Positions 1-64,000 of a DNA stretch of 64,000 bases are shown piece after piece (positions within the stretch are counted from its first letter, which is position 1; each line of letters starts with the position of its first letter). Source of the stretch: Chiloscyllium plagiosum (Eukaryota); contig NC_057752.1 in the NCBI RefSeq assembly GCF_004010195.1, positions 1,536,704 through 1,600,703 of the forward strand, in the 5' to 3' direction. The translations under genes were made by a program, and so were the position numbers. The notes under the pieces are model-generated. The model did not search any database, was not told the origin of the DNA, and saw only the letters and a list, made by a program, of their open reading frames with translations.

Positions 1-247
1 CTCAGGGGCAACGTTTTCACACAGAGAGTGGTACGTGTATGGAATGAGCTGCCAGAGGAAGTGGTGGAGGCTGGTACAGTTGCAACATTTTAAGAGGCAT
101 TTGGATGGGTATATGAATAGTAAGGGTTTGGAGGGATACGGGCCGGGTGCTGACAGGTGGGACTAGATTGGGTTGGGATATCTGATCAGCATGGACAGGT
201 TGGACCGAAGGGTCTGTTTCAATGCTGTACATCTCTATGACTCTATG
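1..247 (+). mobile_element. CR1/HER1-type LINE 3' end
   Basis: ORF2 C-terminal motif (FTQRVVRVWNELPEEVVEAG) followed by the 3' UTR and a ctctatga tail repeat. Confidence 0.9.
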
Positions 248-740
248 GCTCAGTGGTTAGCACTGCTGCCTCACAGCGCCAGGGCCTCAGGCTGTCTGTG
301 TGGGGTTTGCACATAACCCCCCCACCCCCCACCCGTGTCTGCGTGGGTTTCCTCCCACAGTCCAAAGATGTGCAGGTGAGGGTGGATTGGGCACGCTAAA
401 CTGCCCAGAGGGTTGGGTGCATTCATCAGGGTAGGGGAATGGGGCTGGGTGGATTACTCCTCAGAGGATTGGTATGGACCTTGTGGGCCTGTTTCCACAC
501 TGTGGTCCAGAGTGTGGTGCTGGAAAAGCACAGCCAGTCAGGCAGCATTCGAGGAGCAGGAGAACCAATGTTTGGGCAAAAGCCCTTCATGTGATGAAGG
601 GCTTTTGACCGAAACGTCAACTCTCCTGCTCCTCGGATGCTGCCTGACCTGCTGTGCTTTTCCAGCACCACACTCTCGACTCTAATCTCCAGCATCTGCG
701 GTCCTCACTGTTTCCACACTGTAGGTAATCTAATCTAATA
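246..740 (+). mobile_element. HE1-type tRNA-derived V-SINE, interrupted by a PLE mini-element
   Basis: A-box ggctcagtggttagc, V-domain gtgtctgcgtgggtttcctcccacagtccaaagatgtgcagg, (aatct)n tail. Confidence 0.9.
504..707. mobile_element. Palindromic Penelope-derived mini-element (family 1) with degenerate hammerhead motif
   Basis: Inverted arms centred near 590; TSD ctgtttccacactgt at 489-503 and 708-722; core tgatga-agggcttttgacc-gaaac-gtc. Confidence 0.85.
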
Positions 741-921
741 TTTAACCCTGGTTGAGGAGGTGGTGTTGGGTGAGAGGAGAGATGGAGATGGAGCCCAGAG
801 AGAGGCAGAAAAGGAGCTGGCAGACAAAGGGATTGTAGATAGTAGGTCAGGAAAGAAAAATAACTTAGGTGGAAATGGGGACTGTGAGTGGGTGAAAATG
901 GGTTGGCTGTGCTAAAAGCAA

Positions 922-1204
922 AAGGTTTTGTGATTTACACATGAAAGAAGTGAAACTATCACTGTATTCTAACAGATGAAAGGCTTAACAGACAATCAAT
1001 TTTTCAATGTATAATTTCAGTTACATCACACTGCAAATTTTTGCTATAAATCCTGTGTTACAATTGAGCCCTCCACTATCACCTGATGAAGGAGCATCGC
1101 TCCGAAAGCTAGTGCGCTTCCAATTAAACCTGTTGGACTATAACCTGGTGTTGTGTGATTTTAAACTTTGTACACTCCAGTCCAACACTGGCATCTCCAA
1201 ATCA
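922..1204 (+). mobile_element. Penelope-derived mini-element (family 2) inserted in an older PLE relic
   Basis: TSD taaaagcaa at 913-921 and 1205-1213; homologous copies at 36355-36850 (-) and 41490-42220 (+). Confidence 0.8.
1080..1114 (+). ncRNA. Minimal type I hammerhead ribozyme motif
   Basis: cac-CTGATGA-a-GGAGC(atc)GCTCC-GAAA-GCTA-gtg: intact core, 5-bp stem II, stem I cac/gtg, self-complementary AGCT stem III. Confidence 0.8.
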
Positions 1205-1349
1205 TAAAAGCAACTCATGGCACTGACAGGGCCTGGGGCTATAGGGTAGGTAATAGACACGGAAGGGGTTAGTCAGTCTCAAATGGTTAAACTTGCTGTC
1301 AAGTCCTGAAGGCTGGAAGGTGCCCCAATAGTCCCTGTCATCACCAATC

Positions 1350-1700
1350 TAATTTGTCGTCTTCCTTGGCTTATGGTCAACAATCCCTTTGTGTGCTGAG
1401 CCCTTTTTTCTCTTTCTGTGGGCTCTGTCTCCACCTATCCGTTCACTCCCGCCCCTTCCACAGCCCCCATCATCAGCATCAATATGACCTTTTCACAGCT
1501 GCTTCTAGTTCTGGACTCGACTGGACCTGAAACAATGACTCTCCCCCCCCTGCCCTCCAGTCCCCATCATCAGCATTAATACGCCCTTTTCACAGCTGCT
1601 TCTAGTTCTGGACCTTTTCTCTCTCTGCTGAGCTTCTTCAGCAATTTCTGGTTTTGCTCCTTTCAGATTTCCAGCATCCCTCAGTTCTTTGTTTTATTCT
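1350..1700 (+). mobile_element. Degenerate PLE 3' end/pLTR with an internal ~50-bp duplication
   Basis: Tail ttcagatttccagcatc; ccccatcatcagcat...ttctagttctggac occurs at about 1464 and about 1562. Confidence 0.6.
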
Positions 1701-2844
1701 GCGTCAGCAGGACCTCTGCCCAAGCTGCTGTCTTTCTTAAACAAGCCAAAGTCAGGGAGTATTGCCAGGCTATTCGGCCATGGGGGTAGCACAGCCCAAA
1801 CCTCTCCCTCCCTCACATTCATGATTTACATGTATTATTTAACCCCTGCTGTTTTCTCCTCCACCTCCTTCCTTGGCCTTTAGACACTGAGACAAATCCA
1901 TGTCCGCATTTCCCCTTTCCCTGCTGTTGGTTAACCCCCCGGACCCACCCCCAGCCCTTTCAAATAATCGCACTCCCTTTGTTTTGGCATTTCTTTCAGC
2001 TGCTTTTGACCTTTGTTTTGTAATTGTATTCATGGGACGTAATTCTGCTGGTGCTGGTGCTGGTGCTGTGAGCCATGCTGAAGAAAGAGTGTGGAGTTTA
2101 AGTTCTCTCCAACTGCCTCCCCGTGTTTAATGCTCCCCCTTTTAAACATCTCGATGGATTCAGGAAGTTTCCATACAGATCAGCTGGATTGATTATCTTG
2201 TTCCCTGGATCCTTCCCAGTAGACATTCCCCTGGGCTGTTGTGAGAAGGAGCAGTCAGTCTTTAATTCGCTCTCTTTATAAGACACTGTTCGAAGGGCTA
2301 CTTCAAACATCTGTGCCCAGATAATGTGACTGTCCCGGGGGTGCTGTTGAGAGACACCTCACTCGACAGAGATTTAGTTAAGGAACAGATTGCAGGAACC
2401 ATACGGCAAGGTTTAGGGCTGCAAAGAGCACAGTTTATAGGCCAATGCATTCCATAACCAGTCAGTTTTTCAAGAATTCATTGTAACTCCTGATTGATGC
2501 TTCCAAAACTGATGTGCTTCCCCCTCCAAATTGTTCAAATAAGTCATTTGAAGATCCTTTATCAATACTGTATCAGTCTGAGGAGAAACTAGACTGGGGT
2601 GTTTGCAGTGGTGGCATCATAGGGTGGACTTCACTGTTTATTGCAAGACATTTGGGAGATGATGATGTCAAGCCAGGCTGTTTTCCTTTGCATGGAAGCA
2701 AAGATGTCATGTGACACTCAAAGTTGATTACTAGTGTATCCCTGTCCTGGTTGGCTGTGGAAGCCACTATCTGGATTTGAGCTCTGTTGGAGCACTGTTA
2801 AAACATCTTTAAAAAAATGTTGTTCAGGTATAAACTCTGTGTCA

Positions 2845-3110
2845 AAGTCAGTGTTTATTGCCCAATCCCTAGTTGCCCCTTGACAAGGTGGTGGTGAGCT
2901 GCCTTCTTGAACCACTGCAGTCCATGTGCTGTAGATCAATGTAATTAGGGAGGGTATTCCAGGATTTTGCCCCAGTGACATTGAAGGATATATTTCCGAG
3001 TCAGGATGGTGAGTGGCTTGGAGGGGAGCTTGCAGGAACGGTGTTCCCATGTATCTGCTGCCCTTGTCCTTCTAGATGGAAGTGATTGTGTGTTTGGAAG
3101 GTGTTGTGTC
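2845..3110 (-). mobile_element. LINE family B (CR1/L2 clade) 3' fragment
   Basis: Minus-strand peptide like QHLPN..LPSRRTRAADTWEH; tail gggcaactagggattgggcaataaa. Confidence 0.8.
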
Positions 3111-3267
3111 AGGAGAGTTGCTGAACTGCTGGATATGACACACCACAACAGGATTACATACAGTCTACAGTTCCGATGAAAGGAACCAATGTTTCTTTGA
3201 GCAGTCATACTCCTGAATATTAGCAGTCAAATTTCAAGCTCAGCCCATCTTTCAACCTTCCAACAGC

Positions 3268-3561
3268 CCTGTGGCTCAGTGGTTAGCACTGTTGTCTCAC
3301 AGCACCAGCGTTCCAGGTTCGATTCCAGCCTCGGTTGACTGTCTGTGTGGAGTTTGCACATTCTCCCCGTGTCATTGTGGGTTTGCTCTGGTTTCCTCCC
3401 ACAGTCCAAAGATGGGCAGGTCAGGTGAATTGGCCATGCTAAAATTGCCCATAGTGGTAGGTGCATTAATCAGAGGGAAACAGGTGACTCTTTTGAGGGT
3501 CGGTGTGGACTGGTTGGGCCGAAGGGCCTGCTTCCACACTGTAGGGAATCTAATCTAATCA
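3268..3561 (+). mobile_element. HE1-type V-SINE
   Basis: A/B boxes (gtggctcagtggttagc; ggttcgattcc), V-domain, aatct tail. Confidence 0.92.
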
Positions 3562-3699
3562 AATGAAAGGAGCTCACAGACATCTTTGTCATTAAGTTTT
3601 AAATCATTATTCGGATCCCCTTTCCTCTTGCCTTCACCTTATACCTGTGCCTTTCTTCTTCATATCCTCTCCAAGTGCATCCTGTTTGCGGAAGAATAA

Positions 3700-3935
3700 A
3701 TATTGTCCCAGGACATTAGGGTAATCTTGCTGCTCATCTCCAAATGGGGTCATGGGACTGTTTGATGTCGACCTGAACCAGTAGGCAAGGCCTCAGTTTA
3801 AAAGCAACACATTTGCCAGTACAACACACTCCCAGAAGTGCACTGGAGTGCTCGCTCAGATTATGTATTGCTGCCTTGATCTTGAACCCACATTCTTCTG
3901 ATGAGCAAGTGGTCCCCTGGTCTAAGCTGACAACT
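3700..3935 (-). mobile_element. Old Deu-domain (SacSINE1-like) SINE relic
   Basis: gcactggagtg...agattatgt...cttgaacccac and ggcctcagtttaa match the reverse complement of the head/Deu region seen at 19310 and 48320. Confidence 0.6.
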
Positions 3936-5344
3936 TTACCTTAGCTTTTGTGAGTGAGTGCGTACATATACATGTACAGAAAGGCACTCACTGGACTTGG
4001 AAAAGGACTACCTCAATTATCTGAGCCTACAATCAGCAATTTCTGCTCGCTAAGCAATAAAAAAGCTCTCAAGATCAAGTCACTGCGCAATCCGTGGATG
4101 GCCTGGCAGTCTTACCAGTTCATTAAGAGTATGAAGACTCAAGACTGCTCTGGAAAGGAAAACAAGACAGACATGTCCTGACCAAAAGCAAATATGTGTG
4201 CAAATTTACGTGTACGGTGGCACTTCATTGTCTAGCAACAGAAATCTGCCTTGAAACTGGGAAATGACTTCTGAACTATTGACCCAGTGAATACAGTAAG
4301 AGCAGAAAGGTAATTAATTTAACATCTAAAATAAAAAAAAATTACATCTGTCTTGAAAGCTGCTGAGCTGGTCATTTAGTTGTGTGTCGGAGCATGCCTG
4401 CCAATAGAAATTTCCCATTTCAGATGATTAGAATGTGCTCTGAATTCTTAAAGACACAGCGCAACTTACAGGTCCCTGGAGTGTGTGATTTTCATTAAGT
4501 GAATGAATGTCTTCGATGCCAAATTAATTTCTCTCAGACCCAGGCAACTTGCTCTTTCTGTATGTGGAGCTGAAACCCTACACATTATTTCTGAAGGTGC
4601 ACTTGATCATACATTGAAATTGCAAGTTTTGAATGAAATACAGATAGGTGAACTTCTCCATTTCTATAAGGCAGTTAATGAGTTGCGCCACCTTCATCCA
4701 ATTGAGTTTTTAGTGGATGTGATTCCGCAAGGCACTGCTGTACACCTCAGGAATCATTTTTATTAAATGTAGCTCATTTTCTTCATCCAAGTTATGAATA
4801 TATATTGTAAATACCTAAGGCCCCTGAACTGATCCTGGTGGCATGCCACGGGTCACAGCCTGCCAACTTGAAAATGCCTAATTTATTCTTGTTCTCTGCT
4901 TCCTGTCCATTCTACGTCCGTGCCAATATGCAACTCCATGAGCCTTTGTCTTGCCTATTAACCTTATCGGATTTAGGGAGAAAAATCCAGAGCTTAGAAT
5001 GTAGGCAGCTGAAGGTATAGATAGACAAGGCGAAGGGAATTTTGAGTTCAGCTGCAAAGCATCATGTGGCTTGTCAACTTACTGCTTTAGTTCACACAGG
5101 GTAGGGGCACTACTGTTGTATACAGGCATTGGGGGGAGAAGAAACAGCTGAGGTTCTCCTGGAGAGAGCATGTGTGTGGAAAACAGGCAGGCATGAGTTG
5201 AGGCTTGCTTGTGGCATCCTTCATCACCTTTGGGAAAGGAGACCAGGGAACCACAAGGCTGAAGGGCTTAGAGACATATACAAGCATGGTCACCTGCTTG
5301 ATGTCAGTGCAGAAAGCAAATCAGCCTGACAGCAATGCACAAGC

Positions 5345-5480
5345 TAAAAACGGAAAGAACTGCAGATGCTGTAAATCAGAAACTAAGACAGAAGTTGCTG
5401 GAAAAGTGCAGCAGGTCTGACAGCAGCTGTGAAGAGAAATCAGGGTTAATGTTTCAGGTCTGGTGACCCTTCCTCTGTTC
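5345..5480 (-). mobile_element. PLE-derived mini-element
   Basis: tgcagatgctgtaaatcaga...gttaatgtttcaggtctggtgacccttc: family tail plus decayed hammerhead. Confidence 0.65.
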
Positions 5481-5605
5481 TACTTAATTACCGAAGGGGA
5501 AAGCCAGTCCTGAACTTTAAGGGTCAATAATCTTTCATGATTTCTTTTACAACAGTACAATGGAGAGTTCTTGATCCATTACACTGTGTTATGAAGTACT
5601 GGGAG

Positions 5606-6183
5606 ATTAGAGAATCCCTACGGTGCAGGTGGAGGCCTTCAGCCCATTGAGTCTGTATCAACCCTCTGACCAGCATTCCACCCAGACCCACTACTCAACT
5701 CTATCCCTGTAGCTAACCCACCTAGACTGCACATCCTTAGACACAACAGAGCAATTTCCCACGTCCACTCCACCCTAACCTGCACATCTTTGAACCGTCA
5801 CCCAGACCCACTACTCAACTCTATCCCTGTAGCTAACCCACCTAGCCTGCACATCCTTAGACACGACAGAGCAATTTCCCACGTCCACTCCACCCTAACC
5901 TGCACATCTTTGAACCGTCACCCAGGCCCACTACTCAACTCTATCCCTGTAGCTAACCCACCTAACCTGCACATCCTTAGACACGACAGAGCAATTTCCC
6001 ACGTCCACTCCACCCTAACCTGCACATCTTTGAACTGTGGGAGAGAACCGGAGCACCCGAAGGAAACCCACGCAGACACGGGGAGAACGTGTAAGCTCTG
6101 CACAGACAGTCACCTGAGGCTGGAATCAAATCTGGGTCCCTGGTGCTGTGAGGTAGCAATGCTACCCACTGGGCCACCGTGCC
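5606..6183 (-). mobile_element. HE1-type V-SINE with an internal 120-bp triplication
   Basis: V-domain and head at 6030-6183; 120-bp unit repeated 3 times at about 5679-6035. Confidence 0.88.
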
Positions 6184-7265
6184 TTCCTATCTGAGCTGGT
6201 CACTGAGCTTTCCCTGAGTATTGTTTATAACCAAGAAGCTGTTTGAAGAGATCTCAGTTGATACATTGGAAATGATAAAGAGCCCAGTTCTTTTGTGGGG
6301 TTGGGGAGTGAACCAGCTAGGAAAAGCCTTGACCTTACCACTTACATAACAGATTGACAAAATTATCATTCAGAATTACTCTGGTCCTCTTAGTTAGGGC
6401 TGGTTTTCTCCTTTCTGCCCAGATATGTTTTTTGTACTATTTTTCCACTCACTTCCATTCACCATTTGGTGTAAATTCATACCTGCTCACAGTTCATACA
6501 GCCGTGGGACAAAAATACGATCATGCCATTATATCATTATACCTACTGTACACTAACTTACTGAACTGTTTACAAATGTGACATGGGCACACCGAAAAGT
6601 GTTTCAAAACACTCAGAACATCCTCAAGTTTAATCTCTCAACAGTGGCTGAACATAATGGGCAGTGACAGGTGTTTTCGCTTGGCTGGGGAATCGAGGGC
6701 GTGGGCAGGGGGCTGCACCTTCTCAGCAGAAGGGGGCCAACCATTTTGGATTGAGCTGGGAGAAATCTCTTCACAACCCCAGAGGGTTATGGATGCTCTA
6801 CCATTGAACATATTGGGATTACACAGATCTTTGGATTCTCAGGGAATCAAGGGATCCAAGGAGCAGGCCTGAGCAGAAGCTGAGGATCTGCCAGGATTGT
6901 GTTGAATGATGGAGCAGGTTTGAGGGTCCATGTGATTTACTCCTACTCCTTGCCATCTTATATCTCTCTGACCTCATGTTCCTCCTTTAAAATGCTGCTT
7001 AAAAGTGACTTCTGACCAGGCTTTTGATCACCTTTCCTAGTGTCTCTTTATGTAGCCCAGTGTCAAATTGTACACATCTATGAAACAGGTTGGGACATTT
7101 TGGTTATGTGTGGTTGTAGGTCATTTGACCCATTGAGTCCATACTGACCCTCAAAAGAGCATCCCATCCAGACCCACCCTATCCCTGTAACCTTACATTT
7201 ACCATGGCTAATCCACCCAGTATGACAGTATGGGCAACTTAGAATGGCCAATCAACCTAACCTGC

Positions 7266-7640
7266 TCCTCTCACCTTAAATATATGCCCTCTAGTTTTGG
7301 ACTCCCCTACCCTGGGGGAAAAAACTTTGACCAATCACCCTATCCCTGTCCCTCAAGATTTTATAAAGCACAATAAGATCACCCCTCGGCCTCCAACGCT
7401 CCAGGGAAAATCGCCCCAATCTATTCAGCCTTTCCCTATAGCTCAAATCTCCAACCCTGGCAACATCCTGTCAATCTTTTCTGAACCGTTTCAAGTTTCA
7501 CAACGTCTTTCCTATAGCAGGCAGACCAGAGCTGTACGCAGTATTCCAATAGTGGCCTAAGTAATCTCCTGTACAGCCGCAACATGACATCCCAACTCCT
7601 GTACTCAATGTCACTGACCAATAAAGGCAAGCATACCAAG
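7266..7640 (-). mobile_element. CR1/HER1 LINE ORF2 fragment
   Basis: EYRSWDVMLRLYRRLLRPLLEYCVQLWS motif. Confidence 0.9.
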
Positions 7641-7995
7641 CACTTTAATGATCTCCGATGTCCAGAGATACTTGAAATTGTTGATACTATTCAAGTATGG
7701 TAAATTATGTTTGTCAGAATCTCTTATTGAATTTTAATGAAAATTTAATTTAAGAAAATACTTTTATATAAGGCTTTATGTCAAAGTCCCAAAGTTTTCA
7801 TGTGATTTTTTAATTTTAAAATGCAATTACTATGTTGCCAAATAGTAAAACGTGGCATAATAGTAACAAGATGATTCCCAAGTAATGCGATTGAAGTGAG
7901 AGAGATGTGTCTTTTTGAAGGCATGTACTTCCCTTGTTGTCTTCTGCAACAGGCCTGACGACATTGGGATTTGGTCCAAATGACTAAGACTGATC

Positions 7996-8219
7996 CAAGG
8001 TAGACAGGCAGGAGGCCGGAAGAACACAGCAAGCCAGGCAGCGTCAGGAGGTGGAGAAGTCAATGTTTCAGGTTTAGCCCTTCTTCAGATCCTGAAGAAT
8101 GATTACACCTGAAACATTGACTTCTCCACCTCCTGACACTGCCTGGCTTGCTGTGTTCTTCCGGCCTCCTGCCTGTCTACCTTGGATTCCAGCATCTGCA
8201 GTTTTCTTGTCCCTAAGTG
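7996..8219. mobile_element. Palindromic PLE mini-element with decayed hammerhead motifs
   Basis: Inverted arms centred near 8090 (cttcttcag atc ctgaagaa); TSD agactgatcc at about 7986-7995 and 8220-8229. Confidence 0.8.
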
Positions 8220-9222
8220 AGACTGATCCCAAACCGATTAACCACCTGGAGCTGTATTTAGTTTGTGGAGAGTGATGCATTAAAGTAGATGCAGTGAAAT
8301 TCCGAGGCTAAAATGCTTGGGGCTTGACAGGTTTGCTGCACCATCTTCTGAGCTTTGAGACTGCAGCTAGACAGCCTGCTGCTTGGCCATTATCAGTGCC
8401 ACTGCTGCTCGTCTCTTAGCAAGCGAGAGCGGTGAAGCCAAAATCTCCCTTCTTTCTCCGCCTCTTGGAGAGGTGCCTGCCATTTCATGTGGAGTTTCCC
8501 TCCAACACTGCAGCTGACATTAGGTGAGTGTAGGAGAAAACGGGAAGCAGAATCTGCCATTTACATCTGAGTAACCTCTGTATCACCTATCAATTGACGA
8601 AGTGATGACTATTTTTCCGTGCATTGCTCGTTTATCGGTCCCTCTCTCTTTCATAAAATCCACTGAGACCCACATTTTTAAGTGAGTGTATGTAAAGAAT
8701 GTAAACAGAGCTCTGTAAGTCTGATTAATGTGAATTTTTCTGCTTCATTGTGATTGGATGTATTAAGTGTCATGTCTGTTGACATATTTGTATCTCTTTC
8801 AATGTTATCCCGTTTCACAACCATTCATGTTGCCAGTCTTTTCTTCCTCTTAAGTAGTACTGCTTGGAAATCCGTTTGCATTGAACTTTCATCTGCCATT
8901 ATTCTTCCTACTCGTGAGTCTGGTCACACTTAATTTCGAAGCTGTTCTTGACATAGTATTCCCAGTTTGGCATCGGCTGTGAATTTGAGCTATTTATAAC
9001 TCGCCCCCTTCCCATTTCTGCAACATCCTTCAGCCCTCTGAGAACTCCGTGCTCCTCCAATTTAGGACTCTTGCGCATTCTGTACTCCCCTTGTTCCACT
9101 GTTGGCAGCCACCTCATCACTAAGGGCAGTATCCTGTGGGTGTGGAGCGAGAAAGGAACTCAATTCGATGGGCTGGGTGGCTCTGTCAAAACTTGCAGTT
9201 TCCCACCTTTTCCCAAATGAAG

Positions 9223-9537
9223 GAGCGAATTACCGCAGATGCTGGAATCTGTACCGGAAACTGCCAAAAATGCTGGAGATCACAGTGGGTCAGGTTTCAT
9301 CCATTCCTGAAGAAGGGCTCATGTCCGAAACGTCAATTCTCCTGCTCCTTGGATGCTGCCTGACCTGCTGTGCTTTTCCAGCAACACATTTTCAGCTCCA
9401 TGGAGAGAGAGCAAGTTAACGTTTCAAGTCTAGATGACTTTTCATCAGCTCTGAGTCATCTCGACTCGAAACGTTAGCTTGCTCTCTCTCCATGGATGCT
9501 GCCTGACCCACTGTGATCTCCAGCATTTTTTTGTTTA
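9223..9537. mobile_element. Family-3 palindromic PLE mini-element with a nested family-1 element (about 9303-9397)
   Basis: Outer arms centred near 9448 (gttaacgtttcaagtctagatgact...gactcgaaacgttagc); inner ctgaaga-agggctcatgtcc-gaaac-gtc at 9307-9334; imperfect outer TSD ccca(a/g)tgaag. Confidence 0.75.
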
Positions 9538-10429
9538 CCCAAGTGAAGTTGTGGACAAGTAGACCAAAGGTTCACTCTCTCACCCAGTTGCCAATTGATG
9601 CCCTTAAATAGTCAATTGATAATCACTTAAAAGTCTGTTTCTACATGGACTGCAATTATTTCAACTCCAGCCAAAATGGAAAAGAATCGACCATCCCAGT
9701 AGTTGTGGGTAGTCTATCAGATTGTGCCCCCCCACCCCCATGCCCCATGATCTGCACGTGGGTGAGGGGCTGGACATAGTACACAGTTTAGCCTCTGACT
9801 GGGCAATCAATTCTGGTAGAAAGCCTGCCAACAACCAATCAGTTGCCTGATTGCTGTAGGATCTGGTATTTCCCCATCTTTGTAGGCCATTGGTTCTCTC
9901 CTGCATTCAGACGAAGGGTGGTATCTTCCTTTTCTTTGTGAAGTTTTGCCATTCCTTCCCAAAACCACCTTCCTCATTTCAGATGCTGCTTCAAACCTTT
10001 AGACAAAGCTTGTGTCACCAATCCTGAAATCTCCCTATATGGCTGAAAGTCATTTTTCATTTTGCTACATTCCTATGAAACACCTTGGGACTACTTATAT
10101 TTATAAAGTAGTATTCATAATCACAAGGAGATCAGTGTGGTAACTGTGTCAACGCATGGTTCCTGTACTTCATAATTGGTCAGGAATAAGGGACAGACAC
10201 TTGCTGCTATGCGAGCAATGTGGTTTACACAGCAGTGCCCAGCGAAGACTTGGGTTCCTATAAAAGTAAACCTAATTACACCATTCATTCCTTTCCTACC
10301 AATAATCAGGTCTACAAGATGCTCCATGATGTAGGTGACCTCAGCATGACCCATATAGCATGCAGTATGTGTGTTGGCATCATAGACATGGTTCCCACCA
10401 ATTGCCAGACCTGTTGGATTACCGGGAGG

Positions 10430-10880
10430 CAATGGCCTGGTGGTATTATCACTAGCTGAAAATGTGTTGCTGGAAAAGCGCAGCAGGTCAGGCAGCATCC
10501 AAGGAGCAGGAGAATCGATGTTTCGGGCATGAGCCCTTCTTCAGGAAGGATAATACTCATCCTTCTTCAGGATGAGTATTATCAGTAGCCTATTCATCCA
10601 CAGACCCAGCAACAATATAGGAACCCCAGTTCAGATCCATCTATGGTAGACGGTGCAATTTAGATTCAACTAAAAACCTGGACTTCAGATTCTAAGAGTA
10701 ACCAATGTTAGGAACAAGCCCATCTGGCTCACGAATCTCTTCAGGGAAGGAAATCTGCTGCTCTTACCTGGTCTGGTCTCCATATGACTCTAGACCCACA
10801 GCAATGTGGTTGACTCTTAACTGCCATTGGTGGCTTAGCCAGCAATACCCACATCCCATGAATGAATAATGAAAAAAATG
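10430..10880 (+). mobile_element. tRNA-like SINE sharing its 3' tail with LINE family B; interrupted by a PLE mini-element (10457-10575)
   Basis: Body ggaaggaaatctgc...gactctagacccacagcaatgtggttgactcttaactgcc; tail cccacatcccatgaatgaataa. Confidence 0.7.
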
Positions 10881-10974
10881 GTTGGAGGCTTTTTTTCTGT
10901 CAACCTGGGGAGGAACTTCACTGTTATCAATCATCTCCCAAAATTAAATCAGAGAGTTTGTGGAAATCGATTAA

Positions 10975-11215
10975 AATAGATGTTGCAGGAACCCAAGCAA
11001 TGTGCTGGAGACATTGAGCAGGTTAGACAGCAGCTGAGGAGAGAGAGTCCATGCAGAGTCAATGATTCTTCATGAAAACAGCCCTGATGATGACTCATTA
11101 ACTTGAACTATGGACTTTGTTCTTCTTTCTCCATAGATGCTGCCTGACCTGTTCAGGATTTCTAGTATTTCCTGTTTTTATTCCAGATATCAGGAGCCTG
11201 CGGTACTTTGGATTT
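10975..11215. mobile_element. Degenerate palindromic PLE mini-element
   Basis: Arms tgctggagacattgagcagg / gatgctgcctgacctgttcagg; central ctgatgatgactcattaacttgaa. Confidence 0.6.
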
Positions 11216-11466
11216 CCCTGACATAGCAGGGCTACCTGATATCTTCATGCTCCCCTGAGCCTTTCCAAGCCTTCCCCTCAAGGGAGCCAACTAGCTGACA
11301 CTACATTGTGCATGTGGTGGTGACAGTTACTTTCTGCTTCCATGTTTGCTTGCTCATTTGTTTGCTCTTGTTCAAAGGCCCCCTCTCGACTAAGACAGCC
11401 CGGGCAGGCACCCACTCTCAAGTTGGATCACTCTACAGGTGCCCAGTGATCCAAGATCCCTATTTT

Positions 11467-11652
11467 GAAAGCTAGAAGATGAGTTCCCTGATTGGGGTTG
11501 TTAATCTGACTGACAGGTATAAACAGGAGGGTCAGAGGTTCTGTTTACACTGAGAGCTGGCTCTGAGGGAGCTGGATCAATGTCAAGGACTCTCCATCTG
11601 GAAATAAAAGAGGACTTGGTGATGGGATATCAGCCTCTGTGGAGTTGTTCCA
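11467..11652 (+). mobile_element. Probable short solo LTR
   Basis: TG...CA termini with internal tataaa followed by aataaa; no TSD seen. Confidence 0.45.
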
Positions 11653-12149
11653 AAACCTACTGCACTAGGACACCCTGATGACTGGCTGTGTCCAAACTGC
11701 ATTGGGTCATACAGGGAAAATCGTACTGAGTTAGGAGATTTCTTGCAGACTGGCTAGGTTCCAATCTAAATGACTTACAAACTTCATGATGTTAAATGAT
11801 TCCTTTATTGAAACCATGATAAATTTAAAATGTTGAGTTAAGTGTGTCTGTGTGTGGAGCACAGTTATCCCTTTCAATGATTTCATAGCAGTTCCTGAAA
11901 GCAGACTTTGTCCATGAAGGTGTTTTGGATCTGCACTTATGTATGTGACCTGGGGTGTAAGCTGTATACTGAAAGTTACGTTAAAATGTCCTAAATTAAT
12001 CATGAGTGTTTGCATAACTCAGTTATTCCTTTCAGTGGTTTCACAGCAGATGTTACATGAGCACAAGAGCAGCGGTATACTAAAAACTATCTAAAAATGT
12101 AAAAGTGGTGATTTCAAAGATACTAGACTAGTACTGCACATGTATTTTT

Positions 12150-12940
12150 ACTTGGCAGATGAAATATAATGGGAATTTGACAGGAAGAATAGAGGGGTTG
12201 AATATTATTGAAACGGAGAAGTACAGCAGAAAGCTATAGAACAGAGAGATTTGGGAGTCCTCATCCATGAAACACAAAAAGCTAGCATGAAAGTTCAATG
12301 GGTAATAAGGAAGGCAAATGGAATGTTGGCCTTTGTTTCAAAGGGAATGGAGTATAGAAATAGGGAGATTTTGTTAAAATTATACCAGGCACTAGTCAGA
12401 CCACAGCTGGAATAGTGTGAACAGTGTTGGGACCATTACCTAACAAAAAAAACTGACATTGGAGGCAGTCCAGTGCAGATTTATTTGGCTGATCCTGAAT
12501 ATGGAGGGACTATCTTAGGAGGTGAGGTTGAGTAGATTGGGCCTTTACTCACGGGAATATCCATGAATGAGAGGCAACCTTATTGAAAGATCCAGTATTC
12601 GAATGGGACTTGACAGGGTAGGTGTGGAGAAGTTGTTTCCCCTTTGTGGGAAAGTCTAGGACCAGAAGGTATAACCTCAGAATAAGAGGGCAAACATTAA
12701 ATATACTGAGGAGGAATTTCTTCTCAGATAGAAGTAAGTTTGTGGCATTCTTTACCAGAGAGGGCTGTTGACATTGGGTCATTAAGTGTATTCAAAGCTG
12801 AGACAAATTGATTTTTAATCAGTAAGGGGAATCAGGGACTATGGGGAAAAGGCAGGAAAGTGGAGTCGAGGATGGTCAGATTACCTATGACCTGATTGTG
12901 CAGTAGAGTAGACTCGGTGGGCTGAACAGTCTACTTCTGC
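12150..12940 (+). mobile_element. Older CR1 LINE 3' region, degenerate
   Basis: Decayed LYxALVRPxLExCEQxW motif, RNFFS motif and CR1 3' UTR. Confidence 0.85.
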
Positions 12941-12942
12941 TT

Positions 12943-13250
12943 AAATTAGATTATCTACAATATGGAAACAGGCCACTTGGCCCAGCAAGTCCACACCGAC
13001 CCTCTGAAGAGTAACCCACCGAAACCCATTTCCCTTTGAATTATGTACCTAACACTATGGGCAATTTAGCATGGCCAATTCATCTAACCTGCACATCTTT
13101 GGACTGTGGGAGGAAACCGGAGCACCTGCAGAGGACCCACACAGACAGAGGGAGTATGTGCAAACTCCACACAGACAGCCACCCAAGGCAGAATCCGAAC
13201 CCAAGTTCCTGGTGCTATGAGGCCACAGTGCTAACCATGGAGCCACCATA
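12943..13250 (-). mobile_element. HE1-type V-SINE
   Basis: attagatt tail, V-domain and tRNA head on the minus strand. Confidence 0.9.
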
Positions 13251-13849
13251 CCACCTATGTCTTAAGGTCTCATGATTACACCAGTATCAACTGTACCCCA
13301 GATACAGCTTCCAATGCAATTCCTATTTCCTAGAATTGACCTGTTTCATTGCCACATGAAAGTGAAGAGTCGTTGATCGTTGACATTCGGGTGGAAATTG
13401 CCTGTAGGCATCTTGAATTTAATGCAATAAGGACACAAGTGAATTTCTTTTGTCAGATTAGATTTAAAATTGCAGAGCATAGCTTCGGCTGTCATTGCAC
13501 TATCATGTCAAACTTGAAGTTTTCCCTGTCCTCTGTTTCCTGCCATTTCTTGCATTCTGTAGTTAGCTTTGTGGGTTTGATATCTTCAGTGGAATAGTTA
13601 CTTAAAATAAAAGCAGCATGACTTGTATAAGACTAGAAAGGGCGTTGTCTGAGAAACTAAGTTTAATGAGAGACTATTTGGATGTTAATGGTTCTCCTCT
13701 GTTCTCTCCTCATCCTGTTGCCTCAAGTTGGGTTCTGGTTCTAAGAACGGTGATATAAGTGACTAAACACTGAATACATCGGTGTGCCACTCCTCTGCCC
13801 AAAGCTTCAGCAAAAGCAGCATCTTCAGTCAAGCGTGTGAACCCATCAA

Positions 13850-14108
13850 ATACTACAGTGTAGGACCAGGCCATTTGGCCCATTGACCCCACCAAAGAAC
13901 ATCCCACTTAGACTCACCTCCACCCTGCTTGCACACTACAGGCAATTTAGCATGGCCAATCCACCTGACCAGTACCTCTTTGGATTGTGTGAGGAAACCC
14001 ACACAGACACAGGGAGAGTGTGCAAACTCCACACAAGCAGTCGCCCGAGGGTGGAATTGAACCCAGGTCCCTGAGGTGGTAGTGCTAATCACTGAGCCAC
14101 CATGCTGC
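13850..14108 (-). mobile_element. HE1-type V-SINE
   Basis: V-domain and head (cactgagccaccatgctgcc). Confidence 0.85.
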
Positions 14109-14264
14109 CTTAAATTGTCTGCTAATATCACTAATGTTCATTTCTAGAATTGAGCATGGACCTTTTGACCATGGAAGATCAACACATCCAACATAAATTC
14201 TCTTCTCACCTAAATCCACCTATCTTCCGATCTGTATGGTTTAGCCTTATACTGGTTGGTGAAT

Positions 14265-14590
14265 TTCCCACCAGACTCCGAAGATAGCCACTTCCAAACC
14301 CACAGCTTCTCCTGTTTGGAAGGACAATGGTAGCAGATACAAGGGAACACCACCCTCTGCAAGTTCCCCTCCAAACCACTCACCACCCTGATTCGAGATA
14401 TATTGCTGTTCCTTCGGTGTCACTGGGTCAAAGTCCTGGAACTTCCTTCCGAAGAGCATTGTGGGTCTACCTACAGCGCATAGACTGCAGTGGTTCAAGA
14501 AGGCAGCTCACCCCCACCTTCTCAAGGGGCAACTAGGGATGGGCAATAAATGCAGTGATGCCCACCTCCTGAGAGAGAATTAAAAAAAAC
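14265..14590 (+). mobile_element. LINE family B 3' end
   Basis: EHHPLQVPLQ peptide; tail gggcaactagggatgggcaataaatgc...aattaaaaaaaa. Confidence 0.8.
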
Positions 14591-14669
14591 ACTTAAATCA
14601 CTGAGGCCTTGCCAAGTTAATATAGGAAAAATAAGCACAAGTGCAGAGGATTCACTGCAAATTTGATTG

Positions 14670-15862
14670 TTGTTATCTGAACAAGACCACCAAATTTATG
14701 TTTACAATTTGGTTAGATTCAGTTTTTATTTGCTTGAAGTTGACAAAGGTCAAAATCCCGGAGACTAAGAGAATAAAGTCACAAGATGCCATGGTTTTGA
14801 ACAAACAAGTTAAATTTTACAAAACAATCTAGAATATATGTGCGACTTATTTTGGATTAACATGAGGTAAGTATGAGTTAACAGACAAACTGTGTTCAAA
14901 AACCCTATCGACTGCATTTTAAATAGTCAATGTGGACACGACAGATCCCACCCAGCCATTAGTGACATTGTCACCAAATTTCATTGAAACTCTGTCTCCT
15001 TTGCAAAGAATTCCATTTCTTCACCTTTGAAGGTAGAAACACCTTTAAAGTCTCTCCAATTTAGATTGCCTCAATGACTGCTCATTCTTGATATTTCAAT
15101 CTCTTCACCTGACACTGACTTCCTGATCCCAAATGTTTAATTATCCATGCAATTTCAGCTTTAATCAAGCATCTTCATTGAGCTGTTGTTGAATTTCTCT
15201 AAGCTCCAATCTTTCTCTGCTGCATCTAGCAGTTACTACTTGTTGGATTTCTTGTGGGATTCACTTAGTTGCACTGAACTAATCAGTGCATCCCAGGGAC
15301 TTCCCCTGTCCCATCAGCGTGGAAACTGCTAACAGCAGAAATTGTTTTGCCTGAAGTGACTTCTTTGCCTCATCACTCTCTCAACTTCAAACTGCAATAA
15401 ACATCTCCCAGCAAACACACCGAGAAATTGAAACCGGAAAACCTGTATAAGCTCCACCCACTCTAGGAAAATATAGCCTGTTCCAGGCTGTCTTTGACCT
15501 GATCTCGGCTTAAAAGCATTCAGTCACCCAGAATTTTACTCTAACTACCTCTGGACTGCAATCTCCAGCTAAGTCAATTCAACTGCTGTTTTTGTACTCC
15601 ATCTCTTTTATTCTGATTCCCTTAAATAAACATGGGTATCTTTTTGAGCTGCCATTTGTTTAGGTGATCTGACAATCACTCACTCCAGCATTCTGATTAC
15701 TTTTCCTTCCTAACTGTTAACCTTTTCAGACAATATGACCCCAACCTTTTAAGCACACTAGACTTCAAGGTATTTCAGTTGCATTTGTTCCATTTTCTCC
15801 TGTTTAATTTTTGATTTTATGAATTAGAGTTTAATACTAAAATACGTAAACCACAAAAGAAC
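14670..15862 (-). mobile_element. Possible degenerate solo LTR
   Basis: Left end tgttat...agacc resembles the reverse complement of the LTR end at 52906; AT-rich; boundaries uncertain. Confidence 0.3.
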
Positions 15863-16189
15863 AGGATGCGTATTAAACTGTAGAAAGTCTTGGCTGAATC
15901 AGCCTGCAGACAACAGTGCTACCAGGTACAGACAATGGTGATGCTGTAGTGCTGATTCCCAGTGCTAAAGCCAAACTGACTTATAAATATAAATTAACAG
16001 TAGCTTCTTCCTTTTCCCAGTAAAACACACAATGCAAAGATGATTTGCTGGACTGCAGGAAAGGACAATAATTGGCAACTTTAGAAGCTACATAAACAAT
16101 GACGTGGAAACTGTTTGAAGCATTGTAATCTATGGAGGGGAAGACCTGCTGTTAGGACCGTGTGTCAAAAGTTCCCCAATTATTTGAAA

Positions 16190-16400
16190 GTCAGGAAGTG
16201 TGGATCCTTCACCTGTTAAGGATGTGTGGATCAGCATAAAATTATTAAAGTGGGAGCTTCAGTATTAGGTATGCTGGTCAATATTTTTCCTTTCCACCAA
16301 TATCAGTGAAACATGGTAATTATCGCACTGCTATTTTTGGGCACTTGCAGTGCAAACATTGGCTGCAGCGTTCCCTGCATGGTAACATCACACGGGTAGT
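16190..16400 (+). mobile_element. Deu-domain SINE relic
   Basis: gctggtcaatattttt...ttgggcacttgcagtgcaaacattggctgcagcgttccctgcat. Confidence 0.5.
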
Positions 16401-16639
16401 TCGTAGTCTATCAAGTACTTTAGGAGCTGTCTCTCGATTAATCTGCGCAGCCAGGCAGCAAACTGAAATTTTCTGGGCAAGTTGCGCACAATTCAACCCC
16501 TCTAACATACTTTGTGTGCAGCACAGAGAGAATGGAAAGATCCCACACATGCAAATGAATAGGCCGCACATAGCTAACACAAATGAGAAGTGACACTGGG
16601 TTGCCCTGAGGCTGTACGGTGTATGCGCCAAGGGGAGGT

Positions 16640-17455
16640 GATGAACGAGTGGTATAATAGCGAGATGATTAAACCAAATGTCAAAATCGTGTTCCGGGGT
16701 CCCAAGTTTGAATCTCACCATGGACGACGGAGTTTGAATTTGATTTTTTAAAAGTCTGGCATTAAGAGTCTAACAATGATCATAAAATTATGGTCAATTG
16801 TCAGAAAAATACCACCTGGTTCATTAGTATTATAGAATGATAAAGATGTACAGCATGGAAACAGACCCTTTGATCCAACTCATCCATGCCGACCAGATAT
16901 CCTAAATTAATCTAGTCCCATTTGCCAGCACTTGGACCATATCCCTCTAAGTCCTTCCTATTCATACAACCATCAATGCCTTTTAAATGTTGTAATTGTA
17001 CCAGCCTCCACCACTTCCTCTGGCAGCTCATTCCATACACACACCACCCTCTGCAGGAAAAAGTTGCCTCGGAGGTCCCTTTTAAATCTTTCCCCTCTCA
17101 CCCTAGTTTTGGACTCCTGTACCCTGGGGAAAAGGCCTTGGCCATTTACCTTATCCATGCCCCTCGTGATTTTATAAACCTCTACAAGGTAACCCCTCAG
17201 CCTCCGACACTCCTGGGAAACAGCCCCAGCCTATTCAGCCTCGCCCTATAGCTTAAGTCCTCCAACCCTGGCAACATCCTTGCAAATCTTTCAAGTTTCA
17301 CAACTTCAGAGAAAGAAATCTGCCATCCTTATCCATCTATCCTACATGTGACTCCAGACCCACAGCAATGTGATTGACTCTCAACTGCCCACTGGGCAAT
17401 AAATGCTGGGCAAACCAGCAATGCCCACATCCTGTGAATGAATTAAAGTAAAAGT
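16640..17455 (+). mobile_element. Family-B-tailed SINE split by a CR1 insertion
   Basis: Head at 16640-16830; resumes at 17306 (gaaagaaatctgccatcc...cccacatcctgtgaatgaattaaa). Confidence 0.7.
16832..17305 (-). mobile_element. CR1/HER1 LINE 3' end
   Basis: RGERFKRDLRGNFFLQRVVCVWNELPEEVVEAG. Confidence 0.92.
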
Positions 17456-17784
17456 ATTTTCTATGGATTTGTTTTGGCTTCCTAATTACCTCAGTGGGTA
17501 AATACAGTATCCTGTGTTATAATGAACCACACAGAGCAGAAACATGCCACATTGAATTCGCCATCTGCATTAAGTTACCTGCTTTCGTTTACAATGGCTG
17601 CATTGATCCCTAGGCTAGGGAGGGGTATTGATGGCTAAAGTGACTGGTCCTGATCATTAACTAGTGGTCCTGTTGGCATGTTTATCAAATAGTTCAGCAA
17701 GCATTGAGCTTACCTGTGATCAGACAGCCGCTCCCAACTAGTTACTATGTCGACTCAACGTCGAATGGAAACACAAGAGGATGT

Positions 17785-18097
17785 TACAACTTCATCCTTT
17801 CTAAATCTTTCCTCTTTCACCTTCAAACTATGCCCTCTAATTTTGGACTCTCCCACCCCAGGAAAAAGACCTTGGATATTCACCCTATCCATGCGCTTCA
17901 TGATTTTATAAACCTCTATAAGGTCACCCCTCAGCCTCTCACGCTCCAGTGAAAAAATGCCCCAGCATATTCAGCCTCTCGCTATAGCCCAAACCTTTTG
18001 GGAATGGGTCTGAGTGGGTTACGCTTCGAAGGGTCGGTGTGGACTTGTTGGGCCGAAGGGCCTGTTTCCATACTGTAGGGAATCTAATCTAATCTAA
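17785..18097. mobile_element. CR1 fragment (-) fused to an HE1 SINE 3' tail (+)
   Basis: aggtcacccctcagcctc motif, then gggtcggtgtggacttgttgggccgaagggcctg...(aatct)n. Confidence 0.75.
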
Positions 18098-19309
18098 TCC
18101 CTTCCAAGTTATCACTGTTAAGGGAAGTACAGGGGCTGTTACCTGACAGCAGGGCTGAGATGGTCATGTGTTACAATCTAAAGTGCAAACCGAAACATCA
18201 AGGCTTTTCCAGTGTGAAATATTGCTCCACATCAGAACTTTTTTCGAAAGGACTCTTTCTAAGATCCTTCCATATGTTTGCTAAAATTGGTTATTCTTCA
18301 CAGATCATGACCAAGTGCCCTGGGGATCTATTGGGATTTCAAAGAATTTCTCTTGTCTTGTGAAAGTGCAGATATTCTGAGAGTGCTGAGTCTCCCATCA
18401 GGCCATATGTTACCGTACATGCTGTTTGTGTTCTTCAGTGGGGCTTTGCCCTTTTGCGTGCCCCACAATCTGAAAAGAGTCAATCACTTCCTGAGGAGTG
18501 GGATGCTGGAATGCTTTATTTAATCATTGTTATTATCTTTTGGTATTCTTGCAAATTGTCCTGATGAGTGCAAGGTTAGGCAAACGTGACTTTAATTTTC
18601 AGCAAAATGAAGTTCTGTACTAGCCAGCATTTTTCTTTCATTTATTTTGCTGCTCTTGCCTGCTGGAACACCTAAATGTCTGTATTCTTCCTGGCAGATA
18701 GTTGGAGAGCTTCGACAGCAGGAAAGGTGCTTTATTATATAAGTACAGTAAGGTTTGTGAAGACACTCCAAAGCAGCATTAAATTCACTAAAAAGGTCTT
18801 CCCACCCTTGGTAAGACTGTGACGAAGCTGTCTTCAGCAATAAATTTGAAAGCACTGTGCTGCACTCCTATTCTCTCCCCCCCCCCCCCCAAACACGTGA
18901 TTCTGTGGAGCAAATGATAGCAGCAGTGAAAAATCCAAACAGTAATAAACACATGTGAATTATCATCCAGCACTTGGCAATGCCTTCCGCAAACTGACTC
19001 AATCCAAGAATTGATTGCTCCTCCAAAATGTATCGAATACTTCACTGGTGATGGTGTGAATTCCACTGTTTACTCATTGTTCTCAGACTGCTAATGCTGG
19101 TAGACGCATGAATGCCTGTGAGGAGAGAATTGGGAGTCTTCTTTGGGTGGTCCCATTCAATCCCCCATTCCCTTTTGGCGAGGAATGAGAGGGATGATAT
19201 TATGAACCGTACATACATACAACCCAAGTCTGGGAAAGTGCTCGGCGTCCAGCTCTCATCACTGATATCAATACTAGTGGGAAGGGCTTGCAATAATTAG
19301 ATTTATTGT

Positions 19310-19625
19310 TGGCAGTGCCATCTTTTGGGTGAGATGTTAAACTGAAGGTCTGCCAGCCTTCTCAGGTGGGCATGGATGATCCCATGGAATTGAGTAGGGG
19401 CAATTTTCCCAGTGCTGTGTTCACTATCTAACCTTCAAAGGCCATCACTTAAATGACATGGTCTGGTCATTTATCTCATTTCTGTTTGAGGGGAGTTACT
19501 GTATGTGAATTGGTTTTTACATTGTGTTTTCTACATTACTAGCATCTGAAAAACACTTTATTATTTGCGAAATGTTTTGGGCCAGTCTGAGATTCTGAAG
19601 GAGGCTGGATAAACACGAGTCCGTT
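19310..19625 (+). mobile_element. Deu-domain (SacSINE1-like) SINE relic
   Basis: gtgccatcttttgggtgagatgttaaactgaagg...ctcaggtgg...gatcccatgg matches the Deu core. Confidence 0.65.
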
Positions 19626-19919
19626 TTTATTTAACAAAGTCGAAAGGAGTCACCTGTTTCCCACTTGTGTTGCCAAGCAAAGCTGAGCCCCCTTTCCTGA
19701 AGGTCAAAGGTTGTCGTGTGAGCAAGGTGGCCATCATAGTTAGGGCTAAGTAACTACGTTCACAGTGAGGTAGGTCATTGGTAGACACTACTCTATTCAT
19801 AATGTTGGTGTTGGTGCCAAGGTTGGATCCCATGGAAGCCATGACTGTGTAAAGTGGTGATGACACTTATCCTTTTCCTTCCTCCCTGCAGGTTTATTCT
19901 CTGGATATGGGTAGTTTTT

Positions 19920-20250
19920 TGTCATTTGTTCATGGGATGTTGGCACTGGCTAGGCCAGCATTTATTGCCCATCTCTAGTTGCCTGGAGGACAATTAAGAG
20001 TCAACCATGTTGCTGTAGGTCTGGAGTCACATGTCAGCCAGACCAAGGATGACTTCTTTCACTGAAGGGAATTTGGGAACCAGATGAATTTTTATCGTCA
20101 TCCACAGTGGTCAACATTAGGGCAAACATTTTAATTCTGTTTTTGTTTTAATTGAAGCCGAATCGGATTGTCTACCATGGTGGGGACTGAACCCATGTCC
20201 CGAGAGCATTAGCCTGGCGTTCTGGATTAGTAGCCCAGTGACAGTACCAT
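19920..20250 (-). mobile_element. Family-B-tailed SINE
   Basis: catgggatgttggcactggctaggccagcatttattgcc tail; ggtctggagtcacatg body. Confidence 0.7.
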
Positions 20251-20261
20251 TAGATGTGGGG

Positions 20262-20580
20262 CATCTAAGCAGAAGCAGAGTTAATGGTTTAGTCCAGTAT
20301 GACTTCTTCAGAACTCTGAAAAAGAGTCGTATCGGACTCTAAACGTTAACTCTGTTTCTCTCTCCACAGATGCTGCCCAACCTGCTGAGTTTCCTTCAGT
20401 GTCACTGGGTCAAAATCCTGGAATTCCCTCCCTAAGGGCATTGTGGGTCTACCTATAGCACATGGACTGCAGTAGTTCAAGAAGGCAGCTCACCCCCACC
20501 TTCTCAAGGGGCAACTAGGGATGGGAGCAATAAATCCTGGTCTAACGAGCAATGCCCACATCCCATGAGCAAATAAAGAA
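20262..20580. mobile_element. Palindromic PLE mini-element (20262-20392) abutting a LINE family B 3' end (+)
   Basis: agagttaa...cttcttcaga / ctctgaaaaagagtcgtatcggactctaaacgttaactctg, then ctgggtcaaaatcctggaattcc...gcaataaa. Confidence 0.65.
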
Positions 20581-21511
20581 ACGGTTAGGAGGGGAAGTTA
20601 CCTTGCCTAAAGGACACGAGTGAACTGGTTGCGTTTACGATGGAAAGTTGCATGGTCATTTTCACTTGATAGCATCTTTTTAATATGGAATGTTTGTTTG
20701 AAGCACTGAACTCGGATCCCCTCCAGCTATCACTGCGTGATCTGAACTCACTGATTCCTCATTCAGCAGCATAATCACGACATGACAGTACCCATAAAAC
20801 AAGGGAGTAGGGGATGATTTGACTTTTTAAAGAGGTGCCTGGCTGGCTGTCATTATGCGGATCTCTGCCCGTGTCGAATGCGTGAATGTACATGCGTATA
20901 AATGATCCATGTGGGTCGCAAAAATCCAGGAGCAGCTGTTCTACAAATTGCTTTGTGGTGGAACAGCCAGGATCTCTAACCTTTGGAATCCCGGAGGACC
21001 AAGCATTGCAGAGAGTGGCATTTTCTGTTCAATGACTATGGAATTTGTTAGGAATATATTACGAGCAGGATTTAACCCTTTAGGTCCCCACCATAATTAA
21101 ATAGCAAATAATGGGGGGCAGCATGTCAGAAGAACATCTCACAGTTGAATTCAGGCTGACAACAGTGAACGGGTGAGGCTTTAACAGTTTGTCGCGAAAC
21201 TCTGCCATGAGGGTCTCTTTGCATTGCTAACACTTCCAATTGCTCGCTCTGTATGTCGGTCGGACATGGGAGGATTTCCATTCATGAACATTACCATGAG
21301 CTTGACGTGACGACTTGAATTGATACTCTGGAAAGCTGATTGAAAAACTCGATTAAATTTGTGTTTTGGCCACTGTCAGAATTTAGTCAACCGGTGAGAG
21401 AATCTGGTCGCTCTGCGCATTTCCTTTCCCTTTCATCAACAGCACCTTACATTTTATATAGTGCCTATAAATCATCCCATGGTGCTTCCTGGGTGGGTTA
21501 CTAATTGAAAG

Positions 21512-22018
21512 GTTGTGTTCAGTTCTGGGTGCCTCATTATAGCAAGGATGTGGAAGCTTTAGAGAGGGTGCAGAGGAGATTTCCCAGGATGCTGCCTGGA
21601 CTGGAAGGGCAGGTCTTATGAAGAGAGGTTGTGGGAGCTAGGGCTTTTCTCATTGGAATGAAGAAGGATGAGAGATGACTTGATAGAGGTGTACAAGATG
21701 ATGAGAGGCATAGATAGAATGGATAGATAGAGACTTTTTCCCAGGGCGGAAATGGCTATCACGAAGGTGAATAATTTTAAGGTAATTAAGGTAATGAGGA
21801 AGGTTTAGGGGAGATGTCAGAGGTAGGTCCTTGACACAGAGAGTGGTGGGTGTGTGGAATGCACTGCCAGCAGTGGGAGTAGAGTCAGATACATTAGGGA
21901 CATTTAAGCGACTCTTGGATAGGCACATGGATGATAGAAAAATGAAGGGTATAGAGTAGGATAAAAAGTCGGCACAACATCGAGGGCCGAAGGGCCTGTA
22001 CTGCGCTATGTTCTAGGT
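21512..22018 (+). mobile_element. CR1 LINE 3' end inserted into an L2-type relic (21440-22230, -)
   Basis: QFWVPHYSKDVEALERVQRRF motif through the tail tatgttcta; flanks resemble an L2 3' end. Confidence 0.85.
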
Positions 22019-22431
22019 TGACACTGGTCCACGTAGTGATATTGGGACAAGTGATTAAAACCTAGCTCAAAGGGGAGCCTCTTAAAGGCTAAGAGACCGG
22101 TAGGTTGGGGAGAAAATTCCAGAGCTTGGGCCGTGGTGGGCTGAAATCACAGGCACCCTGGTGGGAATGAAAAGAAATGTGGAATAGCAAGAGACCATTA
22201 TGTGAGGAAGTTTTGAGGGGGGGGGGTGCAGTAGTATTGGTTGTAAATCTGGAGGCGGTATGATCCCTATAGTGTGAGAGCAGGCCATTCAGCCCATCAA
22301 ATCCACACCAACCCACTGAAGAGCATCCCACCCTCTACTCCTCCAAAGGGTGGAATCAAACCCAGGTCCCTGGCACTGTGAGACAGCAGTGCTAACCACT
22401 GAGCCACCCTGTTCACCCAGTGATTGCTACC

Positions 22432-23021
22432 TGTGAGATTTCAGATGTTGTGGGATGTCTCATGGTCAGTACACCTTTAAGAGGCATGCTCATGACATTA
22501 GCACTGTATCATAGCATGTGACCTGATGGTATAATGATCTCAGACTCCATCTTCACTGGACAAGATACTAGGAGAAAGCTTTCAGTTGTAATCTAATAGC
22601 TCAGTGATAGCTCAGATACTGACATGATTAGATTAGATTCCCCTACAATGTAGAAACAGGCCCTTCGGCCCAACAAGTCCACACTCACCCTCCGAAGAGT
22701 AACCCACCCAGACCCATTTCTCTCTGACTAATGCACCTAACACTATGGACAATTTTGGAATGGCCATTTCACCTGACCTGCACATCTTTGGACTGTGGGA
22801 GGAAACCGGAGCACCCAGAGGAAACCCACGCAGACACGGGGAGAACGTGCAAACTCCACACAGACAGTCGCTGGAGGTTAGAATCGAACCTGGGTCCCTG
22901 GCGCTGTGAGGCAGCAGTGCTAACCACTGTGCCACCATGCTGCCCCTGTGAATATAATGTTAATAGCTAGTTGTAATAAATGTCAGATTCTCAATACCTC
23001 TATTGACATCCAGTTCTCACA
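22432..23021 (+). mobile_element. Probable solo LTR interrupted by an HE1 SINE
   Basis: 7-bp terminal inverted repeat TGTGAGA...TCTCACA; aataaa near the 3' end; no matching TSD. Confidence 0.5.
22627..22943 (-). mobile_element. HE1-type V-SINE, full length
   Basis: Complete head, V-domain and (agatt)n tail. Confidence 0.93.
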
Positions 23022-23305
23022 TTATGAGAGATCACCCAAGCATTGCTACCCGACTGAAGGCAAAATCACATCCATGGAGGTAGAATAGTTCCATGACTGA
23101 ATGGCAGGATGCAACATCTGATTAATTTTCTGCTTGTGGTATCCTGCAGAACACGGTGGCTTATTGTCCCATTTTATGTGTCACCCTCGAGCTGAGCTAG
23201 TTTGACTTCTGAATTCATGAAAAGAAACAATTTGGAGCTCCAAAGCCCGTGGTTGCAACTAAGGCTGAAAAGAAAAAGGAAGAAAATGGGATTATAGGGG
23301 TTGAT

Positions 23306-23419
23306 AGGGCAAGAGTGAGGACTGCAGCTGCTGAAGCTCAGAGTCTGGATTAGAGTGGTGCTGGAAAAACACAGCATCCGAGGAGCAGGAAAATCGGGCA
23401 AAAGCCCTTCATCAGGATC
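23306..23419 (-). mobile_element. PLE mini-element (family 1), GAAAC box deleted
   Basis: TSD aggggttgat at 23296-23305 and 23420-23429; minus strand ctgatga-agggcttttgccc. Confidence 0.75.
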
Positions 23420-24544
23420 AGGGGTTGATGTTGCACAAGCATGTCTGGGTACGCAGGGAGGAGGGAAACTCTGACCATCGGGCTAGGCAAGCAGCCAAGA
23501 ACAAGGAGCGAGCAGATCTGATCAAAAAAGGATGGTGTATCAATCTTTTGTGTCACTGGTGGATCATGTGAACGCTGTAACCTACCACATACTGACGCTA
23601 ACAAATGCACCACAGTCATTGTCAGAGGAGAGCCATTGCTCTGTCCTCTGCATCAGCTTTAATAAAGCCATCAGGTTATTTCTCCCATTGCACAACAGGA
23701 TCAAGTAACAGCAGTAGATGTTCCACATTGTTAGGGAAAGAGGGAGAGTTTTAAAGGGCATGAAAGGAGACTAGGAGGAAGAGAAATGGTGCAGAAAGAT
23801 AGCACTGATCATCCAAACTGAGCTCAACTCAGCAGTGCACACCAGGAGGATCCCAGACTGTTCTGCATCTGCTGATCTGAACTAGCTTGGCAGTGGGTAT
23901 ACTTCACTTGGCCTCTGAGAGAGAGATGGGAAGAAATTCAACCTAGCTTTCTGCCGCACATCAGTTTCCAATGGCCTCTGCTTTCATGTGCAGGCATGTG
24001 GATATTTGTCAGGCCAATCTGCTGTGCCCTCAGTGGAGACGTAGCTAACTAACCTTTGTATTCAGGATTTGGAGGTGCCAGTGTTTAACTTTGTATTCAA
24101 GGTTGCACACAAAGAATAAAGGTGAGGTAATGGTGGAAGGTTCACAACTGTCCTCTCCTCCTGTGAGTAGCACCTTCCGCACTGGGGAAGGAGAGAGAAA
24201 ATGAGGGAAAATGCGTTCTATCTAGAACAATGGGCATATTAGAGTGCTTTCAAGGCACTGTTTTAAGCAGGAGTTTCAGTTTACCGTCACTATTTCAGCT
24301 TGGACACGAAAAGCAACCACTGGTTGAGGAATAGCAGTAATGATATCTGCCTGAGCTGTTAAGCTGCACTGCAGCAAGATGCCATTTGTCTCTGTCTAAT
24401 TGGAGATCAGGTCTCTGAACATGCCACACGCCACCTCTATGCTCACCAAGTGATAAGGGGAGTGGAGGGGGGGGGGGGGGCATGATTTTGAAGGACCTGC
24501 CTTAATAGCAATGGGCATAGTCACACTGAATTCTTTGGTGATGC

Positions 24545-24811
24545 ATTCCCGTCTCAGGCGACTGTCTGTGTGGAGTTTGCACATTCTCCCCGTGTCTGCG
24601 TGGGTTTCCTCCGGGTGCTCCGGTTTCCTCCCACAGTCCAAAGATGTGCAGGTCAGGTGAATTGGCCATGCTAAATTGCCTGTAGAGTTAGATGTATTAG
24701 TTAGGGGAATGGGTCTGGGTGGGTTGCTCTTCGGAGGGTCAGTGTGGACTGGTTGGGCCGAAGGGCCTTTTTCCACACTGTAGGGAATCTAACCTGACCT
24801 AATCTAATCTA
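24545..24811 (+). mobile_element. HE1-type V-SINE, 5' truncated
   Basis: V-domain and aatct tail. Confidence 0.9.
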
Positions 24812-25314
24812 AAGCTGATTCTTGCCATCAATCAGACTGTTTGACAGAGCAGTCAGCGCTTGTTTGTAGTAATTTATTAATAGAATAAACATCGCTATTT
24901 TTGACATCTCCTTTGTGACCTTGTCATAAGGACCCAAATTGCTGTGAGATTGCTGGTGCAGGCACTGTTCTACACGGCACCACCTGCGATGCTCAAATCT
25001 TTTAAATGAAATTGTAATTGAATTCTTTGGGTATAATGAGCCATCTTTGTCTATGTGTGTCTGTGTATCTGTGTGTATTTTTAATGCGGCACCATAGCAA
25101 CATTGTTACTTACGAAGAAGGATTTATTGAACTGCTCTGGAAAACAACACATCTCACATGTACTTCTCCCAGTATTTCTCCCCTTCAGTCCTGAAGGTCC
25201 TCACTCTTGCCAGCTGCCTGGCATAATTCCAGTAGGATGTGATGCAAAGTTCTTCAGGCAATGCTCTGACTGCTCTTCGCTTGATGGAAAGAAGCCGATC
25301 TTCATGAAGTGTTC

Positions 25315-25715
25315 GGAACACTTCAACCCCAAGGCATCAATGTGGACTTCACCAGTTTCCTCATTTCCCCTCCCCCCACCTTACCTCAGTTCCAGCCTTC
25401 CAGCTCAGCACAGCCCTCATGACCTGTCCTACCTGCCTATCTCCCTTCCCACCTATCCACTCCACCCTCCCCTCTGACCTATCACCTCCATCCCCAACCC
25501 CATTCACCTATTGTACTCTTTGCTTCCTTCTCCCCAGCCCCCCTCCCCCCATTTATCTCTCCACCCTTCAGGCTCTCTGCCTCTATTCCTGATGAAGGAC
25601 GTATGCCCGAAATGTTGATTTTCCTGCTCCTCGGATGCTGCCTGACCTACTGTGCTTTTCCAGCACCACTCTAATCTAAACTCTGGTTCCCAGCATCTGC
25701 AGTCCTCACTTTTGC
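25315..25715 (+). mobile_element. Penelope-like element 3' end with pLTR and hammerhead motif
   Basis: ORF end (caaccccaaggcatcaatgtggacttcacc), pyrimidine-rich UTR, ctgatga-aggacgtatgccc-gaaat-gtt at 25589. Confidence 0.8.
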
Positions 25716-25959
25716 CTAGGAAAGGAGATGAGACAAGTGAAGAGGGAGCAGTTGGGGTTGCCAGACCTGGGTTTCAAAACAGCTGACAAGTGATGCTTCA
25801 GAAGAAAGAATTACACCCTGTAGGTATGCTGGATGAGCACAATACATCAGAAAGCGTGCTGCAACAAATTCAGTACTTTCTGTTGTACCCACAACAGTCA
25901 ATTTGTACATTGCAAGCTTTCACAAACAGCAGTGGGGTAAATGATTTGATCATGGTTTG

Positions 25960-26830
25960 AAGGACATAAAAAGCATGGAAAATAGGAGCAGGCCATTCGG
26001 CCCTTCTGAGCCTGTTTCACAATTTGATATGATCCTGGCTGATCATCCAACTCAGTCCCGTGTCCCTGCTTTCTCCCCCTTATCCTTTAGCCCTGGGAAC
26101 TATATCAAACGCCTTTTTGAAAACATTCAATGTTTTCGCCTCAACCACTTTCTGTGACAGAGAATTCCACAGGCCCCACTCTCTGGGTGAAGACATCTCT
26201 CCCCATCTCAGTCCAAAATGGCCTACCCTGTATCCTCAGACTATGACCCCTGGTTCTGGACTCCCAGGGAACATCCTTCTTGCATTTCCCCTGTCCAGTT
26301 CTGTTGTAAGTTTAGAGGGTTTTATGTGATTCCCCCTCATTCTTCTAAACTCTAATGAATGTAGTCCTAACTGATCCGGTCTTTGTTCATGTGCCAGTCC
26401 TGCCATCCCAGGACTCAGTCTGGTAAACCTTCATTGTACTCCCTCCCTCGCCAGAACATCCTTCCTCAGGTAAGGAGACCAAAACTGGACACAATACTTC
26501 AGGTATGGTCTCACCAAGGCCCTTTTGCAGCAAGACATCCCTGATCCTGTACTCCAATCCTCTTGCTATGAAGGTCAACTAACTGTGTCCTGAGCTATAG
26601 GGAGAGGCTGAATAGGATGGGGCTGTTTTCCCTGGAGCGTCGGAGGCTGAGGGGTGACCTTATAGAGGTTTACAAAATCACGAGGGGCATGGATAGGTCT
26701 CTTCCCTGTAGTGGGGGAGTCCAGAAATAGAGGGCATAGGTTTAAGGTAAGAGGGGAAAGATTTAAAAGGGACCTGAGGGGCAACCTTTTCACGCAGAGG
26801 GTGGGACGTGTATGGAATGAGCTGCTGGAG
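25960..26830. mobile_element. Two CR1 fragments in opposite orientation (25960-26575 -, 26585-26830 +)
   Basis: Minus [15 protein letters not shown]; plus ESRNRGHRFKVRGERFKRDLRGN. Confidence 0.85.
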
Positions 26831-27249
26831 GCTTCTACAATAAATAGAACCTCAGCACTGCAGAGGTTCAAACTGACAGCTCCTCACTATCTTCCAGGGC
26901 AATTAGTGGTGGACAATAAAAACCGGCCTACCCAGTGACGTGCACAACCTGCCAACAAGTATTTTAAAAAAAGATCGATATCAGAACACCAAGTAAATTC
27001 CTGACATGCGTACTGACTGCCGATCAAAGTAAACCAGTCTCTCACAGAGGTGAATGGGCAGACGAATGCTTGTTTTGGAACCTCTCTGAACAATGTAACT
27101 GCCCTGAGTGTGGGATGCTCCAGACCCCAGATGCAGCTTTCCTTCATGTGGGAATCGGCCACATCAAAGAAGGTGAAAGTTCATGTGGGAGGTAGGATCC
27201 TTTCCCCTGCCCTAGGTTATTAGTCCAGCACCATAACCACTTGGCTATT

Positions 27250-28185
27250 GGAAGGTGACCAAACAGCTGGATGAGGGCAAAGCGGTTGATGTGATGTATA
27301 TGGATTTCAGTAAGACATTTGATAAGGTTCCCCACGGTAGGCTATTGCAGAAAATATGGAGGCATGGGATTGAGGGTGATTTCGCGGTTTGGATCAGACA
27401 TTGACTGGCTGAAAGAAGACAGAGGGTGTTGGTTGATGGGAAATGTTCATCCTGGGGTTCAGTTACTAGCGGGGTACCACAAGGATCTGTTTTGGGGCCA
27501 CTGCTGTTTGTCATTTTTATAAATGACCTGGATGAGGGTGTAGAAGGATGGGTTAATAAATTTGCGGATGACATTAAAGTTGGTGGAGTTGTGGACAGTG
27601 CGGAAGGATGTTGGCAGTTACAGAGGGACATAGATAAGCTACAGACCTGGGCTGAGAGGTGGCAAATGGAGTTTGACACAGAAAAGTGTGAGGTGATTCA
27701 CTTTGGAAGGCGTACTGGAATGCAGAGTACTGGGCTAATGATAAGGTTCTTGGTAGTGTGGATGAGCAGAGAGATCTCGGTGCTCATGTGCATAGATCCC
27801 AGAAAGTTACCACCCAGGTCAATAGGGTTGTTAAGAAGGCGTACGGTGTGTTCATTTTTGTTGGTAGAGGAATTGAGTTTCGGAGCCATGAGGTCATGCT
27901 GCAGTTGTACAAAACTCTGGTGTGGCCGCACTTGGAGTATTGCGTACAGTTCTGGTCACCGCATTATAGAAAGGACATGGAAACATTGGAAAGGGTGCAG
28001 AGGAGATTTACCAGGATGTTGCCTGGTATGGAGGGAGGGTCTTATGATGAAAGGCTGAGGGACTGGAGGCTGTTTTTGTTAGAGAGAAGAAGGCTGAGAG
28101 GTGACTTAATAGAAACATAGAAGATAATCAGAGGGTTAGATAGGGTGGACAGAGAGAGCCTTTTTCCTTGGATGGTGATGGCTGG
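27250..28185 (+). pseudogene. CR1/HER1 ORF2 reverse transcriptase fragment, frameshifted
   Basis: GVPQGSVLGPLLFVIFINDLDEG...KFADD RT motifs; frameshift to [24 protein letters not shown]. Confidence 0.95.
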
Positions 28186-28194
28186 TATGTTCTA

Positions 28195-28655
28195 ACCTGG
28201 AATGAGCAGTTTGCCTTATGAGGAAAGACTGGACAGGCTAGGCCTCTATCCTCTGGAGTTTAGAGGAGTCAGAGGTGACTTAATTGAAACCTCCTGAGGG
28301 GGACTTGACCAGGTGGATGTGAAAAGGCTGTTTCCTCTTGTGGGAGAAGCTAGAACTCGACGTGATAGTTTAAAAATAAGTGGTTGTCCATTTAAGACGG
28401 AGATGAGGAAACATTATTTTCTCTCAGAGGATTGAGGGTCTTTGGAATTCCCTTCCTCAAAAGGCAGTGGATGCAGAATGTTTCATAATGTTGAAGGCTA
28501 GAGGTAAATAGATTCTTGACGACCAAGGGGGATGAAAGATTATCGGGGGATACACAGGAAGGTAGAGATGAGGTTAAATTCCGATCAGCCACGATCTTAT
28601 TGAATGGCAGAACAGGCCCGAAGGGCCGAGTGGCCTACTCTTGTTCCTTGTTTGT
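28195..28655 (+). mobile_element. CR1 LINE 3' end (second subfamily)
   Basis: YEERLDRLGLYPLEFR motif and 3' UTR. Confidence 0.85.
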
Positions 28656-28755
28656 CCTTGTTCAGAGATGTTAGTACACATCTCTGGAGCAGGTTGGGCT
28701 TGAACCCAGGCCTCCTGACCCAAAGGCAGGGATACTACCACTGTACCACAAGACC
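28655..28755 (-). mobile_element. Short (~110 bp) tRNA-like SINE; sister copies at 30045-30155 (+) and 53820-53925 (+)
   Basis: Shared gtgg(c/t)acagtggtagtatccct...gggttcaagtcc...gtaataacatctctgaaca. Confidence 0.6.
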
Positions 28756-30189
28756 TTAAACCTGGCTTCTGTATCCTCTCTTCAATGGAATCTTGCTGTG
28801 TACCTGTTGCTGAAAGCATGAAATACTCTGTTTCCCCCCCCGCCTTCTCTAACTTGGGTGGCAAAGAGCAGTTCTGTTATGGCACATGGTCGTTCCTGTT
28901 GATACACTCTGCTCATGTCTGTGTGAAGCCTGTATAATAATTTAAAAACTGAATTAGAAACGACTCTGGATTGAGACGATCCTTGCTGTTTGAGTAGTTG
29001 ATTGATTCCTGCACCAATTGATAAACACTCAGTCCCATTCGCTGAAAGTAAATCCATCGCTGCCTCTTACTGAGTGTGGTTTGGCACTCTGCAGTGTGCG
29101 GCTTTGAACACATGCATTCGCTCATATTTCAAGATGCAAAGCCTGCTTAAATCATTGTTGCTTTTATAAATATCCAAGCATGTGTTACAAAAAGAACAAT
29201 GGCAAAGTTCCTGTCCAGGACCGATCCGGTGGGTTCAGTTTTGTATGTAGAGCTGGTTTGAGACCGTCCAAACTGATTTCACACAATTATCTTTCCAGCT
29301 GTCAGAGAATCTTGTACACCGGCCAAGTTCCCAGAGTAGCTCAGGGTAGTGTCTTAACTAACTGTATCTCCGCTCTCCACCCCATACCCAGCACAGCCTG
29401 TTTATAGAAAATGCTGTCAATCCATTTATTTAGAATGTCCGGGGCAGAGGGAGATATACTACAGCAGGGACGAGGGAGCTCGCTAATCTTGGGACACAGG
29501 CAAAGGTGGGGTTGTTCACTTTGGAAGCAAAGGCGATTATGTGGTGTTCAAAATCACTCTTGGTTTTTTGAAGGTGTGAATGAGGAGCAACTGTTTCCAG
29601 TGGTAACCAGAGTTAAGGTGACTGGCAAATGAACCAGAGGTGACATGAAGAAACATTTCCTTGCACAGGGAGTTATAGTGACTTGACGTAGATCTCCTGA
29701 AACGATGGTGGAAGCATATTCAATGATAACTTGGAGAGGCATGAGACCTGCAAGGGAGAAGCAAGGGCTGGGGAGCTATCAGTCTGCCGTTGACCTACGA
29801 GATGGAGAAGCATTGGACCATTCAGCTCCTTCGAACCAGCCCATGCTGAGAGAGAGTGATAGAAAAAACTTCAGTGACATTGCAAAAAATCTGCCAAGCC
29901 TTTGGTTTGCGAGAAACTACTATTTGGGGATGTTTTTTAATTAGAAAACCATTATTTTAAAAAGAAGTAGTTGTAATTGGGTTTAGCTGAGAAACACGAT
30001 GAATAAGTGAAAATCAAGACCAATATAATCAAGTAATATATAGGGGCCCACTTGTGGTGCAGTGGGAGTGTCTGTACCCCTCACAGGGAGGGGTTCAAGT
30101 CCCCCCTGCTCCAAAGGCGTGTAATAACATCTCTGCACAGGTTGATTAGGAAAATAGGTTCTGTAAAAATACAAGTAGAGTACACTTCA

Positions 30190-30485
30190 TAGAATTCCGA
30201 CAGTGTGGAAGCAGGTCATTCAGCCCGTTGAGTCCACACCGACCCTCCGAAGAGCATCCTACCTGGACCCACCCCATCCCATTCCTGTCCCCCTGCATTT
30301 CCCATGGCCAATCCACCTAACCTGCACATCCTGGGACTGTGGGAGGAAACTGGAGCACCCAGAGAAAACCCACGCTGACACAGGGAGAAACGTGCAGACT
30401 TCACATAGCCAATCACCAGGTTAAGGGTGGAATTAAACCCAGGTCCCTGGCACTGTGAGGCAGCTGTGCTGAGCACTGAACCACC
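30190..30485 (-). mobile_element. HE1-type V-SINE
   Basis: V-domain and tRNA head on the minus strand. Confidence 0.88.
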
Positions 30486-30759
30486 ACTTGGGGTAAGGGA
30501 AAATGACATTTAGATATAGCAGCTCAGCTCAGTCCAGTAGAACATGTGGCCTGTGAAATGTGGGAGGTCATGGACTCTTTGGCAGATACAATAGGGTTGT
30601 TTAAGGGGCTTTTAGAGAAGCACATGAGTATACAAGGAATGGAGGGATATGGACCAAGGGCAGGCAGAAGGGACTAGTTTAATTTGGAGTCATGCTTGGC
30701 ACAACATCGTGGGCCGAAGGGCCCGTTCCTGGTCTGTACTGTTCTATGTTCTACTGGTA

Positions 30760-32250
30760 CCCTAGCTGACCACATCTGCAGAAATGTGAGCTCCAGGTTT
30801 CTGAGCTTGAGCAGCATCTGGAAAAGCCGGTGCATTGGCCAGGCTGCGAGTTACATGGACAGCATGTTTAAAGAGGTGGTCTCACCGCAGCTTCAGGAAC
30901 TGGAGGAAGGAAGGGCATGGGTGACCAGCAGGCAGTGCAAGAGAAACAGGCAGGGAGTGCAGGAATCTCCTGAGAATCTTCCACTGACAAGGCACTGTTC
31001 CAGTTTGCAAGCTGACAAGGATGTTGGTCTCACAAGGGAGTGCAGGCACAGCCAAGTTTGTAACACAGCGTGGAAATTAGCAGGGCACTGGCCGCAATCT
31101 CTCAGTCTGTCTGAGACTGAAGGGAGGTTCCAGAGGCCTGGAGAAATGCAGACCATCACACCCTTGTTCAAAAATAGTTGTAAGAATAAGCCCAGCAATT
31201 ACAGACCAGGCAGTTTAAGTGGTGGGAAAGCTTTACGAAACAGTTTATCAGGTTAGAATTAGTAATCACATGGGACATACTGGATTGTTTAGGAAGAGTC
31301 AGCATGGATTTCTAAAAGAGTCTTTGTGTTTCACTAACCTGCTGGAGTGTTTTGAAGAGGTAACAGAAAGAACCAATTGAGGGTAGCCCTGTTGATGTGG
31401 TGTACAAGGACTTTCAAAAGGTGTTTAATGCAGCGTCACAGAACAGGCTTGTGATAAGTCACAGCTCATATGTTAAAAAGCACGGTAGCAGCATGGATAT
31501 AAAGTAAGGTGGCACGGTGGTTAGCATCACTGTCTCACAGCGCCAGGGACCTGGGTTCAATTCCACCCTTGTGGTGACTGTGAGCAGTTTGCATGTTCTC
31601 ACTGTGTGATTTTCCTCCCACAGTCCAAAGATATGCAGGTTAGGTGGATCGGCTATAGTGTCCAGGGATGTATAGGCTAGGTAGATTAGCCATGGAAAAT
31701 ACAGGGTAAGGGGGTGGGCCTGGGTGAGATACTCTCAGTGGGTCAGTGTGGGATCAATGGGCTGAATGACCTCTTTCCACACTCGGGATTCTATGAAAGT
31801 TGGCTGAGTAATGGATGTTTTGTTTTCAGGCTGGAGGATGGTTTGTAGTGGGGTTTCCCAGGTGCCAGTGTTAAGTTTTCCCTGAAATTTATTAAGGATC
31901 TGGATGTTGGTGGGTAAGGATAATTTCAAAGTTTGAGGATGATACAAAACTTGGAAGATTTTGAAACTGTAAGGAAAACAGTGTAGGACTCCAAAAGGTA
32001 ATGGGCAGGATGGTACAGTGGGCAGATAGGTGGCAGATGAGGTACAATGCAGACAATATAAAATAGACAATATTTAAGTGGCTACAGGAGCAGGGACACC
32101 TTGGTGTAACTGTGCATCAATCATTGAACGTGGCAAGGCAGTGGAGAAAGCAGTTAATAAAGCATCCAGTATCATGGAATTTATTAATAGAGAGCAACAG
32201 CGGAGAGGTGGGAGGGGTGATGTTGAGCTTGTGGAAGGCAGACCTTGGCT
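30760..32250 (+). pseudogene. Deleted CR1 element with ORF1 and ORF2 RT remnants; HE1 SINE inserted at about 31507-31795
   Basis: ORF1-like DHICRN...YMDSMFKEVVSPQ...VQESP; RT-like NKPSNYRP, SQHGF and VDVVYKDFQK. Confidence 0.75.
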
Positions 32251-32384
32251 GTAGAGGTGGGAAACACATTCCTCCTGATTCTAACAGTTTTCCAATGATC
32301 CTTGTTGTAATGTTCCTGGTTGAATGTCAGACAAGAACAGTTATATGGCATAGCTGGCAAACTGAGGTGAGTTAACGTACCAAC

Positions 32385-32642
32385 ACGGCATGGTGGCACA
32401 GTGGTTAGCATTGCTGCCTCACAGCGCCAGAGACCCGGGTTCAATTCCCGCCTCAGGCGNNNNNNNNNNNNNNNNNNNNNNNNNNNNNNNNNNNNNNNNN
32501 NNNNNNNNNNNNNNNNNNNNNNNNNNNNNNNNNNNNNNNNNNNNNNNNNNNNNNNNNNNNNNNNNNNNNNNNNNNNNNNNNNTCGGTGTGGACTTGTTGG
32601 GCCGAAGGGCCTGTTTCCACACTGTAATGTAATCTAATCTAA
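32385..32642 (+). mobile_element. HE1-type V-SINE spanning an assembly gap
   Basis: Head before the N-run and tail after it. Confidence 0.85.
32460..32582. other. Assembly gap
   Basis: Run of N. Confidence 1.
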
Positions 32643-34679
32643 CACTGGTCTGAAGGTTGCTGATGTCCTTGGTACCATATACAAGTCAGCATCTTCAGGA
32701 GAGAAGGGGTAGAGATTGGGATTGTGTGTGAGTGTGTGTATGGGGGGGGGGGGCTTGTATATTTTCAGAAAGAGAGGCTGGTTAGGTATAGAATCTTACT
32801 CAGTCTTGCATTTATTTACAGAGCTAAACATTAGGAGTCTATATCTCCTAACACAACCTCGTTATAGTTTCACTAAGTGTCTCTTTAGAAATAAAGCCTT
32901 TTCAATCAGTTGGGCTCGTTCTGAAATAGTGCATTGGCCATCCCATCCTGAAGTGGGACTTGGCCCTGAATTTGCTGGCTCAGAGGTAAAGGTGACAGCA
33001 CTGCTTCTGAGAGACACCTCAGCTGCCGTGGGACATGCTCAAACGCTAGTTAATGTGTATCTCCTTCAGTTAAACACAATTAGAATGCCATTGTCAGGCT
33101 GCCTTTTGAACCCAGGGCCTCATCTTTTGTTAAACGGCGATGTTGCCGTTATCTCAGTTATTTCAATCGTGGAGGGTGACCATTCCGATGAACTTCTGAT
33201 AACCAGGCTCACTCAGTTTGCCAGTGCCAAACAAATCTGTTTATGAAGGGGCCACAGCCTCAGTCAGCTGTGCAGGCGGACAGCTGGAAAGGAAGCCTCC
33301 TTATCTTGGGCCTGAGCTGACAGGAAACCTCGGTACTAGCAGCTGGAGACAATGAAAGCAAATCGGGAAAGAATCCAGCCACAACTGGGACTCTGGGCTC
33401 TGGATGGTTGTAAGCTGGTGCATGTCAAGTGCAGTCACATTCTTTTTGAAAGGACTTTTCCACTTCCTTTTTTTGTCTGAAACCAGGCCCAGTTGTCAAA
33501 TTGTTCATTTCACAACGGCGTCTCCTTTAATTATTGTGGGCGCTTTGGAACAAAGTTTGGTCAGCAGGTTCTGCAGCTGCATTCTTTAACTAACCTGGAT
33601 TGCCGTGACATTTCATTCCCTCTCTGTCCGAACTGATCATAGCGCTGAGGAATCCTAATACATCACACAGGCAGTGGAGGATAAAATGATGGGGGTTGGG
33701 ACCAGAAATGGCAGTGCCTTGATCTCTGTCACTCAGACTGAGACCTTTCTTGTTTCATTTTCAGTTTTGCTGTGTGGTTCAGCATTTTACAGTGATTTCC
33801 TGTTAGGGTTCCACTATCTGATAGGCGAGGGAGCACAATGGGATTGATTTTGAGGGGGGGGGGGGCACAGGGGTTCATGAGCACATTTGCATCATACAGG
33901 CAGTCATTGATTTGTGGCCGTTTTCTGATAGTCTGTTGAGAAGCAGCAGTTGAGATACAGTGCATTAGTTAATTCAGTGAAGAAAGGAAACATGCAATCT
34001 GTGATGAGAATTCCTCACCTGATCCTGCATCCGTTCCGGAAAATGTGGGAGGAAGATGCATGTCCCAGATAAAAGCAAAAATCCTGCTGATGCTGAAATC
34101 CGAAACAAGCACAGAGAATGCTGGAGAAACTCAGCAGATCTGGCAGCACGTGTGCAGAGAGAAACAGAGATAGCTGTTCTGCCTTGTCAGAACTGAAAGT
34201 TCAGTTCTCCTCTGAAGAAGATGGGGCCTGTGCCTCTGAATCTTCTTATGGCCATCTCTCCCCCTCTATCTTTTTGAATGTACGTTATTTGTTGTCCATA
34301 TTTGGTGTGTCACTCACTTGTCTAAACCCTTTTGGCCAATGACTATGGGCAGCTACCCATGATGCCAGGATGACCATAGTCCCCTTGCCCACCTCCCTTT
34401 GAAGGTTAGATTTTATTCCTTCTGAAAACAAAGCCTCCTTATTTCCAAAAAAACATTGTATTCATTATAGGATAGTGTGCCACCTGGTAAAATTGTTTTT
34501 ATACTTATGGGGCACAATAACTAATGTGACTCATAAACACAGTTTCATGCTATGCAGGAAATGCCAACTATGGAATGCCAAGTGAACACAGGTTTAAAGG
34601 GACCCCAATTTCTAACAAAGAGGTAGATGCCCACCTCATTATGGGGTGGTACTGAGAACAAATTATTTTGTTATTCAGT

Positions 34680-35095
34680 CATTATTCAGCATCGCTGGTA
34701 AGATATTTGTTGGCCACTCCTTAATGGTCTGCAGAGGGTGATGGTGAGCTGCCTTCTTGAACCGCTGCAGTCTGTATGGTACAGGTACACCCACAGTGCT
34801 GTTAGGCAGGAAGTTCCAGGATTTTGACCCAGTGCTAGTGAAGCAAAGACAATATGGTTCCCAGCCATGATGGCTTGTCCTTCTAGATGGAAGTGGCCGT
34901 GAGTTTGGAAGGTGCTGTCGGAGGATCTTTGGTGAATGTCTGCAGGGCATCTTGTAGATGGTACACACTGCTGCTACTGAGCATCGGTTGGGGAGGGAGT
35001 GGATGTTTGTGGATGTGGGGCCAATGAGGCGGGGGCTGCTTTGTCCTGGATGGTGTCAAGCTTCTTGAGGGTTGTTGGAGGCAAGTCCAGGCAAG
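34680..35095 (-). mobile_element. LINE family B 3' region
   Basis: CTIYKMPCRHSPKILRQHLPN...SKSWNFLPNSTVGVP...FKKAAHHH. Confidence 0.82.
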
Positions 35096-35484
35096 TGAGA
35101 AGTAGTGAAGAAATGATAGGAAATGTAGGGGGAGAAAGCTTGGAGCTGTGGGACGTTCTACCATTTTATCCTTAATCATATCCAAACTAAAGAGCATCTT
35201 TAATATCCCAATGTGCTTCATAGCAACACTATCAGGCACAATTTAATATTCACCTGCATTCAAAGCTATTTGGGCAGCTGGCCTAAAGCTTGATAAGGGA
35301 AAAGTTGAAAGGAACATTTTAAAGGAGAGGGAGATCAAAAGCCAGAGAGATTTTCAGAGCTTCAGGAGCAGGCAGCTGAAGGCATTTCTATCAGTGGTGG
35401 AGCAGGTAAAACCTGCAATGTACAAGCGGCCAGATTTAGAGGGGCACAAAGATTTCTGAGGGCTGCAAGGATGGAGGAAATTAC

Positions 35485-36145
35485 CACACAGAGAACTAAA
35501 TCTGCTGGAGATCACAATGGGTCAGACAGTATCCATGGAGAGAGAGTGAGCTAACACTGCGAGTCTAGATGACCCTTCATCAGAGCTGACAGGAAGTGTG
35601 AAGGGGGCAGCATTTATGCAATAGTTTCGGGGGTGGTGGGAGTGGAGTGTTGGGGAGAAAGGATGGTTCAGATTAAATGATTGGAATGTGAGAATGGCAG
35701 AACATTGGTGTGTCTAACTGCCAGATTGGAAAGGACAGACAGTCCCACTGGGGTGGGAGAGGGAAGAAAGGACGCGGTGACAGAGAATGTAACACGGAAA
35801 GTTAAAAAAAAGGAAGGAATGGGAGTGGGTTCACAATCAATATTAAGTCCAGGAGGCCGTAAAGTGCCCGGTCTGAACATGAGATGTTGTTCCTCCAGCT
35901 TACGCTGTGATTCACTGGAGCACTGCTGCATGCTGGGAACAGACAAGTGGGCGTGTGAGCAGGACACTGTGTTAAAATAACCAGTTACTGGAAGGTTGGG
36001 GTCATGCTTGCACACAGACTGGAGGTATTCTGCAAAGCGGTGACCCAATCTGCATTTGGTTCCTCCAATGTAGAGTAGGCCACATTAGATGCAGCGAATA
36101 CAGTTCACCAGATTGGAGGAGGTACAGGTGAAATGCTGCTTCCCC
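35485..36145 (-). pseudogene. Penelope-like element: GIY-YIG endonuclease remnant plus family-3 pLTR
   Basis: HFTCTSSNLVNCIRC..CGLLYIGET...LGHRFAEYL...PVTGYFN...RKLEEQHLMFRPGTLRPPGLNI; pLTR with ctgatga-agggtcatctagactc (GAAAC box mutated). Confidence 0.88.
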
Positions 36146-36354
36146 TGTGTTATTGCTGAGGCAAATAAATGAAGGCTGGCGTCAAAGGGATTAAGTGTTG
36201 AACTGGACCCGGGTGGTGATAGAGGCCGCCTTTCCCTTCCCATTGAGATGGACTTTGTTCTTGATGTTATACTCCTTGTTATAGTGCTGGCCTCCAGAAG
36301 AAAATGACCCTGACGTGAATGAATATCTGTGTAGCCTTTTGCTGGGGAAGTCAC

Positions 36355-36850
36355 GATTTGGAGATGCCGGTGTTGGACTGGGGTGTACAAAGTTAAAAGT
36401 CACACAACACCAGGTTAGAGTCCTACAGGTTTAATTGGAAGCACCAGCTTTCAGGTGGTTGTGGAGGACACAATTGTAAGGCACAGAATTTATAGCAAAC
36501 GTATACAGTGTGATGTAACTGAAATTATACATTGAAAAATACCTGGATTGTTTGTTGAGTCTTTCATCTGTTAGAATGACCATGATAGTTTCACTTCTTT
36601 CATATGTAAATCACAAAACCTTTTTTTAAAAGTTACATTCTCAGGTTAACTGTAACAATTGGTCTCAGCCAGATAATGTGTTGAGGGTGTTAGCCCCCTG
36701 TGTGCTGCTGTCTGTGCCATAATGTTTAGACTGACTCTAATATAAACAAAATGAGTTTCAGAGTTAACAAGTACAAATTCACCCCACGTTTGCAGAGTTG
36801 CTGAGTTACATTGTACTTTGCTCAAAAACTGCATGAATCCATGTCAGACT
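36355..36850 (-). mobile_element. PLE family-2 element, hammerhead core deleted
   Basis: Reverse-complement match to 922-1204; core collapsed to cac-ctgaaagc-tggtg. Confidence 0.8.
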
Positions 36851-36855
36851 CTGTG

Positions 36856-37146
36856 GGGAGAGCACAGTGGCTCAGTGGTTAGCACTGCTGCCTCACAGCT
36901 CCAGGTTCGATCCCAGCCTCAGGCGACGGTCTGTGTGGAGTTTGCACATCCTCCCCGTGTCTGCGTGGGTTTCCTCCCACAGTCCAAAGATGTGCAGGTC
37001 AGGGTGGATTGGCCATGCTAAATTGCCCATAGTTTTAGGCGCATTAGTCAGAGGGAAATGAGTCTGTGTGGCTTACTCTTCAGAGGGTTGGTGTGGACTT
37101 GTTGGGCTGAAGGGCCTGTTTCCGTGCTGTAGGGAATCTAATCTAA
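36856..37146 (+). mobile_element. HE1-type V-SINE
   Basis: Head, V-domain and aatct tail. Confidence 0.9.
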
Positions 37147-38656
37147 ACTCACTTTTGGGCTATAACCTGGTGTTGTGTGATTTTTAACTTTTGCCATGGA
37201 GTAGTGTATAAATATAATAACTCAATATTGGATCAATGTAGAACATGTAGGTGGACAGAGAAGAGCAATCCATGCTACATTTTCGAATTAATATTGTAAA
37301 ATTTCTGATGGCTATTTCCAGTTGAGGTGGTTTTATTGTTAGATGCTCGTTTGTGTTTCAGGAATGCATCTCCCTACATTGTACCAGCTTTGTGAAAGGG
37401 CTTCCTGAAGTTATCTGTTACGTTGTGCACCAGTGCGTTATGGAGGGACCTCTGACCGTGTTACTGCCTGGTTTGTATACTGCAAGCAGCGCAAGACTCC
37501 CACTTTATGGCCAGCTTGTACCATTGGTGTCTGCACATCTCTGTTTGAGAGCCCACCAATCATAATGCAGAGATTGAGTGGAGACATTTACCATAGCAAC
37601 AGTGATAAAAGTTAGTGACCTTGGTTATGAACACCCTTATGTAGTTAATGAATATTAATGAATCTCTCAAGAAAAAAAGGTAGCTGAGGATACGTGGTGC
37701 AGTAATGTACCAGCTGGGAATTGAGAGCTGTGGTTTGAAAGGCAGAGTCGTCAAATAATCTTTCAGGCAGGAGGATAAAGGGGTCTTTGCCCTTTGTGAA
37801 ATGACGTTAGTGCTGTGTCTACAGCTCAGTTAATACATTCACTGTCTCCTCTTAAGCCGAACCCTGCTAAGAAGTCAAAGGTTTGATCGTGGCCTCAGTT
37901 CAATTATGGCTTGGAATGGTGCAGCGTTCAATTAGGCTAAACTTCCCACCAAAAAAAATCAGCTGGGGCGTTTGCTCTACGATGCTATCAGGTGACCTCT
38001 AATGGAAATTCTGTGTGGCCCACAAGGAAAGACAGGAACAAGCTCTGTTGTTCTGTTGCAGTCCATTCCGGACTGAGATGACGAGAAGTGTCTTCGCCCA
38101 GGGAGTGAGGAGCCTGTGGAATTCTCTGTCACAGAAAGTAGTTGAGGCCAAAACATTGAATATTTTCAAGAAGGAGTTAGATACAGTTCTTAGGACTAAA
38201 GGGATCAAAGGATTTTGTGTTGGATGATGAGCCTTGATCATATTGAATGGGGTAGCAGGCTCAAAGGGCTGAATGGCCTATTCCTACTCCTATTTTGTGT
38301 TACCCCCCCTCCAAGTTCACCAAATAGCCTGTCACTGGCTGAGGAGTTGAAGAGTGGGCATTTTTTTGGGCCCAGCATTTATTGCCCATCCCGAATTGCC
38401 TTTGTGAAGGTGGGGTGGGCGGTAAAGGTAGGTGAGCTTATCGACGACTTTCATGAGAGTTTTCCAGAACAACATGCTGTGGAAGCAACTGGAGATAATG
38501 TTAGGTTTTTCCATTTTTCAAACTAAGTCTTGAGGACAGGTCTGTTCAATGTTGACCAGCTCCCACCACCATCACCATTAAAGGGTGATGCCATCTTTAA
38601 AAGCCATCTCTTGGCTGAATACAGTTATTTTGACTGCATGCCTGTCTGGCTTCTCT

Positions 38657-38751
38657 TGACGAAGGGCTTTTGCCCAAATTGTCGATTTTCCTGCTCTTCG
38701 AATGCTGCCTGACCTGCTGTGCTTTTGCAGCACCACTCTAATCTGAGCTTT
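38657..38751 (+). mobile_element. PLE mini-element (family 1)
   Basis: 18-bp TSD tgcctgtctggcttctct at 38639-38656 and 38752-38769; begins at a decayed hammerhead core. Confidence 0.8.
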
Positions 38752-38849
38752 TGCCTGTCTGGCTTCTCTGTCCTTAGTACACCATGCAGTCATGCAAATG
38801 CAGCAGCACATCATTGTACAATGAATCAGCTCCTGAAGGTTATCTCCCT

Positions 38850-40215
38850 GAAGAATGCAAGAGCTAGGAGCAGGAGTAGGCCGTACAGCCCCTGGAGCCT
38901 GCTCTGCCATTTAATACGATCATGGCTGGTCTCATCTCGGCCGCAACTCCATTTTCCTGCCCATTCTCCATAACCCTTCAACCCATTACTAATGAAAAAT
39001 CTGTCAATCTCCTCCTTAAATTTACTCAGTGTCCTGGTATCCACCACACTCTAGTGGGAGTGAATTCCACAGATTCACAACTCATTTCTCCTCATCTCTG
39101 TTTTAAATCTCCCCCCTTTATTCTAAAACGATGACCTCTCGTTCCAGATTCCCCCACATGAGGAAACATCTCTCTGCATTTACTTTGTTGACCCCCTTTC
39201 GAATCTTGCACACCTCAATTCAATCTCCTCGCGTCCTTCTAAACGCGAGCGAGTAGAGGCCTAAACTGCTCGATCTCTCCTCATGAGACAGGTCTTTCAT
39301 CTCTGGAATTAATCAAGTGAGCCTTTGCTGAACTGCCTCCAATGCAGTTACATCCTTACAATGTCGGAGTCACTAATACATTCAGGATACGGAGTAAGTG
39401 TGTTATTCTTGCTGGAAGTTGTTTTTCTGACTATTTCCGAAGCACACTGACTGGAGCCACAGCTTTGCAGAGTGGGCCTCAAGCCTTAACATGCTCACTG
39501 TGCTTTGGAGCTGTGCAAGAGCTGTTCTAATCTCATAGAGTCATACAGCATGGAAACAGACCCTTTCGGTCCAACCAGTCCATAATCCCAAACTAAACTA
39601 TTCCCACCTGCCTGCTCCAAACCTTTCCTACTCATGAACTTATTCAAGTGTCTTTTAAACATTGTAACTGTATCCACGTCCACCACTTCCTCAGGAAGTC
39701 CATTCCACACTTGAACCACCCTCTGTGTAAAAGATTTGCCACCATGTCTTTTTTTAAATCTCTCTCCTCTCACCTTAAAGACCTGCCACCCGGTCTTGAA
39801 ATCCCCCACCCTCGTAAAGACAACTACCATTAACCCTATCTATACCTCTCATGATTTTATAAACCTCTATAAGGTCACCTCTCAATCTCCTACGCTCCAA
39901 TGAAGAAAGTCCCAGCCTATCCAGCCTTTCTTTATAGCTGAAACCTTCCATACCCGGCAACATCCTGGTAAATCTCTTCCGAACCCTCTCCAGGTTAATA
40001 ATATCTTTCCTATAACTGGGTGATCAGAACTGGACACAGTGCTCCAGAAGAGGCCTCACCAACATCCTGTACAACCCCAACATGACGTCCCCAATTCCTA
40101 TACCCAAAGGACTGAGCAATGAAGGCAGGCGTGGTAAACACCTTCTTTACTACCCTATCGATATGTGAGGCAAACATCAAAGAATTATGTACCGCAACCC
40201 CTAGGTCCCTCTTCT
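38850..40215 (-). mobile_element. Two CR1 LINE 3' fragments (38850-39345; 39533-40215)
   Basis: FKEEIDRFF...GYGEWAGKW; MLPGMEGFSYKERLDRLGL...RGDLIEVYKIMRGIDRVN. Confidence 0.9.
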
Positions 40216-40640
40216 ACAAAGCTACAGATTAACTTGAGGATTTGTTCCTTTAAACCTGTTGTTGCTGGTTGCAACCTGTCCCTCTTGTCAGGTGGGTGTA
40301 AACCAATGCACAGCACTGTTTGAAAGAGCAGGGGATATCTCCTCTGCTGTCCTGACCAATAATTATTCCTCAGTCAAGTTCAAACAAAGGAATGAGATCA
40401 GACAGACCACTCAGCGCTGAGGTACAGATCCCTTTCAGGGAGAATGTTTTCCAGTCAACCTGTTTAGAGCTGTGATTACGCATTGCTGGAGTGGATGGGA
40501 CTTGAACCTGGACCCCCTGGTTCAGAGGCAGGGACACTGCCACTGTGCTACTCTGTCAATGAGCTTGTTATGTGCAGGCGATGCTGATTGCACTTTGCAT
40601 TTCGTTCTTGGCACAGTAAGGGCTCTTCACCCCAGCATAG

Positions 40641-41216
40641 CATCCAGATTACCCATGGTTTATCATCCCACCACAACATCCAGATTACCTATGGTTCATC
40701 ATCCCACCACAACATCCAGATTACCCATAGTTCATCACCCCACCATAGCATCCAGATTACCCATAATTCATCACCCCACCATAGCATCCAGATTACCCAT
40801 GGTTCATCATCCCGCCACAACATCCAGATTACCCATGGTTCATCACCCCACCATAGCATCCAGATTACCCATGGTTTATCATCTCACCACAACATCCAGA
40901 TTACCCATAGTTCATCACCCCACCATAGCATCCATATTACCCATGGTTCATCATCCCGCCACAACATCCAGATTACCCATGGTTCATCACCCCACCATAG
41001 CATCCAGATTACCCATGGTTTATCATCCCACCACAACATCCAGATTACCCATAGTTCATCACACCACCATAGCATCCAGATTACCCATAATTCATCACCC
41101 CACCATAGCATCCAGATTACCCATAGTTCATAACCCCACCATAGCATCTAGATTACCCATGGTTCATCATCCCGCCACAACATCCAGATTACCCATGGTT
41201 CATCACCCCACCATAA
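40641..41216. repeat. 36-bp minisatellite, 16 copies
   Basis: Unit catccagattacccatggttcatcaccccaccatag with variants; no spacers. Confidence 0.97.
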
Positions 41217-41268
41217 GTGTTAAACCTCTTATCTTTTAGAATGACCATGTTGGTTTCATGTTAGAATG

Positions 41269-41490
41269 GAGGAGAAAGTGAGGTCTGCAGATGCTGGAGA
41301 TCAGAGCTGAAAATGTGTTGCTGGAAAAGCGCAGCAGGTCAGGCAGCATCCAGGGAACAGGAGAATCGACGTTTCGGGCATAAGCCCTTCTTCAGGATTC
41401 CTGAAGAAGGGCTTATGCCCGAAACATCGATTCTCCTGTTCCCTGGATGCTGCCTGACCTGCTGCGCTTTTCCAGCAACACATTTTCAGC
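41269..41490. mobile_element. Young palindromic PLE mini-element (family 1)
   Basis: 92-bp arms 41306-41397 / 41399-41490 with one mismatch; TSD ttcatgttagaatg at 41255-41268 and 41491-41504. Confidence 0.9.
41363..41400 (-). ncRNA. Minimal type I hammerhead ribozyme motif, intact
   Basis: gaatc-CTGAAGA-a-GGGC(ttat)GCCC-GAAAC-GTC-gattc: 5-bp stem I, 4-bp stem II, ACGT palindrome for stem III. Confidence 0.8.
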
Positions 41491-41637
41491 TTCATGTTAG
41501 AATGACCATGGTCATTCGAAACGATGACAGACATAACAAACAATCCAGGTCTTTTTCAATATGTAATTTCAGTTACATCACACTGTAAAATTTTACTATA
41601 AATTCTGTGCCTTACGATTTTATTCTCCATAACCACT

Positions 41638-42122
41638 TAGAGTCATAGAGATGTACAGCATGGAAACAGACCCTTCGGTCTAACCTGTCCATGCCAACCA
41701 GATATCCCAACCCATTCTAGTCCCATCTGCCAGCACCCGGTCCATACCCCTCCAAACCCTTCCTATTCATATACCCATCCAAATGCCTCTTAAATGTTGC
41801 AATTGTACCAGCCTCCACCACTTCCTCTGGCAGCTCATTCCATACACGTACCACCCTCTGCGTGAAAAAGTTGCCCCTTAGGTCTCTTTTATATCTTACC
41901 CCTCTCACCCTAAACCTATGCCCTCTAGTTCTGGACTCCCCGACCCCAGGGAAAAGACTTTGTCTATTTACCCCATCCATGCCCCTCATAATTTTGTAAA
42001 CCTCTATAAGGTCACCCCTCAGCCTCTGACGCTCCAGGGAAAACAGCCCCAGCCTGTTCAGCCTCTCCCTGTAGCTCAAATCCCCCAACCCTGGCAACAT
42101 CCTTGTGAATCTTTTCTGAACC
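41638..42122 (-). mobile_element. Young CR1/HER1 3' end inserted in a PLE family-2 element
   Basis: Uninterrupted RVQKRFTRMLPGL...GYGPGAGRWD and ctctatga tail. Confidence 0.95.
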
Positions 42123-43029
42123 CTAGTGCGCCCAAATAAACCTGTTGGACTATAACCTGGTGTTGTGTGGTTTTTAATTTTGCACACCCCAGTCCAACAC
42201 CGGCATCTCCAAATCATAATTTGACATCAGTTGGTTATACAGTGGAGAGCACCAGAGCTCCCCTTGTCTTGGGACTGAGAATTCTGTCTCTTCTCTGCAT
42301 CAAGCACATTTTCTGGTCTAGGGCACTGAGTCCAATTGTTATCAGTCTCTCACTCTGGTTGGTATCGGGTCAGTGTGCATCTAATAAATTCAATGTACCT
42401 CACAAATCAAGTACCTATCAAGTGACTGCAGTGGAGTTAATGCGGTGTTGCTTACAGATTCAACCCTTTGAAGTGCTGACTTTGATCTTAATTTTTGTCC
42501 AAAATCTTTTGAACCTGGAAATAATCCTGCTTTTGGTACAATGGCACCATTTTTTGTAGAGAGGTTCTTCATGTAAAATTGAGTCACCCAGCCTTGGAAC
42601 AAGTTGAAAGAACATGCTGTTCTGATCAAAGTGACGGCTTTCTCCTTTTCTCAAAGCCTGGCTCGGATCTGAATAGTTTGTGTTCATTCAGCCTTAGCAC
42701 GTTTTGGTGCCTGAAGGAAACCAATATCATGTCCCCAAGGTAATCATTAACCTGCTACCTTGAGACAAAAGGTAACCCAACAATATTTAATCTCGAAAAA
42801 GCATGCTGGCAAGCTGCATTGATTGCAAGTGGAATACCACTTGCACAGTGTTGCTGGAACCATTCAGAAGTTGTGCTGTGTGACCATTTCATTGCCTAGC
42901 CTGTGCCTCATGTATCTGTTCCCTCACATTTGGGGAAACAATCCGATGTGAGCTGTCTGCCCGCTGATACCTTCATGTGTGTGAATGTGTGCAGATTTGT
43001 TTTGAAGGGCGAGGGTATTGCTGGTGTGA

Positions 43030-43830
43030 GTGACATTGGTGGCTCAGTTCGTTAGCATGACTGCCTCACAACACCAGAGATCTCGGTTCAATTCCACTCC
43101 TTGGGTAACTACCTGGGTGGAGTTTGCATGTTTTCCCAGTGTGTCTGTGTGGGTTTCCGCTGGGTGCTCCGGTTTTCTCCCAGAGTCCAAAGATGTGCAG
43201 GTCAGGTGTATTGGCCATGCTAAATCACCCATAGTAGATAGGCAGGAGGCTGGAAGAGCAGAGCAAGCCAGACAGCATCAGAAAGTGGAGAGGACAACAT
43301 TTCAGGAAAGGTTTCCTGAAGAAGGATTGTACCCAAAACGTTGACTTCTCCACCTCCTGATGCTGCCTGGCTTGCTGTGTTTTCCCAGCCTCCTGCCTGT
43401 CCCTCCTGATGCTGCCTGGCTTGCTGTGTTCCCCTAGCCTCCTGCCTGTCCGTCCTGATGCTTCCTGGCTTGCTATGTTCCCCCAGCCTCCTGCCTGTCC
43501 CTCCTGATGCTGCCTGGCTTGCTGTGTTCACCCAGCCTCCTGCCTGTCCCTCCTGATGCTGCCTGGCTTGCTGTGTTTACCCAGCCTCCTGCCTGTCCCT
43601 CCTGATGCTGCCTGGCTTGCTGTGTTCACCCAGCCTCCTGCCTGTCTACTTTGGATTCCAGCATCTGCAGTTTCTTTTGTCTCAAATTACCCATACAGTC
43701 CAGGGATGTATAGGTTAGGTGGGTTAGCCATGGGAAATACAGGGGTAGGGGAGGTGAGATGTCCTTCAGAGGGTCGGTGTGGACTTGATGGGCTGAATGG
43801 CCCGTTTCCACACTGTAGGCATTCTATGAT
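43030..43830 (+). mobile_element. HE1 SINE containing a palindromic PLE mini-element (about 43234-43683)
   Basis: TSD aaat(c/t)acccata flanks the insert; insert centre ggtttcctgaagaagg. Confidence 0.82.
43353..43647 (+). repeat. 49-bp tandem repeat, 6 copies, inside the PLE mini-element
   Basis: Unit cctcctgatgctgcctggcttgctgtgttcacccagcctcctgcctgtc. Confidence 0.92.
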
Positions 43831-44279
43831 TACCTCTGCCTTGTTGCTCTGAAAGGCAGGTAGGCTTTCTCCTTGCGCACTAGTCGAGTCACAACGGGGA
43901 GGCCTTTTAATTCCAAAAGGGCATTGAAGAGCTGACCACGTTGGTGTGGGGCTGGAATTGCACAGAAAGCACGTGACTAATAATGGTAGGGTTTCTTTTC
44001 CAAATGGATGTTAGTGAGAACTTTACGCCAATCTGACCGCGTCATGGTCACTTTTGCTGATGCCAGCTTTTTAATTACCGAAACAGAGTTCCAACTACCA
44101 TAGTGGGATTTGAACTCAAACTTACTGATTCACGAAAATAAATAAAGGAGCAGTGCTGAAGAAGGAACACTGGACTTGAAACGTTAACTCTGCTTTCTCA
44201 CCGGAGATGCTGCCAGACCTGCTGAGTTTCTCTGGCAATGTCTGTTTTGGTTTCTGAGTTACTAGTCCTGTAGCATCGA

Positions 44280-44910
44280 ATTGTAGAAAATAGGAGCAGG
44301 AGGAGGCCATTCAGCCCTTCGAGCCTGCACCGCCATTCAATCAGATCATCGCTGCTCATCTACCTTCGTCCCCTGTTCTTGCCTTCTCCCCATATCTTTT
44401 GATCCCTTTAGCCCCAGGAACTATATCTAACTCCTTCTTGAAAACATTCAATGTTTTGGCCTCAAACGCTTTCTGTGACAGAGAATTCCACAGGCTCCCC
44501 ACTCTCTGGGTGAAGACATTTCTCCTCATCTCAGTCCGAAATGACCTGCTCTGTATCCTTGAACTGTGACCCCCTGGTTCTGAACTCTCTGCTCATCAGA
44601 AACATCCTTCCTGCATTTACTCTGTCTAGTCCTGTTAGAATTTTATAGGTTTCTATGAGATTCCACCCGCTCCCCCCCCTTGGTGAAGCCATTTCTCCCC
44701 ATCTCAGTCCGAAATGACCTGCTCTGTATCCTTGAACTGTGACCCCCTGGTTCTGAACTCTGCTCATCAGAAACATCCTTCCTGCATTTACTCTGTCTAG
44801 TCCTGTTAGAATTTTATAGGTTTCTATGAGATTCCACCCGCTCCCCCCCCCCAATCCTTCTAACCGCCAGTGAATAAAGTGCTAATTAATCCAGCCTCTC
44901 TTCATACATT
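44280..44910 (-). mobile_element. CR1 3' end with a ~172-bp tandem duplication
   Basis: LIETYKILTGLDRVNAGRMF appears twice (about 44507-44679 and 44682-44852). Confidence 0.88.
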
Positions 44911-44913
44911 AGT

Positions 44914-44988
44914 TGAAAAATGTGGTGCTGGAAAAACACAGCAGAACAGGCAGCATCCGAGGAGCAGGAGAATCGACATAGGCCCTTT
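44914..44988 (-). mobile_element. Truncated PLE mini-element
   Basis: 13-bp TSD ttcatacattagt at 44901-44913 and 44989-45001. Confidence 0.78.
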
Positions 44989-45814
44989 TTCATACATTAG
45001 TCCAGGAATTAGTCTGGGAAGCATAGCTATATGATACTCAGAGGCCATCCTTGCATGTTCTGCAGCAGGACTTGTCGTACAGTTTCCAAGTCCCACCAGC
45101 TCATCCTCGCCTGGTTTCCCTTGAGCTCAACCACAGCAGATCTGCATTGCCTTGCGTCTGTGCATCTCCATATCAACAGGAAACCAGTAAGACCTGCAAA
45201 TGATGCATACGGGTCCACCTTGTGTTGTATACCAATGCTCCAATGTGCCCAGTTTGTTCATTTCCATGTATTACTGTTTGTTCGCCAAAGCAGCCCCATG
45301 CTGAGCAGAGGGTTTCATTGTGTACAGTATGTAACAAGATGCTAAGCCCATCCATAACGGAGTGCTGTACACCAGCCCGACAGAAGAAATCTTGCCCCTG
45401 TCCCCACTTTCCCCGTATACGATATTTTGAGCATTTCCTTGGTTTCTTTAATGAGGTTAAATCCTTTTTCAAGAAACAAATAGAAGATTTGTGTTTCAGT
45501 GATGCAGACATTAGTAACTGGAGACCTCATCAAGCAAGTTGGCTTCTGAGACATACTGAGCTATCAGGTGACGAGTAATAACGGAAGATAAGGTTGGAAA
45601 CTTGACATCCAAGGCAAACGTTTGGACAGGTATTTTGCTGATTCCAACCATTACATAATAGAGCTATTCATTCATTGTCAGCGGCTGAATGAAACAGATA
45701 CTCTCGCAGCCCGCCGAAATGGTGGGTCAGTGAGGAATGTGACAGTACTGAGTGGGAAAATCTGACAACCTTAAGTAAACGGCGTTGAAAATAAGCAAGA
45801 TGAGAGAAGGACAG

Positions 45815-46695
45815 CCCTTGACGTCAAAGCTGTATTCGACCGAGGTGTGGCATCAAGGAGCCCTAGCAAAGCTAGATTCAATGGGAATCAGGGGAGGCAA
45901 ACTCTCCACTGGTTGGAGTCATACCTGGCACATAGGAAGATGGTCGTAGTTGTTGGAGGTGAGTCATCTCAAGTCAGGAGTGTGATGGAATACTCCCCAC
46001 TTGCCTGGATGTGTGCACCCCAGCAATACTGAAGAAACTTGACACCATCCAGGACAAAGCATTGGCCCCACATCCACAAACATCCACTCCCCCCACCACT
46101 GACGCTCAGTAGCAGCAGTGTGTACTATCTACAAGATGCACTACAGTAATTCACCAAAGATCCTCAGACAACACCTTCCAAACCCAGGACCACTTCCATC
46201 TGGAAGGACAAGGGTAGCAGATACACGGGAACACCACCCCCTGCAAGTTCCCCTCCAATTCACTCACCATCCTGACTTGGAAATAAATCTCTGTTCCTCC
46301 AGTAGGGTGTAGTGAATAGTGGATGCTGGGACATTGACATTTAAGGAGGAGATAGATTTTTAATTAGTTATGAGCTGGAGGGTTATGGACAGCAGGCAGG
46401 AAAGTGGAGATGACTCTGAGATGCGATCAGCCATGATTGTATTGAACGGCAGGGCAGGTCAAGGGGCTGAATGGCCTCCTGATCCTGGTTTGTATGTTCT
46501 TATGATCAGTGTCACTGAGTCATAGTTCTGGAACTCCATCCCTGACAGCTTTGTGGGTCTACCTACAGCACATAGACTGCAGCAGATCACAAAGACAACT
46601 CATCACCTTCTCAAGGGGGAGCCTGGGACAAGTAATAAATACTGGCCTAGCCAGTGATGCCCATATCCCCTGAATGAGTAAAAAAATAAACATTT
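45815..46695 (+). mobile_element. LINE family B, internally deleted, with a CR1 3' fragment inserted at about 46305-46505
   Basis: ALDVKAVFDRV; WLESYLAHRKMVVVVGG; QVRSVMEYSPLAWM; family-B tail. Confidence 0.82.
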
Positions 46696-47714
46696 TAGTA
46701 CCATGCTTTGGGAGCCAAAGCATGGAGGATAAGCCAAACAAAATGGCCTCTTTGTGTGGTACGCATTTTCTGAAATGTCATGCTAACCTGATGTGGTATG
46801 CACCCAGAGCAATGATGAACGAGTGCATGATTTTATTGTCATTGTCACATATAACTGGGAAGATACGGTGAAAAGTGTTTTGTCATCATAATCTGGTGCC
46901 ATTTTGAGTTACAAAAAGAATAAAGGGAAATTACTTGAATCGAGTTCATCTTCCGTTCAAATTGGGATCCCAAGCATAGCTCCAGGGCTGCTGCAAGGTC
47001 TCTGTAAGGTGTTTTGAGCCTCCAGGTGACCCTGCTCCAGGTATTGAAATGACCACACCAGGAATCCCTGCTCTGGGCACTGCCACCACCAAGAGTCCAG
47101 GCTCTGGGTCTACTGCCTGCATGTTTGCCCCTCGCCCAACCCAAGATTCCTCACGCTGTCCAAGGACATTGAGAACTTCTGCTAACACCCTGCCTGAAGT
47201 GAGCATTCTTCACAGACAGGCTGAGCTCAGTGAAGGTGAACAAGTTATTTAGCTGAAGTGAGACATCACGGTTGAGTCTGTTTCTAATATCATTGCACAA
47301 TTTCTTCCCACAAGGCAAGTTTTAATTTACGCTGAGGGTGGTAGGTGCCTGGAACGTGCTGCCAGGGCAGTGGTAGAAGCAGATACGTTAGCAATGTTGA
47401 AGAGACGTTTAGGCAGACACATAAACAAACAGGGAGTAGAGGCATACAGACTACGTGCAGGGAGATGGGCTTTGTATAGAATAATATCACGGTCGGCACA
47501 GATGCAGTGGGCCGAAGGGCCTGTTGTTGTGCTATCCTGTTCTATGTCCTGGGTCAACAGTGCTCCATTTGTGTGCATGGTTTTATCTGGTTAGGCTCCA
47601 GCAGTATTCCTGATCATACTCAGCCTCGTGACTTGGTGCTTTTACATTCTCTGGGAACAGGCTACAGTGTATGCTACAGTGAGGCAAACAGAATCGATTT
47701 TTCCTTAACTCTCT

Positions 47715-48040
47715 CAGAGGATGTGGGCATCACTATCTGGCTGGCTTTTATTGCCTGTCCCTAGATGCCCCTTGAGAAGGTAGGGGTGAGCTGCCTTCTT
47801 GAACAGCTGCAGTCCATGTGCTGTGGGTTGACCCACAATGCCCTGAGGGAGGGAATTCCAGGATTTTAACCCAGGCACACTGAAGGGCCGGTGATAGATT
47901 TCCAAGTCAGGATGGTGAGTGGCTTGGAGGGGAACGTGCAGTAGGTGGTGTTCCCATGTATCTGCTGCCCTTGTCCTTCCAGATGGAAGTGGTCCTGGGT
48001 TTGGAAGGTGCTGTCGGAGGAGCCTTTAGTGAATTGTTTG
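47715..48040 (-). mobile_element. LINE family B 3' end
   Basis: LKSWNSLPQGIVGQPTAHGLQLFKKAAH. Confidence 0.82.
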
Positions 48041-48319
48041 GATTGCTCAGTTGCTGGGCTCAAAGGCTCTCAAACATAAAGATTTTTTTTAACGTGTTAG
48101 AAACTCACTTCACCAAACAAAAAGGTGTATTGTCTTAATCAGCTTTCCTCAGCATTGGAATACTTTCAACCTTCTGTTCTCAGTCGACTGGCCATGGTTG
48201 GAGTCAGTCATGAGTTCAGGGGGATGCTGTGGGCAGTATATTCACAGCAACCGTTTCTGAGCAACACAGGCTTTTCTGCTCGACAATACTCGCTGGAATG
48301 ATTCCCGGCTCCTGCACCG

Positions 48320-48800
48320 TTGTTAACACTCTTGTCTCTGAGTCAGGAGCTCTTCGGTTTGACTTCAGGTCCTAGCCCAAAGACATGAGTGTAAGATCTA
48401 GCCTGACACTTTGGGTCATCACAGACAGAGGCTGCACTGTCAGAGCGTCTTTAGGACACAATGTTAAATCAAGGCTGCGTCCCCTCCCATCTGGTGAATG
48501 TATGCTTTTTGAATATGCACAAGTGGGAGTTCTCCCTGGTTGACCCGGTCAACAAAACAGCTTACCCAGTCATTCTCACACTGGCCTGTTCTGCACTGGA
48601 ATCGTTGGCTCTGTTTCTCTCTCCATGGATGCTGCTTGACCTGCTGAGTTTCTCCAGCAGCTTCTGTTCCTTATTTCAGATCTCTGGCATCAGCAATCAT
48701 TTGCTTTCGGTCTCACACTGGTGTTGCAAGGGATCTTGCTTTGCTGCTGCAGTGATCACATCTCGGGAAGTATTTCATTGGCAGTGGCATGAAATGCTCG
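48320..48800 (+). mobile_element. Deu-domain SINE relic with a PLE mini-element insert (48584-48710)
   Basis: Head ctctgagtcagg...tctagcctgacac; TSD tctcacactgg on both sides of the insert. Confidence 0.65.
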
Positions 48801-48899
48801 ACATGTGAGAGTTCGTGTGGGGAAGCAGTCTGCGTTTCACTCTGGAGGTTAGCTTCATGTCCTCTGCGGTTTGTGCCACTGATCCATTGAATGTACCAT

Positions 48900-50172
48900 G
48901 TGCAACTCAGTGGTTAACACTGTTGCCTCACAGCACCAGGGACCCTGGTTCGATTCCAGCCTCAGATGACTGTCTGTGTAGAGGTTGCACATTCTCCCTG
49001 TGTCTGCGTGGGTATCCTCCCACAGTGTGCAGGCGAGGAGGATTAGACTCGAGAGTGTGGTGCTCAAAAGGAGCAGCAGGTCAGGCAGCATCTGAGGAGA
49101 ATCGACGTTTCGGGCAAGAGCCCTTCATTAGGAATGAGGCTTGTGAGCCGAGGGGGTGGCGAGATAAATGGGAGCAGGGGGTGGGGCTGGGGAGAAGGTA
49201 GCTGAGTGCAATAGGGAGATGGAGTTGGGGAGTAATGGTGATAGGGTGGAGCAGATAGGTGGGAAGGAAGATGGATAGCTTATGAGAGAGGTGCTGAGTT
49301 GGAGGGGTGACACGGTGGCTCAGTGGTTAGCACTGCTGCCTCACAGCTCCAGGGTCCCAGGTTCGATTCCAACCTTGGGTGACTGACTGTGTGGAGTTTG
49401 CACATTCTCCCCGTGCCTGTGTGGGTTTCCTCCGGGTGCTCCGGTTTCCTCTCACAGTCCAAAGATGTGCAGGTTAGGTGAATTGGCCATGCTAAATTGC
49501 CCGTACTGTTCGGTGCATCATTCAGAGGGAAATGGGTCTGGGGTGGGTTACCCTTTGGAGGGTCGGTGTGGACTTGTTGGGCCGAAGGGCCTGTTTCCAC
49601 ACTGTAGGGAATCTACTGTAATCAAAAGTGGGATAAGGTGTGGGGAGGGCAAATGAGGAAACTGGTGAAATCCACATTGATCCTGTCTGGTTGGAGGGTC
49701 CTGAGGCATAAGGTGGTTAGGGTCTGGTGATGGAGGAGGCCCAGGACCTGCATGTCCTTGGTGGAGTGGGAGGGGGGTTGAAATGTTTGGCCCCAGGGCA
49801 GTGGGGTTGGTTGGTGTGGGTGTCCCAGAGATTTTCTCTGAAGCGCTCTGCGAGAAGGCATCCAGTCTCCCCAATGTAGAGGAGACCGCAACAGATACAG
49901 TAAACGACGTGTGGATGTGGAAGACTTCTTGGGGCCTTGGAGGAAGGTGAGGGGGGTGGTGTGGGTGTAGGTTTTGCAATTCCTGTGGGGTTCTGACCTT
50001 GTTGCGGTTGGAGGAATAGGGTTCGAGGGTGGAGGGGCAGGAAGTGGAGGAGATGCGCTATGAGAAATGCAGGGAGAGGGTAGAGGGGTGGGTCTGGATG
50101 GGATGCTCTTTGGAGGGTCACCGTGGTCTCAGTAGGCTGAATGGCCTGCTTCCACACAGTAGGGGTTCTGTG
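48900..50172. mobile_element. Nest: HE1 SINE (+) split by a PLE (-, about 49030-50050, with GIY-YIG remnant) that contains a second HE1 (+, 49305-49617)
   Basis: Minus-strand VVYCICCGLLYIGETGCLLAERFRENL...AKHFN; family-1 pLTR at 49030-49135; HE1 halves at 48900-49025 and 50050-50172. Confidence 0.82.
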
Positions 50173-51220
50173 ATCCCTGCTCGGGATGAGTGGGGTCAAC
50201 AGTGTGACATTGACCTATTTTATGAACTCTTCACATTGACTGCTGTGAGGAAGAAATAATTTGACAGCTCAGCGACTCTCGCTGTTCCTATATATGTCTG
50301 AGGGAAATGATCTGGTGACAGTTCGGTGCCCCCTCCCTAATTAATCACTTGTCAGAATTCCATACGCGTGCAGGGGGTTATTTTCATTCCAAAATGACAT
50401 CAGAGGTTTCAGTCCTATAACGGCTGGGGTTTTTTTTTTGAACCTGCTGCAGTTGTGGTTCTGGTGTTTTTGCAGCTAGGCTTGTCAACCTTGAGAAATC
50501 TCAGCAGCTGTGTCGCAGCAGCTGGTCTCACCTCATACACAATGATTTCTTTCAAAGGGATAGGTCACAAACATGGTCGAAGGGTATGCAACTTGGATTC
50601 CACAGCCCGAAATCTCTCTCTCTCTCCCTCCTTTACTTTCTCTCCTGCTACATCTCGCTTTTCCCTTTCACCCCCATGTTCTCCTTTCACCTTTTTTCTC
50701 TTGCACCTTCGCACTTTCTATTGCAAATGATCTTTCCCCCTTCCTCTTTCTCCCTAGCCTGATCTGGAACAGCCTGTTTACACCCGCACAGGGGCTGGAG
50801 GGCTCTGGTAATCTGACTCCCTGAGCATTTGAATAGCATGGGATCAGTGAGTCGCCATTTTGTTCTAGACATTCATACGATGCAGTGGAACCGCTGCAAT
50901 TCAGAGTTAACTCTTTCCAATGCAGGATGGATCCACACTCTGTTCGCACAGCGGTTGGTTGAGCAATGTCCGTCCAAATGAATTTATTGACGGTGTTTCT
51001 CCAACAGGCCGAGGGAACTGGTCCACAGCTCCTCACGAGGTGGCGGATAGATGGGGTGGCCTCCTCGTGTTGGTTGTATTGCTGGAGATATGTGACGATG
51101 CTGTCACTTCAAGAGGTTATTTTGTCCTGTTTTTTTAAAAGAGATGTTGTAAGGCAGAGGTACAGAGCAATCTCTGAGAAAGCAAACAATTTGTGAGGCC
51201 TTGGGTTTTTCATTGAAGGA

Positions 51221-52190
51221 TACACCCAATGCCACCCTCATCCTGATGGCCACCTTTGTGTGTGGCTGCATCAAGCTGTGCGTGGATCCCCGGTACGCAA
51301 ACACCAAGTGTCACTACGTACTGAGGTTCTACCTGTCCCCGGTGTTGCGAAGGATGGGCCTGGCCTCGCTGCCGCGGAACGCTCCGAGTAGTTGGACCTT
51401 TCCATATCACCTGTCCTTCGTGGAGAAATTTATCAAGAAAAACACCTTTGACCACAAGTCAATCAGGAAGTGGACAGCACGTAGTGTCCTTGAGACCCTT
51501 CGGGAAAAGGAGAGGGCAGATCCTGTCGAGCGGTTCCCTGAGCAGACTGTCAAAGCAATTTGGCAGAATTCCTCACCGCCAGAACTTTCCAACAAGCACC
51601 AAGACATGGATTGGCTGGTGGTGAGAAGGGCTCTGCCCGTGAGATCCTTTATGCACNNNNNNNNNNNNNNNNNNNNNNNNNNNNNNNNNNNNNNNNNNNN
51701 NNNNNNNNNNNNNNNNNNNNNNNNNNNNNNNNNNNNNNNNNNNNNNNNNNNNNNNNNNNNNNNNNNNNNNNNNNNNNNNNNNNNNNNNNNNNCTCTCTGG
51801 GCGGTCCAAAACCTGTTGATCTTCCAGCTGAAGGAGTTGACCCCGACTGAGTGTTGCAGACTGGCACATTCCAAGGTCCAGGACTACGTGTTGAGGGACG
51901 CGCTGAAGCTTGGGGCAGCTGCCGCCAAGGCGCGGTGGGGAAAGACTGTCTTTCCCCGCCAAGGCGCGGTGTAAAGTCTGCCTGCCTAAAGAAGAACAGG
52001 GGGCTCGCGCAGTCATTTGGGCTCTGCTGACGCCTGAGCTAAAAATGTAATCGTACAGACCTGTAAATAGGAATGATTACTCTGTTTTCGGTATGCAAAG
52101 AAATGGAATGTTTACATATGTATGGCATGTCCAACTGTACAGATCATCAAAGTATTTTATGAATAAAGTATATTTTTGAAATAAACAAAA
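51221..52190 (+). mobile_element. Tx1/L1-clade non-LTR retrotransposon 3' end (ORF2 C-terminus, 3' UTR, A-rich tail)
   Basis: Open frame PNATLILMATFVCGCIK...IWQN...WLVVRRALPVRSFMH...CCRLAHSKVQDYVLRDALKLGAAAAKARWGK; CpG-rich; aataaa and A tail. Confidence 0.85.
51657..51792. other. Assembly gap
   Basis: Run of N. Confidence 1.
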
Positions 52191-52371
52191 GGAACACTGG
52201 AAGCAGACTGGGTGTGGCCAGCTCTCACAGACCTGGCTTTCGAGTTTTGTTTTTAGTTTTCAGATTTAGTTTGTCAGCACAGAGTCTCCACAGAGTTGGA
52301 AGCTTCAGGGAATGTCTCCTGGCTGCTATTCTCTGTGAATTTTCTCTTGATGTTGTTTTCCCTTCCTGGAC

Positions 52372-52582
52372 TGGGTATGGAACGAGCTGCCAGAGGAAGT
52401 GGTGGAGGCTGGTACAATTACAGCATTTAAAAGGCATCTGGATGGGTATATGAATAGGAAGGGTTTGGAGGGATATGGGCCGGGTGCTGGCAAATGGGAC
52501 TAGATTAGGTTGAGATATCTGGTCGGGATGGGCAGGTTGGACCGAAGGGTCTGTTTCCATGCTGTACCTCTCTCTGACTATA
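52372..52582 (+). mobile_element. CR1/HER1 3' end
   Basis: VWNELPEEVVEAG motif through the tail. Confidence 0.9.
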
Positions 52583-53239
52583 ACAGCATGTCAGAATCAG
52601 AGTCTGAATTTGCATTTTTGCCAAGGGCTGTGTTTATGGGATGTAACTGTACTGGAAAAGTTAATTCGTAATAGCTACTATATCTATTATTCAGTTATGT
52701 TTACCAACAGTCAAGTTATTCTAAATTCCTCTTTACTTTGGTTGTATTTTAACTAACGTGTTTAAATAAATGGTGTTTTGCATAATGTTGTGTAGTTTAC
52801 CAGTCTCATTGCATCGGGAATACATCTAAGAAATAAAATAAGAAGACGCTAGGGTCTGGCCTACCTTCTGAAAATATTTTGAAGGGGTCTAGTCTGGGCC
52901 ATAACAAGTACCATCCCATGATCCCCTACCACCAGCTGCTGCCATTGCTTTCCTGACATGTTCATCGTCATGGAATCAGACCCAAGCACATGGCACTGAC
53001 GAGAATAAAAGAAATAGGAGCCAAAAGTTGGCCATTTGGCCCCTCAAACTCACTCCGATATTCAGTAAGATCACAGCTGATCTTCTAGATCAACAGTATG
53101 TTCCCACCCAGTCCCCCTCCTGCTTGGTTCCCCTGAAATCCATGATTGATTGACTGTGGCACAGAAGGAGGCCATTCAGCCAGTCATGTCCATGGCAGCT
53201 CTCTGCAAAAGCAACATGCCTCACACCGCAGCCCCAGAG

Positions 53240-53760
53240 AAGGGTAAACACTGACCAGGATATTATGGAAAACTCTGATCTCCTTTTAAAATAGTGCTGC
53301 AGGATCTCTGACCATGAGAGGGCATATGGAGACCAGATTTGACATCTCTTCAAACAACAACACCACCTCCAACAATGAAGCACTTCCTCAGGGGAGTGTC
53401 CTCGGCCCAACCATCTTCAGCCACTTCAATGACTTTCTTTCCATCATAACATCAGAAGTAGGGCTGTTTGCTGATCATTACACCATGTTCAGCACCATTC
53501 ATGAGTCCTCAGATACTGAAGCAATCCATGGCCAAATACAGCAAGGCCAGGGACGATATCCAGGCTTGGGCTGATAATTGGCAAGTAGCATTTGCACTAC
53601 ACAAATGCCAGCCAAAAAAAGACCATCTCTGACAAGAGAGAATCTAAATAATGCCCATTAGCATTCAATGGCATTACCATTACTGAATCCTCCATGATCA
53701 CCATCCTGGGGGTTACCATTGATCCCAAACTCAACTGGACTGGCCATATAAACACCATGG
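53240..53760. mobile_element. Deu-SINE relic (-, 53240-53390) joined to a LINE family B RT fragment (+)
   Basis: PQGSVLGPTIFS...VGLFADHYT RT motif; upstream reverse-complement Deu core. Confidence 0.7.
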
Positions 53761-54824
53761 CACTGGAGGAAGGTAGGGTGTCATTATTTACAGGAAGCCC
53801 CCATGGGGAAGTGTGTTTACAGATGGCACAGTGGTAGTATCCCTGTCTGTGGGCCAGGAGGCTGGGTTCAAGTCCCATCTGCTGCAGTGTTGTGTAATAA
53901 CATTCTAAACAGGTTAATTAGGCAAAAGAAAAGAAGACATGACCTGAGGGATTGGGTGGAGCTGAATGCATTCTCCAACATTAACCCTTTCAGAACTGTT
54001 ACGTCACACAGTGACCTCAGGAGAAATGAATCTGAATGAGGCTCACAGCGCAGATAGAAAAGGCAACCCCCATTTGCTCTTCAGTCCACCCCGGCCTGGC
54101 TCCACATTCTGTCCAGTTTCACCTTCTGTGTACATGAGCTAGAAACGATTGCACTGTCATCCTTCCCAGAGGCAGAAACTGGCATATTGCCATCAGTTGA
54201 ACTGACATGAATATGTAGCAGACAGCACTAAGGAACGAGAGTGTAATGAAGCATTACACTTGTATTTCGCCCCCAGTGGCTTGATTTCAATCCAGTGAAC
54301 ATGTCGAGGCAAATTGACAGGCTCTCCCCCTCGCTGGTACAGATGCCACCATGGGATGCTACGTGCAGCCTGGAGCAGAGACTCTTTAGTGCCTCTGCCC
54401 GACTCTATGGTGGTCACTCAGCAACATTGCTGCTGCGTTGGTGCTATTTTCAGTTCGTAAAAGGAGAAAGCGAGGTTGAAAGCTCGATGCACAATAGGCC
54501 GTGCCTTAAAGAATTCACCATCAAGGGGAATACTGAGGTGTTCATTAATCATGGAGTAGGAGGCAGGCTGCAGCAAACACAAATCAAACTGATGTTCCCA
54601 GTGAGATGATTGGCTCAGACAGCCAGCATTCGAAATCGCTTTTTTATATTCACTTGTCTGCCTTGTGTTTGAAAGCAGATTTCTGTTTAAACTATGTTGG
54701 AAAAGCTCAGCAGGTCTTGGCAGTGTCTGAGAACAGTGAGAAGCAGGTCTGTGAACTCCCATCAGAAACTGGATCTCATTGCCTCTCTCCTGCCTTCCCT
54801 TGCACCTTGATCAGCTGGGAGAAG

Positions 54825-55918
54825 GAGCCAAGAAGTGGCAGATGGAGTTTAATTTAGATAAGTGTGAGGTGCTGCATTTTGCAAAGGCAAATCAGGACTT
54901 AATGGTAAGGTCCTGAGGAGTGTTGCTGAACAAAGAGACCTTGGAGTGCATAGCTCCTTGAAAGTGGAGTCACAGGTAGATAGGATAGTGAAGAAGGCGT
55001 TTGGTATGCTTTCCTTTATTGGTCAGAGTATTGAGTACAGGAGTTGGGAGGTCATGTTGCGGCTGTACAGGACATTGGTTAGGCCACTGTTGGAATATTG
55101 TGTGCAATTCTGGTCTCCCTGCTATAGGAAGGATGTTGTGAAACTTGAAAGGGTTCAGAAGAGATTTACAAGGATGTTACCAGGGTTGGAGGGTTTGAGC
55201 TATAGAGAGAGGCTGAACAGGCTGGGGCTGTTTTCCCTGGAGCGTCGGAGGCTGAGGGGGTGACCTTTTATAATATCACAAGGGGCATGGACAGGGTGAA
55301 TAGCCAAGGTCTTTTCCCCAGGATAGGGGAATCCAAAGCTAGAGAGCACATGAGGTTAGATTACCCACATTGTGGAAACAGGCCCTTCGGCCCAACAAGT
55401 CCATACCGACCTTCCAAAGAGTAACCAACCCAGACCCATTTCCCTCTGACTAATGCACCTAACACTATGGGCAATTTAGCATGACCAATTCACCTGACCT
55501 GCACATCTTTGGACTGTGGGAGGAAACCAGAGCATCCGGAGGAAACCCACACAGACACGGGGAGAATGTGCAAACTCCACACAGGCAGTTGCCCGAGGCT
55601 GGGATCAAACCTGGGACCCTGGTGCTGTGAGGCAGCAGTGCTAACCACTGAGCCACCGTGCAGCACATGTTTAAGGTGAGAGGGGAAAGATTTAAAAGGG
55701 ATCTAAGGGGCAACTTTTTTCATGCAGAGTGTGGTGTAAGTATAGAATGAGCTGCCAGAGGAAGTGGTGGAGGCTGGTACAGTTGCAACATTTAAAAGGC
55801 ATCTGGATGGGAAGGGTTTAGAGGGATATGGGTCAAATGCTTGCAAATGGACTAGATTACGTTAGGATATCTGGTTTGCAAAGATGAGTTGGACTGAAGG
55901 GTCTGTTTCGGTGCTGTA
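54825..55918 (+). mobile_element. CR1/HER1 3' region interrupted by an HE1 SINE (-, 55353-55661)
   Basis: ORF 54946-55263 ([19 protein letters not shown]); SINE TSD agcacatg at 55345-55352 and 55662-55669. Confidence 0.93.
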
Positions 55919-57264
55919 ATTGGTTCTCACCTCCTCCCCTTGCCTCTGTATTTCTTTTCAGCCTGTCTCTAAGTTCTTTCAGCTCTGTAGCAGATAACCT
56001 GAGAATTTGTTTCACCCCTTAAAACCTGTGCTATCGTCGGAGTCCAGGCAGCATCCTGTTTCTCCTGCAGTCTAAATTGTTGTTCCCTTCTGAAGTTTGG
56101 CATTTTTGCATTTGTCCTGATAAGTGCAAGGTGAGAAGCTATGCCTGTTTTTACAGCAAGAGGCTAATCCTGTACTGCTGAGGATATGATTTGTATACCT
56201 CATGAAAGTAATGAGAGAGGGACTGGATTGACTGCTTGACAAGGTGTGTGGAGCTACAGCTGGCCTGCAAAGCTGACTGGGTTCTTAACAGTGGCACACA
56301 GACTGGGGACAGGGGTCAGTTGCTGGAAGCTGGCCAACAGCCTTCGAATTGCTTTCAAACCACAGCTTGTCAGCAGGGGAAAGGGGAGTGCTTGTTTCTC
56401 AAACAAAAAAAAACGTTTAAATGGCAAAGGATTTGATTGCCAAGGGGACTGAATAAAAGGGGTGCAGCTGTGTGCCCCGACCACGGCTTTACTTATAAAA
56501 GCGTTTGAATTGGATTCTGCATTTTTGGCCAAGGCCTCGTGTTTTGAACATATTCGACTCTTCCAACCAGGCCCTGTGGCTATCTGTCAGGTGACGTAGC
56601 TGGCAAGGGTCAAAGGTCTACACATTACGGAAAGGGGATATGATTTCATCACTCACCAACACCCAGATGTCAGGGTGAGGTCAGGAATATTACTTACTGA
56701 GATCGGTCGATACCCATTATTTGGCATTATCAATTTGCACCATGTTTCTATCACTTACTCATTTGTGGTTGGCTTTCTCGATGTCACCGGCTCCCATTAG
56801 CTCAGTTCACTCAGTTCACTCAGTTTTAAAGGCCACGCTGCTCTCTGCTGCTGCCATTTATTAATGGTGCCTGTTAATTACAATGCAACCACCCGAACCT
56901 AAAATGGCTCCTTTTGACCAGGACAGTAAAACGCTTCAAGTTCCTGATACAGATGTTACAACACAGAAGGAAGCCACTCAGCCCAAGCAGTCCATGTTAC
57001 TTTTTATCCCCCACTCAATCCCTGGAGAGAGCTAAATGCCCTCCCTCATGGCTGGTTTGTCAGTGAGATGAGCATTCAGTAGGGTGGCAGGGTACCAAGT
57101 GGTGACCCCACTGCCTCTGGCCTGATTCGGCCTGTGACACGGTGGTCTAGGGACAGCCTGCTATTCACCCCTCACCAATGCCCAGTCGAGGCCTTTAAAT
57201 GAACGATTAAGACCGACTTGTGGGCCTCATCCCACCACCGGTTCAATCGCCTCGGGTTAACACC

Positions 57265-58100
57265 CTTGGAGTATTGTGTGCAGTTTTCGTTCTTTACCTG
57301 AGGAAGGATGTTCTGGCGAGGGAGGGAGGGCAGCGAAGGGTTTGCCAGACTGAATGGCAGGATGAACATATGAAGAGAGACCAATGGAGTTTTGAAGAAT
57401 GAGGGGGGATCTTATAGAAACCTATAAAATTCTAACAGGACTAGACAGGGTAAACACAGGAAGGATGTTTAAAGAAAACATAGAAAATTAGAACAGGAGT
57501 AGGCCATTCAGCCCTTCATTCCTGTTCCCTCATTCAATATGATCATGGCTGATCATTCAACTGTTCCCACTTTCTCCCCAAACCCTTTAGCACGGGTTTT
57601 AACTTATTTAACTTATTCTAGGAAACATTCAATGTTTCGGCCTCAATCGCTTAGCCTGTGACCCCCTGGTCATCAGGAACATCCTTCCTGCGTTGACTCT
57701 GTTTCATTCCTGTTCGAATTTTATAGGTTTCTATGAAATCTCCCTCATTCTTTAAGACTCCACTGAATATAGTTCAAACCGATCCAGCCTCTCTTCATAC
57801 GTCAGTCCAGCCATCCTCTGGAATCAGTCTGGTAAACCTTCACTGCCCTCCCTCCATCGCCCAGAACGTCCCTCTCCTCAGATACAGAGACCAAAACTGC
57901 ACGGAATACTCCAAAATAAAACTAAGAACTGTGGATACTGGGGAACTGAAGCAAAGAAAACCAAAAATGTCTGGAGAGCCTCTGCAGGCTCAGAACTAGT
58001 TCCGAGGAAGGGTCAGTGGCCTCAAGGCTAACTCTGTTCCTCTCGCCACGGATGCTGACAGGCCCGCTGAGTTTCTCCAGCAATTTCTGTTTGTGTTTCC
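57265..58100. mobile_element. CR1 fragments (+ 57265-57470; - 57478-57915) followed by a decayed palindromic PLE mini-element
   Basis: LEYCVQF and LIETYKILTGLDRVN motifs; ccgaggaagggtcagtggcctc core relic. Confidence 0.72.
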
Positions 58101-58459
58101 TTCACAAGACTCTGAGGTTCCCAGTGACTGTGGCCACCTTACTAGCTGCAGCTGTGAGGTGAAACTTGTTGTGAGCGGGAGCCCAGATTCTACCGTCGCT
58201 ACACCAGCTATCAGCCAGCTGGATAAGGGAGAGAAAGCATTGGCACTCCTCGCTGCCACCCCCTGGCAGTCCCAGGGTGAAAGTGCATGCTTGGGAGTTC
58301 CAGACCTGTGCTGTGATTTCCTTTCACAGTCGAGGTTGCTCGCTGGTCCTTTCTGTGCCATCCTGAACGCTGCTGGCTTCTGTGCAATATGCACTGATTG
58401 GCATCTCATCCTCCACCAGTGCTCAGTGACAGCAGTGGGTACTAGCAACAAGATGTTTT

Positions 58460-59500
58460 TTAATTCACTCGTGGGACATGGGAGTCACTGGCTGGGCCCA
58501 GCCTTTATTGCTCCGTCCCTAGTTGCCCCCCTTGAGAAGGTGGGGCTGAGCTGCCTTCTCGAGCTGCTGTAGTCCATGTGCTGTGGGTTGACCCACAATG
58601 CCCTTGGGATGGAATCCCAGGATTTTGACCCAACGACACTGAAGGAATGGCAATAGATTTCCCAGTCAGGTTGGTGAGTGGCTTGGAGGGGAACTTGCAG
58701 GGGGTGGTGTTCCCATATATCTGCTGCCCTTGTCCTTCCAGGTGGAAGTGGTCGTGGGTTTGGAAGGTGCTGTCGGAGGATCTTTGGTGAATTTCTGCAG
58801 GGGATCTTGTAGATAGTACACACTGCTGCTACTGAGTGTCAGTTGTGGAGGGAGTGGATGTTTGTGGATGTGGTGCCAATGAGGCGGGGGCTGCTTTGTC
58901 CTGGATGGTGTCAAGCTTCTTGAGTGTTGTTGGAGCTGCCCCCATCCAGGCAAGTGGGGAGTATTCCATCACACTCCTGACTTGGGCCTTGTAGATGGTG
59001 GACACGCTTTGGAGAGTCAGGAGGTGTATTACAAGCTGCAGGATTCCTAGCCTCTGACCTGCTTTTGTAGCTAGTGTTTATATGGCTGATCCAGTTTGAG
59101 TTTCTGGTCAATGATAACCCCCAGAATGGTGACGGTGGAGGGGGGGGGGGAGCGGAATTCAGTGATGGTAACACTAAAGGTACACTGCAGAAATTCTCAA
59201 GGCTCAGGCAGCACCTTCCAAACCCAGGACCACTTCCATCTGGAAGGACAAGGGCAGCAGATACATGGGAACACCACCCCCTTGCAAGTTCCCCTCCAAG
59301 CCACTCACCATCCTGGCTTGGAAATCTAACGGCGTTCCTTCAGTGTGGCTGGGTCAGAATCCTGGGATTCCATCCCAACAGCATTGTAGGTGTCACTGCA
59401 CCACACGAACTGCGGTGGTTCAAGAAGGCACCACTTTATCAAGGGGCAATAACTGTTACCTCTGACAGCTGTGCTCACATCCCATGAAGGAATGCGAAAA
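58460..59500. mobile_element. Two LINE family B 3' ends in inverted orientation (- 58460-59130; + 59180-59500)
   Basis: RQHLPNP..LP.GRTRAAD.WEHHPL present on both strands. Confidence 0.82.
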
Positions 59501-59869
59501 CAGAAGGTGATCGGGGTGGAAAGGAATTACAATTCCCAACATTTGTTGGGAGAAACGCATGATACTCCAGGACGAAACAGGAAGGATGTTCCTGATGCCT
59601 CGCGGGCAGGGGGTCCAGAACCAGGGATTGTAGGATACAGGGTAAGCCATTATTGATTTTGTTCAACTCTAGTAATGTCTTGATTCTCCTGCTGCATACA
59701 GCTGAGCAGCTGGTGCTTGTTTCCTTCGTGTCTGTTTTGAAGTGTTTGACCCTCTGAAGTATTCTAAGGAGCTGAATCAATCATGATTTATTTTCACGAC
59801 CAACTGAGGTCACTCCCACTTGAACACAATGAAGGTCTTCAGCGCAGGCTTCCCAAAGATGCCATCATC

Positions 59870-60182
59870 ATAGAGTCACAGAGATGTACAGCACGGAAAC
59901 AGACCCTTCGGTCCAACCCGTCCATGCCGACCAGATATCCCAACCCAATCTAGTCCCACCAGCCAGCACCCGGCCCATATCCCTCCAAACCCTTCCTATT
60001 CATATACTCATCCAGATGCCTCTTAAATGTTGCAATTGTACCAGCCTCCACCACTTCCTCTGGCAGCTCATTCCATACACGTACCACCCTCTGCGGGAAA
60101 AAGTTGCCCCTTAGGTCTCTTTTATATCTTTCCCCTCTCCCCCTGAACCTATGCCCTCTCGTTCTGGACTCCCTCACCCCTA
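59870..60182 (-). mobile_element. CR1/HER1 3' end
   Basis: ESRTRGHRF...GYGPGAGWWD and tail. Confidence 0.93.
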
Positions 60183-60311
60183 GACTTTGTCTAGCTCAGA
60201 AGTGGGGCTGGTTGCCGAGGAGTGCACAATGTTTGGCACCTTTCACAATTCCTCTAAAGGCATCAAAGGGTATAGGGGAGAAAGTGAGAACAGGGGACTG
60301 AGTTGGATGAT

Positions 60312-60477
60312 TAGTGTGGTGCTGGAAAAGCACTGCAGGCCAGGCAGCATCCGAGGAGCAGGAAAATCGATGTTTCGGGCAAAAACCCTTCATCGGATGC
60401 TGCCTGACCTGCTGTGCTTTTCCAGCACCACTCTAAGCGAGACTCTGATCTCCAGCATCTGCAGGCCTCACTTCCAC
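60312..60477. mobile_element. Palindromic PLE mini-element inside a CR1 3' UTR
   Basis: TSD ctg(a/g)gttggatgat at 60298-60311 and 60478-60491. Confidence 0.78.
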
Positions 60478-60832
60478 CTGGGTTGGATGATCAGCCATGA
60501 TCAGATTGATTGGGAGCAGGCTCGAAGGGCTGAGTGGCCTCCTCCTGTTTTCGAGGTTTCTAAATCCATTTTGAGTTCCTTTCGTTTCTCCAGTGAGATG
60601 GAGATCCATAAGAAATGATCATCCCTTTGTGTTTCATAGCTTCACTGTCCAACCTGCTGACACAGATAACTGCCAATTTCAGCCACTTGTATATTGCTGC
60701 AGCTATGTAACAAAGAAACTATTTCAGGCCCTGCAGTTCTGTGCTGAGCTGAGCTAGCTCACCTTACCTGTTTGTATTTATTCGGGGTTGTTTTTGGATG
60801 TGACCTTTTCAGTTTGGAGCTGCTGAAAGGTG

Positions 60833-60950
60833 GTGTGTGTGTGTGTGTCTGTGTGTGTGTGTGTGTGTCTGTCTGTGTGTGTGTGTGAGAGAGAGAGAGA
60901 GTGTGTCTGTGTGTGTGTCTGTCTGTGTGAGAGAGTGTATGTGTGTGTGT
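60833..60950. repeat. Compound (GT)n/(GA)n microsatellite
   Basis: Visible directly in the sequence. Confidence 0.97.
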
Positions 60951-61709
60951 AGGCTCAAATCAGGTTGGTTTCAAGGATGCAGGTTCATCCCATGTTAGTT
61001 TCCCACAAAGAATGTGCACCCACATTGCACAGGACACATAATCCAGCCCGTCTCACAGAGGGGAGAAATAGGCAGGGCTCCATGACGTTTCAGACAAGCT
61101 GACGATCACCAGAATAGAATCTGATTGAGGAAGGAGCAGAATCGAAAGATCCTCAGCCTGGCAGCTTCTTTTGGATATAGGCAGTCATTATAAAAGGCAT
61201 GCCTCTGTGCATCGACACTGTCACTGTTGGACAGATAGGCAGGGTTATATGAAGGAGGATTGTGTGGAGTGCAAACACTGATAGAAACCAATTCGGCCAA
61301 ATAGCTGGTATCTTTGTTGTCAATTCAGTACCATTTCCTGGCTGCCATGTTGGTTTTGGGCCCTGTTGTCTTACACATTTAGCAGCCTACAAGAGAACCG
61401 AATCTTTTGATCGCCCCTGAAATAATGTTTAATATTGTTTTGATGCTTTCCTCAGCACATGTGGAGATAATTGATTATACATTTGCAGCTAAAGAGCATG
61501 GTAAAAGCACATGACTCTCGACTTTGGCCGTCCCCAGAGCACTGAGAACTTGATTTCCTGCTGTCTGTTTCACCCACCATCTTGAAATCTATCACCATTC
61601 TTTCACCGTCACTGGGCGATAATCTGGAAAGGCTCCTCCCTAACAGCACTGTGGGTGTGACTGCAGAGGTTCAAGAAGGCAGCTCACCACCACCCTCTCC
61701 ACAGCAGGT

Positions 61710-62155
61710 CGAACAAAGGACAGCACAGCACAGGGACAGGCCCTTCGGCCCTCCAAGCCTGCACTGACACATTTTGCCCTTCCATACTAAAACTGTCTTC
61801 ACTTACAGGATCCGTATCCCTCTGTTCCCTTCCTATTCATGTATTCGTGCGGGTGAATGCTGCTATTGTGTCTGCGTCCACCCCCTCCTCTGGCAGCGCG
61901 TTCCAGGCACTGTGAAAAACCTGCCTCACACATCTCTTTTAAATCCCCCTCCCCCTCCCCCACACCTTGAACCTGTGTCCCCTAGTAATAGACCCCTCCA
62001 CCCTGGGGACAAAGCCTCATACTTCCCACTCTATCCACGCCTTTCACAATCTTATGAACGTCTATCGGGTCGCCCCTCAACCTCCTGCGTTCCAGTGAAA
62101 ACAAACCCAGTCTATCCAACCTTTCTTCATCGCTAAAATCCCCCCCATACCAGGC
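61710..62155 (-). mobile_element. CR1 LINE 3' fragment
   Basis: Reverse complement of the ERRRLRGDL/VWN-type motifs and 3' UTR. Confidence 0.78.
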
Positions 62156-62747
62156 AATAAATGCTGGGAAATGAGAGTTGCCCTGATTCTCATAGTCTCA
62201 CTCGCGACAATCGGCCCCCCCCAATGAAGGTGAAGAACCATCATTCACAATGATGCATTCATCACGATCCAGATCTGCCGTATATCCATGCCCTTCGGGT
62301 GTTCCTTTCTAGTATTGACAGATCCTCGCATTTCAACCTGGGCCCTTCTATCATCTTCAATTCACAATTCGTGCACTCAGCCAGTTGACTGGGCGCCTCC
62401 CCACATCTTGGATCACTGCAGTCTGACGAGTTCTCACACGGAGAATGTTGAGCGGGCTATTTGCCTTCCCACTTTAAAACAAATTGCTGCTTGGTATTCA
62501 AACCATTTCAACAATGACAACACACCATGAAATTGCATTATGACAATGAGTACAGTTAATCCCGTGAAAAGCTGGAGCAGAACAGCCGATTCTGGTTTGA
62601 GTGGATTGTGGTATTTGCTGGTGCTTTTGACCTTAGTAGAGGGCAAGGATATCCTGATTCACTGCATTCAGATTATTACTGCCACCGTGTGCTTCATCCT
62701 GCTTTCCTGGTGTTCAGCTTTGTGTGTTCTTCTGTGTTGTCCTTTTG

Positions 62748-63111
62748 GGAAGAAAAAAGTGAGGGCTGCAGATGCTGGAGATCAGAGCTGAAAATGTGTT
62801 GCTGGAAAAGCGCAGCAGGTCAGGCAGCATCCAAGGAGCAGGAGAATCGACGTTTCGGGCATAAACCCTTCCTGAAAAAGGGCTTATGCCCGAAACGTCG
62901 ATTCTCCTGTTCCTTGGATGCTGCCTGACCTGCTGTGCTTTTCCAGCAACACATTTTTAGTACATGTATGTGGAAATCAGCTAGGAGAAAGTGAGGACCG
63001 CAGATGCTGGAGATCAGAGCTGAAAATGTGTTGCTGGAAAAGCGCAGCAGGTCAGGCAGCATCCAAGGAGCAGGAGAATCGACGTTTCGGGCTTGAGCCC
63101 TTCTTCAGGAA
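62748..63111. mobile_element. Tripartite PLE mini-element (-/+/-) with hammerhead motifs
   Basis: 17-bp TSD tctgtgttgtccttttg at 62731-62747 and 63112-63128. Confidence 0.88.
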
Positions 63112-63113
63112 TC
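63076..63113 (-). ncRNA. Minimal type I hammerhead ribozyme motif, intact core
   Basis: gattc-CTGAAGA-a-GGGC(tcaa)GCCC-GAAAC-GTC-gattc. Confidence 0.75.
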
Positions 63114-63439
63114 TGTGTTGTCCTTTTGCCTTTTTGGGCTAAGTCCAGCCAGAGTGAAAGTCATCTCTGCCTCCTGCAGTAAAAAAACTGATTTAAGGTC
63201 ATCTCAAGGCCATTCTTTCTAAGTGTCCAAGAGAGATTGAGTAGACTGGGACTATACTTGTTGGAATTTAGAACAATGAGGGGGGCTTTTATAGAAACAT
63301 ATCAAATGATGAAGGGAATAGGTAAGATAGAAGCAGGGAGGTTGTTTCCACGGGTGGGTGAAACTACAATGCGGGGGCTTAGCCTCAAAATAAGGGGGGA
63401 GCAGATTTTGTAGAGGTGTAGTGGACAGTGAAGAAGGTC

Positions 63440-63998
63440 ACCGCAGATGGAGTTTAACTTAGATAAATGTGAGGTGCTGCATTTTGGATCGGAAAGATGC
63501 TGTGAAACTTGAAAGGGTTCAGCAAAGATTTACAAGGATGTTGCCAGGGTTGGAGGATTTGAGCTACAGGGAGAGGCTGAACAGGCTGGGGCTGTTTTCC
63601 CTGGAGCGTAAGAGGCTGAGGGGTGACCTTATAGTGGTTTATAAAATCACGAGGGGCATGGATAGGATAAATAGACAAAGTCTTTTCCCTGGGGTGGGGG
63701 AGTCCAGAACTAGAGAGGCATAGGTTTAGGGTGAGAGGGGAAAGATATAAAAGAGCCCTAAGGGGCAACTGTTTCACACAGAGGGTGGTACGTGTATGGA
63801 ATGAGCTGCCAGAGGAAGTGGTGGAGGCTGGTACAATTGCAACATTTAAGAGGCATTTGGATGGGTATATGAAGAGGAAGGGTTTGGAGGGATATAGGCC
63901 GGGTGCTGGCAGATGGGACTAGATTAATTTCGGATATCTGGCCGGCATGGACAAAATGTACTGTTTCGTGCTGTACAGCTCTATATCAGATTCTATGT
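63440..63998 (+). mobile_element. CR1/HER1 3' end
   Basis: KLERVQQRFTRMLPGL...GYRPGAGRWD and tail. Confidence 0.93.
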
Positions 63999-64000
63999 CA

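What the first reader, a model, noticed from the sequence alone, without database searches (positions are those of the whole stretch)
504..63113. Dense population of non-autonomous, hammerhead-bearing Penelope mini-elements from at least three families
Seen: about 20 elements of 75-450 bp with no coding capacity, most carrying an intact or decayed CTGANGA / stem II / GAAA / NUH motif. Stem II differs between families but stays paired (GGGC/GCCC, GGAGC/GCTCC, G(A/G)GTC/GACTC), while the family-1 loop varies freely (ttat, tttt, tcat, tcaa, tctt). Stem III is reduced to a self-complementary tetramer (ACGT or AGCT). At least ten copies have their own 9-18 bp TSD (e.g. 489/708, 913/1205, 23296/23420, 38639/38752, 41255/41491, 44901/44989, 62731/63112). 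Established: PLE pLTRs carry minimal type I hammerheads thought to act as dimers. Inference: these are independently mobilised ribozyme-carrying SINE-like or retrozyme-like parasites of shark PLEs, at roughly one per 3 kb here. I cannot tell whether these families are already catalogued.
Basis: partly seen in the sequence, partly recalled or inferred. Interest (0 to 1): 0.8.

Follow-up and report, generated by a model that had tools for sequence, protein, structure and literature searches.

The report
Stubs of shark Penelope retrotransposons
The roughly 25 small hammerhead-bearing insertions in this window are cut-down end pieces of ordinary protein-coding Penelope-like jumping genes, a known pattern, and their shared starting point likely marks where the element's messenger RNA begins.

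Summary
All seven quoted target-site duplications are exact. Hammerhead boxes with a paired stem II occur 8 times against 0.04 in shuffles. About 25 insertion loci (about 34 arms) of four sequence families lie in the 64 kb.

The pieces are Penelope-derived and carry the minimal hammerhead of Cervera and de la Pena 2014. They are not separate SINE-like or retrozyme-like families. In the genome, all four families run upstream into a longer shared sequence. For three of them that sequence follows a GIY-YIG endonuclease reading frame, and for family 1 a reverse transcriptase as well.

Single arms, head-to-head palindromes, a 35-40 nt tail on one arm only, and 9-18 bp duplications are the published Penelope insertion signature.

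One point goes beyond a random truncation series. In every family, 12 to 21 of 27-30 sampled copies start 4-5 nt before the ribozyme core, 31-33 nt after a TATA-like box. I read these as run-off copies of the mRNA leader (inferred).

The scan has noted this pattern before, in this genome too. No cleavage-site ends were seen.

The parts
504..707 (.). Family 1 (older) head-to-head insertion. The antisense arm is about 504-588. The sense arm with tail is 592-707. TSD at 489-503 / 708-722. Both ribozyme cores are decayed.
   Evidence: (I5)
921..1204 (+). Family 2 copy, 5'-truncated. It carries an intact minimal hammerhead at 1083-1111 (CTGATGA-A-GGAGC-ATC-GCTCC-GAAA-GCTA). TSD at 913-921 / 1205-1213.
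5360..5475 (-). Family 3-like arm with tail-like end. The core is decayed.
7997..8219 (.). Family 4 head-to-head insertion. The left arm (7997-8088) has no tail. The right arm (8092-8219) has the tail. TSD at 7987-7996 / 8220-8229.
   Evidence: (I2)
9266..9530 (.). Family 3 head-to-head insertion. Its left arm (9266-9304 plus 9397-9439) is split by a nested family 1 single arm (9302-9398, +). There is an intact family 3 hammerhead at 9448-9422 on the minus strand.
   Evidence: (I9, I14)
10454..10550 (-). Family 1 single arm without tail, starting at the core's 5' edge. A direct repeat lies at 10443 / 10576.
20273..20393 (.). Family 3 head-to-head insertion, decayed (GAAA has become TAAA).
23306..23419 (-). 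Family 1 single arm with tail and an internal deletion. TSD at 23296-23305 / 23420-23429.
25315..25712 (+). Older family 1-type copy that runs upstream of the ribozyme to the end of the endonuclease frame (parent positions 486-869, 72% identity). It has the tail.
35503..35589 (-). Family 3 arm. Stem II GGGTC/GACTC is paired. The GAAA box is decayed.
36355..36623 (-). Second family 2 copy (82% identical to 921-1204).
38657..38751 (+). Family 1 single arm starting 2 nt before the core. TSD at 38639-38656 / 38752-38769.
41269..41490 (.). Young family 1 head-to-head insertion (arms 99% complementary, 1 nt between them). The minus-strand arm carries the tail and an intact hammerhead (41395-41368). 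TSD at 41255-41268 / 41491-41504.
   Evidence: (I1)
41514..42216 (+). Two pieces of a family 2 copy (41514-41619 and 42115-42216).
43229..43681 (.). Family 4 head-to-head insertion. The sense arm's 3' part is repeated as six 49-bp units (43353-43646) before the tail.
   Evidence: (I6-I13)
44151..44260 (+). Family 3-like single arm with a decayed stem II.
44914..44988 (-). Family 1 arm starting inside the core, with a deletion. TSD at 44901-44913 / 44989-45001.
48591..48668 (+). Family 3-like arm fragment.
49056..49978 (-). Older long PLE copy. It has an endonuclease-coding remnant (49978-49629, parent positions 147-559) followed by the ribozyme arm (49139-49056).
57998..58099 (+). Family 3-like arm, decayed.
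60312..60481 (.). Family 1 asymmetric inverted insertion. A full antisense arm is joined to a sense arm that starts 45 nt into the unit and carries the tail. TSD at 60302-60311 / 60482-60491.
   Evidence: (I8)
62748..63111 (.). Family 1 three-arm composite under one TSD (62731-62747 / 63112-63128). It consists of an arm with tail (63111-62983, -), an inverted arm (62870-62960) and an arm with tail (62871-62756, -).
   Evidence: (I3, I4)

Best explanation
These are terminal stubs of autonomous Penelope-like retrotransposons (reverse transcriptase plus GIY-YIG endonuclease), inserted singly or head to head with target-site duplications. They were most likely made when the element's enzyme started copying at its internal start sites on the leader of the element's own mRNA and ran off at the cap site.

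Shown here:
- Every family's arm is colinear with the end of a longer element.
- In families 1, 2 and 4 that longer element follows an endonuclease reading frame.
- Copies form 5'-truncation series.
- One arm of a pair carries a 35-40 nt tail and the other does not.
- The commonest 5' end lies 4-5 nt before the hammerhead core and 31-33 nt after a T/A-rich box.

Inferred:
- That boundary is the transcription start.
- The two alternative 3' ends are the two adjacent reverse-transcription start sites reported for the Anolis element PAc.
- The palindromes arise by priming on both cut strands or by snap-back of the cDNA.
- The stubs are dead on arrival. They lack the promoter box and, by analogy with PAc, the enzyme-binding RNA downstream of the start site.
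- The hammerhead is simply part of the copied leader. Nothing here shows that it cuts.
For: (1) Parent element, family 1. Locus L002 holds a 1,047-bp palindrome plus tail under a 15-bp TSD. Its arm runs from the end of an open frame through about 250 nt to the ribozyme. L062 has RVT_1 at 33.3 bits (cut-off 29.6), and GIY-YIG at 22.4 bits (cut-off 22.6) in the same orientation upstream.

(2) Parent elements, families 2 and 4. The family 2 upstream frame in L077 aligns to that endonuclease (31% identity over 70 aa, E 1e-7). The family 4 frame in L105 also aligns (49% over 67 aa, E 1e-19; Pfam GIY-YIG 15.7 bits).

(3) Truncation series.

(4) Published PLE signature. Craig et al. 2021 (PMC8557442, passages read) describe high 5'-truncation, an inverted 5'-truncated copy next to the element, and a 30-40 bp tail at one end. 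All three are seen here.

(5) Recurrent 5' end within a few nt of the core:
- family 1: 14 of 27 readable loci, and 12 arms in the window starting at parent positions 743-754 out of 21 blastn rows against the parent's end;
- family 2: about 19 of 30;
- family 3: about 21 of 30;
- family 4: 12 of 29.

(6) Read depth on a family 1 copy. Raw RNA reads fall from 928 to 128 across the boundary. Contig depth falls 5.8-fold. Loose ends pile at 3-4 nt before the core: 35 and 81 reads, and 44 and 55 contigs (coarser).

(7) T/A box. Its first base lies 31 nt before the boundary A in young family 1 and family 4 (TTTATC). It lies 33 nt before in old family 1 and in family 2 (TATAAA). The spacer between box and boundary is not conserved. 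In family 3, an ATAAAT box sits about 30 nt before the boundary.

(8) PAc (Frangieh et al. 2024, PMC11167929, main text read). The enzyme cuts and extends both strands. Reverse transcription starts at two adjacent internal sites 111-118 nt into the ORF. The tail is the stretch between those sites. The hammerhead sits at the ORF start. Cleavage favours ATT.

(9) ATT target here. All 30 of 30 young family 1 copies are followed by CCATT. All 17 of the 17 TSDs found begin with CCATT, CATT or ATT.

(10) Variants such as TTTCCAGC, CTGTTCC and CCTTGG occur in both long and stub copies.
Against: - The transcription start is not measured. The only raw RNA run is poly(A) single-cell data, and the tool reported no place where many molecules begin or end.
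- 92% of the laid reads run on into unlike flanks, so they are read-through transcripts, not element transcripts.
- The depth step is partly confounded. The arm is more conserved between subfamilies than the upstream part, and reads were accepted at 90-92% likeness.
- The locus samples are the best-scoring 30 per search, not random samples.
- Symmetric palindromes with 1-3 nt between the arms fit snap-back better than two independent cDNAs, and I cannot tell these apart.
- The full-length coding part is withheld (reads N in L066 and L067). So the position of the ORF start relative to the ribozyme and tail could not be checked.
- The GIY-YIG Pfam scores are just under the cut-off. Pfam found nothing in the family 2 frame or in window 49629-49978.
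- The ATT rule does not hold for the older copies in the window; their TSDs start with GTTT, TGCC, ATCA, ACTA and CAAA.
Confidence: 0.65

Rival explanations
1. The short elements are independent non-autonomous families (SINE-like or retrozyme-like). They are transcribed and mobilised in their own right by PLE enzymes.
For: There is a very sharp recurrent 5' boundary, and stubs far outnumber long copies. Young family 1 copies are 97-100% identical. Published work derives animal non-LTR retrozymes from PLE pLTRs (bioRxiv 10.64898/2026.07.22.740005, abstract and Results read).
Against: The stubs have no sequence of their own. Each is colinear with the last 95-133 nt of a coding element. They share variants with long copies. 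They exclude the T/A box upstream of the boundary. No direct tandem of hammerhead units occurs in the window; the only tandem array (43353-43646) has no ribozyme in its unit. No Pol III head is present, and Rfam's weak tRNA hits at 28686 and 53820 lie outside the elements. CpG decay in the stem III tetramer is common.
Confidence: 0.1
2. The recurrent 5' end is not an RNA end. It is a place where the reverse transcriptase stalls or switches template because of the folded hammerhead or stem II.
For: The boundary abuts a structured motif in all four families. Some inverted arms of family 2 end inside the stem II loop (L140, L144, L157), which shows that switching at structure does happen.
Against: The enzyme travels 3' to 5' and has already copied stem II and the whole core when it stops. 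A stall would be expected before the hairpin, not after it. The boundary keeps a fixed distance of 31-33 nt from a T/A box in families whose spacers differ. The stub RNA is not unusually stable (z-score 0.03).
Confidence: 0.15
3. Hammerhead self-cleavage, with or without circularisation, makes the template, so that copy ends reflect ribozyme processing.
For: Cervera and de la Pena 2014 proposed this role (PMC4209133, Results and Discussion read). An earlier scan note on another genome reports junctions at the cut site (e1-9820663).
Against: None of the 116 loci examined by eye (27 + 30 + 30 + 29) has its 5' end at the cleavage site (after GTC, CTA or GTT). No loose-end pile at that site is among those listed (most rows were not shown). 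Stubs contain the whole core upstream of the cut site, which a cleaved 3' product could not supply. PAc inserts unprocessed RNA in vitro.
Confidence: 0.05
4. They are fold-back DNA transposons (MITEs) that carry the motif by chance.
For: They have a palindromic shape. Rfam gives sub-threshold microRNA-precursor matches.
Against: TSDs vary from 9 to 18 bp. The two ends are unequal, with a tail on one arm only. Single-arm and long coding forms of the same sequence exist.
Confidence: 0.01

Closest known systems
Insertion units of endonuclease-positive Penelope-like elements (Penelope/Poseidon/Neptune type), as described by Craig et al. 2021 (PMC8557442) and Frangieh et al. 2024 (PMC11167929)
   Same: An RT plus C-terminal GIY-YIG frame lies upstream. 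Copies are strongly 5'-truncated. An inverted 5'-truncated copy abuts the element. A 30-40 nt tail is present at one end only. TSDs vary in length. The hammerhead lies in the terminal repeat. The young family has an ATT-containing target.
   Different: Here the shortest form (leader only, 95-133 nt, or about 220 nt as a palindrome) is the most common product. I did not find that stated in the papers I read. Clade assignment (Poseidon versus Neptune) was not done.
Minimal type I hammerheads of PLEs (Cervera and de la Pena 2014, PMC4209133)
   Same: The CUGANGA and GAAA boxes are present. There is one unpaired nucleotide before stem II. The closing pair is mostly G10.1-C11.1. The 15.2-16.2 positions form a palindrome (ACGU or AGCU) with no loop 3. 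Helix I is short. Most copies are single or on opposite strands 100-700 bp apart and are attributed to truncated PLEs.
   Different: Stem II is 4-5 bp here, against 7-8 bp in Schistosoma. Activity was not tested.
Animal non-LTR retrozymes (Cervera and de la Pena 2020, PMC7229834; Li, Clavereau and Pollet 2026, bioRxiv 10.64898/2026.07.22.740005)
   Same: They are short, non-coding, carry a type I hammerhead and are related to PLE terminal repeats.
   Different: Retrozymes are direct tandem repeats of about 170-400 bp with canonical hammerheads, and they are expressed as circular RNA. The elements here are single or inverted and have minimal hammerheads, and none is a direct tandem of ribozyme units.

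Membership tests
Endonuclease-positive Penelope-like element (insertion products) | [quoted passage not shown] | tested here: met
   Family 1: RVT_1 at 33.3 bits (cut-off 29.6) and GIY-YIG at 22.4 bits (cut-off 22.6, so just under) in L062. The family 2 and family 4 frames align to that endonuclease. The full ORF was not seen because it is withheld as N. Family 3 was not tested for an ORF.
Endonuclease-positive Penelope-like element (insertion products) | Variable 5'-truncation with a common 3' end | tested here: met
Endonuclease-positive Penelope-like element (insertion products) | An inverted 5'-truncated copy adjoining the element | tested here: met
   Window pairs I1-I6, I8 and I9. Genome: 12 of 27 family 1 loci, and many family 2 loci.
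Endonuclease-positive Penelope-like element (insertion products) | An optional 30-40 nt tail at one end only | tested here: met
   At 41269-41490, 7997-8219 and 504-707, one arm is about 35-40 nt longer than the other. Family 2 inverted copies stop about 31-38 nt short of the 3' end.
Minimal PLE hammerhead (Cervera and de la Pena 2014) | [quoted passage not shown] | tested here: met
   Seven distinct stem II helices were seen, with changes on both sides at all four stem positions. These were selected for pairing, so this is not an unbiased covariation test. One helix (AAGTC/GACTT) has A-U at 10.1-11.1.
Minimal PLE hammerhead (Cervera and de la Pena 2014) | Self-cleavage after the NUH triplet, as a dimer | not testable with these tools
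There is no excess of read or copy ends at the site.
Rfam hammerhead families | A score at or above the family's gathering threshold | tested here: not met
   No match at gathering thresholds, and no hammerhead family up to E = 10, in the whole window.
Animal non-LTR retrozyme | Direct tandem repeats, each unit carrying a hammerhead | tested here: not met
   Ribozyme arms in the window are single or inverted. The one tandem array has a 49-bp unit without a ribozyme.
Animal non-LTR retrozyme | Expression as circular RNA | not testable with these tools
   Only poly(A) single-cell reads and contigs were available.
SINE | A Pol III promoter head derived from tRNA, 7SL or 5S | tested here: not met
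   No such Rfam match lies inside any element. The elements start at the hammerhead.
MITE | Equal terminal inverted repeats and a short TSD of fixed length | tested here: not met
   The arms are unequal because of the tail, and TSDs range from 9 to 18 bp.

The most novel reading that the evidence does not exclude
The stubs are a genome-wide fossil record of two RNA landmarks of shark Penelope elements. One is the cap site, 4-5 nt before the hammerhead and 31-33 nt after a TATA-like box. The other is the pair of internal reverse-transcription start sites. They show that the dominant outcome of Penelope retrotransposition is an abortive copy of the element's own mRNA leader. Full-length copies would then arise only when the enzyme engages the same signal on a read-through transcript of a downstream repeat.
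Probability: 0.5. Interest if true: 0.45.

Novelty: new member of a known kind. Interest (0 to 1): 0.25.

Why it matters
For annotation, these roughly 25 loci should be labelled as truncated or inverted Penelope-like insertions. They should not be labelled as new SINEs, retrozymes, MITEs or microRNA precursors. Rfam's weak mir-196, mir-680 and mir-722 matches in this window are all such hairpins.

For mechanism, the stubs offer a cheap way to read the promoter, the RNA start and the reverse-transcription start sites of many Penelope families from genome sequence alone. That holds only if the shared 5' end is the cap site. They would also extend the single in-vitro model (Anolis PAc) to cartilaginous fish.

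They give no support for ribozyme cleavage in vivo.

Tried and rejected
- **Rfam.** Both the gathering and E-value modes gave no hammerhead match. The best rows are microRNA-precursor models matching the palindromes.
- **MAFFT alignment.** An alignment of 14 ribozyme regions (A1) misplaced the family 2 rows by one column. I therefore did not run the count of structure pairs or build a covariance model. Stem II pairs were counted by position in scripts instead.
- **Fold of the 132-nt stub RNA.** The z-score was 0.03, so there is no stability signal.
- **Search for full-length copies.** The three places with open frames of 1,458-1,471 aa owe that length to withheld stretches read as N. This was seen in L066 and L067; the third place was not fetched. 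The ORF start, and the junction between tail and ORF, therefore remain unseen.
- **Three copies taken 7 kb upstream.** L051-L053 were all truncated at 640-800 nt.
- **RNA evidence.** No RNA holder is listed for the stretch. Run X20 laid no reads. Run X19 gave depth and loose ends, but no place where many molecules begin or end. Single-cell poly(A) data cannot show a cap site.
- **Solved structures.** A phmmer search with the RT piece found nothing relevant.
- **Pfam.** Nothing was found in the family 2 frame or in window 49629-49978.
- **Repeat libraries.** Dfam and Repbase could not be consulted, so I cannot say whether these families are catalogued.
- **Literature.** Searches found no paper stating that leader-only copies ending at the transcription start are the main PLE product. 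Supplements were not read.

Full report
**Setting.** The window is G000:C43:1536704-1600703 of a 3.56-Gb assembly. The organism's name was not given to me.

**Observation.** The sequence features are real.
- The box pattern CTGANGA-N6-30-GAAA occurs 15 times against 5.97 expected.
- With 10-24 nt between the boxes there are 14 matches. Eight have a stem II of at least 4 bp, against 0.04 in 50 shuffles.
- All seven quoted target-site duplications (TSDs) are exact at the quoted coordinates, and I found three more.
- blastn with one arm finds 23 hits in about 17 places. Three other families add about eight places.
- The total is about 25 loci and about 34 arms. Only five arms are fully intact by box, stem II and tetramer.
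- Rfam sees no hammerhead at all.

**Anatomy.** I define one "arm", read 5' to 3', as follows:
- 2-5 nt;
- CTGANGA;
- one unpaired base;
- a 4-5 bp stem II with a 3-5 nt loop;
- GAAA;
- a self-complementary tetramer (ACGT or AGCT);
- the cleavage base;
- about 60 nt that include a conserved GATGCTGCC;
- then either the end of the arm, or a further 35-40 nt "tail" containing CCAGCATCTGCAG.

Arms occur in several forms:
- singly (10454-10550, 38657-38751, 23306-23419);
- as near-perfect head-to-head palindromes in which only one arm has the tail (41269-41490, 7997-8219, 504-707);
- as asymmetric inverted joins (60312-60481);
- as a three-arm composite under one TSD (62748-63111);
- nested in one another (9266-9530).

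**What they belong to.**

*Family 1.* The 30 best genomic matches are 97-100% identical, so the family is young. Of 27 readable loci:
- 11 continue upstream into one shared sequence;
- 12 are palindromes (10 turn at the core's edge, 2 further upstream);
- 4 are single arms that start at the core's edge.

The upstream starts differ: 1218, 1288, 1327-1330, 1392, 1418, 1472, 1481 and 1494 in one locus's coordinates. L002 is a 1,047-bp palindrome plus tail under a 15-bp TSD. Its arm begins inside an open frame. That frame carries GIY-YIG (22.4 bits against a cut-off of 22.6). Further upstream, in L062, it carries RVT_1 (33.3 bits against 29.6). A search with the endonuclease piece gave 168,161 first-look candidates, which is not a copy number. 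The copies with apparently intact frames are withheld as N over 3.6-3.85 kb.

*Family 2.* The starts of 29 genomic copies are scattered between 976 and 1501. The upstream frame in L077 aligns to the family 1 endonuclease (E 1e-7).

*Family 4.* 17 of 29 loci continue into a shared upstream sequence. One upstream frame is 49% identical to the family 1 endonuclease.

*Family 3.* 9 of 30 loci continue into a shared upstream sequence. I did not look for its ORF.

*Longer copies in the window.* The window itself holds two older long copies with coding remnants: 25315-25712 and 49056-49978.

**Comparison with the literature.**
- Cervera and de la Pena 2014 (read) define the minimal PLE hammerhead by exactly the four extra features seen here. 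They state that most motifs are single, truncated PLE remnants, with some pairs on opposite strands 100-700 bp apart.
- Craig et al. 2021 (passages) describe the 5'-truncation, the adjoining inverted truncated copy and the one-sided 30-40 bp tail.
- Frangieh et al. 2024 (main text) studied the Anolis element PAc. The enzyme cuts and extends both strands. It starts reverse transcription at two adjacent internal sites 111-118 nt into the ORF, and the tail is the stretch between them. The hammerhead sits at the ORF start. Ribozyme mutants still insert. ATT is the favoured cut motif.
- Retrozymes are direct tandem arrays. None is present here.

**The recurrent boundary.** The copies are not only a random truncation series. 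The sense arm starts within a few nucleotides of the core in:
- 14 of 27 loci (family 1);
- about 19 of 30 (family 2);
- about 21 of 30 (family 3);
- 12 of 29 (family 4).

(. These counts were made by eye on the printed flanks, helped by a script for family 3.)

In the window, 12 family 1 arms start at parent positions 743-754, where the core begins at 749.

Public reads were laid on a long family 1 copy:
- Depth falls from 928 to 128 across the boundary in a raw RNA run.
- Depth falls 5.8-fold in contigs of another run.
- Loose ends are concentrated 3-4 nt before the core.
- No pile appears at the cleavage site among the rows shown.

This step is partly confounded by the better conservation of the arm.

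The boundary base is an A. It lies 4 nt (families 1, 3, 4) or 5 nt (family 2) before the core. A T/A-rich box has its first base 31 or 33 nt before that A: TTTATC in families 1 and 4, and TATAAA in family 2. The spacers are unrelated. Family 3 has ATAAAT about 30 nt before. That this spacing is typical of a TATA box and its start site is my own knowledge, not a tool result.

**Mechanism (inferred).** The terminal repeat carries a TATA-type promoter. The mRNA starts just before the hammerhead. The enzyme binds the leader and the start of the ORF, and starts copying at one of two internal sites.
- On the mRNA's own 5' leader, this gives a run-off cDNA of 95 or 133 nt.
- On a read-through transcript, the same signal in a downstream repeat gives long copies.
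- Priming on both cut strands, or snap-back of the cDNA, gives the palindromes.

The stubs lack the promoter box. By analogy with PAc, they also lack the binding RNA downstream of the start site, so they should be dead on arrival. Frequent CpG decay of the tetramer fits that.

In the young family 1, all 30 copies are followed by CCATT, and all 17 TSDs found begin with CCATT, CATT or ATT. This parallels PAc. Older copies in the window do not show it.

**Ribozyme.** Between families, stem II differs at all four positions yet stays paired. Seven helices were seen, but they were selected for pairing. Helix I is only 2-6 bp. In a head-to-head transcript, one arm is antisense and the hairpin would bury the motif. 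Nothing here shows cleavage.

**Verdict.** This is a correct observation of a known kind of thing: stubs of autonomous Penelope-like elements. The scan has reported the same pattern many times (433 notes hold the search words, in at least 36 genomes). That includes this genome, with the same reading of the shared start point. The leader run-off reading is the only part that may go beyond the papers I read, and it remains untested.

Noticed in passing
window 43353-43646: Six tandem 49-bp units (94% matches) lie inside a family 4 insertion. The unit is the arm's 3' part, just before the tail, and contains no ribozyme. This might reflect repeated re-initiation or slippage at the reverse-transcription start region.
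   Followed up: partly
window 10551-10590: Next to the family 1 single arm lies a 29-nt piece. It holds a short inverted copy of the arm's first bases and an inverted copy of the target duplication. It looks like a small snap-back product.
   Followed up: no
window 8026-8154, 41344-41452, 62826-62923: Rfam's best sub-threshold rows (mir-196 at 44.1 bits, mir-680 at 40.6, mir-722 at 34.0) are all Penelope palindromes. Such hairpins could be mistaken for microRNA precursors.
   Followed up: partly
L132 (G000:C10:68695597-68698720): An endonuclease C-terminal coding stretch is joined directly to the family 2 arm at the usual boundary. This is either a chimeric copy or one with an internal deletion.
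   Followed up: no
L001-L030 (young family 1 copies): All 30 copies are followed by CCATT. The TSDs (12-17 bp in 16 loci and 9 bp in one) begin with CCATT, CATT or ATT. This suggests a strong target or priming preference in the young family only.
   Followed up: partly
L006 2087-2572 (minus strand) and L077 179-523: Fragments of another retroelement's reverse transcriptase and its conserved C-terminal region (LINE-like by eye) lie beside the Penelope copies. Some Penelope stubs may sit inside them.
   Followed up: no
window 41268-41399 (minus strand RNA): The predicted fold pairs the conserved GGAUGCUG after the ribozyme with CAGCAUCU in the tail, enclosing the tail-less end. The pairing is invariant across families 1, 3 and 4, so there is no covariation evidence for it.
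   Followed up: partly
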